In this document: in pieces, positions 1 to 64,000 of the stretch
How positions within the stretch are numbered: position 1 is the first letter of the stretch
Layout: every line of letters starts with the position of its first letter
Origin: a virus
Length of the DNA: 64,000 bases
Strand: one strand, 5' to 3'
Virus record (IMG/VR): IMGVR_UViG_3300031951_000076
Coordinates: 24,671 to 88,670 of that record
Position numbers and translations under genes: made by a program
The notes under the pieces: generated by a model
Database searches by the model: none
What the model was told of the DNA's origin: nothing
What the model saw: only the letters and a program-made list of their open reading frames with translations

Positions 1-3000
1 ATAGCGTCTGTATTGGATGACATTTTAATCACAGGGTTAGCAAAATACACCCAATCACCATCTTTGTTTTTAGAAGGAATACCTTCTTCTACATATGTCA
101 TTGCATTCTGCATGATGTATTCATTATACGTCATGGGTGTAATTTTCACTTCATTGTTTTGTATTGTAACAAAAGGTACTTTTTTAGTGTTATTGATACC
201 AACAAGATTAGGATTTCTTGGATCAGTAAATTTAACTGTTGTTAAAAGATTTTGCATCAAAGAAATAACATTACCAGGAAGTTCACTAGATAAAACAATT
301 GGTTTACCATCGTTATTGAACCATTCACCATCTGCAGTTTTTACTTGCAAATATAAATGTCCTTGTGCTGTAATATTAAGTCTTGCTAATCCATTAGCTA
401 CATCACTACCGTTACCAATTTCAGAAAGCTGTTCCTTTTTAAGACGTGTAATAAATTGATCAACATATCTTTGTAACACTCCAATATCAGGTTTACCTTC
501 TGACATTTCCATACCTAAAGCTTTGTAAATTCCTTCAACAAGCTTAGGATTCATTGTTTCACCTACAAATGCTTTCCAAGCTTCAATTATAAGCTTAGCT
601 TTATTCTCACTCACCTTTGGAAGTTTAACATATGTAGGAAAAAATGTACCACGAGGTGTTGGTAATAACAAAACAGATACACCACTTTGGTTATCTATTT
701 CTTCTGTAAATGATTTTGTATTTTCAACTTTATCAATAACTACACCTGCATCTACTTGTAGCTCACCATTTTTTACAATAGCAAACATTCCATGGCGATT
801 GTCAGTTCCACCATCTGCTATTTTTGGATTAACTCTATCTTTAATTACACCAGGATCTGTTGTATTTCTTAAGATACCTATTGACTTTCCTTCAACTATT
901 CCATTCATTTCAAAACTTGGATCATTGTTAAAATTATCCAGTATAAATTTACGAAATTTTTGATTCTTTGCAACTTCTTCTTTTACCACGGTCGGCAAGT
1001 CCATATCTAACTGATCTTCAGGAACAACAATATTTACATACTTGTTAAATATTTTATGGTTAATCCACTGTGGTTCATGGAATGTTCCAATAAGTTTTTC
1101 TTTACCTTCTATTGTAGCATATACACCAATTGGAGCATAGTCATACATTTCAGGATTAACTTTTCCATCTGGACCAAAAATGTTTCCAGCATCATAAACA
1201 TCCCCAGTTATTCTATTTGTTACAGTTGGGAAATCTTTTGTCATCACTCTATAAGTCAGTGACGAACCTTCAGGAAAGTTTCCTGTCGCAATATCAAAAA
1301 CATAGTTTGTATTTACACCAGTTCTAACTTGCGTAACTACATCACCAGTAACTCTAAATTCAGCTATATCAGTTGTATTAGCTAATGAGTTACTTGGAGC
1401 AGTTTGTCTTCTTCCTTCTTGATAAGTTACATTAGCTGTATTATTATCAGACCTTGATGATTGTAATCCTGTTGTATCAAAACGATTATTCTGAACAAAG
1501 TCTCTAACCGCAGATGGATCATCTTCAATAAACTCAGAATATCTAATTTTATATGTACCGTTTTCAAGTTTTCCTAAAAAGTCATCAATCAAAGCTTTAT
1601 CAAAACTAGTTTCACCTGCATTATTAGTAACAATGTAGTTTACTGCTTTACCAGGAATAACAGATGCTATTTTGTATATATTACCTTGATCATCTGTAAA
1701 CTCATTATTTACTTGTATTTGATCAAAATAATTAATTTCAACATCAGGTTTTGGTTCTGCTTTCTTTAAACTACTTGCTTCTACAAATCTTTTAACACCA
1801 TCAGATGCAACTAGTGGATTACCTTCTAAATCTTTTAAATGATAAACCACTCTACCATCTTGTGTTTTAGTTATTTCAGCTACGGTATATTCTTTATCTT
1901 CAAAAACAACATTGTCATCTATTTTATATTCTTCTGTTTTTGGTTTTGGACCACCTTTTAATCTTTCATATCGCTGTCTTTCAAATTTACCGCTTGTTTT
2001 TTCCCATATTTCATAAGGCGGTGTTTCTCTATCTGCAGCATCATTTGACGCTTTAACCTTATTATATTGTTGTTGTAAATATTCTTCAACAGTATTAGGT
2101 ATTTCTTGTCCTTCAACGTCTTTTGCACGTTTAAGTTTACCTGTTTTTAAATTATCTAAAAATTCTTCTTCAGTAAATCCAATATTATCATCAGTTCCAT
2201 CTAACGCATTTAATAAAATTAAATCACCTAATGGAGCTATATCATATTTTTTACCATTAAAAATATAATTTTCTGTAAAATCAATTCCTGAAGTTTCTGT
2301 TTGTTGCTGCTGTTGACCTTGTTGACCTTGCTGTTGTTGACTTTCTAACTCTTTTCTTCTTTTTTCTTCTTCTTCTTTTTTCTTTTCTTGTTCAATTTCT
2401 TCTAAAAACTTTGCTCTCATTACAACAAGATCATCAGTTATTAATTTTTCATTAATAGCCATATCAATAATCTCGCGCTTAGAGTAATTTTCAATTTCTT
2501 CTTCTGTTAATCCATTTTCTTTTAAAAGTCTAGCAGCAGATGTATAAATGTTATCACTTAGATATTCATCCACTTTATAAAATATATCATCTAAAACAGA
2601 TGGTTTAAGCTCAAGATTAAATACTCTTTTAAAGAAATCACTAAGTGCATCTACAAATTCAACCCAAAGTGATTTTTTTCCTGTTAATCCAGGTACTGAT
2701 GTTAGCTCTTTCTGAAACTCTGGATTAGAATAAGCCTCAGCTAAAAATTCTTGAATGTTTGTAAAACCATAATAACTAGTATCAATACCTCTATCTTCTA
2801 AGGTTTTCTTAGCGTAGTTGTAAAGTTTTTCTATATCTCTTGTAAACTTGCTGTTATAAGCAAGCTCATCACTAGTTAAAAGGTGAATAATCTCATGAAG
2901 CATAACGCCCTCAAATGACATTTTACCTTCATGTAAATCAGGATCAATCGTTATTGTATTACTACCTAATGTGTAAAAAGCTGGAGCTATAGTTTGATTT

Positions 3001-5930
3001 CTATCAAATTTTACTTTTGCGTCATCTTTTATACTATCATACAAGCGAGCTAAAGCCATTCTTAGATAAGGATCTATATATGGATTTGCTGCCATTTTTT
3101 GTATCATCGGTTTAAGAGCAACAGTCTCGCCATCTTGTACATCATAGTATTCCATTATATCTTCTGCAATCCTATCATCATCTTTCATTCTATACAAGAA
3201 AGTGGCGTTTGTTCCTTTTTTTACCCAAGATGTACCTTCTTCATATTTTTTACCTTTTCTTTCTTCTCTTCTTTTTTTTCTTTCTTCATCTGTAAACCTT
3301 TGACTCTTACCTCTTTCTGCACGATCAGCTATTTCATTAAAAGGTTTTACAATTACATTATCAATATATTCTTTAAAGTTAGCAGCACCGTTTTTAGTAT
3401 CAGCATACTTTGCCCATTCTAATCCAAGTTGTCTAATTTGATTTTGTAACTGACTTGATCTTTGTTGTCTACTATATAATTTGTTCCTTAAAATAACATT
3501 TTGTACTTGATTTCTATTTGCTTTTTCATACTGATACAAACCATCTGGACCTTTTTTAATTGTCTTTAATGCTTCTGGATTATCTTTCTTTAAGGTGTCT
3601 AATTCTTTTTGAAGTTCGTTTAATACTGTTTTAGCTAAAGCTTTTTCAATAGGTTTTTTATCACTAATCTCCATTCCTTCAATATAATCCTTTTGAGAAT
3701 CAATTCTTAATTGTAAATCATTTAATTGATCTGCAAGATCATCTGATAAACCTATATCTTCTTTAGCTATTTGATTAAGCATTTCATTTTTAAACTCATT
3801 ATTATCAGCTGTTGTTTCATTTACAAGATTTCTATATATTGCAAGTCTAGTTGCAAGCTCAGTCATTTTGTTTTTTCTAGCCTCTTCTTCAGGAAGCATT
3901 CTTCCACGCCAGTCTTTTTTAAATATAATATCATCGTTCAAAATTTTATTTTGAGCGATCATTTGTTTAGTTAAATTTTTATATTTTTCAATTTGTTGTG
4001 GTGTAGTTTCATCAGGAGTAAAACCTAATTTAGCAAGCTCACCTGCATCAGTTCTTCCAACAGCATCAAGTTTACCAAGTAGTGTATTTTCTAAACCTAA
4101 TTGAATATGTGCATTTACAAATTGAGCAAAGGCACTATCTCTTAATAAATCTCTATGAAATTTATTTTCTACAGTGTTTGCAGCTTCAATAGCGCTATTT
4201 ACATTATTAAAATTGTTAGCAACATTAAAAAGCTTACTTTGATTAATTGTTGGTTTACCTTTTTCGTCCAAAATAATTTGCTCTTCTGATACCTCATTAC
4301 CATCTTTGTCTTTAGTTGTTACCATTTTTGTTTCAAAAATGTTACCAAACTTTAACCAGTTTTGTTGGGCTTCATTATAAAACTTTACAGCTGCTTTAGT
4401 AAACTCATCATTTCTTTTTGCTTGTTTAAGTTCACTATAAACACTCATCCCTCCACCTAAAATACCACCTAAACCAATACTTATAGATGCTTCAGGATCT
4501 TTACCTGTAACAGCATTTAATGTTTGATTCCAGTATTGATTAGCTAAAGATTTAACATCTTTAAGTTCAGCCATCTTACCTTCAACGCCAAATTTTTCAT
4601 TAACTCTTTGAATAGCTAACTGAGCATTTTCTTCTACAAAACCTTCCATCAAAGTACCTTTACCTAAAGCAGTAAGAAAAATTCCTGGTTTACTATTTAA
4701 AAGTTTACCTATACCTGTATTAGATAATTCATATGCTAATTCATCACCTAACCTAGTACCTCCCATTAAACCTTTTGAAATAGGTTTAGTAGCAGCTTTA
4801 CCCCACATGCTATTCAGCAACTTTAATTCCCATAAATTTGTCGCAGATAGTATAGCCGCATTTGCCATGAATGTTTCTTTCATGTGACTAGCAGCTATTA
4901 ACTTTTTTTCTTCTTTTGTATAAGGTAATCCAGTGTTTGGGTTAATTCTTAAAAAACCTCTTTCATCTGTAGTTAAACCTTTTTCAATATTTTTACCTAC
5001 TTCAGTGGTTTCAAACATAGATTCACCACCTACAGAAAGAGCCCATTGTGAAACTCTATCTAAACGATTAGCCCAAATAGATTGTGCCTTTGTTAAATAA
5101 TTTTGTACAGACGCTGCTCCTTCAATTGCATTATTAGCTGCACCTGCCCCTAATTTATAACCTGATAAACCTCTTGCTATTTTTTCTCCAACACCTAATC
5201 TAGAAAATGCCATACCAGGAGCAAAAGCTGACACCATAAAAGCAACACCATCTGTAAAATCATTTGTCCAAAAATTTAAATCATGTGTTGCTCTCCACCA
5301 AAAGCCTGCACCTTGTGCTTCAGCTTTTTCATACACAGGAAGCCAATCATTTTTTAGTTGTTCATCTAAATGACCAAAAACTTGAGCCATTGCATTTTGA
5401 GATGCATTTTGGATGTAATTATCTCCCCAGTTAGTTGGGTCTATCAGCCCTAAAAGAAAACCTGTATTTTGACCTATTTTAAATCCAGTAGACAAAGGAA
5501 GTCTAAGTAAACCTTTACCTAAATTAGCCCATACACTTTCATTTTGAGCCATCCAATCTTCATTATTTCTATCATATTGAAAGTTAGGACCTATTCTTTT
5601 ACCTGGCTCAAAACCACTATCATCATATCTACGTACTTCTGATAATGGTGTTTTAAAAGGTTCTGTACTAATACCAGATCTTGCAAATTGATCTGTGCGT
5701 TCTACGTATTGTCTTGCAGCAACAAAAGCAGCACTCATATTAATAGTGGTACTATCTGTAGTGAGATCAGGAATTTTACCAAACTTACTCTCACTAGTTA
5801 ATGCTTCAAGATTTAGTATTCTTTTAGAAGAATCATCAAATTTGTCTAAATTTGATAAATCGTCAAGTGTTAAATCAAGATTTAAATCTTTAACCGATGT
5901 ATTTGATACATAGTCGTTAAATGCTGACAT
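1..5930 (-). CDS. Giant virion cargo/ejection protein (partial, >1970 aa, runs off the left edge) with internal zincin metallopeptidase domain; crAss-like giant cargo/vRNAP-cluster protein
   Basis: Not in the ORF track because it has no stop in the window. ATG at 5928-5930 (MSAFNDYVSN...). Segments I translated by hand are in one frame: hydrophobic/Gly-rich stretches (GVAFMVSAFAPG, SIGLGGILGGGM), EGFVEENAQ, and HEIIH at 2883-2897 followed by YYGFTNIQEFLAEAYSNPEF. Lies at the end of the cargo-gene run. Confidence 0.8.
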   Translation of the reverse strand, partial: MSAFNDYVSNTSVKDLNLDLTLDDLSNLDKFDDSSKRILNLEALTSESKFGKIPDLTTDSTTINMSAAFVAARQYVERTDQFARSGISTEPFKTPLSEVRRYDDSGFEPGKRIGPNFQYDRNNEDWMAQNESVWANLGKGLLRLPLSTGFKIGQNTGFLLGLIDPTNWGDNYIQNASQNAMAQVFGHLDEQLKNDWLPVYEKAEAQGAGFWWRATHDLNFWTNDFTDGVAFMVSAFAPGMAFSRLGVGEKIARGLSGYKLGAGAANNAIEGAASVQNYLTKAQSIWANRLDRVSQWALSVGGESMFETTEVGKNIEKGLTTDERGFLRINPNTGLPYTKEEKKLIAASHMKETFMANAAILSATNLWELKLLNSMWGKAATKPISKGLMGGTRLGDELAYELSNTGIGKLLNSKPGIFLTALGKGTLMEGFVEENAQLAIQRVNEKFGVEGKMAELKDVKSLANQYWNQTLNAVTGKDPEASISIGLGGILGGGMSVYSELKQAKRNDEFTKAAVKFYNEAQQNWLKFGNIFETKMVTTKDKDGNEVSEEQIILDEKGKPTINQSKLFNVANNFNNVNSAIEAANTVENKFHRDLLRDSAFAQFVNAHIQLGLENTLLGKLDAVGRTDAGELAKLGFTPDETTPQQIEKYKNLTKQMIAQNKILNDDIIFKKDWRGRMLPEEEARKNKMTELATRLAIYRNLVNETTADNNEFKNEMLNQIAKEDIGLSDDLADQLNDLQLRIDSQKDYIEGMEISDKKPIEKALAKTVLNELQKELDTLKKDNPEALKTIKKGPDGLYQYEKANRNQVQNVILRNKLYSRQQRSSQLQNQIRQLGLEWAKYADTKNGAANFKEYIDNVIVKPFNEIADRAERGKSQRFTDEERKKRREERKGKKYEEGTSWVKKGTNATFLYRMKDDDRIAEDIMEYYDVQDGETVALKPMIQKMAANPYIDPYLRMALARLYDSIKDDAKVKFDRNQTIAPAFYTLGSNTITIDPDLHEGKMSFEGVMLHEIIHLLTSDELAYNSKFTRDIEKLYNYAKKTLEDRGIDTSYYGFTNIQEFLAEAYSNPEFQKELTSVPGLTGKKSLWVEFVDALSDFFKRVFNLELKPSVLDDIFYKVDEYLSDNIYTSAARLLKENGLTEEEIENYSKREIIDMAINEKLITDDLVVMRAKFLEEIEQEKKKEEEEKRRKELESQQQQGQQGQQQQQTETSGIDFTENYIFNGKKYDIAPLGDLILLNALDGTDDNIGFTEEEFLDNLKTGKLKRAKDVEGQEIPNTVEEYLQQQYNKVKASNDAADRETPPYEIWEKTSGKFERQRYERLKGGPKPKTEEYKIDDNVVFEDKEYTVAEITKTQDGRVVYHLKDLEGNPLVASDGVKRFVEASSLKKAEPKPDVEINYFDQIQVNNEFTDDQGNIYKIASVIPGKAVNYIVTNNAGETSFDKALIDDFLGKLENGTYKIRYSEFIEDDPSAVRDFVQNNRFDTTGLQSSRSDNNTANVTYQEGRRQTAPSNSLANTTDIAEFRVTGDVVTQVRTGVNTNYVFDIATGNFPEGSSLTYRVMTKDFPTVTNRITGDVYDAGNIFGPDGKVNPEMYDYAPIGVYATIEGKEKLIGTFHEPQWINHKIFNKYVNIVVPEDQLDMDLPTVVKEEVAKNQKFRKFILDNFNNDPSFEMNGIVEGKSIGILRNTTDPGVIKDRVNPKIADGGTDNRHGMFAIVKNGELQVDAGVVIDKVENTKSFTEEIDNQSGVSVLLLPTPRGTFFPTYVKLPKVSENKAKLIIEAWKAFVGETMNPKLVEGIYKALGMEMSEGKPDIGVLQRYVDQFITRLKKEQLSEIGNGSDVANGLARLNITAQGHLYLQVKTADGEWFNNDGKPIVLSSELPGNVISLMQNLLTTVKFTDPRNPNLVGINNTKKVPFVTIQNNEVKITPMTYNEYIMQNAMTYVEEGIPSKNKDGDWVYFANPVIKMSSNTDA

Positions 5931-5967
5931 TAGTTTTGCAATTTATTAGTATTTTAATTTACAGTTT

Positions 5968-8220
5968 TTATTTTTGTACTGGTGGATTCATTAATACTTG
6001 AAGTTCTTTAAAGGTGTAATTTTCACAAAGAAATTTAACAGTGCGACCAAAGTCTTCAACTGACTTAAGTGGTTCAAACCCAGGACCACCTGATGTTATC
6101 ATCTCTCCTTTATTATTTTTTAAATAGTATAAGTTTTCACCAGCTTTAACACCACTGAATTTTATATTATAACCATCTTTTGTTCTATCAAGGTATAAAA
6201 ATTCTTCAGGTTGACCTTTATATACTTTAGATCCAATTCTATGTAGCAGTCTTCTTTGATCATAATCAAATCCATAAAAAGGATCAAACTTCTGTAAAGA
6301 CTGAGCACCTGCGTTAAGAATTTTTACCTCACCTGTTTTATCATTATATTGATAATTACCTTTACCAACTCTAGCCTCAAGAGAAGCTTTTAATTGTGTT
6401 ACACTAATTGTTGATTTGTTTGGATCTAATTGAACATTGAATGAAACATCTACACCGTTAGCTGTTGGACTAAAAATAAGCCCTCCTCCAATTTGTGAAG
6501 CATCAATACCACTCATAGTTGCAGCAGCACTAACTGCTTCAGCATATCTTTTATCTGCTGGGTTCAAACCATACGATTGATATGTTGTCGCAACTTTTGT
6601 ATAATTTGGATCTTGATATTTACCTAAATATGTATTATATGCAGTATTAAGTTGATTATATAGTTGTGTTTCCTGATCAGTTAATTTCATCCCTTTATTA
6701 AGTCTTGTTTGTAAAATTGTCAATGCGTCAAATTGTTTACGACCCATATTATTTACAATAAAACTTTGAGCGTTTGTTTTAAAATTTTTCAAATTTTCTA
6801 CACTTACATTATATAACGCTGATTTTTTTGTAAATTTTAAAACAAGCTCATCTTGTGGATGTTCTCTTACATATTTAGAAAATGCTTTTTGTGTTAAAAC
6901 AGTTCCTGCAGGTAGTGATAATTTTATATGATTTTCTAATTCAGTTTGAGCAGTTGTTACCTCATTTACCATTCGATAAACATCATTTTTAGCACCTTGA
7001 AAGTTATTAAGTTCAGGTGTAGATGACCCACCTTTTATAGGTATATATGGTAAACTACCTTCATTATTTTTAAGACCCAGTTTATATAATTCATGCTCCC
7101 AGTCTTCCTTACGATCTTCTAATTCCCAATTTCTTTTGGTGTACATTCTACTAGTTTCCTGTGCTTCTCTATAAAACATCATAGCAACTTGGTTAAAATC
7201 AACATCTTGTTCAACATCAAAATGAGCATAACCTTTAGCTAATCTTTGTATTTCTTCATTATAAAAAATACCAAAAGATAAATTTTCTGCATTTCTTCTT
7301 ACAAACGTCATATCACCAGTTCCAGAAAAATTATTATCCATCTGGGTTTTCTGGTTAGCATAAGCATCTCTTTCTTTAATAAGCTGATCTTTTTTTGTAG
7401 GATCTTTTTCATTACGAATATCTACATCAAGTTCAAGTATTTTCATCTGTAAAGGTGCTTGAACAGGAGCTAATGCATCTGAATAAGCTTTACCTAATAC
7501 ATCTAAGTTATTACCATATTTTACAGCACCATCAATTCTCATTTGTGTTTTAGCCTGATCAGAAAGAACAGCATCTAAATAATTTGAGATTTCTCCTGGC
7601 AAATAACTTTTATCATCCACCTTTTCTACATAAAAACCATTTATTTTAACTGTTTTTGTATGAGACGGTTTAAATTCTTTCATACGTTCTGCCACCTCTT
7701 TCTTGTAATCATAATAAGGTGTATAGGATCTCTTCATACCATAATATTCTTTCCAAGACTCTGGACCATCATTAGCAAAATAATTCTTTTGTTGATTTAT
7801 ATAATCAATATTATTTTGATGAAAAAATTTACCTCCCTCCTGTAGACGGTAACTATTACCAATAGAGACCTGTCTGTTCCAATGCTCAGTTAATGACTGA
7901 TCACCAACAACATCAAAGTTGTTGTAAAATGGAGCAAATACATTTTTAGCAGCATTAACATTTTGAACTTGAGACAAATCCATTTTAGACAAGTTCTTAA
8001 GATTATCTTTTGCTTGCTTTAAAAATTGCTCTTTTACTTTTGCATTATATGGGTTAGTTGTTTCCCTATTAACAAAATTGTAAGTGGAGTTTATTTGTGC
8101 AAAGCCCTGGTCATACAATGCTTTTCTTCTCTGAAGCATTTTGTCCATGAACGAAAAGTCAGGCGTAAATAACGCTGGTTCAGGAAAGACGTCAGTGACA
8201 TTTGGTAAATAAGTAGCCAT
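5968..8220 (-). CDS. Putative virion cargo/ejection protein (750 aa, helical/coiled-coil)
   Basis: Long ORF between cargo genes; N-terminal FTPDFSF segment followed by helical regions; assignment mainly by synteny. Confidence 0.65.
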   Translation of the reverse strand: MATYLPNVTDVFPEPALFTPDFSFMDKMLQRRKALYDQGFAQINSTYNFVNRETTNPYNAKVKEQFLKQAKDNLKNLSKMDLSQVQNVNAAKNVFAPFYNNFDVVGDQSLTEHWNRQVSIGNSYRLQEGGKFFHQNNIDYINQQKNYFANDGPESWKEYYGMKRSYTPYYDYKKEVAERMKEFKPSHTKTVKINGFYVEKVDDKSYLPGEISNYLDAVLSDQAKTQMRIDGAVKYGNNLDVLGKAYSDALAPVQAPLQMKILELDVDIRNEKDPTKKDQLIKERDAYANQKTQMDNNFSGTGDMTFVRRNAENLSFGIFYNEEIQRLAKGYAHFDVEQDVDFNQVAMMFYREAQETSRMYTKRNWELEDRKEDWEHELYKLGLKNNEGSLPYIPIKGGSSTPELNNFQGAKNDVYRMVNEVTTAQTELENHIKLSLPAGTVLTQKAFSKYVREHPQDELVLKFTKKSALYNVSVENLKNFKTNAQSFIVNNMGRKQFDALTILQTRLNKGMKLTDQETQLYNQLNTAYNTYLGKYQDPNYTKVATTYQSYGLNPADKRYAEAVSAAATMSGIDASQIGGGLIFSPTANGVDVSFNVQLDPNKSTISVTQLKASLEARVGKGNYQYNDKTGEVKILNAGAQSLQKFDPFYGFDYDQRRLLHRIGSKVYKGQPEEFLYLDRTKDGYNIKFSGVKAGENLYYLKNNKGEMITSGGPGFEPLKSVEDFGRTVKFLCENYTFKELQVLMNPPVQK

Positions 8221-8276
8221 ATTATATATATAAGATAATTAAAAATATTTAAAGTTTAAAATTAAACTTTTAAAGT

Positions 8277-11200
8277 TTAACCCATTAGACCTTGGTAATC
8301 TGATAGTATTTGTCTCCTTCTTGAATCTTTATCTTTTTTATCAGAATTATTAATCATATTCCAAGCTTCTTCTTCAGCTTTTTTATCAGAAAGACCTCTT
8401 TCCATTAAGTCTCCTTTTAATTTAGAAAAACCTTCTAAAGTATAACTACCTGAACTCGCACCAAAATCATCCCAATCTTGACCAGCATACTCATTGTAGT
8501 AGGATCTTCCTGTTAAAGGATCTACAGGATACATTTGGTTTACATTATTTAGTAAGCCAAGATACATTCTATTTTTCCAAGCTTGTCCAAACGCTTTTGC
8601 ATTTGTATTTAAATAAGCACGTCTTGCATTATCGTAGTTTTGATTTAACAAGACATTCTTATCCCAAAGCTCTTGTGATCTTCCTATATTAGCTGCTGTA
8701 TTTCTTTCTCTTCTTTGAGCTTCATTTTGAGCAAATTCTTTTGCAATAGCAACATTTTTTGAATCTATTTCTGCAATATCACTAACTACACCTTCTGCTT
8801 GCTGAGCTTGCAAGTTAGCTAAATTTGCGCCAACAGCTGAACTTGGAGAATATGTATTTAATATTTCCCACATCTTATTCATTTGACTTTGTCTTTGATG
8901 GGCTCTTGCTTTCCAATCTTCTAAAACAAGATCAGCAGGTTCAAATGGTAATTGCTGAGACCATGGGAAATATTTTCTTGGTGGTACAGCAGCAGCTGCA
9001 GCCATTGTTACTAAATCAGGTGTCATATACTGAAATGGCATTTGAATATTTTTGCCATCAAATGTACCTGCTCCTTTATAACAAGCTTTCTGTGCTTCAG
9101 CATAAGATGAATATACAGTTAGACCTGTATGTGTTGCTGCATTATAAACAGCAGGTCCTTGATCAGTACATACATATTGTTTTGCTTGAGTGTTTGTAGT
9201 GATAGCAGGAGGTTGATATTTAAATTGATCAAGATGTTCAAGACCAATTTTCTTATCATCTTTCATTTCTTTTCTATAATCACTTGCTTCAAATGTTTTA
9301 GCAAAAGCAGGATAGAATACATTATTAAAAAAGTCAGGATCTGTATATAGCTTTTTAACATCTTTTAATTGTTCATCTGTATATTTAGTATGATCAATTA
9401 AAAGATTCTTAAAGAATATTCTTCTTTTTTGAATATCACTCATACCCTTTAATGTATTTGGATCAGGATAGAGTGCTCTTAACACTTTATTCTCAAACAT
9501 TTGTGGAGTTACACCACCAAAAAATCCAACTTTCTCATCTTGACCTTTTGCATCTTTTTGAACCCATGTAAGACCTTCTGTAGAGTTTTGCGTAATTTGA
9601 TAACCTTTGATTGGTGTACCTTTATCATCTGTTTCATCATCATGTTGTAAACCAAAATAAGTAATTAACGCTGCTAATTCATTTGCTTCATCTTCTGTAA
9701 GATTTGATACATAATATTTACCACCTTCAGCTTTTGCTTTTTTAGCAAGAAGTTCTTGCATTTTTGCATATTTAGGATCTTTTAAGCTTGCTTTTTTATC
9801 AGGTGTTTTTGATTGATCATAGTAACCAGGAGCTTGTGTTGTAGTTGGATCAACAACAGTTAGACCACCTCTTATATACATACCCAATCTAGAAACAGAT
9901 CCACCTCTACGCATTGGAGGTTCTTGACCCATTTGTTGTTCTTGAGAAGGTGCCATAGGTGCTTGTTGATTATCTTCTTGATTAACAACTTCTTTTGAAG
10001 GTCCTTCCATTTCTGCAAGTTCAGGCATAATGTTTTTAACAACATCAGGTATACCTTGTGGGAAACCTTTCATTTGTTCTTGTATCAAAGCAAGCTGAGC
10101 AAGTTTCTTTTGATATGTTTTAACCATTAATTGAGCTGTAGATTTTTTAAGCTCATCTGCATTTTTATCTTCAATTACTGCTTTATATTTATTTATATCA
10201 TACTTTTTAGCAATCTCAGCTGGTGTGTATCCTTTTTTACTAGGAGGCATTCCAAACATCTTAAGAATCTTTTCATCTTTGATTCTTAATTTTTCTGTAT
10301 CAGAAAATATAAAACTACCTTCTGGAACATTTAATGGTGTACCACCTTCAGTGTGTCTTTTACCACCAATAAGCATATGTTCCAAAGCACCATCACCATC
10401 TACATCACCAAAAATTGTTTCATCTTTTTCAGCTTCAATATTGGCTTTTGATCTAGGTACAGGTTTTAAAGTTTTAGACAATGTCTCGGATTTCTCAGGT
10501 GGCATGTCTGTATAAATTCTTTTTTGACCAAGATTCAATCCATAACCTAGCTGCCCACTGTACGTCATAGGTTGACCACCTGTAGCAAAAAACCAACCTT
10601 GTTTTTTATTACCAGGCTGTTGGGTCATACCATATGGATTATATTTTTTTCTATAATAATCCTCAAACATACCATACCCAGGTTTATTTATATTTCTCAT
10701 TAAATCATATGCATTTAATAAATTTGTTCTAAGTCCTTCGTTAGGATCTCTTGGTCTAAATTGTTCTAAATTTTTATTATACTCTTCTAATTGAGAAATA
10801 TCATCTACGGAATTAATACCACCAAAATTCATTTGGTTTAAACCATCATCAATAATTCTAATTTTTATTTTTTTCATATTACTAGTTATAGGTGTACCAC
10901 CATGTTTAACTACATTACTTGGTTGAAAAATAGGATTTGTATACATACCTTTACTTTTAAAACCTCGTTTGTCTGGTTTATATTCTCCTGTTAATCCAAA
11001 AACATCTCCTTTATCTGGCTCTTTAGCAGTTAAAGAATTATCAAGCAATTTAGTTTCGGCCCACCATTTGTTAAATTTTTTTTGTTGCTTTCTATCTGTA
11101 AAATAATCTATAATAGGTTGTGCAATAAGTGCAGTACCTAATATATTTTTAGATGTTCTTTCCATCCATGTACCTGGCTTATCTTTTTTTTGCTTTTTTT

Positions 11201-11654
11201 GTTTAGGTTGTATATCTTGACATTCTCCTGTAACTAGATTTTTTTCTTTACCATCAGGGCAACCACCTATTGCTTGTTTAAAATCAGAGCCTGGTTTAGG
11301 AATTGTAAAGTTTCCATCAGCTTGTAAATTACCATCTACAAGTTTAGTTTTTGGAAGAGTTATTGTTTTATCTGGATCTGGAACACATTTACCTAATATA
11401 AAGTCATATTTATATGTAGGATCATCACATTGTGTTTGAGCAAAAAATCCATTTTTATTTATACCAAATGGATTTTTGTTCTCTCCAGTTATTGTAAAAG
11501 GATCTTTTTTATTATATAATGAATAATCATTCTCTGGTAAACTAATTTTATCAGGAATACATTTATCACCAACAGGTATATAACCTGGATCACAATTAGG
11601 AGGGGTACCCCCTATAACCATTTTAGGCAAACCTGTTATTCTAATTCTAGGCAT
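8277..11654 (-). CDS. Virion cargo protein (crAss-like cargo-type, 1125 aa)
   Basis: Block EAEKDET...GGKRHTEGGTPLNVPEGSFIFSD resembles the conserved crAss-like cargo motif; N-terminal Cys hairpin repeats; several xxxGG motifs; C-terminal coiled coil. Confidence 0.7.
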   Translation of the reverse strand: MPRIRITGLPKMVIGGTPPNCDPGYIPVGDKCIPDKISLPENDYSLYNKKDPFTITGENKNPFGINKNGFFAQTQCDDPTYKYDFILGKCVPDPDKTITLPKTKLVDGNLQADGNFTIPKPGSDFKQAIGGCPDGKEKNLVTGECQDIQPKQKKQKKDKPGTWMERTSKNILGTALIAQPIIDYFTDRKQQKKFNKWWAETKLLDNSLTAKEPDKGDVFGLTGEYKPDKRGFKSKGMYTNPIFQPSNVVKHGGTPITSNMKKIKIRIIDDGLNQMNFGGINSVDDISQLEEYNKNLEQFRPRDPNEGLRTNLLNAYDLMRNINKPGYGMFEDYYRKKYNPYGMTQQPGNKKQGWFFATGGQPMTYSGQLGYGLNLGQKRIYTDMPPEKSETLSKTLKPVPRSKANIEAEKDETIFGDVDGDGALEHMLIGGKRHTEGGTPLNVPEGSFIFSDTEKLRIKDEKILKMFGMPPSKKGYTPAEIAKKYDINKYKAVIEDKNADELKKSTAQLMVKTYQKKLAQLALIQEQMKGFPQGIPDVVKNIMPELAEMEGPSKEVVNQEDNQQAPMAPSQEQQMGQEPPMRRGGSVSRLGMYIRGGLTVVDPTTTQAPGYYDQSKTPDKKASLKDPKYAKMQELLAKKAKAEGGKYYVSNLTEDEANELAALITYFGLQHDDETDDKGTPIKGYQITQNSTEGLTWVQKDAKGQDEKVGFFGGVTPQMFENKVLRALYPDPNTLKGMSDIQKRRIFFKNLLIDHTKYTDEQLKDVKKLYTDPDFFNNVFYPAFAKTFEASDYRKEMKDDKKIGLEHLDQFKYQPPAITTNTQAKQYVCTDQGPAVYNAATHTGLTVYSSYAEAQKACYKGAGTFDGKNIQMPFQYMTPDLVTMAAAAAVPPRKYFPWSQQLPFEPADLVLEDWKARAHQRQSQMNKMWEILNTYSPSSAVGANLANLQAQQAEGVVSDIAEIDSKNVAIAKEFAQNEAQRRERNTAANIGRSQELWDKNVLLNQNYDNARRAYLNTNAKAFGQAWKNRMYLGLLNNVNQMYPVDPLTGRSYYNEYAGQDWDDFGASSGSYTLEGFSKLKGDLMERGLSDKKAEEEAWNMINNSDKKDKDSRRRQILSDYQGLMG

Positions 11655-11664
11655 AATGTATAAT

Positions 11665-14600
11665 TTAAATTATTTCAAATTTAATTCCTTTTCTTCTAAG
11701 TTCTTTTAATTCTTCTTCTGTAACTTCCATTTCTTGACCAACCATTCCACCTTGAGCATACATGCCCCCACCATACATACCCATTGGCATTTGTTGAGGT
11801 GGAGCTTGTTGTTGAGGTTGTGCAGGTCCAGCACCTTGTTGTGATGCTTGTATCTGTTGCATAACCATTTCAACAGCTTGTTGTGCAAGTTCTTCAGGAA
11901 CACCTTGTTGAACTAAGTTTTGCATAATTTGTTCAGGAGGCATTTGTTGTTGCATCATTTGTATAACCATTTGAACAACTTGTTGCATTTGTTCTTCAGA
12001 TATTTGTGAAGCTTGTTCACCTTGTTGTGGTGGCATTCCTTGTTCAGGTGCTGCTGCACCTTGTTGTTGCATCATCATAGCTTCTTCAGGTGTCATACCA
12101 CCTTCAGCATATACAAATCTACTTAATGGATTTACTGGTTGAAAAGGATTATAAAATCCACCATCTTCAAAACCTTGATTACCATTCCATGTACCTGTAT
12201 ATGCACCACCATCTTCACTCATAGTCATTTCTGAATTTTCATAACAATTACCCCCCCAACAGTCACCTTGACGCTTTATACCTCTTTGTATTTGTCTATC
12301 CATTTTTCTTTGCATGCGATTAAGTTTTCTATTACTTGGAAAGGGATCATCACTTCTTCTTTCTTTTTTAGGTATTGGTTTAACATATTGATCAGGATAC
12401 CAAGTATGTTCTCTTCCAAAAATATTATAAGTGTAAGGAGTTTGACCATAAGGGTTTTGATTACTATATGCAACATCTTCAGGTATATTATGTCTTTTTC
12501 TAAACCATACTTCAGGATGTGCTAATGTAGCACCAACAGATCCTGCTAATGCTCTAAAAGGACTAACGGTTCCATCAGATCTTACACCTTTATTTACATA
12601 CCCAAATAAATCATTATAAAAAGGTGTCATATGTTCTGTATAACCTTGACTAACTAAATCAGCTGCAGCTTTTTCTCTACCTTTTCTAACATTATATCCT
12701 GGAGGACATTTACAATCATATTCTGGGCAAAGACAATTATCTACCTGACCTGCTGTTTCATAAACATCTCCACCATAAGCATAATTTACAGAATAATCAG
12801 AACCAAGTCCATATTTAGGTAAGTTAGCACCATAAGATATATCACCATATTGTGGTATAAATGGTCCAGCTTCACCACCTTCTTCTTTTCTACGACCTTT
12901 TTTACCTTTATTTTTACCAGCTTGCTGTCTTTTTTGATAGTTAGCTGCATTCTCTCTTCTTTTCTGATCTTTCTTTTCTTGCTCTATTTGTTCTTTAGTT
13001 TTATTTTCAGTAGCTTGTTTTTCATTTTCTGCTCTTACTCTTTCTTCTTCTATTCTTTGTGCCTCTTGTTGATTATTAAAAACTTCAAACTGACCTGTAG
13101 CACCTTTTTGTTTTGCTTCAGCTATTAATTCAGCTACTGTTTTTTGATTTTGAGCAACAGGTCCTTTACTTTTTTCTTTCGGTGTTGTTTCTGTAGATCC
13201 AGTTGTCTCAGTACCTGTTGTCTCTGCACCTGCTGTTTCTGCACCACCTGTTTGTGTACTTGTTCCTGCGTCTGAAGTAAATAATGAAAGTCTATCTTTT
13301 CTGTCTTTAATAGCTCTTTCAACTATTTTTTGATTATTTTTGTTTAAGTTAGCACGTCTTTCATTTTCTGGAGTATTGTCCCATTTATCCCATATTTCTT
13401 TACGTTCTTTCATTTCCTCTTCAGTGAGAGGTATTTCATACTGATCATTGTCAATTTCAAATTTTAGAGCATTAGTATCCCAGTTTGTAGTAAAATAATA
13501 GTTTTTGCCTGCATCACTCTCTAAAAAAGACAATTGTTTTTCTAATGTTTCTTTGTCTTTAGGTAATCTTAAGTTTTCCTGTTCTGCAGATGTAGAAGAT
13601 GTTGGTGTTTCTGTACTTGTTGAAGAAGTAGGTGTTCCTTCGTTAATAGGTACAATTTCAAAGTCTGATTCTGATTCATTAGTTGATGAAGATGATGCAG
13701 GACGTCTTCTTGTTTTATTCATTTCTTGCCATCTTTCTTTAGTAGGTATATCCTTTAACATTTCTTTTGCTTCTTCAAGTGTAGCACCATTTTCCAAAAG
13801 ACGATTGATATCATATTTACCACGTGTATAACCTCTAGCAAGCACTTCATTCATATATGCTGTCTGACTTGCTTTAAAATTTTTTAATTCAGCTTCAGAT
13901 AATTTAGATCTATCTATTTCTCCAACATTACCCCATCTTCTTTGTATAGGTACTTTAGACTTATTGTATCCATATCCTATTGCTTTGTTTCCTAGATATG
14001 CACCAAGTAGATATCCAGGACCTGTAACATACCATGGATAATCTGTTTTGTTTTGATCATTTAATATTATTTGTTCACCCTGATTAATTTGATTATCTGT
14101 AGGTATACCTATACTATCTTTTGTACCTTGAGTAGGCATTGGTATGTCTAAAGTATCTGAAAAAGGATTAACAATTACAGCATTACCCTGTTTAATTACT
14201 TTATTTGTCTCTTCATTACCAGCACCTGCAGTTGTATCAGGTTCAGCAATAACTTGATCCATTAACTGCTCCATACTCATTGTAGTAGTGTTTGTCAAAA
14301 CAGAATTTAAATAATTATCATAACTCTGTTTAAATGCATCATAACTAGGATAGTTTTCTACATTAGGCAATGTTTCTAAACTTCCAGTACCAAACATTGG
14401 TACTTGCATACCAAGATCAGCTCTTGGCACTCTACCACCCCAAGCCATCATACCTTGTTGCATTCCTGGCTGTTGCATACCTTGTTGTTGCATACCAGCT
14501 GGCTTCTTCATTTGCATTTGTCTCTGAAGCTGATTGTTAAATGCTGTAACAATACCAGGTGCTTGGTCATCAGGTATACCCATACCAATTAACTCTTCAA

Positions 14601-14745
14601 CAATTTGAACATCAGTGAAACCTTGTTGTTTCATCTGCATCATAAACTGAAGAATTTGTTGTTGAGATGTTTCAGAATCTTGAGATGGTTGGTCCATTTC
14701 CATTCCATACATTGCTTTACGTAAATTGTAGTTGTTGTAATACAT
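11665..14745 (-). CDS. Low-complexity Gln/Met-rich putative virion cargo protein (1026 aa)
   Basis: Q/M-rich termini with a duplicated helical module, many xxxGG motifs, one hydrophobic segment (PWYVTGPGYLLGAYLG). Confidence 0.65.
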   Translation of the reverse strand: MYYNNYNLRKAMYGMEMDQPSQDSETSQQQILQFMMQMKQQGFTDVQIVEELIGMGIPDDQAPGIVTAFNNQLQRQMQMKKPAGMQQQGMQQPGMQQGMMAWGGRVPRADLGMQVPMFGTGSLETLPNVENYPSYDAFKQSYDNYLNSVLTNTTTMSMEQLMDQVIAEPDTTAGAGNEETNKVIKQGNAVIVNPFSDTLDIPMPTQGTKDSIGIPTDNQINQGEQIILNDQNKTDYPWYVTGPGYLLGAYLGNKAIGYGYNKSKVPIQRRWGNVGEIDRSKLSEAELKNFKASQTAYMNEVLARGYTRGKYDINRLLENGATLEEAKEMLKDIPTKERWQEMNKTRRRPASSSSTNESESDFEIVPINEGTPTSSTSTETPTSSTSAEQENLRLPKDKETLEKQLSFLESDAGKNYYFTTNWDTNALKFEIDNDQYEIPLTEEEMKERKEIWDKWDNTPENERRANLNKNNQKIVERAIKDRKDRLSLFTSDAGTSTQTGGAETAGAETTGTETTGSTETTPKEKSKGPVAQNQKTVAELIAEAKQKGATGQFEVFNNQQEAQRIEEERVRAENEKQATENKTKEQIEQEKKDQKRRENAANYQKRQQAGKNKGKKGRRKEEGGEAGPFIPQYGDISYGANLPKYGLGSDYSVNYAYGGDVYETAGQVDNCLCPEYDCKCPPGYNVRKGREKAAADLVSQGYTEHMTPFYNDLFGYVNKGVRSDGTVSPFRALAGSVGATLAHPEVWFRKRHNIPEDVAYSNQNPYGQTPYTYNIFGREHTWYPDQYVKPIPKKERRSDDPFPSNRKLNRMQRKMDRQIQRGIKRQGDCWGGNCYENSEMTMSEDGGAYTGTWNGNQGFEDGGFYNPFQPVNPLSRFVYAEGGMTPEEAMMMQQQGAAAPEQGMPPQQGEQASQISEEQMQQVVQMVIQMMQQQMPPEQIMQNLVQQGVPEELAQQAVEMVMQQIQASQQGAGPAQPQQQAPPQQMPMGMYGGGMYAQGGMVGQEMEVTEEELKELRRKGIKFEII

Positions 14746-14755
14746 ATAATTTTAT

Positions 14756-17700
14756 TTATTGTTTCTTTGAACTATTTAAAATTTGTTCTAAAATACTTTG
14801 ATATTCTGGATTTGTTTTTAAAACAAAAGCATTATTTTTAAAATCGTATAATTGTCTATTTTTTTTGTTTAAGTTAAAATCACTTTTTAAATAATCATCA
14901 ACTAATTTTCCATCAGAAGTTCTTGTATCAATAGTAAATATTTTACCATTAAGATTAAGATTATAACTAGTATCTCTACCCTGCGCATACGCAGTTGGAA
15001 ATTCTATTTTCTTTGGAACTACAACAGGTTTATATTCTGGAGTTGATTTTGTTTCTGTACTTGTTGTATTGGCTCCTGTACCTGTAGTACTTATTGTACT
15101 TGTATTAGTTGGCGTAACTGTAGTTGGTTTAGTAGATGGTGATCTATGTATACTTGGATCATAAAATTTTTCACTTATAGGATCCCACATAAATTCAAAA
15201 GGAGCTGTTCCAGTTGCTTCCTGCCAACCATAATCACCTATTCTAAAAGCAGGTGCACCTGATCTACCAAAACCTGTCATTGCTGTAGCTGGTCCCCAAT
15301 AAGCGTTATGTACAAATCTAACAGGTGTACCTGCGAATGTCATACCTTTACCCAAGAGATTTTTTCCACTATAATTTCCTAGAATATCTCTACTAGCATT
15401 TATAATTGATGTTCCAGGTGCTTTAGCAAATTGTCTAATACCAGCTGTTGAACCAACACCTCCCACTGGTGTACTCAAAAATCCTTGAAACCCTACGTTA
15501 GCTGCATTTAAAAAAACATTACCAGCTCCATATAAACTAGGATCTTTATAAAAATTTTTTCCAGAAGTTACAAGATCTCTGCCTGCTTGTTCTACAACTG
15601 GTAAATTTTGAAATCCTAAAAGACCTGGATTTTGTTTTCTATCACTTCTCTCATACATCATCGCCTCCTGTGAATTTATATCTTCACCATAATTATTATA
15701 AACAGGATTAGGTTCTCCAACTTTATTTGCAAGATATCTAGTTCCTTTTGCAACATCCATTAGTGTACCTGTTGCAATATCACCTACAAAATTTGTTACA
15801 GGTGAATACCAGGCATTTGATTTACCTGCTCCAGTAGCATTTCTATAATTATTTCCAAACTCACTTGTATTAAAGAAATTTTTTACAAAGTCATTACTAT
15901 TATATAGCTTTTGTAAATTTGGTGCATATTGTTTCCAATCTTGTTCTGATGTATAACCTGCACTTCTTTGTGTAATACCTTGAACAGCATTTCTTAATCT
16001 GTCATCTGTCCAGTCACTATATTGACCTGGTTTAATTAACCAACCATCACCATAACCAGTCGCACGCAATCCGTTTTTATGAATATATTGCAAAGTTTCA
16101 TTTAACTTTTGTTCTACTGGATCTCCTGTTTCTGGATTAGTTTGACTATACATTCCATATCCACGACTTGGATCGCTTTCAGGACGTTTTTTCTCAAGAT
16201 CTACATTTTTATAATATGGACTATTTTTATAAAACTCTTCAGCACCCTGTGGAATAACTACACTTGGACCAACAACTAACGGCAATTTATTTTTATCTGC
16301 AAAATTACCAGCCATTCTTTTAGAATCTGTAGTGAAAGCACCTTTTTTATTTGTTTGAAAAACATTTACATCTAATTCATCATAGTATACACAGTTTCCA
16401 TCTACATTAATTCTTAATCTACCGTTTTCATCTGGAGGACATTGAAACTCTTTTTCTTTTCTATTATACTTAGGTAATTCATCTTTACCACCATACATAT
16501 ATACTTCATCAAAATATTTCCCAAGTTCTTCTTCTGTTGGTTGAACATATTCAATTTCAACACCTTGTGGCGTATACTTAGGTTTACCTGTAGGAGCCAT
16601 TGGATCTTCAAAATTCCATTCAAGATTACTTGGTGTTTGATAAAACGAAGGCCACGGTTTATTCATGCGCTGCTTTATCCACAATGCTTTTCTTTCTTCA
16701 TAAGGAAGGTCATCAGCAGAAATAACAATTTCTTGTAATTGTTTAATGTCTTTATAATCTGGAGGTAATGTAGTTGTTGAAGTTAATTCAAAGCCATTAA
16801 ATGCTTTTGGTAAAAACTTTTTTAACTGCCCACCTTGTTTCTTTTGTTCTATTGCTCCTGCTGTTTTCATTCCCAATCCTAATGTTGTTGCACCAAGCCC
16901 TATTTGATTTAAAGATTTTATTAATGCAGGCATATTAAAATCTTTTACATTAACTCCAAAAAGATAACTATGACCTTCTTTTATCATATCTTGTAATCCT
17001 TTTTCAATTTCTGGAATATCTTTTTCTGTATAAACTCTATCTCCTTTAATATCTTTTAATTTATCAATTCTTAGTTCATTTTGTACAGCAAATACTTCTT
17101 CTTCTGGCATTCCAAAATTATTCTTTTTTATCATTGGGCTCCAAGCTTCACCAGCAATTTCTTTTTCAGCATCTGTAGCTTCAAGTCTAATAGATCTACT
17201 GTGGGTTGTTTCATGCAGAGCATCTGTGTATGCAGATGTTGAAGGAATATTACTAGTATATGGTGCATTTTTATTTACTAGTACAACATCATTTAAATCT
17301 CCATAACCTCTTGCTCCATATTGACCAGGTTGTTCTCCTAAATACTGTTCTATTGAAAGACTTGGATTATGTTTTAATCTATAAGCTTCATATAATTTAA
17401 GTGCTTCTGGATCATCAATAAATCTTGCTTGTTGATTAGTTACTGAAAAATCTGGAAGTTTTACAGCTCCTACTTGTCTAGGTCTAAACGCTTCAAGTTT
17501 TGCTCTATTTGCTGGAGACTGAGAAAAAATTGTAGCATCTTGATTTGCTCTAGCAATATCTGCATCTAGTAAAGCATTTGATTCTATTTTAATAGGTTTA
17601 AATGTTGAAGGATTAAACTTATAAGCATTTTTTACAGCCCCTTGTGTAAGATATTCACCTACTCTTGGAGCAGCTTTTGCAATACCTTTAATTCCTGCAC

Positions 17701-20581
17701 TAATAGCGGCTTCTAATAATGTACCTACCTCAATAGCTTTTAAAATTTTATCAGCTTCTGCTCTTTTCTTATCTATGTATTCTTGACTGTGTCCAGCACC
17801 CTCCATAAACCCTAAATCCTTTCTACGTTTGTTTACTTGTTCTGTGAACTCTCTAGCTTTTTGTTTTTCTTTTTCTGTTCTTGTATCTGGACCAATTGTT
17901 GTTCTTGTTCTTGCTGCTTGTTCCTTTTTTTGTTTTAATCTAGCAGCACCAACTATTTCAGCCATTATTCGCTCATTACTCTTAATACCTGTTTGTTGAG
18001 CAATATCACCCTGACGCATGGCTTTTTCTTGAGCAGCAATAGACATTTTTAGATCAGCAAGAGTGCCACATTGACCATTAGGTAGCTGAATTTGTGGTTC
18101 ACCATTTGGACCAGGAGGACATTTGACTTCACCTCTTGTTTGAAACTTAGGTAGTGACCCACCTTTATCATATATATTACCACCAAAAGCTTTATTTTGT
18201 TTTTCATTAATATATTGACCAACTTGTGCAGGTGTTATTTCATAATCAGATTGTATATCATAATCACTTGGCGCATATTCAGTTCTTAGTCTTCCACCAG
18301 CTGACGTATATTTGTCGTATTGATCGCTTCTTATTAATTGATTTGTTCCAGGTATACGCTTATAATAAATTCTTCCTTCTATTTCAAATGGTTTATTAAA
18401 TTTATCAGCTATATCACCAACTACAACATTTTTATCCATAGCTTTTAAAATATTTTCACCAACATGCTTATTATTTATTTTAAAATCTTTAATCTTTTGG
18501 TAATTTTTTGGAGACATGTGCTTAAATGCAAATTCATTTGCATTTAATTTATAAGTATCTAAATCCCAAATATCATTATACTGAAAATACTGACCTTTAT
18601 CATCTTCTCCTTTTGTTACAGTGTGCTTACCCATGATCAAGTCTCCAAAAGGCTTAATAAAACTTTCTTCACCACCAACATGTTTTTCTTTTTCATCTTC
18701 AGGTTCAGGTGCTCCATATATTTTTACAAGTTCATCAAAATCTTCTTGTGTTATGATTATAGGAAATGCTTCTTTATAATCATTTATTTCAAAAGCACCT
18801 TTTTTATATCTAGAAGGACTAAAAGAATTACGTGTTTGAGGTAATCCTAAATAAAGTCTAAAAGCATCATGTTCTGCAGTAGCAACTCTATCATCATAAT
18901 CATTAAAAATTATTTTACCATTTTCTTTACTATCTTTTCCAGTTAAAGCAAGCGATGCAACTCGCACTGGATCAATAGCATACCCAGCAGTTGTATTTAA
19001 TTTTCCTAAGTTCAATCTTGTTTCATTAGGATTATAAACACGTTGATCGCTAGTTATACCATATTGTTGCATTTCTTGAGCATCAGTTCCACCCCATCCT
19101 GTTGTGTATCTTTTATTACCCCACATAAATTCTTTTTCACCTGCTCTCTTAGCTCTTTCATAAGCTCCTTCAAACGTATATTTTGAATAGTCATCAACAC
19201 CCCAGTTAAAAGGATTTACATAACTAAGCCAATTTCTATCTTGTCGTTTTGGTCCTGTAACAACTACATCTTCTTCATTTTTTACAAAATCATCACCCAT
19301 CTTTTCATAGTTCCCTTGCTGAAGTTGACTTTCTGTAGGAACATAGTATTGACTTGGACTAATTGTTGTTGTTTGTGTTGTTTGAAAACCAGTATATCCA
19401 CCTGGTGCAAATTTTTGTTTTTGACCTCCTTTTTCTTTAAAGAAGTCAAATATATTAGATGCTTGAGGATTATTTTGTTGTTCTTGTAATTTTTCAATTT
19501 CTTTTTTAGATAAAACAAAATTCATCCTAAACATGTCGTTCTTAGTAGGATCACCTTCAGGATTAGCTACTTCAGTTGATCTAACTTTATTTCTTAAATT
19601 TTGATATAAATTATCACCTTTAAAGTTTTTTTCACCTGTATTCCAATCGTATACATCTGTATAATAAACATCACCTGTTTGTGGATCTGTCCAGTATCTT
19701 CCTCTACCAATCGTACTTGCTAATGTAAAACCTGGATTAGACAAACTTTTCCAAACTAATTCACCTTTACCGATTTTTCCTTTATTAAACCAATTTGTAA
19801 AATCATCTGCTGAACCATATCCTAATCCACCATAATCTGTATATTCTGTACCTGAATTATCTAAACCAGTTCTTTTTTTAGAGTTTTGAATAACATTCCA
19901 AAGAATTAATTTTTGCTCATCTGTCAAAGATTCATTGTTCATTCTAGCATCACCAAATACTTGTTTAGCTAACATTTGAGAAACATTCGCTGGTACAGGC
20001 ATCAAATTTCTAAATGTATTTGCGCCACTTGCATCTACGTTTGTATAAGTATTATCTTTAAAACTTACTCTTTTATTTTTTGATTTAGTTTGTTTTTTAT
20101 TTAGTCCTGCAGAATTTTGAATTTGTGTATTTGTAAGTACAACAGGTTTTTGAATATTTGGTCTTGTACTTTCTGCAACAATTCTACTTTCTGGAAACTT
20201 CTTTCTTTTTTCTTCTTCTCTTTTTCGCATTTCCATTAAAATAGAAGAAGCTGTTTGAGGTTTCATTGTGGTTGTAAATGTTGTTTTAAAACCACCTGGT
20301 TCAAAATTAGTTAATACATCTTTCTTGTAATTTCTCTTACCATATATACCAGCAAAGGATTCGCCACCTTGTTTAGCAGGCATTAAAAAACCACCATTAA
20401 AAAATCTAAGTTTAGGATCTACACGCTGTTCAGGTTCAGAACTTTCAAAAATTCTTTTACGAAAAGCATATCCATTATCACCACCTAATTCTAAATTTGG
20501 CAATAAACTTCTTTCAGCTGTTTTTTGTTTTGTTAGCTTCTGATGATAATAGTTAGATAATATTGAATCATTTTTTTTCAT
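14756..20581 (-). CDS. Large modular virion/cargo protein (1941 aa) with zincin-like HETTH domain
   Basis: Long ORF coupled to the muzzle gene (TAATG overlap at 20581); HETTH at 17201-17215 with downstream EEEVFA; modules separated by xxxGG motifs. Confidence 0.7.
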   Translation of the reverse strand: MKKNDSILSNYYHQKLTKQKTAERSLLPNLELGGDNGYAFRKRIFESSEPEQRVDPKLRFFNGGFLMPAKQGGESFAGIYGKRNYKKDVLTNFEPGGFKTTFTTTMKPQTASSILMEMRKREEEKRKKFPESRIVAESTRPNIQKPVVLTNTQIQNSAGLNKKQTKSKNKRVSFKDNTYTNVDASGANTFRNLMPVPANVSQMLAKQVFGDARMNNESLTDEQKLILWNVIQNSKKRTGLDNSGTEYTDYGGLGYGSADDFTNWFNKGKIGKGELVWKSLSNPGFTLASTIGRGRYWTDPQTGDVYYTDVYDWNTGEKNFKGDNLYQNLRNKVRSTEVANPEGDPTKNDMFRMNFVLSKKEIEKLQEQQNNPQASNIFDFFKEKGGQKQKFAPGGYTGFQTTQTTTISPSQYYVPTESQLQQGNYEKMGDDFVKNEEDVVVTGPKRQDRNWLSYVNPFNWGVDDYSKYTFEGAYERAKRAGEKEFMWGNKRYTTGWGGTDAQEMQQYGITSDQRVYNPNETRLNLGKLNTTAGYAIDPVRVASLALTGKDSKENGKIIFNDYDDRVATAEHDAFRLYLGLPQTRNSFSPSRYKKGAFEINDYKEAFPIIITQEDFDELVKIYGAPEPEDEKEKHVGGEESFIKPFGDLIMGKHTVTKGEDDKGQYFQYNDIWDLDTYKLNANEFAFKHMSPKNYQKIKDFKINNKHVGENILKAMDKNVVVGDIADKFNKPFEIEGRIYYKRIPGTNQLIRSDQYDKYTSAGGRLRTEYAPSDYDIQSDYEITPAQVGQYINEKQNKAFGGNIYDKGGSLPKFQTRGEVKCPPGPNGEPQIQLPNGQCGTLADLKMSIAAQEKAMRQGDIAQQTGIKSNERIMAEIVGAARLKQKKEQAARTRTTIGPDTRTEKEKQKAREFTEQVNKRRKDLGFMEGAGHSQEYIDKKRAEADKILKAIEVGTLLEAAISAGIKGIAKAAPRVGEYLTQGAVKNAYKFNPSTFKPIKIESNALLDADIARANQDATIFSQSPANRAKLEAFRPRQVGAVKLPDFSVTNQQARFIDDPEALKLYEAYRLKHNPSLSIEQYLGEQPGQYGARGYGDLNDVVLVNKNAPYTSNIPSTSAYTDALHETTHSRSIRLEATDAEKEIAGEAWSPMIKKNNFGMPEEEVFAVQNELRIDKLKDIKGDRVYTEKDIPEIEKGLQDMIKEGHSYLFGVNVKDFNMPALIKSLNQIGLGATTLGLGMKTAGAIEQKKQGGQLKKFLPKAFNGFELTSTTTLPPDYKDIKQLQEIVISADDLPYEERKALWIKQRMNKPWPSFYQTPSNLEWNFEDPMAPTGKPKYTPQGVEIEYVQPTEEELGKYFDEVYMYGGKDELPKYNRKEKEFQCPPDENGRLRINVDGNCVYYDELDVNVFQTNKKGAFTTDSKRMAGNFADKNKLPLVVGPSVVIPQGAEEFYKNSPYYKNVDLEKKRPESDPSRGYGMYSQTNPETGDPVEQKLNETLQYIHKNGLRATGYGDGWLIKPGQYSDWTDDRLRNAVQGITQRSAGYTSEQDWKQYAPNLQKLYNSNDFVKNFFNTSEFGNNYRNATGAGKSNAWYSPVTNFVGDIATGTLMDVAKGTRYLANKVGEPNPVYNNYGEDINSQEAMMYERSDRKQNPGLLGFQNLPVVEQAGRDLVTSGKNFYKDPSLYGAGNVFLNAANVGFQGFLSTPVGGVGSTAGIRQFAKAPGTSIINASRDILGNYSGKNLLGKGMTFAGTPVRFVHNAYWGPATAMTGFGRSGAPAFRIGDYGWQEATGTAPFEFMWDPISEKFYDPSIHRSPSTKPTTVTPTNTSTISTTGTGANTTSTETKSTPEYKPVVVPKKIEFPTAYAQGRDTSYNLNLNGKIFTIDTRTSDGKLVDDYLKSDFNLNKKNRQLYDFKNNAFVLKTNPEYQSILEQILNSSKKQ

Positions 20582-23500
20582 TACCTTGGAGATTTCAAAA
20601 GTTTTTGATTCGATAACTTTAATATATATTTTACATCGCCACTATTAAACTTTCTCATAAACACTCTATTCACATGATGTCTAAATTTCTTACGTTCAAT
20701 TACTGATTTATTATAATTAACATATAATGGATTAATTGTATATACATAGCCATTAGCTGATGTATTAAACATAGGGATGTTTACAGGATTATACTCACCT
20801 CTATTATTTGTTATATCCCAAAATTGATTAAATCTATATTTATTTTCTTCTTTAGAAAATTGAATAGATATTGAATTAGGTGATGTATTAATCCTTGGAT
20901 ATGTAAGCATACCTAACGGATCGTTTTTTGATTTTAAAAAAAGCTGTAGCAATCCTGAAATTTGTTCTGAATTATAAACAACAGCTTGATCAAAATTATC
21001 ATCTAAAACATGAAATTTATCTTTACAATTATTATGATATTTATACGCCTCAAGTAAATATTCAACACTTCTTACTGTGTTCACTTGTTGACCTGTCGCT
21101 GATATAAATTCAACTTCAAATGGATACGATACACCATAAAAATTACAATAGCTATTACATGTAGTATTATGATACCAAAGCGTATTATTCTTAGCTGTTA
21201 AAAAATGATTTTTTGTTGGTATTACAAAAGTAGGTACCCAATCATGAAAACTTATCCACGCTTCAGCTTTTGTATCATAACTAGCCGTCCAACTTGCATC
21301 TTCAAAATACGTTGTATTTGTAAGTGCAATTTGCGTAGTGGCATTTAAATAAAAATTACCATCTAAATCATATGGTTCACCTGTATCAGGATGTTGGTAT
21401 GTTAAAGTAACTTTAGGTCTAAAGTCTCTTTTGGAAAGATACAAAACTTCTGTGACATTATCATATATCATTGTAATACCAACACCTCTTACTATATTAT
21501 CATACAATGGATAATTAGGGAACTGTAGTAACAACTGAGATGGTAAGTACATAGAAAACCACCAACGCATACCTGTTGCTGATATTTCTTTCATTCTACC
21601 TGTATATTGAAAAACCTTACCTTGATTTTGACTTACCCAAAATACACCTTTTGTTGTATTCACTGAAGCATATCTACTTTGATTTGATCCGTATTCAAAA
21701 GGTGCATCTGTGTTTACAATTGATTGTAATTGGTTTTGACCAGTTTCAAAAAGCTTACCATCACCAACAGTTATCTTTGCATTTGAACCATCAAGTTGTA
21801 ACTCTTCCACACCCATAAATGACAAAGGACTTTCAGTTTGCATCATAAATAATGCACCTGTTTTATTTATAGGTTTTATAGATGTAACACGAGCTATAAA
21901 TTCTTTATAGTTGTTTACCAAAAAAGCTCTCCAATTATCTTTCTTACTATCTATTTGTTGAGGTAATGAATATATAACTTTATTTGCACTATACTTATAG
22001 CAATTTGCTGAAATAAAAGGATCATAATCTCTAGGTAAAACATTACCCCATGAGATATTACTATTGAATAGTTTTGAAACACTTAATGAGTAATCATATT
22101 TATAATAGTTTCCATTCTTTATAACATCACTTCTAAACATTCCATTATAATCAGTAAATCTGTAAAGATCATAATGTCTCTTAGAAACCTCTATTTCCCA
22201 ATCTCTATATGCAGTATTTACTTCTGATTCACAATAAAAAACTCTAACACCTGAATTAAACAAATAAAAATAACCTCTTGCAACATAAAAAGTACCCATA
22301 AATATATCGTCCAATCTTCTAAAACTACCTGCTGTTTGCCAAAGTTGCCCATGAAGAAATTGTGTGTTTGCCCAGAATCTAGGCCATGGTACATTTGCAT
22401 ATTTTGTGTAATCAATATCTGAACCAGCTCCTTCAAATTCACCCATTAACCATGTATTAAAAAAGAACATTGTATTCTTTTCAGAGAAAGGATTTATGTA
22501 TGTATCCCCACCAAATACTGTTTCAGTTGTTCTATATTTAATAATTGTTGCATTAGGTTGAGTTATATCTAATGTAAAAATACAATTAGAAATAGGTAGT
22601 TGTTTTACTGTTTCTAACTGACCATACTGACTTGGTAAAGCATACTTTAATGCACCATACCATGACGATATATTACTTTTAATTTGTGTTTCTAATTCTG
22701 AACGACCTGCACCATTTACTTCTGATTTAAGAAAACGACTGTTATCTGAAATTGTAGGATCAGCTATATCTGCAGCAGCAGTACCATTAGTTACATCAAG
22801 TACAACATATCTACTTCTAAATAAATTATTTATTTGATATTGTGTATTAAATTGTTGTATACCATTCCCTACATAATATGCTGAATTGATTCTTCGTCTT
22901 TGATTACCAGCAATATTATTAGGTTTTATTTGATCATAAATACCGTATGAATCATACTGACAAGAATATTGTCTATATGGTATTAAACCAATTATAAGTT
23001 TATAAAATTGCTCTTGAAGTGTCATTTGTTGATAAACAAATAAAATAAGTTGTAGAGCAACATTATAACCATTGATAGCATCATTTGCAAGATTTCTTTC
23101 TTTTGTTGTAATAGATGAGCTTGTAGCATTATCATCACCATCAATGTTCCAAAAACCTTCACCTGTTTGTGGTGTACTAATTGCACCTCCACCTATTTGA
23201 TTACTAAACGTAGTAAAAGATCCATATACTTGTGCTTGCAATCCAAAATTACCACCACTAAGAGCATCACCTTTAATTTCTAAAGGTTTTTGATGACCAT
23301 AATTTACATCATAACGCTTCTTTAAAAATATATTTTGATTAATATTTACTTCATTATCATTAGCAAAATTCCAATCAAAATCAGGACCATGTTTACCAGC
23401 TAATGCAGTAAATAAACTAGTAACTCCTACAAAACGTGATAATAGTGTAATAAAATCACTTAAAAAATCAGAAATAAATTTAAACTTAGGATGCTTGTAC

Positions 23501-25524
23501 GGTATCTTAAATTGACCATAAGCATTACCATGATGTTCTGAATATATTTTTAAATCATAAAGTGAAAGATATGGATTACTAAAACTTACATCAGGACTAT
23601 GAAATGAAAATATATTTCTTCTATATTCACTTAAAAGAGGTGTTGTTGCAGTTCTTATAACACCTAATGATGCTGATCCTGTAAGAGCACCTAAAGCAAA
23701 TCTATTATATGTTTCAGCATCCTCATACGTAGGTGTTAAATATGGATCTGGTCTAAGATCGTTATATGGATAATTTTGATATAAACCTTTTAATGGATTT
23801 CCTGGTATTGGGTATTCTCTCATGTTGTTAAGAAGACCCTTTGCTAAAATAGTTTTATTACCTTCTCTAGATCCACGTAATATTTGATATCCAACAATTG
23901 ATTCTATTGGTTGACCATTCTCATCTAAGGGCCATGAAATATTTTCAAACTCTACACCAAGTAAAACAATTTTTGAAGCATTTGTATTATGAATATTTAA
24001 TAAAGGACCTCTTGTTTCATCAGGCATTTTATGATGTCTGATTGGTTTACCACAAAGATTTAAAGGATTACCTGGTGTTGCAGGAAAACTATTCCATATG
24101 TTTGGTTTATCTGCTGGATAGTTTTCTGTTGATTGCCAATAAGCCATATCACCTCTTGCTACTTCTACTCCACCGTCTGTACGAATTACAGTTGGTACAG
24201 TTGGTGTGTATGTTGCTGTATTTTCTACACTCCATCTTGGACATAAACCTTCAAAACAAGAAACATTTTGTGTATCACTCACTGTTGATGGACGTCCAGG
24301 TATATGGTATGAATCACTAAACTCACCTGTATTATATACAAATCGTATAAAGAAAGCATACTGCTCATCTCTCATATAACCAACATTGTTATTACCTTGA
24401 AAGTAATAATCTGCTGGATATTCAATTGCAACCCATTTAGCTCTAATTTGATTAGCTAAAGGTTGATAATTAAATTTAAACTTACTATACACTCCTGTAC
24501 GTAATAAATAATCACCTACAGCATATAGTGCATCAGATTTTTCAACAGGTTCTGTTCTCAATACCACTTGAGAAATTGGAACATCTACAAACTCTGGATT
24601 CCATCTATCAACATAAATTGTACCTTGAGATGTAGAATAGTAACCTATTCTTTTTGCTACTGTTTGCTGATTTATGTTAGCTAATATAACTAACTCAAAT
24701 TCATCAAAATCTTTATCAATGTTTGTAATATTAATTGTTAAAGAACAAGCCGTATTTTGGTTATCAAACAAACCTTGAACTTGAGTCAATCCAATATAAT
24801 CTGTAAACCTCACTTGATTAACAGTATATCCTATACAAGCTTGATAAGATCCATTTGGAAGAGTACCAGCTAGCCTTCCTTTTGATATTCTAATACAAGG
24901 GTGTGTTAATAAAGGGGCAATTCTAATTGCCTCACAGTCTAAAATTCTTAGACCTGGGTTTAAACTTGTTGGAGATGTATCAAATGTTCTAACTCTACAT
25001 CCATTAGGAAAGGTGTCTACATATTTCCATGGTACATCATCAATATTCATTGTTCTTGTAGGATTTAAACCATCATCCCAATAAATAATTGTACCACAAT
25101 CATACCTAATGCGATTCGCTGCTGTAATTAAATTTGTTGTTTTAAAATTTAAACAATCATCATTAACTATTTTTTCATATTTACAAAGAGATTCTGTAAA
25201 CTTTCCTATCTCTGATTTTGTGTTATTTGTCATAAATAACACCCATTCATCACCAGCAATATGTGTTGCACCTATCAGTGTATAAGGAAGATCAACGCAT
25301 TTTATATTAGAAGGTTCATTTCCAATAACCCCCATTTGACCATCATGTGAATTATTTACAGCATTGCGCGCATGCGTGTATAACCCATCACCTACAAATA
25401 ATTCATTGTAGTCTTTGAGCATACCTTTGTTGAAAGTGTTTGTAGTAATGTCGCTTGTACTACTACTACTACTATCTACACTTTCATCATCGTCATCAGT
25501 CTTACGTTTTTTGCTTTTAGCCAT
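20581..25524 (-). CDS. Tail stabilisation / muzzle protein (P22 gp10-like, crAss-like)
   Basis: 1647 aa; N-terminal NTFNKGMLKD, YWDDGLNP, GYMRDEQYAF, FGGDTYI, WISFHDW motifs typical of crAss-like muzzle proteins; follows the ring-protein genes. Confidence 0.8.
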   Translation of the reverse strand: MAKSKKRKTDDDDESVDSSSSSTSDITTNTFNKGMLKDYNELFVGDGLYTHARNAVNNSHDGQMGVIGNEPSNIKCVDLPYTLIGATHIAGDEWVLFMTNNTKSEIGKFTESLCKYEKIVNDDCLNFKTTNLITAANRIRYDCGTIIYWDDGLNPTRTMNIDDVPWKYVDTFPNGCRVRTFDTSPTSLNPGLRILDCEAIRIAPLLTHPCIRISKGRLAGTLPNGSYQACIGYTVNQVRFTDYIGLTQVQGLFDNQNTACSLTINITNIDKDFDEFELVILANINQQTVAKRIGYYSTSQGTIYVDRWNPEFVDVPISQVVLRTEPVEKSDALYAVGDYLLRTGVYSKFKFNYQPLANQIRAKWVAIEYPADYYFQGNNNVGYMRDEQYAFFIRFVYNTGEFSDSYHIPGRPSTVSDTQNVSCFEGLCPRWSVENTATYTPTVPTVIRTDGGVEVARGDMAYWQSTENYPADKPNIWNSFPATPGNPLNLCGKPIRHHKMPDETRGPLLNIHNTNASKIVLLGVEFENISWPLDENGQPIESIVGYQILRGSREGNKTILAKGLLNNMREYPIPGNPLKGLYQNYPYNDLRPDPYLTPTYEDAETYNRFALGALTGSASLGVIRTATTPLLSEYRRNIFSFHSPDVSFSNPYLSLYDLKIYSEHHGNAYGQFKIPYKHPKFKFISDFLSDFITLLSRFVGVTSLFTALAGKHGPDFDWNFANDNEVNINQNIFLKKRYDVNYGHQKPLEIKGDALSGGNFGLQAQVYGSFTTFSNQIGGGAISTPQTGEGFWNIDGDDNATSSSITTKERNLANDAINGYNVALQLILFVYQQMTLQEQFYKLIIGLIPYRQYSCQYDSYGIYDQIKPNNIAGNQRRRINSAYYVGNGIQQFNTQYQINNLFRSRYVVLDVTNGTAAADIADPTISDNSRFLKSEVNGAGRSELETQIKSNISSWYGALKYALPSQYGQLETVKQLPISNCIFTLDITQPNATIIKYRTTETVFGGDTYINPFSEKNTMFFFNTWLMGEFEGAGSDIDYTKYANVPWPRFWANTQFLHGQLWQTAGSFRRLDDIFMGTFYVARGYFYLFNSGVRVFYCESEVNTAYRDWEIEVSKRHYDLYRFTDYNGMFRSDVIKNGNYYKYDYSLSVSKLFNSNISWGNVLPRDYDPFISANCYKYSANKVIYSLPQQIDSKKDNWRAFLVNNYKEFIARVTSIKPINKTGALFMMQTESPLSFMGVEELQLDGSNAKITVGDGKLFETGQNQLQSIVNTDAPFEYGSNQSRYASVNTTKGVFWVSQNQGKVFQYTGRMKEISATGMRWWFSMYLPSQLLLQFPNYPLYDNIVRGVGITMIYDNVTEVLYLSKRDFRPKVTLTYQHPDTGEPYDLDGNFYLNATTQIALTNTTYFEDASWTASYDTKAEAWISFHDWVPTFVIPTKNHFLTAKNNTLWYHNTTCNSYCNFYGVSYPFEVEFISATGQQVNTVRSVEYLLEAYKYHNNCKDKFHVLDDNFDQAVVYNSEQISGLLQLFLKSKNDPLGMLTYPRINTSPNSISIQFSKEENKYRFNQFWDITNNRGEYNPVNIPMFNTSANGYVYTINPLYVNYNKSVIERKKFRHHVNRVFMRKFNSGDVKYILKLSNQKLLKSPR

Positions 25525-25879
25525 GTTTTACTTGTAATTTCTTCTTATCAAGAAACTTATATATTCTACCTGTTATATGCCCTGCTAACCAAGCCTGAGC
25601 TTCTTCATCGTTTATAGATCTGTCTCTAGTTACAGCTTTAACAGCATGATAAACTTCGTGACCAATTGTGTTATGACTTAGATATTTAACATCAACCAAT
25701 AGATAGTATTTATCTATGTCAATCGATAACATCATTCCTTCACTTTCACCTGCATCTCTTGGACCTCTTAAACCATGTTTTTTATACACCTTCTTTGTCT
25801 CCACTTTTAATTGATCTGTTACAATTAAAGTGAGGCTACAACTATAAGTTTCTAACTTAATAGTGTGCGAAGTTTTCAT
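25517..25879 (-). CDS. Small zincin-like metallopeptidase-domain protein
   Basis: IGHEVYHAV (HExxH at 25646-25660) plus downstream DEEAQAWLAG. Confidence 0.7.
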   Translation of the reverse strand: MKTSHTIKLETYSCSLTLIVTDQLKVETKKVYKKHGLRGPRDAGESEGMMLSIDIDKYYLLVDVKYLSHNTIGHEVYHAVKAVTRDRSINDEEAQAWLAGHITGRIYKFLDKKKLQVKHG

Positions 25880-25881
25880 AA

Positions 25882-26808
25882 TTAAAATGGTTCAACTGAC
25901 TTAAACATATCGTAATACTTAGAATACATTGCTTTTCTATTAGTTTTCCAAAGTGTATACATCTCTGAAAAATTTGGTGTATTTACAATAGTTAATGCGT
26001 TGTTTCTTGCAGCTCTTACTCTTGGTTCAAGCAATTGTATTTTTTGAGCAACATCTTCTCCATTAATAAATAAGTTTTCAAGAATGCGCTGTTTAATAGC
26101 ATATTCATAGTATTCATTAATCATTGGGTGATCAACAACTAAAAGATTACCATCATCATCCTCAAGTGTACCCTCGTATGAAATAAATACTTTACGATCA
26201 GTTTTTAAATTTACTACACCATAATCTGGGTAATCTTGATATCTTGGAACATCCATATACTTTTCACCAAGATCTATATATATAAAACCATTCTTTATAA
26301 AAGCTGATTTATATGTGTTATCTGTTGCATCTTTTTTACCAGAGGATGGTGAAACACCTATTCTTTCAACAAGATTATATGTTCTTGTTTCAAATTTTCT
26401 TTTTTCTACAACTTGTACAAATATTCTTTCTCCTGTTTTGCATTCTACAGTGTATGTATGCTCACACCCACAAACACTCTCCTGTGAACCACATCTACCA
26501 CATCTAGGTAAAACAACATTTTCAGTTTGTCTTCCAGAAAGAACTTCTCTTGTAACGGTGGTGTCACTACATAAGTAGGCATAATTTAATACATAGAAAT
26601 CATCAGGAAGTCTAGATTTACCATGGCTCAGATCTAATACAACTTCTTTTGTACCATGAATACGCAATCCTAAATCATAATTAACCCGTTGTACAACTTT
26701 GATTAACTGACTTGGTTCAATAAAACCTTCCAAACTATACGTAGTAAAGTCAGCGGCAACTTCATTTAGTAACTGATCGAGTGTTCTATATTTTAATTCG
26801 GTGTTCAT
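25882..26808 (-). CDS. Tail ring/tubular protein (P22 gp4-like, crAss ring-type)
   Basis: LPDDFYVL, FISYEG...DDDGNLLVVD motifs; position just upstream of the muzzle gene. Confidence 0.7.
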   Translation of the reverse strand: MNTELKYRTLDQLLNEVAADFTTYSLEGFIEPSQLIKVVQRVNYDLGLRIHGTKEVVLDLSHGKSRLPDDFYVLNYAYLCSDTTVTREVLSGRQTENVVLPRCGRCGSQESVCGCEHTYTVECKTGERIFVQVVEKRKFETRTYNLVERIGVSPSSGKKDATDNTYKSAFIKNGFIYIDLGEKYMDVPRYQDYPDYGVVNLKTDRKVFISYEGTLEDDDGNLLVVDHPMINEYYEYAIKQRILENLFINGEDVAQKIQLLEPRVRAARNNALTIVNTPNFSEMYTLWKTNRKAMYSKYYDMFKSVEPF

Positions 26809-27482
26809 GTTGTTGCACTATTTTGTTTATCAATAGCTGTATCAGGTGGTATTTGATAAGTCATCATCAAATCTTTCATTACTTGAGCTTCTAACTCACC
26901 AAACAAGTAGTCTGGAATGTTAAAAGATTGATCTTGTCTAGTTATGCAATCATCTTCTTTACATGTCCATAAACTAATATCATCTTCAAAAATTCCTTCT
27001 ATTCTAACAGCATCCCATTCTAAGTTTGGAAAGTATAAGTAATCATCTAAAAACCAATAGTATTTAGCTTTATTATATTTAAATGTAGATCCATTAGATA
27101 ACCTAACATAGTTTGTAGATGTAGTAGGTTGTAAAATATCAGAGTTGTCAATAGATGTAACAGCTCTAATAAGAGGACCAAAATATCCTTGCATAAAAAC
27201 AGGAAGTTTGTCTTTTGTACGTTTAATTGTACAATCTGCTTTTATACCTGCACAACAACCTTCCACTTTATCTACTTCTACAAGTTCTACACAATCAAGA
27301 GTTTGCATAGCTGAAGAAAAAACCATTAGTTTATTCTTGCTATCTTCACGTTTCATTAACCATTTTGCATGCTTTATTACAAATGAATAAAGCATACGAT
27401 CAGTCATAAACGCATCTTGTTTGTTCGTTTTTAACTGATTACGCAAACGTGATAGAACATCTCCAATTGTAACTCTAGCCAT
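26805..27482 (-). CDS. Tail ring protein (crAss ring-type)
   Basis: QTLDCVELVEVD, IKRTKDKLP, YYWFLDDYLYF, VRIEGIFED pattern; synteny. Confidence 0.7.
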   Translation of the reverse strand: MARVTIGDVLSRLRNQLKTNKQDAFMTDRMLYSFVIKHAKWLMKREDSKNKLMVFSSAMQTLDCVELVEVDKVEGCCAGIKADCTIKRTKDKLPVFMQGYFGPLIRAVTSIDNSDILQPTTSTNYVRLSNGSTFKYNKAKYYWFLDDYLYFPNLEWDAVRIEGIFEDDISLWTCKEDDCITRQDQSFNIPDYLFGELEAQVMKDLMMTYQIPPDTAIDKQNSATT

Positions 27483-27483
27483 T

Positions 27484-28068
27484 TTAATCTAAATTAAATT
27501 CGTCATAATTTTGAAGTAAATCTTCAATTTCTATTTTTCTTTCAGAAGCTATTTTATCTTTTCTAAAAATCTTACTCACCCTAACCATATTATCTACAAG
27601 AACATATTTTTTCCAATCTTCTCTGTAAGCTTTTCCAAGACTTCTAGTAAAATCTCTCACTCCTTTAAAACCCCACAAATCATGATTTTTAAATCTATAT
27701 TTAGTTTCATAATTTGTATAAAATATCTTTGCTAAATGTTGATCTGATTCCCAATTTTGATTCTGAAGTACAAAACCGTATTTCTCACTTTTCTTAAAAT
27801 CAACATTACTTTTCTTTTTAGGACAGCTACCAATAAATATATAACCTAGTTGTTCAGGAAGTTGTATACCATTTCTATCATTTAACGCAGTTTCCCAGAT
27901 AAGACCATTAAAAGTTGATATTATATTTTTAAAACTATTTACAGATAGATTATTATACTTTGGGTTTTCTTCCAAAAATTTATTATAAAAATCTGTATTA
28001 GTTAAATTTAACTTTTTAGGTCTGTAGCGAGGCGCTGTTAAGTCTGGCTTTTTATATTTTTTTGGCAC
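27484..28068 (-). CDS. IHF/HU-like DNA-binding protein (crAss-like)
   Basis: Basic protein, GIQLPEQLGYIFI resembles the IHF/HU beta-arm; located among tail genes as in crAss-like phages; GTG start. Confidence 0.65.
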   Translation of the reverse strand: MPKKYKKPDLTAPRYRPKKLNLTNTDFYNKFLEENPKYNNLSVNSFKNIISTFNGLIWETALNDRNGIQLPEQLGYIFIGSCPKKKSNVDFKKSEKYGFVLQNQNWESDQHLAKIFYTNYETKYRFKNHDLWGFKGVRDFTRSLGKAYREDWKKYVLVDNMVRVSKIFRKDKIASERKIEIEDLLQNYDEFNLD

Positions 28069-28119
28069 AATCTTACATTATTAATTTACAAAAAATCTAC
28101 GAAGTTTCCTAAGTAAACT

Positions 28120-29337
28120 TTAATTGTTTACATTATACGTAAATTCAGATATTTTTCCTTTTTCAATATCATGCACTTCCATAACTGCTTGGCGTTTAGA
28201 ACCAGTATATTTGTTGTGGTAATGCCAGTAGTCAGTAGAACAAAGGCTAGGAAGATGTTTAACAGCAAAACCATTGGTTTCATTTTCACTGACATATTCT
28301 GTTGTTTTTTTAGAATGAAAGTGTCCTGTGTAGCATGTACGATACTTTGTTTTGCCCCAAGAAATTGGAAACTCAGTTGCATAAATAAGTGGCGTGTTCT
28401 TTTTATTAACATCACCGTGTTCAAAAGCAAAAAAGTTGTGACCATACACCACAACTTTTCTTTCTGAATATTCTACATCAAAATAGATTGAGTAGTCTTC
28501 CTTATCAAAACACTTAGATAGTGCGTGAGCCAAATGGTAAGAACTAAGTCGATCGTGATTACCAGGAACATAAACTACATGAAGATTTTCACAAAACTGT
28601 TTAAGATAGCATATAGACCAATATAAAGAATCAAATGCTTTTGTATATGCTTCATGAGCACGCAATTCATTGTTTACTGGAGTACCTGATGTTGTTGTAC
28701 CATTAAAAGTATCCATATTTAAAAGATCGCCACCAATTACGTAAACAATTTTGTTTAGTTTATGAGACATATATGCTCTATGTACAAGATCTTTTATAGC
28801 TACTTTAAAGTTTTCTACTATATCATCATTATGCTCTTTACCAAAGTGCAAGTCTTGTATTGATAAAATACTAACAGTGTCGTTTTCAAACTTATTATTT
28901 AGGTATATTTCACCTGTAACTGGTTGATAATCAGGCTGAAAATTAGCTATTACATCAGCTAATATATCTTTTTGATCCTTTTTTATAGCTGTGACAAAAG
29001 CTGATATATGCCAACCATCATGCTTTTGCTTATTCCAATAGTTACTTAGTTTCCATTTAGTTGTATCTATTTTAAGGAGTTCTATTATTTCTTCTGCAGT
29101 CTTTGGCTCTACAGAAAATACTCCTTTTATCTCAGCCTCACCTTTGTTTAAATCTTCTTTAACTTCTGTAATTCTATCTTTAATTACTGGTTGCAAATCA
29201 ATATCAACCCACCTTGTTCTTAAAATTTCTTTTTTGATTTCTTTGTACTTTTGTATAGAAATACCTAATTTTACAGAACAGTAGTAGTCTGATTTTTTCC
29301 ACTTAAGTGAGTTTTTAACTTGCTCGTGAAGATTCAT
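28120..29337 (-). CDS. Calcineurin-like metallophosphoesterase with N-terminal extension
   Basis: All five motifs present: DLHFG, GGDLLN, PGNHD, EHGD, GHFH. Confidence 0.85.
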   Translation of the reverse strand: MNLHEQVKNSLKWKKSDYYCSVKLGISIQKYKEIKKEILRTRWVDIDLQPVIKDRITEVKEDLNKGEAEIKGVFSVEPKTAEEIIELLKIDTTKWKLSNYWNKQKHDGWHISAFVTAIKKDQKDILADVIANFQPDYQPVTGEIYLNNKFENDTVSILSIQDLHFGKEHNDDIVENFKVAIKDLVHRAYMSHKLNKIVYVIGGDLLNMDTFNGTTTSGTPVNNELRAHEAYTKAFDSLYWSICYLKQFCENLHVVYVPGNHDRLSSYHLAHALSKCFDKEDYSIYFDVEYSERKVVVYGHNFFAFEHGDVNKKNTPLIYATEFPISWGKTKYRTCYTGHFHSKKTTEYVSENETNGFAVKHLPSLCSTDYWHYHNKYTGSKRQAVMEVHDIEKGKISEFTYNVNN

Positions 29338-29382
29338 ATGTTAATGGGTTTGTTTAATAAAATTAACATTTGTTTTTTAAAT

Positions 29383-29420
29383 AAAAAAATATAGCCCCAA
29401 CGTAGACACGCCAGGGCTGT
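29383..29420 (-). terminator. Rho-independent terminator after the glycosyltransferase cluster
   Basis: Minus strand AGCCCTGGCGT-GTCT-ACGTTGGGGCT hairpin followed by a T-run. Confidence 0.7.
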
Positions 29421-29453
29421 TTGTCAGGATGAAACCAACAAAACCTGACTTTT

Positions 29454-30773
29454 TTATTCAAAAGATATATCAAAAAAGTTACCTCTTTGTTTTATATCAT
29501 CTGTGTTAATTCCTTTGTAATTTAAAAAAGGAATAACATCTATATAAAACTGTTCTTGATCTTCTTTCCAACCTGGGTGAAAAGAAATATGCATTGGTAC
29601 ATTTAAATCCCAAAGAACTGATTTTTCTTTCAGCAGTTCTTGTTCATGACCTTCAACATCTATTTTTATAACAGAGATATTACTTTCAGATAGGTTATAT
29701 TTTTCTAAAATTTCTTTAATTGAAATACAATCAACTGATATTAAATTTTCTGTAGCTGAATCTCTTGTAATACTTTCCCCTAAAACAGCAGAACCTAATT
29801 GTAATTTAGTTTTTGTAGAAACAGCTTTGTCTTCTAAAATAATATTTGATATATTATTTAATTTAATATTTTCTACAAACTCTGCATGAGCAACTGGATC
29901 AGGTTCAAAACATATACAGTTCTTTGAATATTTTGAAGCTACTAATGATATAGGACCTATCCACGATCCTATATCTATAAATGTTTTATTTTTATCAAGT
30001 TTTGGAACAATAAAATCAAAGGTTGATTGTTCCCACCAAGAATAATGATCTAACCAAAATTTTGTTGTAACTGGTGTATTTTGTACATTAAATTCCAAAC
30101 CACCTTTATTTACCTTATGACTCATATTAATAGTTGATTTTAATTTGGTTCCCCAACATGATATACTTGATGCTGCAGTGTTTAAATAATATTTCCATTC
30201 ATCTGTAATATTTTCATCTGTTAAATACCACGGTGTGTGTTTTATACAATATGGTTTATCTAATCTTAAGGCATCATATGCAAAACCAGAAAATGGTCTA
30301 TATAAAGCAAATGTTGTATCAATATGAGCATCCCATCCAATATCTTTTCTGTTTATCCAATACTTACTTTCCCATTCTCTTGCTTGCCTTCCTATTTCTG
30401 TTTCAGGTAAATCACTTATATCTAATGAAAATCCAACTTTAAAAACATCAGTGTTTTCTAAAACATTAATCATTTTATCAAGCCAATCATTTGGAACGTC
30501 ATCATACAAGCAATCTGAATCAGCTATTATAAAATAGTTATCGTTAAAGTAAGGTCTTAATTGATCACCCCATACAGAATGGGGACCATTATTTTGACTA
30601 GAATAAACAACAGTTACACCTGAGTTATTATAATATTCTAATAATGGAGGATATGTAGATTGCTGATCAAAAATTACAATCTCAATTCTTGGTTCTTTTA
30701 AAAGAAAGTTAACAGCGTTTTTTAAAGAACTAATGAGATTTCTATTGACAATAAATGCTTTAATCTTTTTCAA
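29454..30773 (-). CDS. GT-A (GT2-like) glycosyltransferase fused to FkbM-family SAM-dependent methyltransferase
   Basis: N-half: IVNRN, FDQQSTYPPLLEYY, ADSD (DxD), AHIDTTFALY. C-half: FIDIGSWIG, CFEPDP, IKIDVEGHE (FkbM signatures). Confidence 0.85.
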   Translation of the reverse strand: MKKIKAFIVNRNLISSLKNAVNFLLKEPRIEIVIFDQQSTYPPLLEYYNNSGVTVVYSSQNNGPHSVWGDQLRPYFNDNYFIIADSDCLYDDVPNDWLDKMINVLENTDVFKVGFSLDISDLPETEIGRQAREWESKYWINRKDIGWDAHIDTTFALYRPFSGFAYDALRLDKPYCIKHTPWYLTDENITDEWKYYLNTAASSISCWGTKLKSTINMSHKVNKGGLEFNVQNTPVTTKFWLDHYSWWEQSTFDFIVPKLDKNKTFIDIGSWIGPISLVASKYSKNCICFEPDPVAHAEFVENIKLNNISNIILEDKAVSTKTKLQLGSAVLGESITRDSATENLISVDCISIKEILEKYNLSESNISVIKIDVEGHEQELLKEKSVLWDLNVPMHISFHPGWKEDQEQFYIDVIPFLNYKGINTDDIKQRGNFFDISFE

Positions 30774-31509
30774 GAAAATCTTTTAAAAGTTGTTTATAAT
30801 CTTGTTCCCAATGTGGGTTCAAATATACATCACCTGTAGGAACATAACCTAACTTACGCATGTATTCAACATGTTCACTATGTCTTTGTATCACATTTGG
30901 TCTGTCACTAGTATCTGTACCTGCACCACTCATATGATAACTTCTACCTCCCCACATATAAAACCAACTCACTTCATTGTCTGGTGGAGCAGCAAATACA
31001 ACATTTTGTGAATTATATCGAATATTCATTACAAATGTCATATCATATCCTGCATTCTCATGTGGATGTTTTCCAAGATTTTCCCAAATTCTTTTACTAT
31101 AAACAATGCCTGAATTACCTAATCCTGTAATATCAGTAATTGCTTTATTGTTAAAGAAAACTCCACGATGCCAGTGTAAAAGATCTGTATCTTCTTTAAA
31201 ATACTTTGCAATATTTGTTAGATGATTTGGAAGTGCAACATCGTCATCGTCCCAAACTGCAATTATATTAGATGAACATTGACTTACAGCAAAGTTTTCT
31301 TTTTCACCAATTGTTTGAAATGTGTAATCTAAATTATAAATTTTTATTTCAGGATGGTCAAAGATTAATTTTTGTAAAGGGTAATCGTTTACAATAATCA
31401 TTTCTTTTTTACCAGGATAGTCTTGATTAATAAAAGAATAAATACTTTCTTCTAATAAATCCACTCTACCATACGTTATACATTTTGCAGATATAAAAGG
31501 ATAATTCAT
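30760..31509 (-). CDS. Glycosyltransferase family 2
   Basis: CITYGR...SFINQDY...IIVND and VWDDDD (DxD) GT2 pattern. Confidence 0.85.
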   Translation of the reverse strand: MNYPFISAKCITYGRVDLLEESIYSFINQDYPGKKEMIIVNDYPLQKLIFDHPEIKIYNLDYTFQTIGEKENFAVSQCSSNIIAVWDDDDVALPNHLTNIAKYFKEDTDLLHWHRGVFFNNKAITDITGLGNSGIVYSKRIWENLGKHPHENAGYDMTFVMNIRYNSQNVVFAAPPDNEVSWFYMWGGRSYHMSGAGTDTSDRPNVIQRHSEHVEYMRKLGYVPTGDVYLNPHWEQDYKQLLKDFLEKD

Positions 31510-32432
31510 ATAAGCGCTGATGTTTTAGAAGTGTTAATAATTTCTTCAGCATACTTATATGAACAAAAATCTTTATTAAGATTTTGAATTTCTATATCAT
31601 ATGGTAATACTAATTGATACTTGCCTTTAAAAAATAAATCAGTTCTGTCAGAAGTTACACCTGCATTATGAAATATAGGATGTTTATCCCATTCACTAAC
31701 TGGAGATGTAGCCCAAGAAAAAGAAAGTTTATTAGTTACTAATACTTGCTTATCCCAAAACCAAAGATTCCAAAGAACTGCCCACATATCAGCACACCAA
31801 ATTTGTAGTTCATGATATGAAGGATCTAATGCTTTATCTTTATCAATTTCATGTGTAATTAATCTAAAAAGATTTTCAGCATCATAATATACTTTTTTCC
31901 AAAACTCTGCAGGAATTCCTTTTAAAATATATTGTGCTCCACCACTATTTTTTTCTTGCTCAATAATGTATTGTTTATTAACATTAACTATATCAGCCAT
32001 AAAATCAAGATACTTTTCACCTTTAGATCTAACATAGTTTGCACCAATATAACTTACAGTATCGCTTACATAACAATTATCATCTTCAAGAAGTCCTTTA
32101 AAATCTAATGGTTTTGCAAAAATAATATCGCAGTCATGATAGAAAATAGTTTCATGTTCTAATTCAGGATGCTGCAACCAATGCTTGTACAAAACATGGG
32201 GACGTATACTGGATATATAACAAGGTTTTTGCCTGTTATCTGGATAAAAATAAAATCTCGTATCAGTGTATTTTGCTGCAAGTTTTTGCCATTTTTCAGA
32301 AACATGTCCATGGTGCCCACATACAATTTGAATATCTTTTGGATCTACACCATTTCTAACAAAGTTATTAATCATAACTTCTACTTGCCATGTATAATAA
32401 TCTATGGCAGGTTGTACGCATAAAAATTTCAT
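31506..32432 (-). CDS. Putative peptide O-glycosyltransferase (HPAT/SGT1, GT95/GT96-like GT-A fold)
   Basis: YYTWQVEVM, YISSIRPHVLYKHW, YHDCDIIF (DxD), GGAQY, WCADMWAV, IFHNAG parallel in order the conserved blocks of plant HPAT/SGT1 as I recall them. Confidence 0.6.
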   Translation of the reverse strand: MKFLCVQPAIDYYTWQVEVMINNFVRNGVDPKDIQIVCGHHGHVSEKWQKLAAKYTDTRFYFYPDNRQKPCYISSIRPHVLYKHWLQHPELEHETIFYHDCDIIFAKPLDFKGLLEDDNCYVSDTVSYIGANYVRSKGEKYLDFMADIVNVNKQYIIEQEKNSGGAQYILKGIPAEFWKKVYYDAENLFRLITHEIDKDKALDPSYHELQIWCADMWAVLWNLWFWDKQVLVTNKLSFSWATSPVSEWDKHPIFHNAGVTSDRTDLFFKGKYQLVLPYDIEIQNLNKDFCSYKYAEEIINTSKTSALI

Positions 32433-32449
32433 AAATGTTGGTTTTTTTA

Positions 32450-32457
32450 CAAATATA
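32450..32457 (-). promoter_or_regulatory. Candidate Bacteroidota sigma-A -7 element (TATATTTG) upstream of the GT cluster
   Basis: Matches TAnnTTTG 18 nt upstream of the 32432 start; short motif in AT-rich DNA. Confidence 0.4.
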
Positions 32458-32466
32458 TTAAATAAA

Positions 32467-34935
32467 TTAACAATATCCTATTGCTTGTACAAATGATGTT
32501 CCTCCAAAAATACCACCTTGAAAACATACAGTATTACCAGGCGCAAGTGAAAAGTTATTTGACCAGTTAACACAATAATCTGACCAACCACTTACACTTA
32601 CAAAAAAAGTAGATGTATTTAAATATTCAACAGATGGTGCAACTACATATGTAGGAGAAGTGCTAGTAGAACCATCTGTAAAAAATACTCTTAATCTGAT
32701 TTCAAAAAATGTTGCAACTGGAGGAGTAGCATAAAGACTAAGTATATTACATATATTTAAAAAACCAGATTGTACATTAGTTGCAGCAGGACTGCTTTGT
32801 GTCCAACTTAACCAATTTTGTTGTCTATGATCTAGAAATACAGCGCTAACACATTTACAATTATCACCTAAAAGACCCCATAGAATTGTTTGATTACAAC
32901 CACTTCCCCCAAAAGGTGCTGATGTAACAGTTGCTATTGTAGCGCCTGGATAACAAGTTCCACCTGGATTTCCTGAAATAAAAGGTGTGCAAGTATTTGT
33001 ACCTGAAACACATGCGGGTGCAATTGTTGTAGTGCTGGTAGAAGTAGTTGTTGGTGGACCTGTCACCACAAAACTATTAGATGCAGGACAAATTCCACTT
33101 ACACTCACAATTCTTAACTGAACAAGAGATCCTATTGGTATTTGAAAAGGTAACACAGTTGATGAAGATAAACAACCTGTACCTCCTACCACATTATTCC
33201 AAGGAGTCCAAGATGTACCTGTACCACTTGTATCAGCTCTAAATTGAACTTGAGAACATGTGTTACAACCTACTGTTGGAATTGTGTAATTTATTTGAAC
33301 AGTTTGACTACCCGTGCCACCACCTGATATTGAACGAGCATCAGTAATTGTTGGAGAACAGCATATTGGAGGAGCTAACGTAGTAGTTGTACTAGTTGAT
33401 GTTGTGCTAGTAGTCGAAGTGGTAGTCGAAGTGGTTGTAGTAGATGTAGAAGTTGTTGTTGTAGTTGGATTACATACCCCTCGATTTAATGCTTTAAAAC
33501 CATAAGGATCAGGAAGATTGCTATTAGGTACATTTACCCATAAATTAGATACACAACTTAAAATACAACTAGCTGGGTAAGGACCAGCTAAGGGACTATA
33601 AGCTACAATAGCTGATGGTGCAAATGGAGGTGTTAAAGATGTGTTAGTTGCATAAGCAACAACCCACGCACCTCCTGGCAGATAAGTAGAACTATTATCC
33701 CAATATATGTATAGTACTTCAGGATCTGGTGGATCAACAATAAATTTATACCACACCTTACCATTTACGAGTGTTGTCTCAGGGAATAAACTTTGTTCAA
33801 TATTACCAAAGTTTTCTGAAAATGCATAAAAACAAATATTTTCTGGACATTTTCCTAACGCACTACTGCATACTGCAGGTGTTAATGCATTATTACAATC
33901 AGGAGTCCATTGATTAGTTGAACTACTTATAGGTAAAGCGTTACCACCATTATCAAGTGTTTGAAAAATTGAACCTGCTCCTAAACCATCTATATCCCAA
34001 ACCCATTTATTAATAGAAGGTAGCCAATAAACAGCTAAACTAGTTGCATAACCATACCACACTTTACCATTATATAAAACTGGTGATGTACCGATTGGTA
34101 AATCTTCATAACCTAGACCACCTTGTTCTGCTGCAACTATAAAACACATTGTTGGATCAATAGTAGTTGTAGTTGTTGTGGAACTAGTTGTTGTGGAGCT
34201 TGTTGTAGTGCTTGTGCTACTTGTTGTTGATGTTGATGTAGTAGTACTTGTTGTTGAAGTACTAGTAGATGTAGTAGTACTAGTTGTTGAAGTAGTAGTT
34301 GTAGTGGGGCAATTTTCTAAAAGTGAAGAATCTATAAACCCTACACTTGTTCCACCAACTACTTGTGGTGTCCATAATGGAGGATTTATACCATTAGTAA
34401 CTGGATATTGTGCTGTTGATGGAAGTGTTTGAATTATTCCACCAAATGATGAATCTTCATGAACCCACTGTGTACCATCATAATACACTCTTCTTAATGG
34501 AGAATTGTCAAAAACATATTGAGGTTTACCATTTATTTGAGAAGCATTACCGCCTGATGATAATTGTATATTATAAAAACAAGCATTACCTACACATTCT
34601 ATATATAAATTAAAACATATATTAGGAAATACAGTAGTTGTGGTCGTAGTAGAAGATGTTGTAGTTGTTGAAGAAGTTGTACTACTTGTGGTGGTGCTAG
34701 TTGATGTACTGGTAGTAGTAGTTGGTAAAATAATTGGTATATTACAACTACTAGTATTTGACGTAGCTATTAAAGCTATTACACCTGGTGATACATCAAC
34801 TAGCATGCCTGCTAACAAATCTGCTGTATTTACAACAGATGGGTTAACAGTACCGCCAGCAGGTATTGTAGATAAAGTCATCGTTGGACCAAATCCAGAA
34901 CCAAGAGGACCATTTATTTGTACAAATACAAACAT
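32467..34935 (-). CDS. Mucin-like Thr/Ser-rich modular virion surface/fibre protein (822 aa)
   Basis: Shared ~70 aa N-terminal domain, four poly-T/S tracts, three NGK(x)WY-type repeats, FN3-like C-terminal domains. Confidence 0.75.
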   Translation of the reverse strand: MFVFVQINGPLGSGFGPTMTLSTIPAGGTVNPSVVNTADLLAGMLVDVSPGVIALIATSNTSSCNIPIILPTTTTSTSTSTTTSSTTSSTTTTSSTTTTTTVFPNICFNLYIECVGNACFYNIQLSSGGNASQINGKPQYVFDNSPLRRVYYDGTQWVHEDSSFGGIIQTLPSTAQYPVTNGINPPLWTPQVVGGTSVGFIDSSLLENCPTTTTTSTTSTTTSTSTSTTSTTTSTSTTSSTSTTTSSTTTSSTTTTTTIDPTMCFIVAAEQGGLGYEDLPIGTSPVLYNGKVWYGYATSLAVYWLPSINKWVWDIDGLGAGSIFQTLDNGGNALPISSSTNQWTPDCNNALTPAVCSSALGKCPENICFYAFSENFGNIEQSLFPETTLVNGKVWYKFIVDPPDPEVLYIYWDNSSTYLPGGAWVVAYATNTSLTPPFAPSAIVAYSPLAGPYPASCILSCVSNLWVNVPNSNLPDPYGFKALNRGVCNPTTTTTSTSTTTTSTTTSTTSTTSTSTTTTLAPPICCSPTITDARSISGGGTGSQTVQINYTIPTVGCNTCSQVQFRADTSGTGTSWTPWNNVVGGTGCLSSSTVLPFQIPIGSLVQLRIVSVSGICPASNSFVVTGPPTTTSTSTTTIAPACVSGTNTCTPFISGNPGGTCYPGATIATVTSAPFGGSGCNQTILWGLLGDNCKCVSAVFLDHRQQNWLSWTQSSPAATNVQSGFLNICNILSLYATPPVATFFEIRLRVFFTDGSTSTSPTYVVAPSVEYLNTSTFFVSVSGWSDYCVNWSNNFSLAPGNTVCFQGGIFGGTSFVQAIGYC

Positions 34936-34947
34936 ACTTTATATAAA

Positions 34948-35580
34948 TTAAGAAATCTTCTTAACAAAAATTCTAGTTGGTGTATTATTAGCATCTGAAG
35001 GGAATGGTGACTGTGCACTTGGGTTCATACAAACACTATAATAACCAGCAGCTGTTACTTCAAGTATAAGTGTAGCATTAATTATCTGATCAGCAGCTGC
35101 AGCTTCAACTGATTTATAATCATTCAAAAGAGTAATTGAACTCATTGCTCCACCTGATGTAGTAGAAGAAGATACTCTTACAAGGATATCAACATTACTA
35201 GTAAAATCAAAAAAGTGAATTTGAGTAGTTATCTCATAAATACCAGGTTGCTTAAAATGAATACGAGCTCCTTGGTTAGCATTAGTTCCAGCTACAGATC
35301 CAGAATTAACAAGCTCAAACACATCTGTATTTGTGTTAAATAGTACACTGTTCCATGGAATGTAGTTATCTATTCCATTTGTCATATTACCATATTGAGC
35401 ACTTGTAGGATAAGCTCCTCCTGATCCAGGGTTAACCCAGCTAAATCCAGCTGAAGGAGTTGTGAAGTTCTCTTTTTTCACCCTGTAGGTGGTTGCTCCT
35501 GTACTGTCATTCATTACAATTTCAGCACCCTGCGTGTTCCCAGTAAATAAAGGAAGAGCAGAAATTTTTACGTTAGGCAT
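34948..35580 (-). CDS. Short tail fibre/spike with KISxLP N-terminus and C1q/BclA-like C-terminal head
   Basis: MPNVKISALP N-terminus; RIHFKQPGIYEITTQIHF beta-sandwich pattern. Confidence 0.6.
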   Translation of the reverse strand: MPNVKISALPLFTGNTQGAEIVMNDSTGATTYRVKKENFTTPSAGFSWVNPGSGGAYPTSAQYGNMTNGIDNYIPWNSVLFNTNTDVFELVNSGSVAGTNANQGARIHFKQPGIYEITTQIHFFDFTSNVDILVRVSSSTTSGGAMSSITLLNDYKSVEAAAADQIINATLILEVTAAGYYSVCMNPSAQSPFPSDANNTPTRIFVKKIS

Positions 35581-35619
35581 AGTTTTTAAAATTTAAAAGT
35601 TAAAATATTTAGGGTTATA

Positions 35620-35627
35620 CAAATATA
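35620..35627 (-). promoter_or_regulatory. Candidate Bacteroidota -7 promoter element (TATATTTG)
   Basis: TAnnTTTG match in the intergenic gap upstream of 35580. Confidence 0.35.
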
Positions 35628-35634
35628 ATATAAT

Positions 35635-38600
35635 CTATTGTTCTGTTATTAACAAATCATTGTTTTCAGCTTGAAGCTCATCATTTAATTCAGTTGATAT
35701 AAAGTTACTAGGATCTGCAGTGGTAGTAGTTGTAGTACTAGTAGAAGTTGTACTTGTTGTAGTTGGAGTCGTACAAGTACCATCAATATATTCAATTTCA
35801 ACAGCATCTGTACTTGAAATTGTTAAAGATGATGTTGTATAATTTCCAGTACCTATAACATCTATACACTCAACTATAACACTGTTAATTTTAATATTAA
35901 GTTTTGATGTAGGTGCAGCTGTTCCTATATTAATAGTCAAAGCACCAACATAACCACCATGAACACCTTCTGCAGTTTGACCATTTGTAACAGGTAAACT
36001 ACCTACTGTTATAATATACCAAGAAGGTGTAATATTATCTAAACTAGATCCTGCAGATGTATTATTAGTTACAAACAAACTTCCAGAAGGTAATGTTGTT
36101 GTGGTTGTAGTACTAGTTGTTGTGGTCGTACTAGTTGAGGTAGTCGTTGTTGTAGTAGGTTCCTCTGTAGTAGTTGTTGTTGTACTAGTTGTAGACGTTG
36201 TTGATGTCGTAGTAGTAGTAGGCTCTTCTGTAGTCGTAGTTGTAGTACTTGTTGTGGTCGGTTCTTCAGTTGTCGTAGTAGTTGTTGAAGTAGTTGTAGT
36301 TGTGCTTGTGGTAGTTGTAGGACATATTGATTGCTCTATAACTAAATCTTCATCATTCTCAGCAGTTATGGAATCATCTCCTTCACTTGCTAACAAACAT
36401 AAAGTAGCAGGATCTATTGTAGTAGTTGTAGTTGTACTGGTTGTAGAAGTAGTGGTAGTGGTTGGCTCCTCTGTAGTAGTAGTGGTCGTACTAGTTGAAG
36501 TAGTCGTAGTTGTAGGTTCCTCTGTGGTTGTAGTAGTTGTAGAAGTTGTACTAGTAGTAGGTTCTTCCGTAGTCGTAGTTGTAGTACTGCTACTAGTAGT
36601 AGTTGTGGTAGGTTCTTCTGTTGTAGTTGTTGTAGTAGAAGATGTTGTTGTACTGCTAGTAGTAGTAGTTGTTGGTGCACAAGACTGACAATCGTTAGGG
36701 AAACCTGATAGCAAACATCCAACTTCACATGGGGTAGTTGTTATATCCCCAGTTATATTAATTGGTGTTCCAGCAAGAACACAAGCTGTTATAGTGATGT
36801 TTGTTCCTATTATACCAATAGTATCTGGAGTTCCGTTACATTGTATATAATCTATATTTCCTCCTACTGTAGGGCCTGAAGTAAAGCTATAGCAGAAGCA
36901 ACAAGACTCAGCTACAATATTATCATCATTCTCAGCTGTTATAGGATCATCACTTTCAGTAGATATGAAACACAATGTAGCTGGATCTAACGTGGTAGTA
37001 GTCGTAGTGCTTGACGTTGTGGTAGTACTAGTTGAAGTTGTAGTAGTGGTGGGTTCTTCAGTTGTTGTAGTTGTAGTTGTCGGCTCCTCAGTAGTAGTAG
37101 TAGTGGTTGTAGGTTCCTCAGTAGTAGTAGTAGTGGTAGTACTTGTACTTGTTGTAGTAGTCGAAGTAGTAGTTGTACAAGTTGTTACAAAACTTTTTGC
37201 TCTTACATTTCCTAAAGAATCTGTAAATGCTATCCAATAAGTTCCTACAGCAACACCTCCTTGTGAATATACTACAGATGTACCAACTGTCCAACTAGTA
37301 TTAGATAATGCTGCAGCTTCACTTGTAAACCAAAAATTACCAAAAGCATAACCTGTGCCTGAACCTCCTGTTGGGTTATTTGCTGTAACCTCAATTGATT
37401 GAGTTGCAGCATTTACGCATACTACAGATACTATATCAAAGTCTAATGGACAAGGTGATTGTTCTATAGCTAAATTATCATCATTTTCCCCTGTTATAGG
37501 ATCATTCCCTTCTGTAGCTATCAAACAAAATGTAGCAGGATCTAATGTTGTACTAGTTGTTGTCGTTGTTGTGCTAGTGGTACTAGTTGTAGTAGTAGAC
37601 GTTGTAGGTTCTTCAGTTGTTGTGGTCGTTGTAGTACTTGATGTTGTTGTTGTCGTAGGTTCTTCTGTGGTTGTCGTAGTTGTACTAGTACTTGTTGTAG
37701 TAGACGTTGTAGTGGTGCTTGTGCTACTTGTAGTTGTAGTTGTACTAGTAGTAGTTGTCCCAGGACTATCACATAATAAACCAAATGCAAAGTTAGTTCT
37801 GTATTCACTATATGTAGCCTGAATCTGAATTTGTGTATGTGTTCCGGGAAACTGTACAATACCATAACCTTCATTACCAGATATAGTGTAACTATTAGAT
37901 CCAAATACTACACCGCTGTCTCCCACTGTAAGGTCTGTTGGTGTAACAGCACAAGGTCCAGCAGCATTAAATCCACATCCAGGAAGTTCAATAAATGGTA
38001 CATTAGGTTTAAACAACTGCTGTGTTACAGGGCTACCCAAAGACCATATACCAAGAATAGGATCAGCAATTGGTGATGAGAAATTAAAGGTGATTGTCAC
38101 TATTCCAGCAATATTACCTTTAATATAGTATGAATTACCACTTGGTGCAACATTACCATAACTTGTACAAGTAATACCATTAGTACATTGTACAGGTTCA
38201 ACACCTGTGGGATTAAGAGGATCAAATCCATCACCAGGACCTGCAGGACCATTGGTAGACATTGTGATACCAATTATACCTTGTTTAGCAGTATTTATAG
38301 ATCCTTCAGTATAATTATCACCAACATTCTGCCATACAATTTGACAAAGTGTAGTAGTAGTTGTTGTTACAGGACATTCTTCAGTTCTAAGTTGATCATC
38401 ATTTTCTGCTGTAATTGGTTCATCAGCTTCAGTAGCAAGTAAACAAATATTGTTTGGATCTTCAGTAGTAGTAGTTGTAGTAGAAGATGTAGTAGAAGAT
38501 GTTGTAGAAGATGTTGTAGGGATTGTACCTGTACCACCACCATTGCTACAAGGATCTTCTGTAGTTGTAGTTGTAGTGGATGTTGTTGTAGTAGTAGACG

Positions 38601-39435
38601 TAGTTGTTGTAGGACAAGCACTTGCATCACCACTTCCTGGAACAGTACAAGGTGGTTCATATATACATAAATCAAATGTACCAATTTGACCACTCGATGG
38701 TCCACCATACCCCCAAAATCTTACATAAATTGTATCGCCAGATGTTAATCCTGTTAAATGTATAAACGGCATTGATGAACCTGATACATCGTCAACACAA
38801 TAAGTTTGTGTAAGAGATTGACAATCTGAACCTTCGTAAATTGCTAAAGCACCATCTGTAATTTGATTTGCTCTTGTACTTACAAGCACATTACCGCTGG
38901 CAGGAACTATAAATCTTAACCATAAATCATGACCTAAATAATTTCCACAAGTTGGAATTGGTAAAGATGCACCTATACTAGGAGTTGTATATGTTGTATA
39001 AACACAATTACACTGAACTGGAACTAATGTTGAAACACAAGCATTTGTTCCTGGTTGAGCTGTTGTAGTAGTTGTAGTTGAAGTAGTACTTGTTGTTGAT
39101 GATGTAGTACTAGTACTTGTTGATGTAGATGTAGTTGTCGTTGAAGTAGATGTGCTAGTAGTTGATGTGGTAGTGGTTGTTGTGGATGTAGTTGTAGTGG
39201 TACATCTTAGATTTAGTTTATCTAATATAATATCTACAACTTCTTGAACATTCATTCCTTTTTTTACACCAGCGCAATCGTAGTCACTTCCATTATAAAC
39301 AATACACTCTGACTCAACAATAATATCACATTTTTGAGCATCAGGACATATAGTTGTTGGGCATGGATATGTTTTACCGTCTTGTGGACAGCAACAAGGT
39401 AAATTATTATATGAGCAACTACAACTGCAAGACAT
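35635..39435 (-). CDS. Mucin-like scaffold protein (1266 aa) with five acidic repeats and host-like beta-sandwich domains
   Basis: Cys-rich N-terminus (CIVYNGSDYDC), about nine poly-Thr tracts with EEP punctuation, five copies of (L/I)x(T/S)ExxDx(I/L)xxENxxx(L/I)xxE. Confidence 0.8.
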   Translation of the reverse strand: MSCSCSCSYNNLPCCCPQDGKTYPCPTTICPDAQKCDIIVESECIVYNGSDYDCAGVKKGMNVQEVVDIILDKLNLRCTTTTTSTTTTTTSTTSTSTSTTTTSTSTSTSTTSSTTSTTSTTTTTTAQPGTNACVSTLVPVQCNCVYTTYTTPSIGASLPIPTCGNYLGHDLWLRFIVPASGNVLVSTRANQITDGALAIYEGSDCQSLTQTYCVDDVSGSSMPFIHLTGLTSGDTIYVRFWGYGGPSSGQIGTFDLCIYEPPCTVPGSGDASACPTTTTSTTTTTSTTTTTTEDPCSNGGGTGTIPTTSSTTSSTTSSTTTTTTEDPNNICLLATEADEPITAENDDQLRTEECPVTTTTTTLCQIVWQNVGDNYTEGSINTAKQGIIGITMSTNGPAGPGDGFDPLNPTGVEPVQCTNGITCTSYGNVAPSGNSYYIKGNIAGIVTITFNFSSPIADPILGIWSLGSPVTQQLFKPNVPFIELPGCGFNAAGPCAVTPTDLTVGDSGVVFGSNSYTISGNEGYGIVQFPGTHTQIQIQATYSEYRTNFAFGLLCDSPGTTTTSTTTTTSSTSTTTTSTTTSTSTTTTTTEEPTTTTTSSTTTTTTTEEPTTSTTTTSTTSTTTTTTSTTLDPATFCLIATEGNDPITGENDDNLAIEQSPCPLDFDIVSVVCVNAATQSIEVTANNPTGGSGTGYAFGNFWFTSEAAALSNTSWTVGTSVVYSQGGVAVGTYWIAFTDSLGNVRAKSFVTTCTTTTSTTTTSTSTTTTTTTEEPTTTTTTTEEPTTTTTTTEEPTTTTTSTSTTTTSSTTTTTTLDPATLCFISTESDDPITAENDDNIVAESCCFCYSFTSGPTVGGNIDYIQCNGTPDTIGIIGTNITITACVLAGTPINITGDITTTPCEVGCLLSGFPNDCQSCAPTTTTTSSTTTSSTTTTTTEEPTTTTTSSSTTTTTTEEPTTSTTSTTTTTTEEPTTTTTSTSTTTTTTEEPTTTTTSTTSTTTTTTIDPATLCLLASEGDDSITAENDEDLVIEQSICPTTTTSTTTTTSTTTTTTEEPTTTSTTTTTTEEPTTTTTSTTSTTSTTTTTTEEPTTTTTTSTSTTTTTSTTTTTTLPSGSLFVTNNTSAGSSLDNITPSWYIITVGSLPVTNGQTAEGVHGGYVGALTINIGTAAPTSKLNIKINSVIVECIDVIGTGNYTTSSLTISSTDAVEIEYIDGTCTTPTTTSTTSTSTTTTTTADPSNFISTELNDELQAENNDLLITEQ

Positions 39436-39442
39436 TATTAAA

Positions 39443-39760
39443 TTATTTAAAAGTTACTGTAGCTGTAAAACTACAATTTAGTGGTGGTAATGTTGTTTTA
39501 CAATGCGGCAAGTTTTTAATTACATTTTCTAATATTATACAAAGTGAATCACCATCTTTTAAACCATAACATTCTATATTAGGTCCGTGATATTGAATAC
39601 ACTCACAATCATAAAATTCTTCACACGGTTCACAATTAGGATTAATAGTTGTAGTGGTAGTCGTAGTTGTTGTACACTTAGGTACACAACTAGGACATAC
39701 AGTTTCATGACAACCGCATGAAGCACTACATCCACAACTACAATTACAATGACAACTCAT
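39443..39760 (-). CDS. Small Cys-rich protein with poly-Thr tract
   Basis: Metallothionein-like Cys-rich N-terminus, Thr run, CIQYHGPNIEC motif. Confidence 0.7.
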   Translation of the reverse strand: MSCHCNCSCGCSASCGCHETVCPSCVPKCTTTTTTTTTINPNCEPCEEFYDCECIQYHGPNIECYGLKDGDSLCIILENVIKNLPHCKTTLPPLNCSFTATVTFK

Positions 39761-39773
39761 AATTTTTTATTTT

Positions 39774-42700
39774 TTAAGGTACAGGATCTTGACAGGTTTC
39801 ACCTAAAGGATCGCACATTTTAGAAAAAACTGATTTTATACCAGTACCAGTAGCAGGATTAAGGCCAAATTGAACACATCTCCTATACTTTGTATTAGCA
39901 TCAGTAAAAGTTAAATTTTCAATTGTAGGAAGAAACTCACAATTTGAATATGAAACAGTTCCTGTAAAAGGAAATGCTAATGCACCGCTTGCTTCAAATG
40001 TAATACACATACACGATAAATCAACTGAATTACAATCTTGACCAGTAGCAATATTACCATATGACATTTTGTTACAAGCGTTAGTTCCTGTTACGCATTC
40101 CCATGAAGATCCAATTGGATAATCAAGATTTTGACCAGTATAGCTAAGTAAAAAGGCATATAATGTTCCAACAGGATCGTTCAAATCACTAACAATTTCC
40201 CATCTGGCAAGTCCTATATTCCAATAAATATATAGAGAAATTTGTGAAATACTTGGTGATGGGAATGTAGGTGTTTGTACAACATAATAAGCTTTTCCAT
40301 TTATATTTCCTTGTGGTGTTGCTTCACTATCATATACAGAATACTCTGTAGCACCATCTATTCCACCAATAAAGTTTACACATATACCACTGCATCCATA
40401 AACTGTTACAGGAGGATTGCCACCAGTTGATTCTGCAAAACATGTACCTAAGTTAAGAACATACTTTGGTGATATGCCAGAAACATTAGTTGCAGTAACA
40501 TCTTGTAATGAAGAGGTACAAACATTAACATAACTTACTGGATTAGTTGATGCTTCTGCAAAAGTAATAACTTGAGTTACACCTTCACAATCTGGATAAG
40601 TTACTTGAGCAGCAAAACCACCTTGGATTTGATAATCTATATTTAAACAATTACAACAACTGCCTATATTACTTGAAACAACAAAACCACCACCACCAGT
40701 TATATTATTTACATTTACCCAATCTAATGATGTTCCATTTGGTGCTGGAACAACACCATTATTAAAAGGTACATTTAAGTATGCTGCTAACGTACCATTT
40801 ATAGCATTAATTCTAATTTCCCAACGAGTTCCAGACCATACTAAATAACCAGTATTTGCCGTATTATTAATACTAGTAAATCGAAATACTGGTTGATTAT
40901 TAACAATATCTATTGTTGTAGAAGATTGAGATGAATAACCATTTGCACCTCCAACAGTTTCAAGACTTGTAACTAAACAAGCTGATTGACACAGTAATTC
41001 ATTATAACTAGTAACTTTTAAAAATAATGTTGAACTACCAAAAGGTGCCACAGGCTGCTCAACCCATGCTGTTTCTGGTGGAGTTAATCCAACACCAACT
41101 GTTGAATTTGTAGCTGTAATAAAACCAATAGCTACAGGAGGTGTTACGACAGGTACTGCAGTTTGTGCTGCTACCCATTGAGTACCATTATAATAAACAG
41201 TAAAATGATATGTTGTTACACCTAAAGTATCTGTACCAGAATACCAATATTTACCATTATATAAACCATTATTAGTCAAATCAAAATTAAAACCAATTGC
41301 TTCAGCATTCCATGATGAACAAAGCGGTACTCTTGGACAAGATGGATTATTAAAATCAAGAGGTGCTGCTAAAGCAAGCGTCCCACTACCATATGGAAGT
41401 TCACCAGTTACAGTCCAATTATTTGTTGTTGGAGGATATATGCCTACACCAGCATCAGTATTTGTGGAAATTTGATTACTTGTTGGAATTGGAAATACAG
41501 GTGGATTAATTGTATGTGCTGCTATCCACGTTGTACCATCATAATATACAGTAAGATATGAGTTATCTGGTGCAAACATTGTATTTGTTTTTGGTGTTGT
41601 GTACCAAGCTTTACCATTATAAATTCCACCAAATTGCATTTGAACTTGACCATTGCCAACAGGTGTTGCTTCATTACCCCACTCAGCACACAATGTAGGT
41701 TGTATTGTAGTGGTCGTTGTAGTTGATGTGGTTGACGTAGTAGAACTAGTTGTGCTTGTAGTGCTACTAGTTGTTGTTGTGGTTGGAGGACATGATATAC
41801 GATTGTTACAAAGTTCAGTTGTACTAGCTGAAACACCATTTGGTAATGGTGTTCTAAACATAGTTGCACACACACGTGTACCATTAGAAACAGATACAAC
41901 TTTATCAAGATATGTAATACAATCTACAACAGTAACATTTACAGGTGAACCTAAAGAAGATATAAATGTATAACATCTACAAGGTAAATTTAAGGTTGTA
42001 GTTGTTGTAGTGCTTGTAGATGAAGTAGTACTGGTACTTGTGGAAGTGGTTGTACTACTTGTTGTAGTACTTGTAGTAGATGTACTGGTAGTGCTAGTAG
42101 TAGTTGTTGTTGGTACTGGACAAGCTGTATTATTAACACATGGTATAATAGATGAAATAAGTTGTGACGTTGCACCATTATTATCTGAAGTACCGACAAA
42201 TCCACTTCTTGCACATATAGCAGCTACATTTCTAGAAATAGTTAATGTCTGAGATATACCGCTACAATCATCCCAAAATATATCTGTACTAGAACCAATA
42301 GGTCCATTTGAAATAACTGAATAACAATAACATGGAATTGTAGTGGTTGTTGTTGTACTAGATGTAGAAGTAGTTGAAGATGATGTAGATGTCGTTGAAC
42401 TACTCGTAGTAGTCGATGTAGATGTTGTTGTAGAACTACTAGTTGTTGTGGTACTTGTAGAAGTGGTAGTCGTAGAACTTGTAGTTGTAAACTGTGGTTT
42501 TGGTGTAGTTGTGGTAGTAGTTGAACTAGTACTTGTAGAAGATGTGGTTGTACTACTAGTAGTTGATGTACTACTTGTTGATGTAGTTGTTGAAGTGGTT
42601 GTACTAGTTGTAGGACAAGGTGTAACATCACAAAGAGGTCCAGGTGTAGAAATAACAATAGGACCGCATGCATCAATTGCTGTTACTGAAATTGCACAAA

Positions 42701-43979
42701 CTATGTGTTGTTGATTTGGTCCAATATAAATCCCCCATACAAGATTACCATTTCTATCTATATATGAATAATACCCACCATTAGGGCCACCATCAATTGT
42801 AAAACAATAAGGAGGAGGTAAAGTGGTTGTTGTCGTTGTACTTGTGGTGGTAGTTGTTGATGTTGTCGTAGTTGTTGTAGTTGTACCAAGAGATGTGTTA
42901 GTACATTCAGGTAATGAAGATGCACCATCAATTTTAAAAGATACACTACCAGCAGGAGGAACAATTACACCATAAGGAGGAAAATGTTGAAATTCATAAA
43001 TGTTACCATCTTTATTACCTAAGTAAATTTTACCCTGTGCTTGAAATACACCAAAAGGAAAATCTACAATACCTGTTACATTAACCGTTTCTTCAAGCGT
43101 TCCTGTTGCGTAATCATACTGATATACAAACTTTTGATTTGTTACAATATCAAAAGTGGTAACTATAAACTTACCGTTAGATGTTAATAAAAAGTCACCT
43201 GATATTTGATCATTAATATCTAATTGAAAACCTGGAATAAAAGTATTCGTAGTTAAATCATATTCCCCAACAGTAGAAAAACCACCCACTGATAAAATAG
43301 TATTTACTACAAGAAGTCTTGTATTATTTATAGCCCAAAGACCATCAGATGAATTAAATCCTACAGGCCATGTGTAAGTAGCTACAGGATTTATAGAAGA
43401 TGTAAAAGGATTAATTGTAATATTCCATTCTACAAATTGTCGCGTTACTAAATTTATTAACCAAAGTTTTGTACTCGTATGAGCTACGTCAGGTGAGTTA
43501 GGACCAAACTGTATATTTAAAAGAGTACTTGTATTAGTTATTACATTATATTGATAAACTTGTGAACCAGAGTTTAATATAACTAAACAAGGATCAGCAG
43601 TTGTAGTGGTGGTCGTAGAAGTAGTTGTTGTTGTAGATGTAGAAGTAGAAGTACTTGTTGTAGTTGTAGGTAATGGACAAATTGTAGTAGTAGTAGTAGT
43701 TGTAGAAGTAGACGTAGTACTAGTTGTTGTAGTACTTGTAGTGGTGGTCGATGTTGCACAACTTACGTTTACAAAAAACGGTTGATTCCATGTATCTTGA
43801 GATACAATTTTAACAACAGTGGTACCATTAGGAACTAAAACATTATATCCAGCTGGTTGAAATGCTGATAAAGGAATATTTGTAATAAAAGGAATTGCGT
43901 AACCATCTGCATTTGTATATAAATCAAATGGTCCACTACCTGGTGATACGTTAAGTGATATGTTTATTAAAAATGACAT
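39774..43979 (-). CDS. Mucin-like Thr/Ser-rich modular surface/fibre protein (1401 aa)
   Basis: Shared N-terminal domain, beta-propeller-like region, about six poly-T/S tracts, small Cys modules, four NGK/NNQ-type repeats. Confidence 0.8.
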   Translation of the reverse strand: MSFLINISLNVSPGSGPFDLYTNADGYAIPFITNIPLSAFQPAGYNVLVPNGTTVVKIVSQDTWNQPFFVNVSCATSTTTTSTTTTSTTSTSTTTTTTTICPLPTTTTSTSTSTSTTTTTSTTTTTTADPCLVILNSGSQVYQYNVITNTSTLLNIQFGPNSPDVAHTSTKLWLINLVTRQFVEWNITINPFTSSINPVATYTWPVGFNSSDGLWAINNTRLLVVNTILSVGGFSTVGEYDLTTNTFIPGFQLDINDQISGDFLLTSNGKFIVTTFDIVTNQKFVYQYDYATGTLEETVNVTGIVDFPFGVFQAQGKIYLGNKDGNIYEFQHFPPYGVIVPPAGSVSFKIDGASSLPECTNTSLGTTTTTTTTSTTTTTSTTTTTTLPPPYCFTIDGGPNGGYYSYIDRNGNLVWGIYIGPNQQHIVCAISVTAIDACGPIVISTPGPLCDVTPCPTTSTTTSTTTSTSSTSTTSSTTTSSTSTSSTTTTTTPKPQFTTTSSTTTTSTSTTTTSSSTTTSTSTTTSSSTTSTSSSTTSTSSTTTTTTIPCYCYSVISNGPIGSSTDIFWDDCSGISQTLTISRNVAAICARSGFVGTSDNNGATSQLISSIIPCVNNTACPVPTTTTTSTTSTSTTSTTTSSTTTSTSTSTTSSTSTTTTTTLNLPCRCYTFISSLGSPVNVTVVDCITYLDKVVSVSNGTRVCATMFRTPLPNGVSASTTELCNNRISCPPTTTTTSSTTSTTSSTTSTTSTTTTTTIQPTLCAEWGNEATPVGNGQVQMQFGGIYNGKAWYTTPKTNTMFAPDNSYLTVYYDGTTWIAAHTINPPVFPIPTSNQISTNTDAGVGIYPPTTNNWTVTGELPYGSGTLALAAPLDFNNPSCPRVPLCSSWNAEAIGFNFDLTNNGLYNGKYWYSGTDTLGVTTYHFTVYYNGTQWVAAQTAVPVVTPPVAIGFITATNSTVGVGLTPPETAWVEQPVAPFGSSTLFLKVTSYNELLCQSACLVTSLETVGGANGYSSQSSTTIDIVNNQPVFRFTSINNTANTGYLVWSGTRWEIRINAINGTLAAYLNVPFNNGVVPAPNGTSLDWVNVNNITGGGGFVVSSNIGSCCNCLNIDYQIQGGFAAQVTYPDCEGVTQVITFAEASTNPVSYVNVCTSSLQDVTATNVSGISPKYVLNLGTCFAESTGGNPPVTVYGCSGICVNFIGGIDGATEYSVYDSEATPQGNINGKAYYVVQTPTFPSPSISQISLYIYWNIGLARWEIVSDLNDPVGTLYAFLLSYTGQNLDYPIGSSWECVTGTNACNKMSYGNIATGQDCNSVDLSCMCITFEASGALAFPFTGTVSYSNCEFLPTIENLTFTDANTKYRRCVQFGLNPATGTGIKSVFSKMCDPLGETCQDPVP

Positions 43980-43982
43980 TTT

Positions 43983-44903
43983 TTAACATATATTTATTCG
44001 AGCTACACTATTTCCTGTAACACATGAATTAAATAGTACAGTTCCTGTTGGTGAAGTTATTCTAAGCCAGTTTATATTAGAGTGTGGTATATTATTACCA
44101 CATACAGCATTATACGTTGTCATCGCAGCTGGAATAGAAATATTAATAGTTGTAGATCCAGGTGTAATTGTTGCTGCAACAGCTAATGCCTGCGCTTGCG
44201 ACAGAACAGTTTTACTATATCTTGAATATCGATTCCACGTTGCTGATGGATTTAAAGCAGTTGGTATATTATTATAATCTCTACATATATTTCTTCCAGA
44301 AAGTGATAAAGCACCACCTGTACCAAAATCATTATTTAAAAGAATATCTCCAAGATAAACACCATTGCCATAAATTTCAAACATTGCTTGATTACACACA
44401 TGATCACCAATATCACCCATACAAGGATGTGTATAACCAGCTGGTAATAATTGCAACTCATTAAAATCATGTATATATATACCTTCTATTATCAGACCAT
44501 TTAAACAATTTACTACAGGTCTTACTGTTGTAGTTGTAGTTGTTGATGTTGATGTAGAGGTAGATGTTGATGTAGAGGTAGATGTCGTACTAGTAGTTGA
44601 GGAAGTACTAGTTGTTGTTGGTAATCTAGTAGTAGTAGTAGTTGTTGTACTCGTAGTTGTCGTACTAGTAGTAGTTGTTGTTGTTGGAGGTATATTAACA
44701 ATTATACTATTTGTACATTTACCATTTGATCTAATTTTTACACTTGTTGTAAAATCAGGTACATTCACAGTTACTCCAGATGTAAGATTTGCTTTTGAAA
44801 TATTAATACCATAAGCAACGATATATCCATCCACATTTGAATAAATCATAAATGGACCTGTATCACCACCTGCTGTATTTAATTTTACAAAAATAGCTTG
44901 CAT
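43983..44903 (-). CDS. Thr/Ser-rich surface protein (306 aa)
   Basis: Shared N-terminal domain (AGGDTGPF), long T/S linker, C-terminal Cys-containing domain. Confidence 0.75.
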   Translation of the reverse strand: MQAIFVKLNTAGGDTGPFMIYSNVDGYIVAYGINISKANLTSGVTVNVPDFTTSVKIRSNGKCTNSIIVNIPPTTTTTTSTTTTSTTTTTTTRLPTTTSTSSTTSTTSTSTSTSTSTSTSTTTTTTVRPVVNCLNGLIIEGIYIHDFNELQLLPAGYTHPCMGDIGDHVCNQAMFEIYGNGVYLGDILLNNDFGTGGALSLSGRNICRDYNNIPTALNPSATWNRYSRYSKTVLSQAQALAVAATITPGSTTINISIPAAMTTYNAVCGNNIPHSNINWLRITSPTGTVLFNSCVTGNSVARINIC

Positions 44904-44904
44904 C

Positions 44905-46062
44905 TTAACTTATATTTTTACAAACATTGAAACCTGTTATTTTATAAACAACACTAGGGCTTGCTGGTATATTCTGAGGATTTTGAAAAATGTTAACACC
45001 ATTAACAATTAATGTTTCTATACGCATTCTAGGTGCAGCACCAGGTGCATTAATTAATACAAAATCACTAATGGCATTAGCAGGAAGATTAATATTAAAA
45101 TTATATTGATCTAACAAAGTTGTACAATTTGTATCAGAATATCTTTTTGCAACACCTGTAATAGTAAGTGCTACTGGATTAATTCCTAATGACTTAAACA
45201 CCTCAATTCCTATAAAACCATCAAAATTTGTTGGTGAAATAATAAATGTAGCCACTGAAGGATCAAATACTGTTGTTGTAGTTGTTGTACTTGATGTAGT
45301 TGTTGGTGGTGGTATACATGATTCATTTGACTGCTGTTGTGAAGAACCAGCTGCACATGCTTTACCAAGAGGTGTCACAGTAACAAAAGATGTATTAACA
45401 GATATTGTATTTGTTCTAGCACAATAGTATTTTGTTGAATTTCCACTTATGTTTTCTGTGTAACTAAAATTATTACAACCATCATAAGATATTCCTTGAG
45501 TATTTGCTGAATTATTTTTAACACTATAACATTGACAACGTAACGTAGTTGTTGTAGTAGTAGTTGATGTTGATGTTGTAGATGTTGTTGTAGTACTTGT
45601 AGTACTTGTAGACGTAGTCGTTGTTGTTGGAGCAGGAGTACAACAAATATTTGTATCATTATATGAACCAGGACCTACAGATTGTGTAATAGGTTTAGTA
45701 GCATCAATACATCTTGTAACAGTTATATTACGAATTGTTAAAGAACTAGGTGTTATTCTTCCACATTGATAAAAAGTAAATGTAGTTGGTGTTACACCGC
45801 CTGTAAATGTAAAGTTTCTACAAGGACATTTAGTTGTTGGTACAGTTAATAAAACTTCATCACATTTTTTTCCAGAATTAGATTGAACACTTACTTTAGC
45901 TGTTGCATTTGGAACAATCATGTAATAACCAGATTGCAATTGTAGTTTAGTAACAGTTGATGGCCATATAGTAGGATTGTTTAAATTATCATAAAGTATA
46001 ATACTATAAGGACCTGTATCAGGTCCTGAATTGTTTAATGTTAAAGCTATAGTTTTTGACAT
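44905..46062 (-). CDS. Thr/Ser-rich surface protein (385 aa)
   Basis: Shared N-terminal domain (SGPDTGPY), two small Cys modules, two T/S tracts. Confidence 0.75.
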   Translation of the reverse strand: MSKTIALTLNNSGPDTGPYSIILYDNLNNPTIWPSTVTKLQLQSGYYMIVPNATAKVSVQSNSGKKCDEVLLTVPTTKCPCRNFTFTGGVTPTTFTFYQCGRITPSSLTIRNITVTRCIDATKPITQSVGPGSYNDTNICCTPAPTTTTTSTSTTSTTTTSTTSTSTTTTTTTLRCQCYSVKNNSANTQGISYDGCNNFSYTENISGNSTKYYCARTNTISVNTSFVTVTPLGKACAAGSSQQQSNESCIPPPTTTSSTTTTTTVFDPSVATFIISPTNFDGFIGIEVFKSLGINPVALTITGVAKRYSDTNCTTLLDQYNFNINLPANAISDFVLINAPGAAPRMRIETLIVNGVNIFQNPQNIPASPSVVYKITGFNVCKNIS

Positions 46063-46069
46063 TAATAAT

Positions 46070-46351
46070 TTAATTAATCGACACTAAATCAATTGAAATT
46101 TGTAATAAACAACAGTCATCTTTAGGAAATGCTTTTGGTAGTATTTTATCAAAAAACAAATCACAAAGAGATTCACCTTTTTTTATATCGTAACAATCTT
46201 CATCTTTACCTGAATATTTTACACAACAAAGATCTATTACATCTTCACACTGTTCTTTTGGATTACAATCAGGAAGACATTGTACACCTGGTGGTGTACA
46301 TTGTAAACAAGGTTCACAATTTGGATCAGATGTATTACAATTACAAGCCAT
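46070..46351 (-). CDS. Small Cys-rich protein
   Basis: CVKYSGKDEDCYDIKKG motif shared with neighbours. Confidence 0.7.
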   Translation of the reverse strand: MACNCNTSDPNCEPCLQCTPPGVQCLPDCNPKEQCEDVIDLCCVKYSGKDEDCYDIKKGESLCDLFFDKILPKAFPKDDCCLLQISIDLVSIN

Positions 46352-46384
46352 AGTTAATTAATTATTCAGATACGGCACTATCTC

Positions 46385-47959
46385 CTAAACACATATTGAT
46401 TGTAAATTTAATGTACCTCCTGTTGCAGGAACAACAACATCATTAATATAATAATACGCTAAAGGAACATTACAAGAACAACCTAGTGATTGATCAGGTG
46501 TTGTTGTGTTATATGAAAATTCATACGGAACTCCTTCACAATCAACAAATGATACAAATATTTTACCATTGTAACCAGGAACTGTATTACCTGATGCGTT
46601 ACCTAAATCTGTTGAAGAAGGTGTAACAGTCCATTCATAACAAGGTCCACAAGTAGTAGTAGTGGTAGTAGTACTGGTAGTAGTAGTACTAGTAGTTGTT
46701 GAAGTGGTCGTTGTGCTTGTTGTTGTTGACGTGCTGGTTGTTGTTGTTGTTACAGGTTGTATAACTTGTACAATTTGTTTACTACATGTTTTACCATCTT
46801 TTATAATGCAACCATTCACTGTAACTGTATATGGTAAATTTGGATTCAAAGAAGATGTACTTACATCATATGTTACACCAATAGGATTTGTAGATTCAAC
46901 AACTAAATCTAATGTTGTAGTGTAAGTGTGACCATTTCCATCAGTAATAGAAACAGTAGATAATGTAGGACAATTTGCAAAACCAGATGGAATTACAGTA
47001 CCACTATTAAAAATTAAAGTAACTAAATTTCCTGCTGTATTTCTTGTAGCTTGATATACTAAAAAGAAAGCAGAACAATCCACAGAGCAACATGTTTTTA
47101 AATCATATATTGCTGATCTTATATCACAAACAGTAAGCCATAAATTTTGAAAAGACTGCGCTAAATTAGCAGGACTAATTGTCCACCCAGGAATAGATGC
47201 CATTGTCCCAGTTTGACTTAAAGCATTTTGTGAACTTAATAAATTACATTGTGCAGTTGTAGCAAGACCTATATCTGATGGAGTACCAAGTGAACTAGTA
47301 AAAACACATAGTTGCTGATCAAGTAAACCTAAAAGAATATCCATTTGAATAGGTACACCTTGTGTAGCTATACTATATGAACAAAAAGGTGTAACAAGTG
47401 GTGGAACATAACCTGGGTCATTCTCAAGACTAGTAACCCTTGTTTGTAAATCTAAAATTTGTAACTTTTGTAAATTAATTTGTTCATTAAGAGAACAAAC
47501 TTTATTTGCAACAAGAACTGCATATTCACTTAACTTAAGACTTGTAACAATTAAACCAGTAGACGGATCAACATACCATAAACATTCAGGAAGAGGAAGT
47601 GTAGGTTCAGAATACTCTCTATCAATTACTTCTGCTAAACTACTTGATGTATTAAAAGAAACTTTACCCACACAACAAATGGCATTTGTTAAAAGCTGTA
47701 TAACATTTTCTAACTTTTTATCTGTAGGTATTTTTAATGTACTGCACGCATCAACAAGACAATCAAAATCAACATCTGATAAATCAAGTGCTTCTTTTAC
47801 TTTACATAGCTCATCTGCAAGTTTATATACTACATCAGAAACAGTATCACCTTTACAAAGATTGATACATTTAAGATCAGGGCCCTGCCATATCACACAA
47901 TTTGATGATATAGGTGAGCAATTTTCTTTATCAGAATTTGAATGATACGGTGTCATCAA
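46385..47959 (-). CDS. Cys-rich coiled-coil fibre-like protein with C-terminal Thr tract
   Basis: CVIWQGPDLKC motif, heptad segment (LNEQINLQKLQILDLQTRVTSLE), poly-Thr near the C-terminus. Confidence 0.75.
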   Translation of the reverse strand: MMTPYHSNSDKENCSPISSNCVIWQGPDLKCINLCKGDTVSDVVYKLADELCKVKEALDLSDVDFDCLVDACSTLKIPTDKKLENVIQLLTNAICCVGKVSFNTSSSLAEVIDREYSEPTLPLPECLWYVDPSTGLIVTSLKLSEYAVLVANKVCSLNEQINLQKLQILDLQTRVTSLENDPGYVPPLVTPFCSYSIATQGVPIQMDILLGLLDQQLCVFTSSLGTPSDIGLATTAQCNLLSSQNALSQTGTMASIPGWTISPANLAQSFQNLWLTVCDIRSAIYDLKTCCSVDCSAFFLVYQATRNTAGNLVTLIFNSGTVIPSGFANCPTLSTVSITDGNGHTYTTTLDLVVESTNPIGVTYDVSTSSLNPNLPYTVTVNGCIIKDGKTCSKQIVQVIQPVTTTTTSTSTTTSTTTTSTTTSTTTTSTTTTTTTCGPCYEWTVTPSSTDLGNASGNTVPGYNGKIFVSFVDCEGVPYEFSYNTTTPDQSLGCSCNVPLAYYYINDVVVPATGGTLNLQSICV

Positions 47960-47974
47960 AATATAATTTTATTG

Positions 47975-48169
47975 TTATTTATCATTATTTAATTGATACT
48001 CAATAATATCTTTTCTTAATTCATCAAGCCAAATCTTATTTTTTTTATTACAAGATTTAATACCAAATCTCATTTTGCGAAATTCATCATAATATGAATT
48101 TGCAAATTTTACAAAATATTTTTTCTCATCACCTGTTATGCATTCATTATGACTGGTCTGGCAATTCAT
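47975..48169 (-). CDS. Small hypothetical structural protein
   Basis: ORF in operon context; RFGIKSC motif. Confidence 0.55.
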   Translation of the reverse strand: MNCQTSHNECITGDEKKYFVKFANSYYDEFRKMRFGIKSCNKKNKIWLDELRKDIIEYQLNNDK

Positions 48170-48320
48170 TATTTGTAATTTGTGTATTATTAGCTTGTTT
48201 AAGATCTGCTAATGTTTTTTCATAAAACGTAACGCAGTTTGTACATACTTTTGAACCATCTGTGGCAACACGCACTTGACAACCGCATGTAATTTGAGAG
48301 TTACAATTTGGACAATTCAT
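48147..48320 (-). CDS. Small Cys-rich (Zn-finger-like) protein, 57 aa
   Basis: Not in the ORF track; hand translation MNCPNCNSQITCGCQVRVATDGSKVCTNCVTFYEK...; fills the gap, AAACCAA leader. Confidence 0.7.
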   Translation of the reverse strand: MNCPNCNSQITCGCQVRVATDGSKVCTNCVTFYEKTLADLKQANNTQITNNELPDQS

Positions 48321-48340
48321 ATTGGTTTATTTTTGGTTTA

Positions 48341-48922
48341 TTAATGACATGTGGAACAACACCCATCACCACTCATGTATTTTGCTAATCTTTTGTTAGC
48401 ATATACAAGTAACTCATTTCCTTTTTGTACATCATGGCAATATTCAACTTTTGCCTTTGCCGAATCAATAAAAGATTTAATAAGTCTTAACTCTTTTAAT
48501 TGTTCTTTCACATCAGCTTCAGGTTCACAGGCTGCTAATTCTAATTTACAAAGTTCGTGAAAATATTTATTTAATATTTGACAAACACGTAAATGTTTAT
48601 ATTCAACAAATACCTCACTATTAGGGCTTACAGAATATCTTATAAAATAAACACCATCAGGTAATATCTGTGATAATTCATCACAACTATCAGATTGAAG
48701 TTTTAAATCACATGCATTTAAAACTAAATTAAAAAGTTCATCATTAGATGGTGGATTTGGAATAGGAATTATAGCTGGTACATTAAATCCAGGAGATGTA
48801 ATTTCCAATTGAGGACATGTGATAGGTACTTTATCACTATATATACTAGTATCTTGCACACGAAAAATTGTACAATTATTCGTATTTGGCACTTCTAAAC
48901 TTAATTGATGTTTGTAAGCCAT
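48341..48922 (-). CDS. Tail hub-like structural protein
   Basis: LEITSPGF, LPDGVYFIRYSVSP, helical C-terminus ending in Cys cluster; synteny with crAss-like tail-hub genes. Confidence 0.55.
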   Translation of the reverse strand: MAYKHQLSLEVPNTNNCTIFRVQDTSIYSDKVPITCPQLEITSPGFNVPAIIPIPNPPSNDELFNLVLNACDLKLQSDSCDELSQILPDGVYFIRYSVSPNSEVFVEYKHLRVCQILNKYFHELCKLELAACEPEADVKEQLKELRLIKSFIDSAKAKVEYCHDVQKGNELLVYANKRLAKYMSGDGCCSTCH

Positions 48923-48992
48923 TAGACTAAACTTTTGAAATTACTTAGACCCTCCAATAATAATATACTGTATTTTAGACATATTTCAAAAT

Positions 48993-49024
48993 AAAAAAAA
49001 GGGGTACGATTGCACCCCTTTTTT
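48993..49024 (-). terminator. Rho-independent terminator
   Basis: GGGGTGC-AATC-GTACCCC hairpin flanked by A/T runs just after the 49041 stop. Confidence 0.8.
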
Positions 49025-49040
49025 ATAAAGAAAACTCTTA

Positions 49041-50294
49041 TTAAACAGTTTCCAGAACAAGATCATTATTTCCTGCTGCAGCAGCTGCACCAAGAATAAA
49101 GTTACTCATTGCTGTAGTAGAAGTACCAGTTGGTACATGTACAACCAGCAAATATTGATCATTATCAAATGTTCCTGTAGGATTGTTAAAGCGAGGTACA
49201 CTGTGAAGAATCAAAAGTTGATCATACAAACCTTGACGATTGATAGTTGCAAGAGCAGGATCAGCTTCAATTTCACGCATCCTTAAGCTATCTACACGAG
49301 TGCTATCAGGATATGCATTTTGAAGATAACGACCATCAAGAATCATCTGACGCAAGATTGTTTCACCAAGACCTGAAGCTTGCAAAGGAGTTTGTAACTC
49401 ACTGTCATCAAAACATTGTACATTACAAGCATCTCCTGTTTCATCTGTCAATGATGCAAAAATAAACAGAGGCATCAATTCATAGAAATCTGTAGGAGTG
49501 AAAGTACAGCTAAGGAACTTAGTATCAACATATGCAGCTTCAATACCAAGACAAGCTTGATCAGTAGAAGCAGTTTGTGATGTAGGATCCCAAGCAGCAT
49601 GATTACCAGCAGGATCTGCTAAGTAAGCATCAAGAGCTACAATAAATGCATCAATACCAGCTTGTGTAGGACTACCATCAGGACCAACAGCTTGTGTAGC
49701 AACGACTGCACCTGTATAATCTTTAACATAAAGTTTGATGAAATTATTAATCAGAGGATTAGTCAAAAGACGTTTAGCCCAAGCAATTACAGCAATTGTA
49801 GGATCTACAAGAGCTCCAGTACATGTAGCAGAACAATCATCAGTGCAACATCCTGTAAACGCATCTTGTGTACTATAAATGTTGTGAGACAAGAAACGAA
49901 GTGCAGGAGAACCTTTAAGGTCAATACGAAGACGATAGGTTTTACCACACTCAAGATTACATACACAAAGTTCTCTTATTTGTGTGCGTGGAGAAACAGC
50001 ACCCACTTCAATAAGACGAGTGATGTACTTAGGATTGATTACTTTAGACTTAACTGACTCTTGATAACCACCTAAAAATCTGTTACCACCAATCTTATCA
50101 GTTGCAAAGTAAGAACCTTGAGCAAGAAGAAAAGGTGCAGCAGAAGGAGCAGCTAAAGCAGCAAATGTCCTAGAATCAAAAAAACCAACTTGTCCAGCTG
50201 TAAGGTTGGAGGTGTTACCTGTAGTTCTTAATGTAAAAGAACCTTGTGAAGTTGCAGGTAGGAAACTTTTTCGAAAGGCGTGATTAAAATACAT
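49041..50294 (-). CDS. Auxiliary capsid / major structural protein (crAss-like)
   Basis: 417 aa, position after the ring gene, own upstream motif and terminator, leader similar to the MCP leader. Confidence 0.6.
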   Translation of the reverse strand: MYFNHAFRKSFLPATSQGSFTLRTTGNTSNLTAGQVGFFDSRTFAALAAPSAAPFLLAQGSYFATDKIGGNRFLGGYQESVKSKVINPKYITRLIEVGAVSPRTQIRELCVCNLECGKTYRLRIDLKGSPALRFLSHNIYSTQDAFTGCCTDDCSATCTGALVDPTIAVIAWAKRLLTNPLINNFIKLYVKDYTGAVVATQAVGPDGSPTQAGIDAFIVALDAYLADPAGNHAAWDPTSQTASTDQACLGIEAAYVDTKFLSCTFTPTDFYELMPLFIFASLTDETGDACNVQCFDDSELQTPLQASGLGETILRQMILDGRYLQNAYPDSTRVDSLRMREIEADPALATINRQGLYDQLLILHSVPRFNNPTGTFDNDQYLLVVHVPTGTSTTAMSNFILGAAAAAGNNDLVLETV

Positions 50295-50331
50295 AATTTT
50301 AAAATTTAAAAGGGTTTATAAACAATATAAA

Positions 50332-50346
50332 TACAATATAATATAC
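50332..50346 (-). promoter_or_regulatory. Candidate late-promoter motif GTATATTATATTGTA
   Basis: Exact 15-nt copy also at 58509-58523; core GTATATTA also at 48961-48968; all intergenic, upstream of structural genes. Confidence 0.5.
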
Positions 50347-50350
50347 GAAT

Positions 50351-50815
50351 TTATTTTAAAAATAACAACTTATATTTTATAGAATTTATAGTAGACTTAA
50401 TATTATCTAAATCATTTACTATTTCGCTATAAGGCATAGATGACTGCAATGAGCATATTTTATCATATAGTTTTCTAAGAAACTCTAAACCTTCTTCTAC
50501 AGAATTTATTTCTGAAGCAGCCGTATTAGGAAGTTCTAAAATCTTTTCAGAAGCACCTTGAAAACCCTCTACAAGATCATCAGCATGTCCTGTAAAAGCT
50601 TCATAATCAAGTGCTTTGTGAGCAGCAAATGAACCAAGGCCTGTCACTTTAAGATGAAGTTTATGAATGCTTGTTACAGCATTTAAAAGATCTTGTGCTA
50701 AAGCTGCTGTTTGCATACATAGTGCACATGATTCAGAACCACCATTGTCAACAATCATCATTGTTACACTAGCTGGTTTAGATGAAAAAATACTAGGTCT
50801 TGTTAACTTTTGCAT
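50351..50815 (-). CDS. Ferritin/Dps-like protein (DUF5856-type)
   Basis: HKLHLKVTG...SFAAHKAL...DDLVEGFQG four-helix pattern, ends IKYKLLFLK. Confidence 0.7.
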   Translation of the reverse strand: MQKLTRPSIFSSKPASVTMMIVDNGGSESCALCMQTAALAQDLLNAVTSIHKLHLKVTGLGSFAAHKALDYEAFTGHADDLVEGFQGASEKILELPNTAASEINSVEEGLEFLRKLYDKICSLQSSMPYSEIVNDLDNIKSTINSIKYKLLFLK

Positions 50816-50817
50816 AT

Positions 50818-51516
50818 CTAACTATTTGATTGTACAACTTGTTGTTCTCTTTGATATTGTACTATTGATTCAATATCACCAGCAAGAATTGCTACGGCTT
50901 GATCAACAATAACTTCTGCTACATCATCATTAAATTCTGTTTCTTGATCAGCAGTAAAAACTGTATTATTTACAATATCAATACAACCATTAAACTGAAC
51001 TTCTCTTGGTTTTCTAAAGTAGTATAAATATGCTTCATCAATTTCAAACTCATCATTTGTGTAAACACGAAGTCTATTATTTACTAATGTAGAAACTGTT
51101 TCAGCCCAGTCAAAATCTGGTTGCTTGTCTTTATTATTTAATATAACAGCTATATTAGCTTCTTCTACTTGATATACAGTCATTCTTCTAGAAGGACAAC
51201 AAGATTTTTTAGCAAATACATCTGTTCTTACGTAGTGAAGATAATCTGCTGGAATATCACCTTCTGCATAGATTCTTTTATCTACCATTGGTAAAAGCTC
51301 AAACTTTAATAGTCTTTGTAAATCATCAACAAGACCACTAGATTGTTCAGCACCTTCTTTACGAATATTAATACCATAAAGCTGGCGTCTTGTCCATTCT
51401 ATTTGAGCTTTATTAAAAGCTTCTTGAATCTGCCAACATTCAAAGTTGTCATAGTCCAATGAAGCTAATTTATTCAGCCTTTGTTTAATCTTTATTTGTA
51501 ACAGATTGTTATTCAT
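50818..51516 (-). CDS. Tail/neck ring protein (crAss-like)
   Basis: RLNKLAS...FNKAQ, DDLQRL, PADYLHY, YFRKP motifs. Confidence 0.7.
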   Translation of the reverse strand: MNNNLLQIKIKQRLNKLASLDYDNFECWQIQEAFNKAQIEWTRRQLYGINIRKEGAEQSSGLVDDLQRLLKFELLPMVDKRIYAEGDIPADYLHYVRTDVFAKKSCCPSRRMTVYQVEEANIAVILNNKDKQPDFDWAETVSTLVNNRLRVYTNDEFEIDEAYLYYFRKPREVQFNGCIDIVNNTVFTADQETEFNDDVAEVIVDQAVAILAGDIESIVQYQREQQVVQSNS

Positions 51517-51765
51517 CTAGCATTTCCATTTGCGCAGAGATTTATTAATTCTGCTATTAGGATCATTAGCTGTTTTAGAAGACGTAAGTTTCGACTTCAT
51601 TCCTTTCATCCTAGCACAAAATGACTTTTTTCTAGAACCACCTTCTGGTTGAGGTGCTTTAAGATTACCACCAGTAGCTTTATTATAAGAAGCTCTACCT
51701 TTAGCGTTTAAACCACCTTCAGGATTTTTACCTTCTTTTCTTTGCCAAGCTGGTGATTTTGCCAT
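51517..51765 (-). CDS. Small basic phage protein (DUF6321-like)
   Basis: WQRKEGKNPEGGLNAKGRASY...RKKSFCARM...SLRKWKC, a widespread phage family. Confidence 0.75.
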   Translation of the reverse strand: MAKSPAWQRKEGKNPEGGLNAKGRASYNKATGGNLKAPQPEGGSRKKSFCARMKGMKSKLTSSKTANDPNSRINKSLRKWKC

Positions 51766-51767
51766 GG

Positions 51768-52178
51768 TTATTTACTTTTACGAAGTGATTTAGGTGTACA
51801 ACCACCCATTTTCATTTTAACAGGACCTCCACTTTTTTTGTAACCCATTTTATTTCTAACAGGTGTAGGAAGTTGACCAAGGCTTTTTTGTTTATCTGAA
51901 GGTACAGGTTTTAAAGCAGTACCACCTGTGCGCAACTTTACTTTTTTAACTACTCTAGTATTATCTGCTGCTGGATTTTGTTTTATTCTTTGTAGTCGTG
52001 CTGCTTCACTAGAAAGATTTCTTGCTTTTTCTTCTTTTTGCTGATCATACATTGACTTGTATCCAGGATATCCTGAAATAGATTTAGTCAAATTTTCATC
52101 GTTTTGCTTCCACTGATTGTAAGAAATTTCTTTACCAGCTTCATTATAATACTTTTGTTTTGCTTTTTTTGGAGGCAT
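51768..52178 (-). CDS. Small Lys-rich protein with GG motifs
   Basis: LRTGG, KKSGG, MKMGG; tight operon packing. Confidence 0.65.
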   Translation of the reverse strand: MPPKKAKQKYYNEAGKEISYNQWKQNDENLTKSISGYPGYKSMYDQQKEEKARNLSSEAARLQRIKQNPAADNTRVVKKVKLRTGGTALKPVPSDKQKSLGQLPTPVRNKMGYKKSGGPVKMKMGGCTPKSLRKSK

Positions 52179-52180
52179 GA

Positions 52181-52345
52181 TTATTTGTTTTTAGCCATTT
52201 TTTTAAAAGTTTTTGCTAGGTTGTAGCGTTTACTACCAGGAGGACAAGACGAAGATCCAAATTTAGCTCCAGTACATACACCTTCCGTACCTCTACGTTT
52301 GATAGATGCTGTAGCTTTTTGAATCCACTTTTTGTCTTTTGTCAT
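52181..52345 (-). CDS. Small basic protein, 54 aa
   Basis: Not in the ORF track; MTKDKKWIQKATASIKRRGTEGVCTGAKFGSSSCPPGSKRYNLAKTFKKMAKNK fills the gap exactly. Confidence 0.7.
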   Translation of the reverse strand: MTKDKKWIQKATASIKRRGTEGVCTGAKFGSSSCPPGSKRYNLAKTFKKMAKNK

Positions 52346-52347
52346 AG

Positions 52348-52584
52348 TTACTTCTTTTTAGACTTAACGCTTCCACCTTTTTTAAGAGTACCCAATTTTT
52401 CAGCATATTTGCTTCGGTTTGATTTTCCTGAAGCATCATACCCAGGTTTTCCTTTATTAACACTTTGTTTCCAATCTTTTTGTTTTGTTGCAAAATCAGA
52501 AACATTACTTTTTAAATTTTTTACATCATCTGTTAATACTTTATTTCCAGCAGCTTTAGCTTTTTTTTCTTTATCGTTTGGCAT
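52348..52584 (-). CDS. Small Lys-rich protein
   Basis: Ends LKKGGSVKSKKK. Confidence 0.65.
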   Translation of the reverse strand: MPNDKEKKAKAAGNKVLTDDVKNLKSNVSDFATKQKDWKQSVNKGKPGYDASGKSNRSKYAEKLGTLKKGGSVKSKKK

Positions 52585-52603
52585 AATAAATATTTTTAAT
52601 TTT

Positions 52604-53017
52604 TTATTTTTTTCTAGATTTGCCTACAGTACCACCTCTTTTAAGTGGTTTCATTAAATAATTGGGGTCTGTTGTTTTTTTCTGTTGTTTTTCACGTTCT
52701 CGTCTAGCTTGTTCTTTATATATAATTTCAGCTGCTCTGTTCATATTTATTTCTTTACTACCTGAACCTTCTTTATTTCCACCTTGCACGTTTTTATATT
52801 CACTTGCGTATTGATTCATTTTAGTTGTATTTGGTGCACCATCAAAAAATCCTTTTACAGTTCTGCGAGTTTTTTCTTTAGTTACACTACCTTTTCCAAT
52901 TAAGTTTGGTCTTGTAACTGTTTTTTTAACATAGTTACCATCTTCGCTATAAACCTTAGTTTTTGTTTTTTTAGGACCACCGTCTTCGTACTTTTTAATA
53001 GAAGTTTTCTTTTTCAT
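52604..53017 (-). CDS. Small Lys-rich protein
   Basis: KKYEDGG at the N-terminus, LKRGGTVGKSRKK at the C-terminus. Confidence 0.65.
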   Translation of the reverse strand: MKKKTSIKKYEDGGPKKTKTKVYSEDGNYVKKTVTRPNLIGKGSVTKEKTRRTVKGFFDGAPNTTKMNQYASEYKNVQGGNKEGSGSKEINMNRAAEIIYKEQARREREKQQKKTTDPNYLMKPLKRGGTVGKSRKK

Positions 53018-53018
53018 A

Positions 53019-53165
53019 TTATTTCTTTTTAGCTTTTATTTTACGTTCTTGTTTAAGCATTTGAGCTGTAGGCTTTTTACCTGATCCTTTAGCATCGCGA
53101 ATATTATCCCAAAGTCCTCTTTGAGAATAAGATCCATCTTTGCGTTTGATCATTTCTTTTGCCAT
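53019..53165 (-). CDS. Small basic protein, 48 aa
   Basis: Not in the ORF track; MAKEMIKRKDGSYSQRGLWDNIRDAKGSGKKPTAQMLKQERKIKAKKK, TGATG-coupled to the upstream gene. Confidence 0.7.
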   Translation of the reverse strand: MAKEMIKRKDGSYSQRGLWDNIRDAKGSGKKPTAQMLKQERKIKAKKK

Positions 53166-53470
53166 CACTTCTTTTTTTTAGTTTTAACAATACCACCTTT
53201 TTTTAATTTAGAAGAAGAAGTTGTATCTTTTTTAATTGCATCTAAATACTTCTTAGAGTCTATACCTTCTATACTTCTTAAATAATAATCATTTTTTAAT
53301 TTTGTATTTATAGAATCAAGTTGTGGTTTCATTTTATCAAACATTCTCTTTTGATAATCTTTAAGCTGATTGCTGTTATAAATACCATAACCTGGATCAA
53401 TTTTTTTACCAGAAGGTGGTGGAGTTCCTTTCTTTGGTGGTGGAGTTCCTTTCTTTTTTACACTTGACAT
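53165..53470 (-). CDS. Small Lys-rich protein
   Basis: KKGTPPP x2 at the N-terminus; ends LKKGGIVKTKKKK. Confidence 0.65.
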   Translation of the reverse strand: MSSVKKKGTPPPKKGTPPPSGKKIDPGYGIYNSNQLKDYQKRMFDKMKPQLDSINTKLKNDYYLRSIEGIDSKKYLDAIKKDTTSSSKLKKGGIVKTKKKK

Positions 53471-53485
53471 ATATTTAAATTTTAA

Positions 53486-54502
53486 TTATCTATTCCAATA
53501 TTGTTCAACTTTCTTTGTCAAATCTATAAGAATTTCTTCATTAAGAGGATTCTTAAGATATTCTACAACATCAGCTTGGTTACGGCCAAGAAGAGTTGTA
53601 GTGGCCATATGATATATAAATCCATCAGCTTTTGTTGCAATGAATTTATAATAATGACTATCTTTTACAATTGCTCTAATTTTTAAAGATTCCATATCAA
53701 GAGAAGCTGTTTCTAAGAAACGCTTAGCTGTCTTATTTTTATCTTTTTCTATAAGATCACCATTGATGTATTTATCCATATTATCATAGATAATATCATT
53801 TGGTGTAGACTTTTTATATTGAGCACTATTAGGATCTAAAAGTCTAGCAATATAAAGTAGTTTATTTTGATTCTTGTCAAAGAGCTTTTGAAGTTCTGAA
53901 AGAGCTTTGTTACGAAGCTTCTTAACTTCTGTTTTAGTAGATGCTGTATCTTCTAATCTATCCAAATAAAATTTAGGTGGTGTTGTACGTTGACGGGCAT
54001 CTTCTAAAGATTTTGATACAATTGAAAAGCCACCTGCATCAATTGCATATAGTTTAATTAAATCATAGGGATCTTTGTCTGCATCAAGATAAACAGGTTC
54101 ATTACCACAACGAATTTTAATCTTATCCCAAAACTCTGTATTATCTTGTTTAAGTAGTTTTACTTTATTCCAAAACTCTTTATCTTCAACATCAATTACA
54201 TTACCAGCTAAAACCTTTTCAAGATGAGAAACTACTCTACGAATTTCTTTAATTTTTGCTTCTTGTTCATCAAAAGGAAGTGAAGATAATTCAGGTGCAA
54301 ATTCGTTTAATCCTGTAAGATAACGCTTAAGACCATTTACTTCTAAACATGCAATTGATTCTTCATGGAATGCACCTTCAAAAAGACTTAAACCATATCT
54401 TTGTAATCCCATGTTTTCTACTCCAGGATCAAAATAAGGTTTAATAGAAATAGTTGACTTTTTGTTTTGTGGATACATTTCCACCATTGTAAGACTACTC
54501 AT
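53486..54502 (-). CDS. Conserved crAss-like capsid-module protein (gene downstream of MCP)
   Basis: YLTGLNE, EFW, LD...PYD, YLKNPLNEE pattern; start moved to the ATG at 54502 (MSSLT) behind an AAACCAA leader. Confidence 0.65.
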   Translation of the reverse strand: MSSLTMVEMYPQNKKSTISIKPYFDPGVENMGLQRYGLSLFEGAFHEESIACLEVNGLKRYLTGLNEFAPELSSLPFDEQEAKIKEIRRVVSHLEKVLAGNVIDVEDKEFWNKVKLLKQDNTEFWDKIKIRCGNEPVYLDADKDPYDLIKLYAIDAGGFSIVSKSLEDARQRTTPPKFYLDRLEDTASTKTEVKKLRNKALSELQKLFDKNQNKLLYIARLLDPNSAQYKKSTPNDIIYDNMDKYINGDLIEKDKNKTAKRFLETASLDMESLKIRAIVKDSHYYKFIATKADGFIYHMATTTLLGRNQADVVEYLKNPLNEEILIDLTKKVEQYWNR

Positions 54503-54582
54503 ATTTGGTTTTTTATTGTTTATTAAGTTGGTTACAATTTGTAACCAGTTCAATATGTTGATGACTACTAAATGTAGTCAAC

Positions 54583-54813
54583 TTAATCTAAGATTTTAGA
54601 AATCCAGCTTTGCTTTACCTGATCTTCTTTATTCTTTTCTGCACGACTTTCAGCTTTAGCAAATTCTACATCAGTAAGCATAAGAGATTTCACTTTACCA
54701 TTCACTTTTACTAAAACAGTAAGATAACTATCGTTCTCATTTGTAAAGTTAGTAGCTTTTTTGTTTTTAATTCTAATAACTTTACCAATTCTAGTAAATG
54801 TTTCAAAGGTCAT
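54583..54813 (-). CDS. Hypothetical protein (76 aa)
   Basis: Likely start MTFETFTR at 54813, directly after the upstream stop; avoids the overlap in the track call. Confidence 0.6.
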   Translation of the reverse strand: MTFETFTRIGKVIRIKNKKATNFTNENDSYLTVLVKVNGKVKSLMLTDVEFAKAESRAEKNKEDQVKQSWISKILD

Positions 54814-54814
54814 T

Positions 54815-55264
54815 TTAGTCAATTTTAACAAGTTCATAATAAAAATACACATCTCCCCAGTCTTGAGTAGATGATACATCTGCAATTTTAATATTAAAAA
54901 TGTCTCCAGCTACACCAGTTCCAAATACTACAGGTATAGCATTACCTGTTACATAACCTGTTAGTTGTACATAAAATTTTTCTCTATCAGGTATGATTTC
55001 TGGATTTTGAAGAGAAATAAAAAATGATGAAGCTGTTGCATCAAAATTTACTAAATCAACTATACCTTTTTTAGACATAATTCTTATCTGTCCAGAGGTA
55101 CCACCTTGTAAATCTATTTCATAAAATTTAATATCCATAATATCTCTTGACAATCTATTCACATGCGCAATGCGCGCGAGAGCACCCTCAGCTTCAGAAT
55201 AAGCTTGTTGTAAAGCTCTATCTGGAGACTTAGGATTCATTATCAGACGTTTAAGAGATATCAT
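54815..55264 (-). CDS. Hypothetical structural (possible head decoration) protein
   Basis: SPD...LARIAHVN N-terminal segment plus beta-rich C-terminal domain; close to MCP. Confidence 0.55.
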   Translation of the reverse strand: MISLKRLIMNPKSPDRALQQAYSEAEGALARIAHVNRLSRDIMDIKFYEIDLQGGTSGQIRIMSKKGIVDLVNFDATASSFFISLQNPEIIPDREKFYVQLTGYVTGNAIPVVFGTGVAGDIFNIKIADVSSTQDWGDVYFYYELVKID

Positions 55265-55352
55265 AGTACTAAACTTATAGAACCTAACAAGGGTTGCCAG
55301 TCCTTCACTTGATCAGAGTGGTAGGCATACACTAGGTTGAAGGGGTGATAAA

Positions 55353-55514
55353 TTATTTACCACTCTTTGAATTTCTATTCAAAGAAGGATTAACTTTCAC
55401 ATTTTTATTATTAACATTTGTACGAACACCTTTTGTAGAAGGTTGTACTCTTTTGTAACCAGCAGCTGAACCAAGTTCAGACTTAGATTTTGGAGTTCCA
55501 GGTTTTCCAGCCAT
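55353..55514 (-). CDS. Small basic protein, 53 aa
   Basis: Not in the ORF track; MAGKPGTPKSKSELGSAAGYKRVQPSTKGVRTNVNNKNVKVNPSLNRNSKSGK. Confidence 0.6.
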   Translation of the reverse strand: MAGKPGTPKSKSELGSAAGYKRVQPSTKGVRTNVNNKNVKVNPSLNRNSKSGK

Positions 55515-55552
55515 TTGTTTAGTTTTTAAATTGTTATTTAATATATATAAAG

Positions 55553-55579
55553 ACCTGGGTGTATGGTTAACACCCAGGT
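55553..55579 (-). terminator. Stem-loop/terminator downstream of MCP
   Basis: 10-bp perfect inverted repeat ACCTGGGTGT/ACACCCAGGT 12 nt after the MCP stop, followed by T-rich sequence. Confidence 0.7.
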
Positions 55580-55591
55580 ACTGTTATATTA

Positions 55592-57211
55592 TTAGAATGA
55601 ACCACCAGTAATAGGATTGCGCATAACAATCTTCAATACCTTGGTAGGATCTTTCACCCAAATTGCAGGCATTGTTTGTGTCATAAATACGCGATATCCA
55701 TTGAAATTACCAGAAGATTGGAAACCTTGTGTACGACCCATATAATCCATGGTACCATTTTGATAGAACCATTTCAGTTGGTTGTCCCAGCTAAGTTTCA
55801 ACAAGAAGATATTATCATTTGTGTTATCAGTGATATCAAAGATAATAAAGTTGTAAGAGCTAAGAGGGAAACCATCGATGATTGGATTTTCGATGTCGTT
55901 AGTGTGTACATTATCAAACGCAGGGTTAAGTACAAACTTAATGTTAGCCAAGAAAGGAATAATGTACTGAGTGTATGCAAATCCAAAGTTCAGATCCATA
56001 CCTTGACCAGTAATTGCTCCAATTTCTTTAGCATTAATCACTAAGCCAGAATTAACTGCCTCACGCTTAATAGCTTCATTAACAAGTTTCATACCACCAA
56101 GACCTGTTTGTACAATCAATTGACGTTGAGGATCTGGTCCTTTAAATTCAACTTTACCGTTAAAGAAGTTAAAGATTTCAGATTTAAACAAGTCAAGATT
56201 GAAAGATCCACGGTTGTAGATACGCTTGTAAGAGTTGTCAAGTTGCTTCCAAAGACCCACAGACAAACGAATATCATCTGGACCATCTTGCTTAATACGT
56301 CCACCTTGTCCCCACATCAAGTAGGTTTCGATGTCATTAGCAATTTTGGTAAGATGAGCTGCCTCAAGTGTAGTCAAGAAAGAACGAGTAAGTTGTCCTG
56401 ATTGATAAGCTTTCTTTACATAATCTTTACCAAGCTTAGAAGCCATGTCTTCAAGATTAGTAATAGAAGGATCAGGATTCTTTTCAAAGTTTCTCCAAAG
56501 TTCAATTACAGGTACAGTTCCATCAGCTTTCATACCACCTTTCATCATAAGGTCAGCACGAGAAGAAATAGAATAATGTACGTGAGCTTCAGCACCACCT
56601 ACGTAGTTGTAGAACTCACGAAAACCTGCAGACACTGAACCAATGTCAGAGAAACGCTCGCCATATTCACCACGAGCAGAACCTTTACGAAACACTCTAG
56701 TTCCAACAGCAAGATACTGATTTTGGATGAACCTAAAGTTGTCGTTGTTCACAAGTTGAACAGTGTAAATAAAACCATCACCAGCAGGGATGACATCATC
56801 AGCAGTGATGTACATCTCAACGCCATTGTATTTATCATAAGTGATGATATCACCATGACCAAAAGAGCGTTTGTTGATTTTGATTCTAAATGTTTGTCCA
56901 TCAATACCTTTAGTTGTATTGCCTGGATCTAGATCTTCTACTATGTAAGGAAGATCTTGTGCGACAGGAATCTGCCATTTGTATTCACCACGTGCGTTGT
57001 CTACCATAATCACGTTCTTACCACCAAAGCTGGACATTTGATAAAGAGGCATTTCTACCTTTTGTACCATTGCCCACAAATCGACAGGACCTAAATCTGT
57101 AGGTTCTGCGCTCTTAAGGAGGTTAGACAAGTGATATGAATCCACATGTGAACTCGTATGATACTGAGTGTCACGTAGGAATATACCATTGTTTAAAACT
57201 GGAGTTGCCAT
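55592..57211 (-). CDS. Major capsid protein (crAss-like, HK97 fold)
   Basis: 539 aa; position after portal and scaffold; GSARGEYGERFS, GLWKQL, QTGLGG, IWVKDPTK; visibly optimised codons (TTC, AAC, CGT). Confidence 0.85.
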   Translation of the reverse strand: MATPVLNNGIFLRDTQYHTSSHVDSYHLSNLLKSAEPTDLGPVDLWAMVQKVEMPLYQMSSFGGKNVIMVDNARGEYKWQIPVAQDLPYIVEDLDPGNTTKGIDGQTFRIKINKRSFGHGDIITYDKYNGVEMYITADDVIPAGDGFIYTVQLVNNDNFRFIQNQYLAVGTRVFRKGSARGEYGERFSDIGSVSAGFREFYNYVGGAEAHVHYSISSRADLMMKGGMKADGTVPVIELWRNFEKNPDPSITNLEDMASKLGKDYVKKAYQSGQLTRSFLTTLEAAHLTKIANDIETYLMWGQGGRIKQDGPDDIRLSVGLWKQLDNSYKRIYNRGSFNLDLFKSEIFNFFNGKVEFKGPDPQRQLIVQTGLGGMKLVNEAIKREAVNSGLVINAKEIGAITGQGMDLNFGFAYTQYIIPFLANIKFVLNPAFDNVHTNDIENPIIDGFPLSSYNFIIFDITDNTNDNIFLLKLSWDNQLKWFYQNGTMDYMGRTQGFQSSGNFNGYRVFMTQTMPAIWVKDPTKVLKIVMRNPITGGSF

Positions 57212-57243
57212 TGGGCTTAAAATTTAAGGGGTTAGTAAATAAA

Positions 57244-58479
57244 TTATCGTTTAAAAATATTTTGTGGTCTTGCTATTTTTCTAGGTCTTTGATCATCTTC
57301 TTCTTGATAAGTGTAAGAGCTTTTACGAGCTTGTTCTGTTTTTAACTGTCTTACAGTTTGTTCAACAGCTGCTGTTTTACCTTGTTTTTTAAGTTCTGCT
57401 CTATAACTATCAGGATCAGATAACAACCAAAGAGCTTCTGCTATAAGAGAATAATTTGGTTCTACGTATTGATACTTCTCTAAAAGATGTCCTAATAAAT
57501 TTGTAGGGCGTCCACTTACAGAAGGATATTGCGGTTGAACCAAACCTGAATAAAGACTAGCTTGTGTTTTTTTATCTAACTTCAAGCCATTAATTTCACC
57601 AGGTCTTAAAGCTTCAAATACATTTTGTATATATGCATTTGCTGCTTGCTCTTGTTGTTTTCTACGTTGCTCTTGTTCTGCCAATTGAGCGTGGACCATT
57701 TGCTCCTGCATTTGATCTAATTTTGGCTTAAACTGACGAGCTTTTCTTTCTAATGTACCAAGTTCTTTAAGTGTTACAATTTCTTCTTCAATTTCTTCAG
57801 GACTTTCACCTCTTGTTTGAAGATAGTTTCTTACAATTAATTCTTGGTCATATTCGTCTTGAGGATCTAAAGATCTAATTTCTTCATTTTGAGCTAATGC
57901 TTGAAACAAACCTTTTAAATCTTGACCTCCATCTGCTACATATTTTGCTGCATATTGAAGTTCTTGAGGAAGTGCTTTAAAAAACTCTTGAGGAGTTTGA
58001 GATGCCACCTCATCTTTAAGATTATTTATATTAGCTTGCCAAAGATCATCTACATCTTTTTCAGATAAACCACCCAAGTAATCATCCAAAGACTGTTTTG
58101 ATTCATCGTAATCATCAAAAGCAAACATTTCTTTTGACTCAATACGTTTCTTAAGAAACTCTACCAGTCCTGATTTTTCTGTGCGAGGTCTACCAGGTTT
58201 AGATTTTAAACTTTCATCTTCTACATCTGTTGCAATGTCTTTGTCTAAGATGTCTGAAAGAACTTCTTTTGCATTTTCTTTAGTTTCATCTCCTGCAACT
58301 TCTTCTGGTTTACCATCAAGAAAGCTAAGATCTACATCTTTTTTAGTGAACACTGTAGGTTTTATTTCTTCTTGCGCAGGTGTGATAACACTTTCTGCAC
58401 CAGGAGCACCTAACCAGCTATCAATATCTAAGTCTACTTGTTGTACAGAAGTCTGTACATTGGATTGATTTTCAGCCAT
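57244..58479 (-). CDS. Scaffold-like protein (conserved crAss-like gene between portal and MCP)
   Basis: Acidic N-terminus, coiled-coil, synteny. Confidence 0.7.
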   Translation of the reverse strand: MAENQSNVQTSVQQVDLDIDSWLGAPGAESVITPAQEEIKPTVFTKKDVDLSFLDGKPEEVAGDETKENAKEVLSDILDKDIATDVEDESLKSKPGRPRTEKSGLVEFLKKRIESKEMFAFDDYDESKQSLDDYLGGLSEKDVDDLWQANINNLKDEVASQTPQEFFKALPQELQYAAKYVADGGQDLKGLFQALAQNEEIRSLDPQDEYDQELIVRNYLQTRGESPEEIEEEIVTLKELGTLERKARQFKPKLDQMQEQMVHAQLAEQEQRRKQQEQAANAYIQNVFEALRPGEINGLKLDKKTQASLYSGLVQPQYPSVSGRPTNLLGHLLEKYQYVEPNYSLIAEALWLLSDPDSYRAELKKQGKTAAVEQTVRQLKTEQARKSSYTYQEEDDQRPRKIARPQNIFKR

Positions 58480-58508
58480 GATATATTTGGTTTTTTGTTA
58501 GTTTTCTT

Positions 58509-58523
58509 TACAATATAATATAC
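58509..58523 (-). promoter_or_regulatory. Candidate late-promoter motif GTATATTATATTGTA
   Basis: Identical to 50332-50346; upstream of scaffold-MCP. Confidence 0.5.
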
Positions 58524-58591
58524 AACTTAAACTCTAAAAATTTACAAAATATTAAATAATTATAGCAAAGCACTGGATAATATAGCTATAA

Positions 58592-61339
58592 TTATTTCTT
58601 CTTACTCTTAGATTTTGTATCGTATTTATTTTTATTTTCTTTTGCAATCTCAAGTTGTTTATTTGCGACTTCTTTTTGAACTGACAACTTTTGTTTTTCC
58701 ACTTCAAGTTTTTGATCACTTTGCAACTTATCTGTTAAATGGCTTTCTCTTTTTAAATTCATTTCATCACGATAGCGTTGTTCACTTTGAATTTTTGCAA
58801 GTGCGTCAATATAGTCAGATTGTTGATTTTCGTCAATATCTGATCCAGCACCATAACCAGCTGCTCTAATTTCTGCAACAGTGATATCTTTTTCTCTATC
58901 TTTTTCAGACTCATCAGCTTTAAATTGCAGTTGCATTTGAATTTGTTTTTCTTGAGCAGCCAATTGTTCTTGTTGCATTTTTTCTTCATGAGCTCTTTCT
59001 TGCTCTTTAAGTTTTTGCATCTTCTCTTCTGTTGATTTAAGAACATTTGTAAGCTCAGCCATAGACTCTGCTTTAATAATATTACCTAAATCAAATATTG
59101 AAGCACCCGTTGTGTTATTTTGAACAGCTAATTGTTTTAGTTGTTCCATAACAGCACGAGTGTTTGTTTTTGTTGTACAGAATATATTAAGTTCTCTCAT
59201 TAGTAAATCTGTACCATTTATCTCAAAATTCATTTTTTCATCTGCTGTAGTTATATATTGAAGTCTTACAGATGGTTTTTTAGAATGATAATACTGAGCA
59301 AGATCTGTACGCATCTGATGTACGCGAGGCATTAAGTTATCACTATGCTGTATAAAGTATTGTTCTGTTTGTGCATAGCTGGCATTCATAGCTTGCTCAA
59401 TACCAGTGGCTGTTTGTTGTTGTGCAATAGGCTGACCCATCCTTTGAGGATTTAAACCTATCACTTCAAAAGCTTGTTGTTTAAAATATGTCGCCAGTTG
59501 GATACGCGACATCAAACGCTGTGTCTGTTCAAGATTCAACACTTGATAGTGTTGGAATGATAATGGATTTTCTGTATTGGTAATTGTAGTATCAAGAGGC
59601 AGCATCTGAAAGTTTTTCATTGCTACATATGCTTTAGCTAAATTATTCTTACCCCAATCTTCACCCAAAGAGTGACGAGGAAGAGCATTTTGATCAAGCA
59701 TAATCACTGTACCAAGTTCATCTACAAGAATATCTGCTATCTGATTATTTACAATGTTATAACCAATCTGATATGGTTTCATCAAGTCTACAAGACTAAT
59801 AGACCTTGTATTACGATCACCAAAAACAGCACCTTCTACTGGAAGCTTGCATCCATAAATACTACTATCACCTTTAAATTGAAAAGGTATTCTACCTGGT
59901 CTTCCACCACTTAATCCAAGATATATAGGATTAATACCTCCAGGATTATTTACACCCCAGAATGCAGGACGATTAGGACCTATCTTAACCCCACCCCACA
60001 CTTCATTAATCCAAATCCAATCTACATGTTCACCATAGGTTAAATTGTCTTTACTTTTTTGTTTGTAAACAGAGGTATTATAAATAGGTTTATCTGTCAC
60101 TTTGAAATCTTCACTTACAATTTCTTGTATAATTTCACCATCTTCTGTAATCTTTGTAAGATGTCCCACTTTACGTTGAGACTTCCAATACACTTGAGTT
60201 ACACGTAACATATGAGACTTACCAAAATCTTGCAAGTCTTCAGAATCAGAAAGAATCCATTCTGCTATATCACCTGTACCAAACTTAGCATCATATAAAG
60301 AAGTAAATTGACGATATGCAAGTGATGGCATTTGTGTATTCCATTCATGAGATCTTGTAGGATCATAGTATGTACCATCATTTTGATAACCTGAAACAGC
60401 ATAACCTGCAGAACGTACAGGATATATTACCTCTAATGCTTCAAGTTGGTCTTGTGTCATCATCCAACCAAACTTATCTATTACATCAGATACACTCATC
60501 ATATCTATCTTACCTACCCAGTTACCTTGAGATATATAACGCACATCTGGTGATTTGTGATAGAATGTAAGAAGAGGATTCCATAACTCAATATCATAGT
60601 CATCTTCCATTAACTTAAGATGCCAAAATTCTCTATCAGTAATAAGCATATCACGAAATGCCATCTCTTCTAATTCATCCATTCTAAATCTTTCCTCATC
60701 AACACGCATTTGATGCGTAGCCCATTGCTCAATAACTGATCTATAATCTTTTTTAAAGAATTGTTCTATTTCAGGAAGTGTTTTTAGATTATCAGGACTC
60801 ATTGCTTGTTGACCTTCTTCAGAATCCATTTCAATACCTTCTTCAGACATACGAGCTAAAATTTTATTTCTAGCATCTTCAAGAAGAGTGACCTCTAACA
60901 TTTCTCTTTTTTTCTCCAACATCTCATTGTACGAATATTCATCAACAGCTCTATACATTATTCTAGAAGCTCTTTTTGAAAATTCATTTGATAATACATT
61001 AATTACATTTGGAATAATTGGATAGAACTTAAGCTCCAAAGCTGATGCATCTTCTTTTGTTAATACATCTATCAAATCAGCCATCTCATTATTTTCTTCA
61101 ATGATATAATCTGATCTATCTATAATACCTCTAGCAAGTTTGTAATTTTTAGAAAGTCTGCGTGAGTTTCTGCGTAATTGTTTCATACCTTGAAACTCTA
61201 GCCAATCTAAGTTCCAAGCACGCCATTGTTCATCTTTATCTCTTTCAGGAAGAAATTGAATAGGCTGGGTGAGAACACCCATCTTATTGTATTCTACCTT
61301 TTTACCAGCTTTGAGATCTAGGGCATTATATATTTGCAT
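58592..61339 (-). CDS. Portal protein (crAss-like)
   Basis: 915 aa; LKFYPIIPNVINVL, WINEVWGGVKIG, SLVDLMKPYQIGYNIV, C-terminal coiled-coil barrel; directly after terminase. Confidence 0.88.
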   Translation of the reverse strand: MQIYNALDLKAGKKVEYNKMGVLTQPIQFLPERDKDEQWRAWNLDWLEFQGMKQLRRNSRRLSKNYKLARGIIDRSDYIIEENNEMADLIDVLTKEDASALELKFYPIIPNVINVLSNEFSKRASRIMYRAVDEYSYNEMLEKKREMLEVTLLEDARNKILARMSEEGIEMDSEEGQQAMSPDNLKTLPEIEQFFKKDYRSVIEQWATHQMRVDEERFRMDELEEMAFRDMLITDREFWHLKLMEDDYDIELWNPLLTFYHKSPDVRYISQGNWVGKIDMMSVSDVIDKFGWMMTQDQLEALEVIYPVRSAGYAVSGYQNDGTYYDPTRSHEWNTQMPSLAYRQFTSLYDAKFGTGDIAEWILSDSEDLQDFGKSHMLRVTQVYWKSQRKVGHLTKITEDGEIIQEIVSEDFKVTDKPIYNTSVYKQKSKDNLTYGEHVDWIWINEVWGGVKIGPNRPAFWGVNNPGGINPIYLGLSGGRPGRIPFQFKGDSSIYGCKLPVEGAVFGDRNTRSISLVDLMKPYQIGYNIVNNQIADILVDELGTVIMLDQNALPRHSLGEDWGKNNLAKAYVAMKNFQMLPLDTTITNTENPLSFQHYQVLNLEQTQRLMSRIQLATYFKQQAFEVIGLNPQRMGQPIAQQQTATGIEQAMNASYAQTEQYFIQHSDNLMPRVHQMRTDLAQYYHSKKPSVRLQYITTADEKMNFEINGTDLLMRELNIFCTTKTNTRAVMEQLKQLAVQNNTTGASIFDLGNIIKAESMAELTNVLKSTEEKMQKLKEQERAHEEKMQQEQLAAQEKQIQMQLQFKADESEKDREKDITVAEIRAAGYGAGSDIDENQQSDYIDALAKIQSEQRYRDEMNLKRESHLTDKLQSDQKLEVEKQKLSVQKEVANKQLEIAKENKNKYDTKSKSKKK

Positions 61340-61434
61340 GACTCTTAATTGTTATATTATATCTAATATTATAAGTAGTTGTCGTATAAAATGAGACAAC
61401 TGACCAATCTGAAATTGTAACATTCACTTTAAAA

Positions 61435-63630
61435 CTATCTAAGATTTTTGAATGGGCTTCTTGGCTGTGCATATGCTGACGGTTTAAATTTAGATTGTCC
61501 AATATGTCTAAATGGCCCCCAATCTAATTTACTAATTTTTTGGGGTTTTTCCAACTTTTCATTATACTCAATTCTTTTAGCAAGACCTCTATTAGATTGT
61601 TGCACTTTAGCAAAAGCTACAAGTGCGCAGAAAGATACAAGTCTATCCACATTTAGACCTTCTCTATAATCTTTCATTTCTTTAAGAAGCATAGGATCTG
61701 GAATGCGCTCCACGCCATATATAGTCTTAACAATTGTACCATCTGGAAGTGTTTCGTGATCAAGTTCTTCTTGTAAAAATTCTACACCATAAGATAAGAG
61801 ATTACCTTTAAACAATGTACCTACGTTTTTCCAACCATATTGTTGAAACACATTTCTATTAGCTCCAAGATCTTTAAGAAACAATATCATATCTTTTGGT
61901 ACAAGATAGCGTTGTTTCTTTTTAGATATCATGTATTGAATAAATAATGCCACGTTATTTTCTACAATAGTCCAAGCATTATACCATTCAATCATTAATT
62001 CTAACCGTTCATGTGTTTTATTAATATCATCAAACCTACCACACCAACTAGCAACAATCTTATCACGCTCTATTGAATTTTTAACATCTCCATTACCATT
62101 ATCTTGTATTATTTCTACAGCATTCTTAAGAATGTATATAGAACAGAGAGATTCAGATGTTGTTGTCTTACCTTCACCTACAGGATCTATACTTGCATAA
62201 TACATCCCAAATGTTGGATTGCTAACAGGACGTTCGTACACACATATCACTCCTTCTTTATCTTCTGTATTTTTCTTAATTGGAAACTCCATAATAGGAG
62301 TTTTTCTAGATTGTTTATCTACTATTTTACCTTCAGCATTTCTACTAAGTTCTAAATACTCAACTGAATAAAGTTTATCATTTATTCTTTGAAGTTGTTT
62401 GGTTACAAGATGAGAAGGAAAAACACTCACCTTTCTTGTAGCAAACGCTTCTTCTATATTACGAGGATGCTGAGATATTGTAAGTTGATAAGCTTCTGGG
62501 GCAAGTTTCTTTTTAGCTTTTTCAAACTCTTCATCTAAAGCTTTTAGTGCTTCTTCTACTAATGAATTACCATAATCATCTATATATGGAGGCATACTCC
62601 ATTGCTCAGGAATAAAAAGTCCTGTTACACCTATTGTACCATCACCATCTAAAAGATTACTTTCTACAGCAAAGAATCCATTCTCATCTGGATTTAGAAT
62701 ATACTCCTTCATAGGTTCACACTGATCCAAGTCACCCACTGAACCTGCTGCTATAAACTGACCAGTGATAATATGACCTGATTTAAGTGCAGGTTTCATA
62801 AACCCATATGTATCATCCATCTTTGGTGCGATACCAGCTTCCTCATGAAAGAAATAAGTTACAGGTCCACCCACACCATGTGTAGGATCTTTCTCAAATG
62901 AATAAAGATTAATAGTAGACTTATTACCTTTAAAGGTGTCCCTACCATTAATCCTCACTTTAATTTGTTGTTGCCATGCACCCACCTTATCAGGTTCAGC
63001 AGGTCTATACCATGCAGTATGTTCATTAAGAAAGTTTCTATATTCATTTAAAAACTTCCAAGAACCTTTTTCATTTATATAGTCTTTAAGACTTGCACCT
63101 ATCTTTAACACAGCACCATCTTCAAACCAATACTGATTTATAAGTTTAGCCATATGAAAGTATGATGAAGCTATCTGACGTTTCTTTAGAATAATAGCAT
63201 GCTTCCAGTTTAGTTCAGCTAAATGTTCATAGAGAGCCATATGATACTGTGCGTCACGAACCTTTGCAAAATCAAAACGCTTTTCTTCTTTATCATAGAT
63301 GGGAAGAAAATTAAGCCACATGTAATAGTCTCTAGAAATATACCAAGTGTTCGTATTAGAATGTACTATTATTCCTTTACGACATTTATTCTTTTGGTCA
63401 TCCCAATAGTTTATAAAGTCTTTTGTTTTAAGAGGAGCATCACAATAGTATCCCTGCTTTTGAAACTTACGTGCTTCTGCATTAAATATACGTGTAGTTT
63501 CATCAAAGTTGTACGTACCAGGTTCTTTAAAAAGTGATTGTAAAAAATCTTTAAATTCCTCTCTTGTTTGAAAAGCTGTAACAGACCACGTCCCATTTTT
63601 GTATGTTGGTACTTCTATAAAATTATCCAT
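61435..63630 (-). CDS. terL: Terminase large subunit
   Basis: Walker A-like LKKRQIASSY, Walker B FFHEEAG, nuclease YYASIDPV and NVDRLV. Confidence 0.92.
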   Translation of the reverse strand: MDNFIEVPTYKNGTWSVTAFQTREEFKDFLQSLFKEPGTYNFDETTRIFNAEARKFQKQGYYCDAPLKTKDFINYWDDQKNKCRKGIIVHSNTNTWYISRDYYMWLNFLPIYDKEEKRFDFAKVRDAQYHMALYEHLAELNWKHAIILKKRQIASSYFHMAKLINQYWFEDGAVLKIGASLKDYINEKGSWKFLNEYRNFLNEHTAWYRPAEPDKVGAWQQQIKVRINGRDTFKGNKSTINLYSFEKDPTHGVGGPVTYFFHEEAGIAPKMDDTYGFMKPALKSGHIITGQFIAAGSVGDLDQCEPMKEYILNPDENGFFAVESNLLDGDGTIGVTGLFIPEQWSMPPYIDDYGNSLVEEALKALDEEFEKAKKKLAPEAYQLTISQHPRNIEEAFATRKVSVFPSHLVTKQLQRINDKLYSVEYLELSRNAEGKIVDKQSRKTPIMEFPIKKNTEDKEGVICVYERPVSNPTFGMYYASIDPVGEGKTTTSESLCSIYILKNAVEIIQDNGNGDVKNSIERDKIVASWCGRFDDINKTHERLELMIEWYNAWTIVENNVALFIQYMISKKKQRYLVPKDMILFLKDLGANRNVFQQYGWKNVGTLFKGNLLSYGVEFLQEELDHETLPDGTIVKTIYGVERIPDPMLLKEMKDYREGLNVDRLVSFCALVAFAKVQQSNRGLAKRIEYNEKLEKPQKISKLDWGPFRHIGQSKFKPSAYAQPRSPFKNLR

Positions 63631-63865
63631 TGATAAGTTTTTCTACTTCTAAAGGATCGCCTTTAAGTCTATATAAAAGTTCTTTTAAATCAGCTATATT
63701 TTTACTTTTTAAACATCTTTCACAGTCTTGTTTATCCCAATATTTATTGTAATCGTCTCTATGTATAGCCACCCACAATTCTGTAAATGGATTAAAATGA
63801 AATATCCAATTATACATAAATGAGTTTCCTACATAGTTGGGTTCATAATCTTGATATGCTTCCAT
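63623..63865 (-). CDS. Hypothetical protein (80 aa)
   Basis: True start most likely MEAYQDY at 63865 (the longer track ORF overlaps the tRNA-like gene); WIFHFNPFTELWVAIHRD motif. Confidence 0.65.
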   Translation of the reverse strand: MEAYQDYEPNYVGNSFMYNWIFHFNPFTELWVAIHRDDYNKYWDKQDCERCLKSKNIADLKELLYRLKGDPLEVEKLING

Positions 63866-63879
63866 AATAAATAATTTAG

Positions 63880-63997
63880 CTGTAGGGGTAGGATTCGAAC
63901 CTACACGTTGACTATTCTCAACAAAAAGCTTATTTCTGTGGAGAATACTCAACACTATCGAGACAAGATAGCGTGTCTGCCATTTCACCACCCTACA
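63880..63997 (-). tRNA. Atypical tRNA / tRNA-like RNA, anticodon GUC (Asp), class II-type body with extra-long variable arm
   Basis: Acceptor TGTAGGG/CCCTACA, D arm GTG-AAATGGCAGA-CAC, anticodon stem CTATC/GATAG with loop TTGTCTC, T arm GTAGG-TTCGAAT-CCTAC, discriminator G, no encoded CCA. Confidence 0.75.
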
Positions 63998-64000
63998 ATA

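Follow-up and report, generated by a model that had tools for sequence, protein, structure and literature searches.

A candidate module of poly-threonine acceptors and glycosyltransferases in a crAss-like phage and its relatives

The mycobacteriophages Che8, Corndog and Myrna are a described case of virion glycosylation (Freeman et al. 2023, Cell Host Microbe 31:1216, as relayed in PMC12363180 and PMC13313380), in which glycosyltransferases of the phages' own, often together with methyltransferases, modify capsid and tail proteins. The locus reported here resembles these systems in that the enzyme genes lie in the phage and not in the host genome and in that shielding of the surface has been proposed (PMC12363180, PMC13313380). 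It differs in its acceptor, which here would be a long poly-Thr/Ser linker present up to 21 times per protein, whereas there it is a site on capsid or tail-tube subunits. It differs also in the physical coupling of an enzyme gene to an acceptor gene, and in its hosts, which are probably Bacteroidota for the phage studied here and Firmicutes for cultured members. When 50,697 phage records were searched by tblastn with the 308-aa core enzyme of the locus as the only query, 77 held a homologue, none of them a Mycobacterium phage, and no sequence relation of this enzyme to Che8 gp110 or Corndog gp38 emerged.

The serine-rich-repeat protein (SRRP) pathway of Gram-positive bacteria, which acts on PsrP, Fap1 and GspB, resembles the proposed system as a cytoplasmic O-glycosylation of very long Ser/Thr-rich repeats in a fibre-like adhesin, through stepwise GT-A enzymes (GT8 and GT2, such as GlyE and GlyD) that are encoded beside the substrate gene. 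In fold, GlyE is close to the core enzyme. Initiation in that pathway belongs to a GT-B (GT4) pair, GtfA/B, which adds GlcNAc; the cassette described below has no GtfA/B-type enzyme, and a GT-A enzyme would therefore have to initiate here. Unlike the SRRP substrates, those of the window are Thr-dominated and bounded by Pro, and the system is viral, with accessory Sec export not needed. Eukaryotic mucin-type O-glycosylation, in which GT27 ppGalNAc-transferases act on Pro/Thr/Ser tandem repeats, offers parallels to the proposed system in its dense Pro-flanked Thr/Ser acceptors, its initiator, a retaining GT-A enzyme with a DxD motif as the core enzyme is predicted to be, and the stiff bottle-brush linker expected between folded modules, but neither a GT27 nor a lectin domain was found here by Pfam search, and the cytoplasm would take the place of the Golgi. 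The plant peptidyl O-glycosyltransferases HPAT (GT95) and SGT1 (GT96) also target repeat proteins rich in hydroxy amino acids, although the Pfam HPAT family finds nothing in this genome at E<=10. The chlorovirus PBCV-1 encodes A64R and partner enzymes, cytoplasmic GT-A and methyltransferase activities that build virion-protein glycans independently of the host, and A64R too is near the core enzyme in structure. PBCV-1, however, infects eukaryotes and bears its glycans N-linked to Asn on the major capsid protein, and poly-Thr acceptors are absent there.

Tract-bearing genes and enzyme cassette

The window, by which we mean the whole 64,000-nucleotide stretch that was analysed (positions 24,671 to 88,670 of IMG/VR record IMGVR_UViG_3300031951_000076), comes from a crAss-like phage, as the preliminary description had taken it to do: two profiles exceed their cut-off of 27, Crass_capsid with 110.7 bits and CrAss_Ring_2 with 83.5 bits, whereas CrAss_Ring_1, at 24.2 bits, is under its own cut-off of 27. 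The host is probably a member of the Bacteroidota. The best match to the core enzyme in a cultured phage is to a Chryseobacterium phage, and SprB-like repeats can be seen by eye in relatives of the window phage.

The region that separates head from tail-ring genes contains, at 32467-47959 on the minus strand, seven co-directional genes with Thr/Ser tracts, which together encode 4,809 aa. Runs of at least six Ser or Thr residues number 38 and take up 826 residues, or 17% of this total, the longest reaching 50; tracts of at least eight residues number 35, in keeping with the earlier claim of seven genes and more than 20 tracts. Outside these genes the 64-kb window holds no run of eight or more and three of 6-7 residues, one of them within an embedded 210-aa gene. 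Cys content is 2.6-17% across the seven tract genes and 15% in a tract-less 93-aa gene among them; in the remaining window genes it is mostly at or below 2.7%, with the exception of a 193-aa gene at 48341-48922 (5.7%), and the embedded 210-aa gene is Cys-poor (0.5%).

Read along the minus strand, which carries all features that follow, the block opens with a 524-aa fibre-like protein (46385..47959) whose single 33-residue tract (residues 404-436) joins a Cys-rich N-terminal part of about 400 aa, conserved in the lineage, to a distal 88-aa module that is also Cys-rich. The tract-less 93-aa protein (46070..46351) has a type-B Cys-rich N-terminal domain in common with the 105-aa and 1266-aa proteins. 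A type-A N-terminal domain characterizes the 385-aa protein (44905..46062), where it spans about 70 aa and is accompanied by further modules containing Cys and two tracts of 28 and 11 residues; the 306-aa protein (43983..44903), with two tracts of 19 and 31 residues and a C-terminal module of 180 aa; and the 1401-aa protein (39774..43979), in which seven tracts of 21-50 residues set apart small Cys-rich modules and the C-terminal region comprises 643 aa. The 105-aa protein (39443..39760; 17% Cys) holds a single T9 tract, while the 1266-aa protein (35635..39435; 31% Thr) holds 21, many arranged as T-run/EEP units, along with an acidic repeat of about 30 aa that BLAST finds four times and that appears by eye in a fifth, degenerate copy at the C-terminus. 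The embedded 210-aa protein (34948..35580), free of long tracts, has no family match in Pfam, PHROG or NCBIfam. The last member, an 822-aa protein (32467..34935) with four tracts of 9-48 residues between Cys-rich modules, is encoded directly upstream of the core enzyme gene. Since the Thr-rich proteins match no PHROG or Pfam family and the AF2 model of the 524-aa protein is poor (pLDDT 52), it is gene context that suggests their location in the virion.

The tract block is followed by three overlapping enzyme genes and a terminator, an arrangement that had been noticed earlier and stands. The 308-aa core enzyme (31506..32432), a putative initiating protein O-glycosyltransferase, overlaps by 4 nt at its stop with the start of a 249-aa GT2 protein (30760..31509; putative glycan extension), which in turn has a 14-nt overlap with the gene for a 439-aa protein combining GT2 and FkbM domains (29454..30773; putative extension and O-methyl capping). 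A terminator-like hairpin (29393..29418), with an 11-bp stem, six GC pairs and a T-run, starts 36 nt past the last stop codon and closes the cassette. Profile scores above cut-off uphold the original GT2 and GT plus FkbM labels. PF00535 reaches 43.8 bits on the 249-aa protein and 32.1 bits on the N-terminus of the 439-aa protein (cut-off 23.3), and their translations contain WDDDD and ADSDC, respectively. The C-terminus of the 439-aa protein is an FkbM methyltransferase by TIGR01444 (78.7 bits over 37.7) and PF05050 (34.6 bits over 22.7), and the protein matches phrog_8156, annotated as methyltransferase, at E 4e-20. In NCBIfam the 249-aa GT2 lies closest to HpsN, PglI and WcaA, all far under their cut-offs. 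Six of seven near-complete genomes with a homologue of this GT2 also encode the core enzyme. Because these homologues nevertheless lie mostly away from any core enzyme, and a search for relatives of the GT2-FkbM protein among viruses yielded two contigs and no more, roles for the second and third enzymes are proposed less firmly. By eye, no membrane-spanning segment is evident in the translations of the three enzymes, and the window holds no radical SAM gene.

Family and fold of the core enzyme

The 308-aa enzyme belongs to phrog_4417, a PHROG family of function unknown, with residues 1-301 aligned to profile positions 1-291 of 293 (E 1.4e-75); our literature search found no paper on this family. 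The enzyme has no Pfam match at E<=0.1 (hmmscan) and no NCBIfam match, and a scan of the family set, with the window enzyme as first member, gave no Pfam match to it at E<=1. Its AF2 model (pLDDT 97.4) is a single Rossmann-like alpha/beta/alpha GT-A domain, for which VIA returns Z 14.0-14.5 to glycogenin, LgtC, the UGGT catalytic domain, Skp1 AgtA and WbbM (rmsd 3.5-4.0 Å over 215-243 aligned residues). GlyE of the SRRP pathway follows at Z 12.3 and the PBCV-1 capsid glycosyltransferase A64R at Z 10.9, with GlcNAc-1-phosphotransferases, the phosphotransferase CpsY and nucleotidyltransferases at Z 9-10; in Foldseek, matches reach a probability of 1.00 and E values as low as 1.6e-7. Judged from the model, the core enzyme is a GT-A glycosyltransferase closest to retaining GT8/GT24 enzymes. 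GT-A folds include nucleotidyl- and phosphosugar transferases as well as glycosyltransferases. Membership of GT8 in the CAZy sense was considered and rejected, as Pfam is silent at E<=0.1 and the likeness is at the level of fold.

Just after a strand at residues 95-99 the enzyme carries the motif YHDCDIIF. Across 47 sequences that are 35-86% identical to the window enzyme, D102 of this motif and H255 never vary, and D100 is kept in at least 90%; D100/D102 and H255 would be the metal ligands. The modelled GT-A fold, the DxD motif and the GT8/GT24-like neighbours together indicate a transferase that is probably retaining and metal-dependent. Elsewhere in the family the core domain is fused to GT6, GT2, Gly_transf_sug, GT7C, methyltransferase or radical SAM/SPASM domains.

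The preliminary description had called the core enzyme GT95/96-like. This label is not supported: direct hmmscan was negative, the structural neighbours are GT8/GT24-like, and PF23452 (HPAT) matches nothing anywhere in the record at E<=10, a search of little weight by itself since the control genomes gave no match either. No solved GT95 or GT96 structure appeared among the matches of the fold searches. HPAT touches two of the 47 core-family members at E 0.09, and in a language-model Atlas it falls on 10% of the members of one neighbouring phage cluster; kinship of the core family with GT95/GT96 is kept as a remote lead.

Pairing of core enzyme and poly-Thr genes

That enzyme and poly-Thr genes should co-occur among related phages was a prediction of the preliminary description, and it agrees with what was found both across unrelated phages and within the lineage. 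Thr-majority [ST]{8,} tracts are present in 74 of 80 IMG/VR loci with a core-enzyme homologue. Dereplicated, the loci form 27 clusters, of which 24 have a poly-Thr gene on the same strand no more than 2 kb upstream of the core enzyme; such a gene lies downstream in 1 of 26 (Fisher p = 9e-11 against upstream). All eight cultured phages with the core enzyme that were checked, from Enterococcus (two phages), Lactobacillus, Lactococcus, Clostridium, Arcanobacterium, Mammaliicoccus and Chryseobacterium, contain poly-Thr, which in six forms the C-terminal end of the major tail protein and in two sits on a capsid protein, with further sites in a portal or protease (three) and in small proteins adjoining the enzyme gene. 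Cultured carriers of the family include Enterococcus phages phiFL1A and VPE25, Lactococcus phage bIL285, Lactobacillus phage iLp84 and Chryseobacterium phage MA9V-3. The gene after the core enzyme varies between GT6, GT2, GT25, GT32-like, methyltransferase and radical SAM. Of 20 clusters, 14 have such an enzyme in the reading frame that overlaps the stop of the core gene, namely a glycosyltransferase in 9, a methyltransferase in 3 and a radical SAM enzyme in 2. Poly-Thr is more widespread than the core family: among 40 searched IMG/VR records chosen for an ACNx12 run the family occurs in three, with three more loci, among the matches listed, on contigs known to hold it.

Among crAss-like relatives, whose MCP is 81-98% identical, all 11 enzyme-positive records have at least six WCNx8 hits and seven enzyme-negative ones (at least 77% complete) have 0-1. 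Since the enzyme-positive relatives form two clades on the MCP tree, this covariation within the lineage represents only one or two events. One complete enzyme-negative genome, G046, retains the synteny and the Cys-rich fibre-like genes of the window phage, with no Thr/Ser tract of eight or more residues in 39.5 kb; in the 524-aa homologues of G046 and of a second enzyme-negative genome, G049, the tract is missing at the junction of N-terminal part and distal module. Cassettes in the lineage vary as GT6+FkbM, GT6+MTase+GT2-like, MTase+GT2 and GT2+GT2-FkbM. A comparable case comes from major tail proteins like phiFL1A gp50 (47-60% identical) in Streptococcus phages Javan47, Javan505 and Javan311 and Lactobacillus phage phiJL-1, which end at ...PGETTGDYDNITK or similar, without a poly-Thr tail; the core enzyme gene is missing from these four phages too.

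Interpretation and predicted role

We consider it reasonably probable (roughly 0.68) that the locus is a phage-encoded cytoplasmic protein O-glycosylation system in which acceptor tags and enzyme cassette are linked. As the core family sits behind poly-Thr structural proteins in many unrelated phages, its predicted role is very probably in the sugar-coating of virions. The alternative that the tracts serve simply as flexible linkers and bear no modification, like those of numerous secreted Bacteroidota proteins with several domains, with the enzymes acting on phage DNA or on host surface polysaccharide or LPS for superinfection exclusion or receptor masking, appears unlikely to us. In its favour, polysaccharide biosynthesis is where GT2 and FkbM enzymes are typically met, the best NCBIfam similarities of the 249-aa GT2, far under cut-off, are to HpsN, PglI and WcaA, homologues of that GT2 mostly lie away from any core enzyme or tract, and the core family is absent from the majority of sampled phage records that have long ACN runs. 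Yet an enzyme for polysaccharide or DNA would not be expected to keep so strictly to one side of, and next to, tract-bearing genes in 24 of 27 clusters, the poly-Thr tail and the enzyme were gained jointly on an otherwise conserved major tail protein, and enzyme-negative sister genomes keep the fibre-like genes without tracts. The apparent lack of membrane-spanning segments in the three enzymes points the same way, and speaking against DNA as substrate, no thymidylate-synthase/hydroxymethylase family occurs in the record.

A group other than a simple glycan, such as a phosphosugar, a nucleotide-derived group or a RiPP-like maturation step with radical SAM partners, might instead be placed on the Thr tracts by the core enzyme, the GT2 and FkbM enzymes being unrelated passengers. 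We regard this as slightly less likely again: the phosphotransferase and nucleotidyltransferase relatives at Z 9-10 and the radical SAM/SPASM domains fused to or adjoining the core domain in several lineages speak for it, but the fold matches that rank first (Z 14), well ahead of the others, are without exception retaining GT8/GT24-type Leloir transferases, ordinary glycosyltransferases (GT6, GT2, GT25, GT32-like) make up most partners, and a radical SAM gene is lacking from the window. Least likely, and in our view very improbable, is glycosylation of the tracts by host enzymes, with the phage enzymes tailoring sugars or irrelevant. Bacteroidota possess a general protein O-glycosylation system, which is periplasmic and recognizes the motif D(S/T)(A/I/L/V/M/T), and both the SprB-like repeats seen by eye and the Chryseobacterium phage match hint at such a host; however, the cytoplasm is where structural proteins of phages fold and are assembled, the tracts do not contain this motif, and the pairing of enzyme and tract extends to phages of Firmicutes and Actinobacteria, which lack the Bacteroidota system.

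Our best reading is therefore a portable module of acceptor tag and initiating transferase, with variable extension and methylation, that produces a mucin-like coat; glycosylation, the sugar, its transfer to Thr, the order of the enzymes and the physiological role are what we infer. The acceptor tags would be Thr/Ser tracts bounded by Pro and following the pattern P - T3-6 - S/T mix - T5-7 - x(1-2) - P, used 35 times to link some 30 small, mostly Cys-rich modules, predicted to be folded, in seven fibre- or appendage-like proteins, with the putative enzyme cassette immediately 3' of the acceptor genes in what would be the same operon. The core enzyme may transfer the first sugar from a host nucleotide-sugar to Thr/Ser hydroxyls of the tracts, the translationally coupled 249-aa GT2 and the GT2 domain of the 439-aa protein could lengthen the glycan, and the FkbM domain would O-methylate it, probably at the terminal sugar. 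For this initiate-extend-methylate order, which the preliminary description had put forward, the logic of the cassette recurs (14 of 20 clusters), but action of the second and third enzymes on the same glycan is less secure, given that GT2 homologues are mostly not adjacent to the core. The predicted product is a dense mucin-like glycan brush on the linkers which, if true, would make them stiffer and more extended, shield them from proteases and alter the surface chemistry of the appendages.

Thr/Ser tracts in the fibre-like proteins

The window covers bases 24671-88670 of a linear IMG/VR virus record, 88.7 kb long and estimated to be 74% complete, and all genes of the window are carried on the minus strand. 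Profile matches to a Crass-type major capsid protein (MCP; 55592-57211, 110.7 bits) and to ring protein 2 (26805-27482, 83.5 bits) identify the phage as crAss-like, with ring protein 1 giving a sub-threshold match. Among cultured phages the closest MCP is that of the cyanophage Leptolyngbya phage Lbo-JY46, with 29% identity across 99% of its length, and the MCPs of gut crAss-like phages are more distant at 22-24%. Close relatives in IMG/VR number at least 596, with MCP identities of 81-96% among the 80 retained, and the lineage is present in samples of freshwater type.

Nine genes (47959-32467) separate the head genes from the ring genes, and seven of the nine encode fibre-like proteins containing runs of Thr and Ser. 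These seven proteins hold 38 runs of at least six residues and 35 of at least eight, the tract residues (826) amounting to 17% of their 4,809 amino acids, and no run of eight or more Thr/Ser residues was found in any other gene of the 64-kb window. The tracts follow a consistent grammar: Pro occurs within three residues before 31 of the 35 and within four residues after 34, and 32 contain a terminal pure run of five to seven Thr. Their codons mix ACA, ACT, ACC and ACG with AGT and TCN, and the DNA repeats are imperfect, which argues that the tracts are selected coding sequence rather than simple products of slippage. GC skew is negative throughout the window except at 32000-44000, where the Thr-rich genes raise it to as much as +0.21; the shift in composition stems from minus-strand coding rich in ACN and is not a replication signal.

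The tracts set apart about 30 folded modules, mostly rich in Cys, so that the preliminary description of seven genes with more than 20 long Thr/Ser tracts between Cys-rich modules holds at full count. The high Cys content would fit proteins that function outside the cell. Two kinds of N-terminal domain recur: type A, of about 70 residues, is common to the 1401-, 306- and 385-aa proteins and, by eye, the 822-aa protein, while the Cys-rich type B is common to the 93-, 105- and 1266-aa proteins and, again by eye, the 524-aa protein. Both resemble shared adaptors for attachment to the virion whose distal parts can be swapped. The 1266-aa protein (35635-39435) also contains an acidic repeat of about 30 residues, with a consensus of roughly L-x-T-E-x-x-D-x-I-T-x-E-N-D-D-x-L, in four copies detected by BLAST (55-68% mutual identity) and a fifth, degenerate C-terminal copy recognized by eye; a Thr run ending in x-D-P directly precedes every copy. 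Searches of the Thr-rich proteins against PHROG and Pfam gave no matches except a sub-threshold composition match to "Mucin", and an AlphaFold2 model of the 524-aa protein, built from a 9-sequence alignment, reached a mean pLDDT of 52.

The core enzyme and its changing partners

Directly after the tract block come three overlapping genes for proteins of 308 (31506-32432), 249 (30760-31509) and 439 residues (29454-30773), and a terminator-like hairpin at 29418-29393 ends the unit. By profile matches the 249-aa protein is a GT2 glycosyltransferase and the 439-aa protein joins an N-terminal GT2 domain to a C-terminal FkbM methyltransferase, in agreement with the preliminary description of three overlapping genes, the second a GT2 and the third a glycosyltransferase with FkbM methyltransferase, closed by a terminator. 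Its assignment of the first enzyme as GT95/96-like has not stood up: hmmscan of this protein against Pfam HPAT was negative, and membership of GT95/96 was dropped after yielding only faint leads. Neither HPAT (PF23452) nor DUF7164 (PF23741) matched anything in this genome at E<=10, a weak result given that the control genomes were also without a match.

The 308-aa protein, here called the core enzyme, belongs to phrog_4417 and has no Pfam or NCBIfam match. Its family comprises 2,652 matching clusters at 90% identity and 852 representatives at 50% identity, and no Pfam domain occurs among the 120 matches listed for the 90% clusters. In an alignment of 47 sequences (35-86% identity to the window's enzyme) D102 and H255 are invariant and D100 nearly so, with the DxD motif placed in YHDCDIIF; all three residues are candidate metal ligands. 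The AlphaFold2 model (pLDDT 97.4) is assigned a GT-A fold by Foldseek and an exhaustive VIA-align search, the best matches being retaining enzymes of the GT8/GT24 type, namely glycogenin, LgtC, the UGGT catalytic domain, Skp1 alpha-galactosyltransferase and WbbM (Z 14.0-14.5 over 215-243 residues). GlyE, from the pneumococcal serine-rich-repeat protein pathway, scores 12.3 and the chlorovirus capsid glycosyltransferase A64R 10.9. From the GT8-like fold a retaining alpha-linkage is predicted. Longer members of the family carry the domain fused to GT6, GT2, GT32-like (Gly_transf_sug), GT7C, methyltransferase or radical SAM/SPASM domains. Searching the PDB by sequence with the three enzymes returned nothing useful.

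The genes that accompany the core enzyme vary. Among 20 cluster representatives, the ORF overlapping its stop codon encodes a GT6 (3), GT32-like (2), GT2 (3) or GT25 (1) enzyme, a methyltransferase (3) or a radical SAM/SPASM protein (2), and the remaining six have no Pfam match. A comparison among crAss-like relatives in IMG/VR (G-numbered genomes) covered the genes between the core enzyme and a conserved 405-aa phosphoesterase-like gene. The window shares its GT2 and GT2-FkbM pair with G076 and G077; G071, with a capsid 98% identical, has GT6, an unknown protein and FkbM; G072 has GT6, a methyltransferase and a GT2-like protein; G079 has a methyltransferase and an unknown protein, and G080 a methyltransferase and GT2. 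The rule appears to be that the core enzyme comes first, followed by a second sugar enzyme and a methyltransferase, and that the latter two turn over fast.

Homologues of the 249-aa GT2 adjoin a core enzyme in 3 of 45 loci, and a core enzyme is present somewhere in 15 of the 29 records with such a homologue, including six of the seven that are at least 77% complete. At six loci of another phage group (L310, L319, L322, L329, L330 and L332) the GT2 homologue has 62-66% identity and the core enzyme is diverged (30-34% identity); the latter is encoded 3-6 kb away on the opposite strand, with Thr runs beside it, and these loci indicate that the two families travel together even when not adjacent. 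For the GT2-FkbM fusion, IMG/VR yielded no additional confirmed viral relatives. It is plausible from translational coupling and the recurrent logic of the cassette that the second and third enzymes act on the same glycan, a role less secure than that of the core enzyme.

Two other features deserve mention. In some phage lineages (loci L159, 10891-11964, and L101, 10906-11952; protein P0139) a radical SAM/SPASM protein, adjacent or fused, partners the core enzyme instead of a second glycosyltransferase, and may modify sugar or peptide. The 405-aa protein (28120-29337) is a calcineurin-like phosphoesterase or "DNA repair exonuclease" (phrog_704, E 3e-51) encoded within the structural operon, with the enzyme cassette on one side and the ring proteins on the other; every relative examined has it at the same place (49-88% identity), an odd site for a nuclease-like gene.

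Pairing of enzyme and tracts across phages

Co-occurrence of the glycosyltransferase with poly-Thr genes in related phages had been put forward as a check in the preliminary description, and the comparison across phages bears it out. Eighty IMG/VR loci with a core homologue (46-84% identity) were taken with 10-kb flanks, a tract being a Thr-majority run of at least eight Thr/Ser residues in an ORF of at least 60 aa. Tracts were present in 74 of the 80, nearly always on the strand of the enzyme, and three of the six tract-negative loci end close to the enzyme gene. After dereplication at 70% identity, a tract lay within 2 kb upstream of the core enzyme in 24 of 27 clusters and within 2 kb downstream in 1 of 26 (Fisher p = 9e-11). 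With the downstream flank as internal background, occupancy per kb was 0.70-0.76 in the two upstream bins versus 0-0.08 in all ten downstream bins.

Cultured phages contribute 77 records in which a full-length core homologue is 33-39% identical, and the pairing was seen in all eight phages inspected. In Chryseobacterium phage MA9V-3 tracts of the same grammar as the window's occur in the two genes that immediately precede the enzyme gene. Enterococcus phage phiFL1A and Lactobacillus phage iLp84 carry tracts at the C-termini of capsid and major tail proteins; in the former the enzyme gene has been inserted immediately behind the gene for the major tail protein, and in the latter a small protein has four Thr runs as well. 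In Enterococcus phage nattely and Lactococcus phage bIL285 they stand at the C-terminus of the major tail protein, these ORFs being assigned by position and not annotation, and in Arcanobacterium TPWB06, Clostridium FA88 and Mammaliicoccus F1 they occur on the major tail protein, on protease or portal and on small enzyme-adjacent proteins. Three Streptococcus prophages and Lactobacillus phage phiJL-1 have major tail proteins 47-60% identical to phiFL1A gp50 that stop at a conserved ...PGETTGDY... motif, without a Thr run, and have no enzyme gene at the equivalent position, which argues that tract tail and enzyme are gained or lost jointly. The reverse does not hold: only 3 of 40 records with runs matching a pure Thr12 pattern (ACNx12) hold the family. 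The presence of poly-Thr is therefore no sign of the core enzyme, and a dependence of all phage poly-Thr on this family was rejected.

Within the crAss-like lineage, a pure-Thr pattern (ACNx8) proved too insensitive, with three matches in this genome and none in an enzyme-positive relative, and was replaced by WCNx8, covering eight Thr/Ser residues, and by protein-level scans. Thirty enzyme-negative relatives were examined; seven of them reach a completeness of 77% or more, three being complete genomes with terminal repeats, and these seven gave 0-1 WCNx8 matches, against 6-146 in eleven enzyme-positive records, the window's included. In G046, a complete genome without the enzyme, gene order is conserved and fibre-like genes rich in Cys are retained, one of them encoding a 457-aa homologue of the 524-aa protein, and no tract of eight or more residues occurs in 39.5 kb. 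When homologues of the 524-aa protein are aligned, Thr runs fall at the junction of the conserved N-terminal 400 or so residues and the variable distal module, and only in enzyme-positive genomes, of which G073 has none there. The equivalent fibre region of G046 (locus L284, 18388-19971) encodes a 527-aa protein made up of repeats (TNGQTTATATGL...Y.C.VTD) joined without Thr linkers; their SprB-type look, judged by eye, is a hint that the host belongs to Bacteroidota. On the MCP tree the genomes with the enzyme fall into two clades, so that one or two events account for the covariation of enzyme and tracts, which was not counted as many independent ones; the statistical weight lies with the cross-phage data.

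A putative glycan pathway and its significance

The comparative evidence is strong: the window holds a genuine example, of exceptional size, of a phage system that recurs and has not been described before. In the mechanism that we propose, the core enzyme would act in the cytoplasm, moving a first sugar from a host nucleotide-sugar to Thr/Ser hydroxyls within the Pro-bounded tracts, the two GT2 domains would lengthen the glycan, and the FkbM domain would O-methylate it, to give mucin-like, stiff, protease-resistant stalks between the Cys-rich appendage modules. To this whole putative sequence we assign a probability of roughly two in three. Sugar-nucleotide synthesis families (Epimerase, NTP_transferase) are absent from the 74% of the genome in the record, for which reason host nucleotide-sugars are the proposed donors.

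The alternatives are each much less probable. Unmodified linkers, with the enzymes acting on host polysaccharide or on DNA, would leave the tight placement of tracts upstream of the core enzyme to other causes, and thymidylate-synthase-type hydroxymethylases are absent from the 74% of the genome in the record; we consider this unlikely. A non-glycan or RiPP-like modification seems a little less likely again, and glycosylation mediated by the host itself is highly improbable.

Phage-encoded virion glycosylation is documented in mycobacteriophages, as two papers that cite the work describe (PMC12363180, PMC13313380). Mycobacterium phages are absent from the 77 cultured-phage records related to the core enzyme, and a literature search covering phage glycosylation and virion proteins rich in Thr turned up neither the core family nor poly-Thr acceptor tails in phages. 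To our knowledge, virion glycosylation has been shown experimentally in only a few actinobacteriophages. More tentatively, and at somewhat less than even odds, the tract and the phrog_4417-type enzyme may form a portable "tag-and-transferase" module, grafted repeatedly onto capsid, tail-tube, portal and fibre proteins in phages of at least three bacterial phyla and scaled up in this crAss-like lineage into a mucin-like coat of the appendages. Rapid exchange of its downstream partners (GT6, GT2, GT25, GT32-like, methyltransferases and radical SAM) may then give near-identical phages different glycan "serotypes".

The question can be tested in cultured members with tractable hosts, such as bIL285 (a prophage of L. 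lactis IL1403) and phiFL1A and VPE25 (E. faecalis V583), and the crAss-like lineage offers natural sister genomes with and without the enzyme. A Pro-bounded Thr run with a single soluble enzyme would, if the proposal is right, serve biotechnology as a compact glycosylation tag that can be genetically encoded. Should the core family be a poly-Thr O-glycosyltransferase, sugar-coated particles would be predicted in hundreds of phage lineages (852 clusters at 50% identity), among them Enterococcus, Lactococcus, Lactobacillus and Mammaliicoccus phages, an abundant environmental crAss-like group, and phages of dairy and therapy. The coat would then influence how stable the phages are, how they adsorb and how the immune system recognizes them, as well as their pharmacokinetics. 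If the module reading is true, virion glycosylation would be a widespread, diversifying layer of the phage surface rather than a mycobacteriophage curiosity.

Follow-up and report, generated by a model that had tools for sequence, protein, structure and literature searches.

A GT-A glycosyltransferase family associated by gene context with poly-threonine tracts in phage virion proteins

Introduction

Glycosylation of a phage's own virion proteins by phage-encoded glycosyltransferases is established for the mycobacteriophages Che8, Corndog and Myrna (Freeman et al. 2023, Cell Host Microbe 31:1216, cited in PMC12619734, PMC13313380), the glycans being placed at the C-termini of capsid and tail-tube subunits (PMC12619734). 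The genes described here resemble that system in that the poly-Thr tails of the phages phiFL1A and iLp84, as predicted from their genes, are located at the same capsid and tail C-termini. They differ from it in their hosts, which are Bacteroidota and Bacillota and not Actinobacteria, in an unnamed enzyme family for which there is no Pfam or NCBIfam model and in a conspicuous, near-pure poly-Thr tag. A further difference is seen in the window analysed here (the whole stretch of 64,000 nucleotides of virus DNA), where the tracts form long internal linkers in giant fibre-like proteins rather than short C-terminal tails.

In animal mucin-type glycosylation, dense O-glycans are carried on Thr/Ser-rich tandem tracts and are made by a retaining GT-A initiator (the GalNAc-transferases, GT27) and variable elongators. 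The layout proposed below for the phage enzymes is shared with this system by analogy; the protein under study has no sequence or specific structural relation to GT27 and no lectin domain, and its reaction would be cytoplasmic. The plant enzymes HPAT (GT95, PF23452) and SGT1 (GT96) are presumed to share their chemistry with it, the attachment of a first sugar to the hydroxyl of a side chain within an extended peptide of low complexity. The plant enzymes are Golgi type II membrane proteins acting on Hyp or Ser-Hyp tracts, whereas the phage protein is predicted to be soluble and cytoplasmic and to act on Thr tracts.

Results

Gene location and conserved motifs

The window was taken from an 88.7-kb IMG/VR virus record, and its terminase, major head protein and virion structural proteins matched PHROG families, identifying it as phage DNA. 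Nearly all of its genes lie on the minus strand. The gene under study is placed within the structural module (Table 1), with its ATG 34 nt past the stop codon of the upstream poly-Thr gene and its 3' end overlapping the next gene by 4 nt. The candidate promoter element TATATTTG in front of it resembles TAnnTTTG, the -7 promoter element of Bacteroidota (a consensus match and putative).

A series of glycosyltransferase-like motifs had been listed in a preliminary description of this DNA, and all of them were recovered from the translation: YYTWQ (residues 12-16), Y72-ISSI-R77-P78-HV-L81-YKH-W85, D100-C-D102, W212-C-A-D-M-W-A218 and H255. The residues of the RP block were as described, but its last spacer is L(xxx)W and had been given as L(xx)W, a trivial miscount. 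When 54 standalone homologues (35-86% identity) were aligned, Y72, D102, Y128, Y133, G165, Q167, M216, W217, F238, H255, K269 and P277 were invariant, and W15, D65, D100 and W212 were near-invariant, with W15, D100 and W212 at least 90% conserved. Conservation of the same columns was complete or nearly complete among 79 fused homologues, with D100 and D102 both invariant. Judged from these alignments, the motifs are a conserved family core and not chance strings.

Table 1. Coordinates of the glycosyltransferase gene and of the associated features in the window
Feature	Position	Strand	Remarks
Terminator-like hairpin, 11 pairs then T run	29393..29418	minus	Closes the cassette; consensus match only
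Third cassette gene, GT2 + FkbM-type methyltransferase fusion	29454..30773	minus	PF00535, PF05050, TIGR01444 E 5.7e-22; presumed elongation and methylation
Second cassette gene, 249-aa GT2 glycosyltransferase	30760..31509	minus	Pfam PF00535 E 3.4e-11; presumed elongating enzyme
Gene under study, 308-aa ORF	31506..32432	minus	Soluble GT-A glycosyltransferase, phrog_4417; first in glycosyltransferase cassette
D100-C101-D102 codons (DxD motif)	32127..32135	minus	Presumed metal and nucleotide-sugar binding site
TATATTTG element	32450..32457	minus	18 nt upstream of the ATG of the gene under study, read from sequence; candidate promoter element
822-aa protein, 4 long poly-Thr/Ser tracts	32467..34935	minus	116 S/T residues in tracts; directly upstream; presumed main acceptor
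Six further co-directional poly-Thr genes	35635..47959	minus	21, 1, 7, 2, 2 and 1 tracts; presumed further acceptors

Family distribution and profile searches

The protein was matched over its full length to phrog_4417, a profile annotated as 'unknown function' (E 1.4e-75, 255 bits, residues 1-301 on profile positions 1-291 of 293). At 90% identity the family forms more than 2650 clusters, every one of them annotated as 'hypothetical', and at 50% identity it forms 852 (E<=1e-3). Members were found in 77 GenBank phage records, including phages of Lactobacillus, Enterococcus, Staphylococcus, Lactococcus, Clostridium and Chryseobacterium, and are also carried by Bacteroidota and Bacillota genomes. 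Fused homologues bear C-terminal GT2, GT6, GT7C, GT25, GT29, GT32-like, GT61 or methyltransferase domains, and one homologue is fused to a radical SAM/SPASM domain. The literature searched contained no paper on this enzyme family, on poly-Thr-tagged phage proteins or on Bacteroidota clusters containing the enzyme.

Searches of the protein against Pfam gave no family at E<=1 and searches against NCBIfam models gave no match. The Pfam model Glyco_transf_8 (GT8) likewise had no match in the protein at E<=1 and none in the 133 members scanned. No PDB sequence was matched by phmmer, and the family profile returned chance matches to TALE repeats only. Protein orf49 of phage LP65 is a very distant relative (20% identity, TM 0.74), and was tried as a bridge to remoter relatives; it has no Pfam match itself and only 4 homologues were obtained, none with a Pfam domain.

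Fold and relation to plant enzymes

The structural model consists of a single Rossmann-like alpha/beta/alpha domain with a central mixed sheet, the fold of the GT-A superfamily, and D100-C-D102 follows the fourth strand, formed by residues 95-99. The usual position of the DxD motif in GT-A enzymes is after the fourth strand. The model is globular throughout and begins with a beta-strand from residue 2, with no N-terminal hydrophobic helix or membrane anchor, so the protein should act in the cytoplasm.

The best solved fold matches were GT8 and GT24 enzymes at 7-13% identity, in libraries (PDB and viral structures) that held no HPAT or SGT1 structure, and the model shows the GT8-type three-dimensional architecture. 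GT27 was absent from the top 50 fold matches. In common with the protein under study, the GT8 enzymes LgtC, glycogenin, the Skp1 alpha-galactosyltransferase Gat1 and GlyE, and the GT24 catalytic domain of UGGT, carry their DxD motif behind the fourth strand and conserve a His and a Lys late in the sequence (here H255 and K269). The protein differs from GT8 and GT24 in its own invariant motifs YxxWQ, GGAQY and QxWCADMW, and in its low identity to them (7-13%), with neither a Glyco_transf_8 profile match nor a PDB sequence match. As the fold neighbours are retaining enzymes, retaining chemistry is the best guess and is probable here. The nearest solved structures mostly use sugar acceptors; glycogenin is the exception, glycosylating a protein hydroxyl, as is presumed for the phage protein.

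The preliminary description had proposed that the protein is a viral relative of the plant HPAT and SGT1 enzymes. A true relationship to GT95 or GT96, through a common ancestor within GT-A closer than GT8, is in our estimation unlikely. The lead for it came from a language-model atlas, in which 19 of the 30 nearest named clusters had PF23452 on at least 10% of their members. Both groups also belong to the GT-A enzymes and act on peptide hydroxyls, an activity established for the plant enzymes and proposed for the phage protein. However, this language-model similarity is weak and was accompanied by no significant profile match. PF23452 did not match the protein itself (E<=1) or any part of the whole virus record (E<=10), nor was it found in five bacterial genomes carrying family members or in 89 further members (79 fused and 10 from Bacillota prophages). 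Its one match among the 54 standalone members had an E of 0.09, which makes one among the 143 members searched. A second atlas lead, to DUF7164 (PF23741), was pursued by hhalign of the 54-member alignment against three Bacilli DUF7164 proteins and was rejected as showing no profile-profile relation (probability 0.5%, E 0.11; the DUF7164 profile is shallow).

The features of HPATs also fail to appear. The type II anchor is missing from the model, where the strand from residue 2 takes its place, and the tracts near the gene are Thr/Ser and not Pro/Hyp-rich, so that no hydroxyproline acceptor is seen. A best structural match to GT8 together with no HPAT or SGT1 similarity had been named beforehand as the outcome that would count against kinship; formally this is what was obtained, GT8 and GT24 ranking best in a structure list that contained no HPAT. 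The GT95/GT96 assignment is unsupported, and of the original proposal it is the functional part, an initiating Thr/Ser glycosyltransferase, that is upheld, by gene context.

Poly-Thr tracts in neighbouring genes

The evidence that bears on function is gene context throughout. Poly-Thr/Ser tracts are carried by seven consecutive genes upstream of the glycosyltransferase gene (32467-47959; 4, 21, 1, 7, 2, 2 and 1 tracts). The arrangement was examined at 75 distinct IMG/VR loci containing a homologue, 69 of which had enough upstream flank to be assessed. Tracts were present in the directly upstream ORF at 49 of these 69 loci, and in the directly downstream ORF at 0 of 70. Tract density was 2.8 per kb in the first upstream kb and fell to about 0.2 at 5-8 kb, whereas the first kb downstream had none. 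Of the 20 loci without a tract in the directly upstream ORF, 3 had looser Thr-rich runs. No poly-Thr ORF was present within the flank examined at about a fifth of the viral loci.

Presence and absence were compared within the lineage of this phage using 80 loci, for which the exonuclease gene immediately downstream of the cassette served as anchor. Long tracts were found at 14 of the 15 loci with the enzyme (3-18 each) and at none of the 65 loci without it. For the set covering 8 kb upstream, a Fisher p of 2e-5 and a Mann-Whitney p of 9e-10 were obtained, values that overstate the evidence because the loci are related. Loci with and without the enzyme were interleaved at similar exonuclease identity (57-65%), indicating that the pattern does not simply set one clade against another.

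The same pairing was observed in cultured phages from other phyla. The major tail protein of Enterococcus phage phiFL1A ends in NGTTTTTSTTTTTTSSTTTTTTTQASSK, a 21-residue Thr/Ser tail, and the homologue is encoded directly behind it; in this complete genome the only ORFs with tracts are the capsid-position gp45 and the tail gp50, and no other glycosyltransferase is annotated (as judged from the depositor's annotation and not from a profile scan of every ORF). In Lactobacillus phage iLp84 the capsid protein ends VPTTTTTTTSK and is followed by a small poly-Thr protein and then by the homologue. Both genomes have the homologue between capsid, tail and connector genes, the placement among virion genes that is looked for in phage glycosylation. 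In Chryseobacterium phage MA9V-3 the protein upstream of the homologue has a 22-residue tract, and LP65 orf49 is preceded by orf51 (annotated as structural) and orf50, both with Thr-rich C-terminal tails.

Glycosyltransferase cassette

Two further genes follow the gene under study and complete the cassette (Table 1). Across the syntenic relatives the enzyme invariably comes straight after the poly-Thr gene, and what follows it varies: the 249-aa GT2 gene is not conserved in close relatives, an 84%-identical relative has the enzyme followed by GT6, a gene of unknown type and FkbM, and among further syntenic relatives one has GT2, FkbM and GT7C and another a GT7C/GT2 fusion. A constant, acceptor-specific first enzyme followed by interchangeable extenders is the usual layout of a glycan pathway. 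The constant first position, the swapping of the extenders and the standing of the homologue as sole annotated glycosyltransferase of phiFL1A together favour an initiating role. A search of the 88.7-kb record for an epimerase or an NTP-transferase gave neither, and the sugar donor is on that account probably drawn from the host pool; as the record is about 74% complete, this is a weak negative.

The same observations bear on the alternative that the protein is an elongating enzyme with a sugar acceptor, the first sugar being added by the phage GT2 enzyme or by a host protein O-glycosyltransferase and the second by the protein under study, a role that GlyE and related GT8 enzymes have on streptococcal serine-rich repeat proteins. 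In principle the first sugar could come from a host enzyme, but such an enzyme would need to exist across Bacteroidota, Bacillota and other hosts. Also against the elongating role, the protein under study is the conserved member of the cassette, the other glycosyltransferases being exchanged even where relatives are 84% identical, and in phiFL1A its homologue is the only annotated glycosyltransferase and lies beside the only two proteins with poly-Thr tails. We consider the elongating role distinctly unlikely.

Occurrence in RiPP-like clusters

Chromosomes of Chitinophaga, Pedobacter, Sphingobacterium and relatives encode a fused form of 450-600 aa with a GT7C-like C-terminal domain. It sits in RiPP-like clusters together with genes for a radical SAM/SPASM maturase, LanC-like proteins and GT1 enzymes. 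Precursor peptides with double-glycine (GG) leaders and Cys-rich cores were identified in 23 of 46 such loci, one of them matching the TIGR04149 leader model below its cut-off. Many of these precursors are Thr-rich, either just past the leader (e.g. WTGSTTTGPTQSGTT) or at the C-terminus (KTTTVPTTPAPTA). The family is again found beside a Thr-rich peptide, in a non-phage setting, which is an independent peptide context.

That the enzyme acts on host envelope polymers, lipid carriers or phage DNA, and stands beside poly-Thr genes as a hitch-hiker in a mobile module, is highly improbable. The GT-A fold by itself leaves the acceptor unfixed, and phage glycosyltransferases that act on DNA or on polymers of the host surface are numerous (reviewed in PMC12619734). 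However, the genes of this family are set among capsid or tail genes within late structural operons, the association is directional (49 of 69 upstream, 0 of 70 downstream), long tracts co-vary with the enzyme (14 of 15 and 0 of 65), and phages of unrelated types as well as RiPP-like clusters show the pairing again.

Discussion

Taken from comparisons of sequence and gene order, the probable role of the protein is that of the initiating Thr/Ser O-glycosyltransferase for the poly-Thr tracts of the adjoining virion-module proteins, whose glycans would then be extended and methylated by GT2 enzymes. The initiating Thr/Ser role put forward in the preliminary description is strongly supported by comparative genomics, through synteny, the co-variation of presence and absence, the sole annotated glycosyltransferase of phiFL1A, the constant first position and the RiPP-like clusters. 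In the mechanism that we propose, a cytoplasmic, metal-dependent GT-A enzyme, GT8-like and probably retaining, would act in late infection to transfer the first sugar from a host nucleotide-sugar to the hydroxyls of Thr (and Ser) in long poly-Thr tracts. Its acceptors would be the seven virion-module proteins encoded directly upstream, the lineage-variable GT2 and GT2-FkbM enzymes would extend and methylate the glycan, and the outcome may be a mucin-like, sugar-coated virion surface.

Virion self-glycosylation as such is known from the mycobacteriophages; the present comparison suggests that the differences lie in the enzyme family and its host phyla, in the poly-Thr tag and in the link to RiPPs. 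A broader reading, tentative and in our view doubtful, is that poly-Thr may mark proteins for cytoplasmic O-glycosylation as a tag that is portable and sequence-autonomous and that a single dedicated family recognises on capsids, tails and fibres in phages of several phyla and on ribosomal peptide natural products in Bacteroidota, and that this family may also be the prokaryotic and viral sister of plant GT95/GT96. Were both the tag and the sister relationship correct, a new CAZy family would be called for. The RiPP-like link suggests a class of O-glycosylated Bacteroidota peptides, of which no description was found in the literature searched.

If the initiating role is correct, virion self-glycosylation would be no peculiarity of actinobacteriophages but would extend widely among the phages of Bacteroidota and Bacillota, reaching the Enterococcus, Lactobacillus, Lactococcus and Staphylococcus phages that are important in phage therapy and dairy fermentation. 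An explanation would be at hand for the puzzling poly-Thr linkers of phage fibres, and one recognisable enzyme and tag would provide an annotation for thousands of 'hypothetical proteins'. The enzyme and its tag would also be a candidate pair for cytoplasmic protein glycoengineering in bacteria. For the phages themselves, it could be predicted which of the virion proteins are sugar-coated, with a bearing on antibody recognition, mucus adherence, stability and adsorption.

Sequence features around the cassette

Features on the minus strand of the window
Feature	Position	Strand	Remarks
TATATTTG element	32450-32457	-	resembles the Bacteroidota -7 promoter element; 18 nt 5' of the glycosyltransferase start
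Strong terminator-like hairpin	29393-29418	-	3' of the third cassette gene
1266-aa protein with 21 poly-Thr tracts	35635-39435	-	360 S/T residues in the tracts

Taken together, TATATTTG and the hairpin suggest a Bacteroidota host and, for the three-gene cassette, possible additional transcription as a separate unit. In the 1266-aa protein, the poly-Thr tracts alternate with modules rich in Cys and with recurring acidic segments ('EEP' and 'AENDD'), an organisation which is of an extreme mucin-like type for a phage protein.

Homologues and DUF7164 proteins

A structural homologue of the first glycosyltransferase (20% identity) is encoded by orf49 of the Herelleviridae myovirus Lactobacillus phage LP65 (locus orf49-orf51, L168:4064-6107). 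It is preceded by two proteins, one of them annotated as structural by 2-D/MS, which both have C-termini consisting of TETQTQTQ-type Thr-rich repeats. The tag may accordingly be less strict than a pure run of Thr.

Fused forms of the enzyme family were also observed in bacterial chromosomes. Chitinophaga niastensis carries one within a RiPP-like cluster (L094:4179-12107), and comparable clusters were identified in ten further Bacteroidota chromosomal loci (L097, L098, L100, L105, L106, L108, L113, L146, L147 and L149). These clusters encode precursor peptides with double-glycine (GG) leaders, Cys-rich cores and, in many cases, Thr-rich stretches, together with a radical SAM/SPASM maturase, a LanC-like protein, a GT1 and the fused glycosyltransferase. 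Their products may be O-glycosylated peptides, of which no published description was found. In P0143 (658 aa), a homologue from the family search, the enzyme is directly joined to a radical SAM and SPASM domain, giving a predicted glycosyltransferase and peptide maturase within a single polypeptide.

DUF7164 proteins (about 280-290 aa, conserved DVD motif), which adjoin GT2 genes in the Bacilli genomes L165-L167 and additionally paired 100-aa proteins in L166, showed no relation to the glycosyltransferase family in an hhalign comparison.

Variation behind the first glycosyltransferase

Downstream genes were compared between window 29454-31509 and the loci L004:10915-13633, L034:10909-12947 and L042:10917-12599. 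Behind the conserved first glycosyltransferase, close relatives differ in carrying GT6, GT2, GT7C, FkbM methyltransferase or Pfam-negative proteins. This exchange suggests fast diversification of the glycan, comparable to that at O-antigen loci.

Follow-up and report, generated by a model that had tools for sequence, protein, structure and literature searches.

A tRNA-like RNA gene upstream of terL in a crAss-like phage, with relatives in a Bacteroidota family of Leu-type tRNA look-alikes bearing an Asp-type anticodon loop

The RNA gene at the end of the phage contig

The window analyzed here (64,000 nt) comprises the final 64 kb of a linear IMG/VR contig of 88.7 kb, which is 74% complete. A gene for a tRNA-like RNA was found 3 nt from the contig end and is followed on the same strand by a short open reading frame (ORF), terL, and the portal gene (phrog_6547), with the features summarized in Table 1. 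In an earlier examination without any database search (the sequence-only reading), the RNA had been placed just upstream of terL, and this holds with the 80-aa ORF in between.

Table 1. Features of the tRNA-like RNA gene and its neighbors in the window
Feature	Position	Strand	Remarks
terL, 731 aa	61438..63630	minus	phrog_6681, E 6.9e-68
ORF, 80 aa	63626..63865	minus	between the RNA and terL
tRNA-like RNA gene, 118 nt	63880..63997	minus	RF00005 match, fold, identical L084 copy, family covariation
Acceptor stem, 5' strand UGUAGGG	63991..63997	minus	7 bp with CCCUACA at 63881-63887
D arm GUG-AAAUGGCAGA-CAC	63973..63988	minus	Leu-type, 3-bp stem, G18 G19
Anticodon arm CUAUC-UUGUCUC-GAUAG	63955..63971	minus	G34-U35-C36 at 63964..63962, U37 at 63961, C38 at 63960
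Variable region, 50 nt	63905..63954	minus	19-bp rod, two 1x1 mismatches, loop UAAGC
T arm GUAGG-UUCGAAU-CCUAC	63888..63904	minus	canonical T loop

Position i of the RNA corresponds to 63998 - i in the window, with position 1 at 63997 and G73 at 63880; C74 follows G73 at 63879, and the CCA end is not encoded. U8 and G9 connect the acceptor and D stems, and the variable region is folded into three helices, namely GUUGA/UCAAC, UAUUCUC/GAGAAUA, and ACAGAAA/UUUUUGU. The two features by which class II tRNAs are recognized, a stem-loop variable arm of more than 10 nt and a 3-bp D stem, are hence both present. The stem lengths, the anticodon GUC, U37, C38, G73, and the hairpin arm had all been described in the sequence-only reading, and we found each of them in place on the minus strand. 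The RNA was calculated to have a minimum free energy of -44.7 kcal/mol, compared with -25.5 +/- 3.5 kcal/mol in shuffled sequences (z = -5.45), and none of 200 shuffles was as good. An intron with a bulge-helix-bulge motif in the arm was also considered but rejected, as only symmetric 1x1 mismatches are present there.

Searches for known RNA families gave divided results. In a local permissive Rfam scan, the general tRNA model RF00005 matched the RNA with 40.7 bits (E 2.3e-7; gathering score 29); the alignment spanned the full model (positions 1-71), and 47 nt of the variable region were accommodated as an insertion. ARAGORN, in contrast, reported no tRNA anywhere on the contig, inside or outside the window, and Rfam with default filters gave no match to the RNA; it is because of the long arm that the RNA was missed by both. 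A second IMG/VR contig (L084) bears an identical 118-nt copy together with its upstream flank, and the RNA is therefore not an artefact of the contig end. Judged from the predicted fold, the RF00005 match, the second copy, and the family covariation described below, the locus appears to be a functional gene for a tRNA-shaped RNA.

The window TerL is 24-25% identical to the TerL proteins of Crassvirales and Flavobacterium phages, and the window phage is an environmental crAss-like phage, the DNA of which is contained in public sequencing runs labelled as freshwater, lake-water, or fungus metagenomes; no run of RNA was listed among them. The G+C content of the window is 32.6%, and Asn and Asp (GAY) account for 6.7% and 5.6% of its codons, respectively. 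The 80-aa ORF has no match in Pfam, PHROG, or NCBIfam; an ORF of ~87 aa is found at the corresponding position in 73 viral loci. In relatives of the window phage, the tRNA-like genes are those of Met, the AsnC-linked tRNA-like RNA described here, Cys, and sometimes Leu, and the RNA gene is 3 nt from tRNA-Cys and ~150 nt from tRNA-Met; the RNA is one of the very few tRNA-like genes kept by the phage. Recurrent neighbors of the RNA in phages are TerL, small ORFs, a PD-(D/E)XK exonuclease, and PhoH; among these, there is no synthetase or amidotransferase and no recurring partner protein, and an AspRS-type enzyme (PF00152) was not found in the five near-complete phage relatives.

Several additional features were noticed around these phage loci. 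In one phage group, a gene for a PhoH-like ATPase precedes the RNA in the same orientation and terminates ~11 nt before it (L205:3110-3763 and 25 other viral loci). On L084, the 146 nt that separate tRNA-Met(CAU) from the RNA (L084:5736-5881), which lie beyond the window's end, are visibly G+C-richer than the phage overall (32.6%) and may be another structured RNA; the tRNA-Met itself has a C1xA72 mismatch and is without the three G-C pairs of the initiator anticodon stem. Furthermore, near-complete relatives (G001:C1:115403-115512, minus strand, in L085; G005:C1:66887-66992, plus strand, in L086) have another unusual tRNA-like gene of the Leu type (106-110 nt), which possesses A73 and the loop UUCAAGA (CAA) in a disrupted, expanded middle region and matches the Rfam tRNA model with 38-39 bits. 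No counterpart of it was found in the contig of the window (74% complete).

A family shared by phages and Bacteroidota

Relatives of the window TerL were found in 303 IMG/VR stretches, the best 80 of which were used as loci, and a covariance model (R1) was built from 32 short and rod-armed members of the RNA family with the window RNA in the seed. By using R1, the RNA was detected upstream of terL in 49 of the 81 TerL-related loci (the best 80 of 303 plus L084), including those of all five near-complete relatives; the RNA is a core gene of this phage clade. The score of the window RNA with R1, 93.3 bits, is high by construction given its place in the seed, while bacterial members outside the seed scored 75-86 bits as opposed to no more than 58 bits for ordinary class II tRNAs.

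Two pattern scans of IMG/VR, one on the D arm and loop and the other on the arm motif and T loop (no anticodon), together gave more than 100 distinct members of 90-171 nt among the matches listed, some of which are on jumbo-phage contigs. When species-representative genomes were scanned with the anticodon-free pattern, 101 stretches were hit, all of them in Bacteroidota, with Aquirufa, Chitinophaga, Saprospiraceae, Cytophagaceae, Flammeovirga, Spirosoma, Sandaracinomonas, Lewinella, and Flavobacteriales as the carriers. These stretches correspond to 73 distinct RNAs of 141-156 nt, and every one has YYGUCUC, U1-A72, and G73. Longer forms of 171-212 nt were found beside the AsnC-like regulator described below, the genome-wide RNA search having missed the forms of 170-212 nt. 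More than 150 distinct relatives with lengths of 90-212 nt are thus distributed over crAss-like and other phages as well as Bacteroidota chromosomes.

No dedicated Rfam family covers the RNA: in permissive scans of the window RNA, one phage member (158 nt), and one bacterial member, only the general tRNA model matched. No match to the RNA was found by blastn in the isolated-phage database, and no description of the family was found in full-text searches of the literature. The window RNA has the features common to the family, namely a Leu-type core, U1-A72, G2-C71, G73, and a loop of Y-N-G-U-C-U-C, and belongs to a family of class II tRNA look-alikes of the Leu type in Bacteroidota, as a member that is carried by a phage and has a simplified arm. 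The family combines an Asp-type anticodon loop, the Asn/Gln-type first pair U1-A72, and G73.

In the 32-sequence alignment, the whole structure was 97.9% paired, and 21 of the 25 pairs were changed on both sides, a result that none of 500 shuffles reached; controls in which the structure was slid gave 43-56% pairing. Pairing was complete (100%) in the four core helices, which showed compensatory changes at 16 of 20 pairs, and the base of the arm was 89% paired with all five pairs covarying. More specifically, all seven pairs of the acceptor stem were 100% paired, six of them being changed on both sides, and the anticodon stem was also 100% paired, with changes on both sides in four of its five pairs. 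U1-A72 and G2-C71 were each present in 50 of 50 members, and these two pairs together with C31-G39, U35, C36, and G73 are nearly fixed family-wide; G34 is fixed as well, save for two tandem copies with UUC in one bacterium. Position 37 is U and rarely C or A (C37 in one bacterium), position 38 is C and sometimes A, and position 33 can be U, C, G, or A, while G10, which is present in the window copy, is replaced with A or U in most family members. GUC is retained also in the members that were found by the anticodon-free searches. Pairing of the arm is hence conserved in homologues by compensatory changes, so that the RNA is not the decaying pseudogene that would have refuted the sequence-only reading; it is real and conserved.

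That the RNA is a tRNA pseudogene in decay, or else serves in packaging together with the terminase or portal, might be suspected from its position directly ahead of terL and the portal gene and from the lack of an ARAGORN call; a role in packaging had indeed been proposed in the sequence-only reading. Every helix is, however, maintained by compensatory changes, and the RNA is not confined to those TerL-related loci (49/81) but is also encoded in bacterial chromosomes beside a regulator, and many phage copies reside in tRNA arrays away from terL. We thus consider that either possibility has a minimal chance of being correct, and the proposal of a packaging RNA is not supported.

The variable arm and the AsnC-like regulator

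Across the family, the length of the variable arm ranges from 26 to ~130 nt. In most members, the arm constitutes a domain composed of P1, P1b, an internal loop GAUAAAC//GCUAAC, P2, an apical loop with the invariant GGGUUGACCAC, and an optional hairpin, and 25 of the 34 pairs predicted in this model have compensatory changes across bacteria and phages. The arm of the window RNA is not such a structured domain; it is a plain rod without the single-stranded motifs GAUAAAC, GGGUUGACCAC, and GCUAAC, all of which are replaced with a continuous helix, and it retains P1 and a P2-like helix, ACAGAAA/UUUUUGU (ACAGAAU/GUUCUGU in sister phages). Three distinct sequences, on six contigs, represent this rare subtype, and the helix is kept among them by compensatory changes such as UAUUCUC/GAGAAUA versus UAUUAUC/GAUAAUA. 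The window copy can therefore be viewed as a natural deletion experiment, in which the arm motifs are lost but the core, U1-A72, G73, and the GUCUC loop are kept. Because the phage copy is retained even without the arm motifs, the function that is needed by the phage would reside in the tRNA core, that is, the acceptor end and the GUCUC loop, and these sequence comparisons suggest the arm domain to be a module for control or docking on the host side.

No ribozyme or other family was detected inside the arm in permissive Rfam scans of the 158-nt phage member and the bacterial member. Some phage forms also have insertions at the D loop. In the forms of 169-170 nt (L077:2665-2834, L037:3408-3577, and 13 other TerL-related loci), a hairpin is inserted in the D loop and repeats UGUCUC in its own loop, and in other phage forms, short palindromic hairpins such as GCGUACGC are inserted at the D loop. 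Palindromes at the arm apex were examined as candidate loops for kissing dimers, but this idea was dropped, as they are mostly short hairpins and absent from bacterial members.

The RNA might be an uncharged tRNA mimic, the GUCUC loop of which (with the arm domain in most members) binds a protein or RNA, for example AspRS or a tRNA-modifying/sensing factor, and thereby regulates or sequesters its partner. This would be consistent with GUCUC being fixed while the adjoining position 33 is free, with the invariant single-stranded motifs, including GGGUUGACCAC, that are displayed on covarying helices of the arm, and with the linkage of a regulator to the gene; some support is also provided by the second UGUCUC that the phage forms of 169-170 nt display in the D-loop hairpin. 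Conservation of the acceptor end (U1-A72, G2-C71, G73, and C74) is, however, equal to that of the loop and indicative of chemistry at the 3' end, and the window and other phage copies are kept despite the loss of every arm motif. Also, no partner protein recurs beside the RNA in phages. We therefore find it unlikely, albeit worth keeping in mind, that the RNA works as a mimic without being charged.

When the ORFs flanking the RNA in bacteria were clustered, a single recurrent partner emerged: a regulator of 154 aa, which is encoded at 67 of the 99 bacterial loci and is always upstream on the opposite strand (divergent) with a median gap of 137 nt. The regulator has Lrp/AsnC domains, and its best match in NCBIfam is the equivalog model of E. 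coli AsnC with 156-159 bits, which is below the cut-off of 227 bits, compared with 48-54 bits for Lrp. In a sample of 151 evenly drawn Bacteroidota genomes, an orthologue of the regulator (at least 52% identity) was present in 17, and the RNA was found in 15 of these 17, beside the regulator in 11 genomes and on another contig in four; the RNA was not found in the remaining two or in the 134 genomes having no orthologue. While these genomes are related to each other and give no clean probability, the link between the regulator and the RNA persists when the two genes are unlinked. Neighbors of the unlinked regulator copies were peptidases, a sigma factor, and transketolase-like genes, with no Asn gene among them.

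By tblastn, the regulator was found neither in 2.5 Mb of phage loci nor in the window contig; the phage copies thus travel without it, and the window RNA accordingly has no divergent AsnC-like gene adjoining it. As another function, the sequence-only reading had mentioned a decoy for anticodon nucleases, but this fits poorly with a chromosomal host gene under regulation.

The bacterial loci show some further variation. In one genome (G144), two tandem copies of 109-110 nt (L403:2070-2179 and 2292-2400) adjoin an AsnC-like gene and have the loop CUUUCUC with the anticodon UUC (Glu-type) instead of GUC, which is the only departure from G34 observed. Flammeovirga (L345:6830-7582, L357, and L340) has two to four tandem copies of 155-156 nt at intervals of ~199 nt, with no AsnC-like gene beside them and in a genome with AsnB. 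In Chitinophaga, the RNA is followed directly by a same-strand gene for a TrmB-like methyltransferase (PF02390; L307:1396-2100, L339:4876-5577; 15 loci in the cluster), the place of which is taken by a peroxiredoxin in Aquirufa.

Charging, decoding, and the question of asparagine

The RNA resembles bacterial class II tRNA-Leu (RF00005) in its 7/5 cloverleaf, 3-bp D stem, long hairpin variable arm, and canonical T loop, and its D arm is nearly identical to that of an ordinary tRNA-Leu which sister phages (L078, L081, and L082) have at this position. This D arm is nonetheless all that is specifically Leu-like, since the RNA has neither A73 nor a Leu anticodon but G73, U1-A72 in place of G1-C72, and an Asp-type loop (GUC and C38) with U37; the variable arm, which is ~13-15 nt in tRNA-Leu, is 50 nt in the window and 26 to ~130 nt in the family. 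With bacterial tRNA-Asp(GUC), on the other hand, the RNA shares G73, G34-U35-C36, C38, C31-G39, G2-C71, and, in this copy, G10; the published Asp identity set is given as G73, G34, U35, C36, and C38 plus G10 and G2-C71 (PMC9976931). The body is, however, class II and not class I with a 4-5-nt variable loop, position 37 is U and not a purine, and U1-A72 replaces the strictly conserved G1-C72. The sequence-only reading is thus supported in describing a non-canonical RNA of the tRNA family, in which Asp marks are carried on a Leu-type class II body with U37.

Mis-acylation had also been suggested: SerRS or LeuRS might recognize the class II body, and the RNA would then be a missense tRNA inserting Ser or Leu at Asp codons. 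The bacterial Ser identity set is composed of G73, C72, G2-C71, R4-Y69, C11-G24, and a large variable region (PMC9976931), and the RNA has part of it, namely G73, G2-C71, A4-U69, and the long arm, in addition to the Leu-type D arm. Two Ser determinants are, however, replaced with A72 and U11-A24, and the main Leu determinant, A73, is replaced with G73; also, conservation of C38 and GUC is not required by SerRS or LeuRS. When 39 GAY codons of the window terL were compared with a TerL of 25% identity, furthermore, the aligned residues were D in 10 and E in seven, but L in two, S in one, and N in one. A missense tRNA is, therefore, very improbable. In the same comparison, the GAY codons are aligned mostly with D/E and hence specify Asp, by which codon reassignment was rejected.

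Allo-tRNAs, substrates of SerRS with 8/4 or 9/3 acceptor/T stems (Mukai et al. 2017, PMC5389517; reviewed in PMC7609411), are similar to the RNA in being long-armed, of the G73 type, equipped with unexpected anticodons including GUC, and found in metagenomes. The RNA is without C72 and C11-G24, however, and its 7-bp acceptor and 5-bp T stems are both 100% paired with compensatory changes, so that an allo-tRNA is ruled out.

Another possibility is that the RNA is a genuine, albeit oddly shaped, isoacceptor of tRNA-Asp, which is charged by AspRS, delivered by EF-Tu, and reads GAU/GAC; as a variant, it might serve as a spare that is regulated or withstands nucleases, U37 and the class II body concealing it from an enzyme directed at normal tRNA-Asp. 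The full tRNA scaffold with the canonical T loop and G18 G19, the Asp identity marks, and the GAY codons, which make up 5.6% of window codons and still mean Asp, are in line with a decoder. Also, the gene is placed among true tRNAs in phage clusters, 3 nt from tRNA-Cys, and the shortest phage forms (90-96 nt) have the size of ordinary class II tRNAs with no steric bar to the ribosome, both of which argue against a function off the ribosome. Among the 10 phage arrays with the most tRNAs (16-25), however, nine contain a normal-size tRNA-Asp(GUC) together with the RNA, as do 15 loci in all, and bacteria must have one too; given this co-residence, the RNA is not simply the Asp tRNA of the phage. 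Several features are furthermore unlike those of a decoder: a fixed pyrimidine at position 37, position 33 free among U, C, G, and A, arms up to ~130 nt, hairpin inserts in the D loop of some members, and U1-A72 fixed where bacterial tRNA-Asp has G1-C72. A dedicated AsnC-like regulator would be unusual for a tRNA gene as well. The RNA thus probably does something other than routine codon reading, and we assign a low probability to the decoder and its variant.

Our reading of the RNA was changed by its family context, that is, the link to the AsnC-like regulator, the fixed U1-A72, and the co-residence with normal tRNA-Asp. We tentatively favor an aspartate-charged carrier, which would act mostly off the ribosome and possibly serve as a platform on which GatCAB makes asparagine; charging, amidation, exclusion from the ribosome, and the benefit to the phage are all inferred. 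The RNA would be transcribed within a small phage tRNA cluster and processed as a tRNA, as the placement of tRNA-Cys and tRNA-Met in relatives suggests, and host AspRS may then charge it with aspartate by recognizing G73, G34-U35-C36, C38, G2-C71, and, in this copy, G10. The charged RNA would mainly be a specialized aminoacyl carrier off the ribosome rather than a routine decoder of GAY codons. In the most specific version, GatCAB would read U1-A72 and convert the bound Asp to Asn; the host may switch on this route of Asn supply through the adjacent AsnC-like regulator, and in the AT-rich phage, 6.7% of whose codons are for Asn, the RNA would be present with neither the regulator nor the conserved arm motifs.

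The part concerning GatCAB and asparagine is weakly supported. Amidotransferases require U1-A72 and reject G1-C72, an antideterminant as in tRNA-Asp (PMC9976931), and the window RNA possesses the former and not the latter; U20a is a further antideterminant for GatCAB, the position of which is difficult to assign in the class II D loop. With U1-A72 and G73, the RNA resembles tRNA-Asn of the indirect pathway, where non-discriminating AspRS and GatCAB cooperate, and could take Asp and present it to the amidotransferase; the linkage to the AsnC-like regulator and the presence of gatB in all 15 RNA-bearing genomes would also fit such a setting. Unlike tRNA-Asn, however, the RNA has the anticodon GUC and not GUU, with which a discriminating AspRS would suffice and the product would be unusable at Asn codons, and the family has the giant arm and no statistical link to absence of AsnA/AsnB.

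Indeed, gatB was present in 15/15 RNA-bearing genomes and 126/151 genomes overall, a marginal difference (p ~0.05), and gatB is near-universal in the phylum, so that its association does not discriminate. AsnB-type genes were found in 12/15 genomes with the RNA, compared with 71/136 of the others, which is the opposite of what would be predicted if the RNA replaced asparagine synthetase, and such a replacement is thus not supported; AsnA was present in only four of the 151 Bacteroidota genomes. In three isolates with the RNA adjoining the AsnC-like gene, AsnRS was present with no AsnA and with no AsnB above the cut-off, but this pattern did not generalize.

Asparagine supply could matter for this AT-rich phage genome, in which Asn and Asp make up 6.7% and 5.6% of codons, respectively. 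It is thus conceivable, though doubtful, that the whole family represents an RNA cofactor for amino-acid biosynthesis: a tRNA look-alike off the ribosome, which would be loaded by AspRS, allow GatCAB to convert Asp to Asn, be controlled by an AsnC-type regulator in bacteria, and have been captured by AT-rich, Asn-hungry phages, stripped of the regulatory arm, to raise the supply of Asn in infection.

For annotation, the family is of practical consequence, as standard tRNA finders miss such genes or call the short ones tRNA-Asp. If the RNA indeed acts off the ribosome, a major bacterial phylum would have a widespread and regulated tRNA-derived RNA with a non-decoding job, and many phages would have borrowed it.
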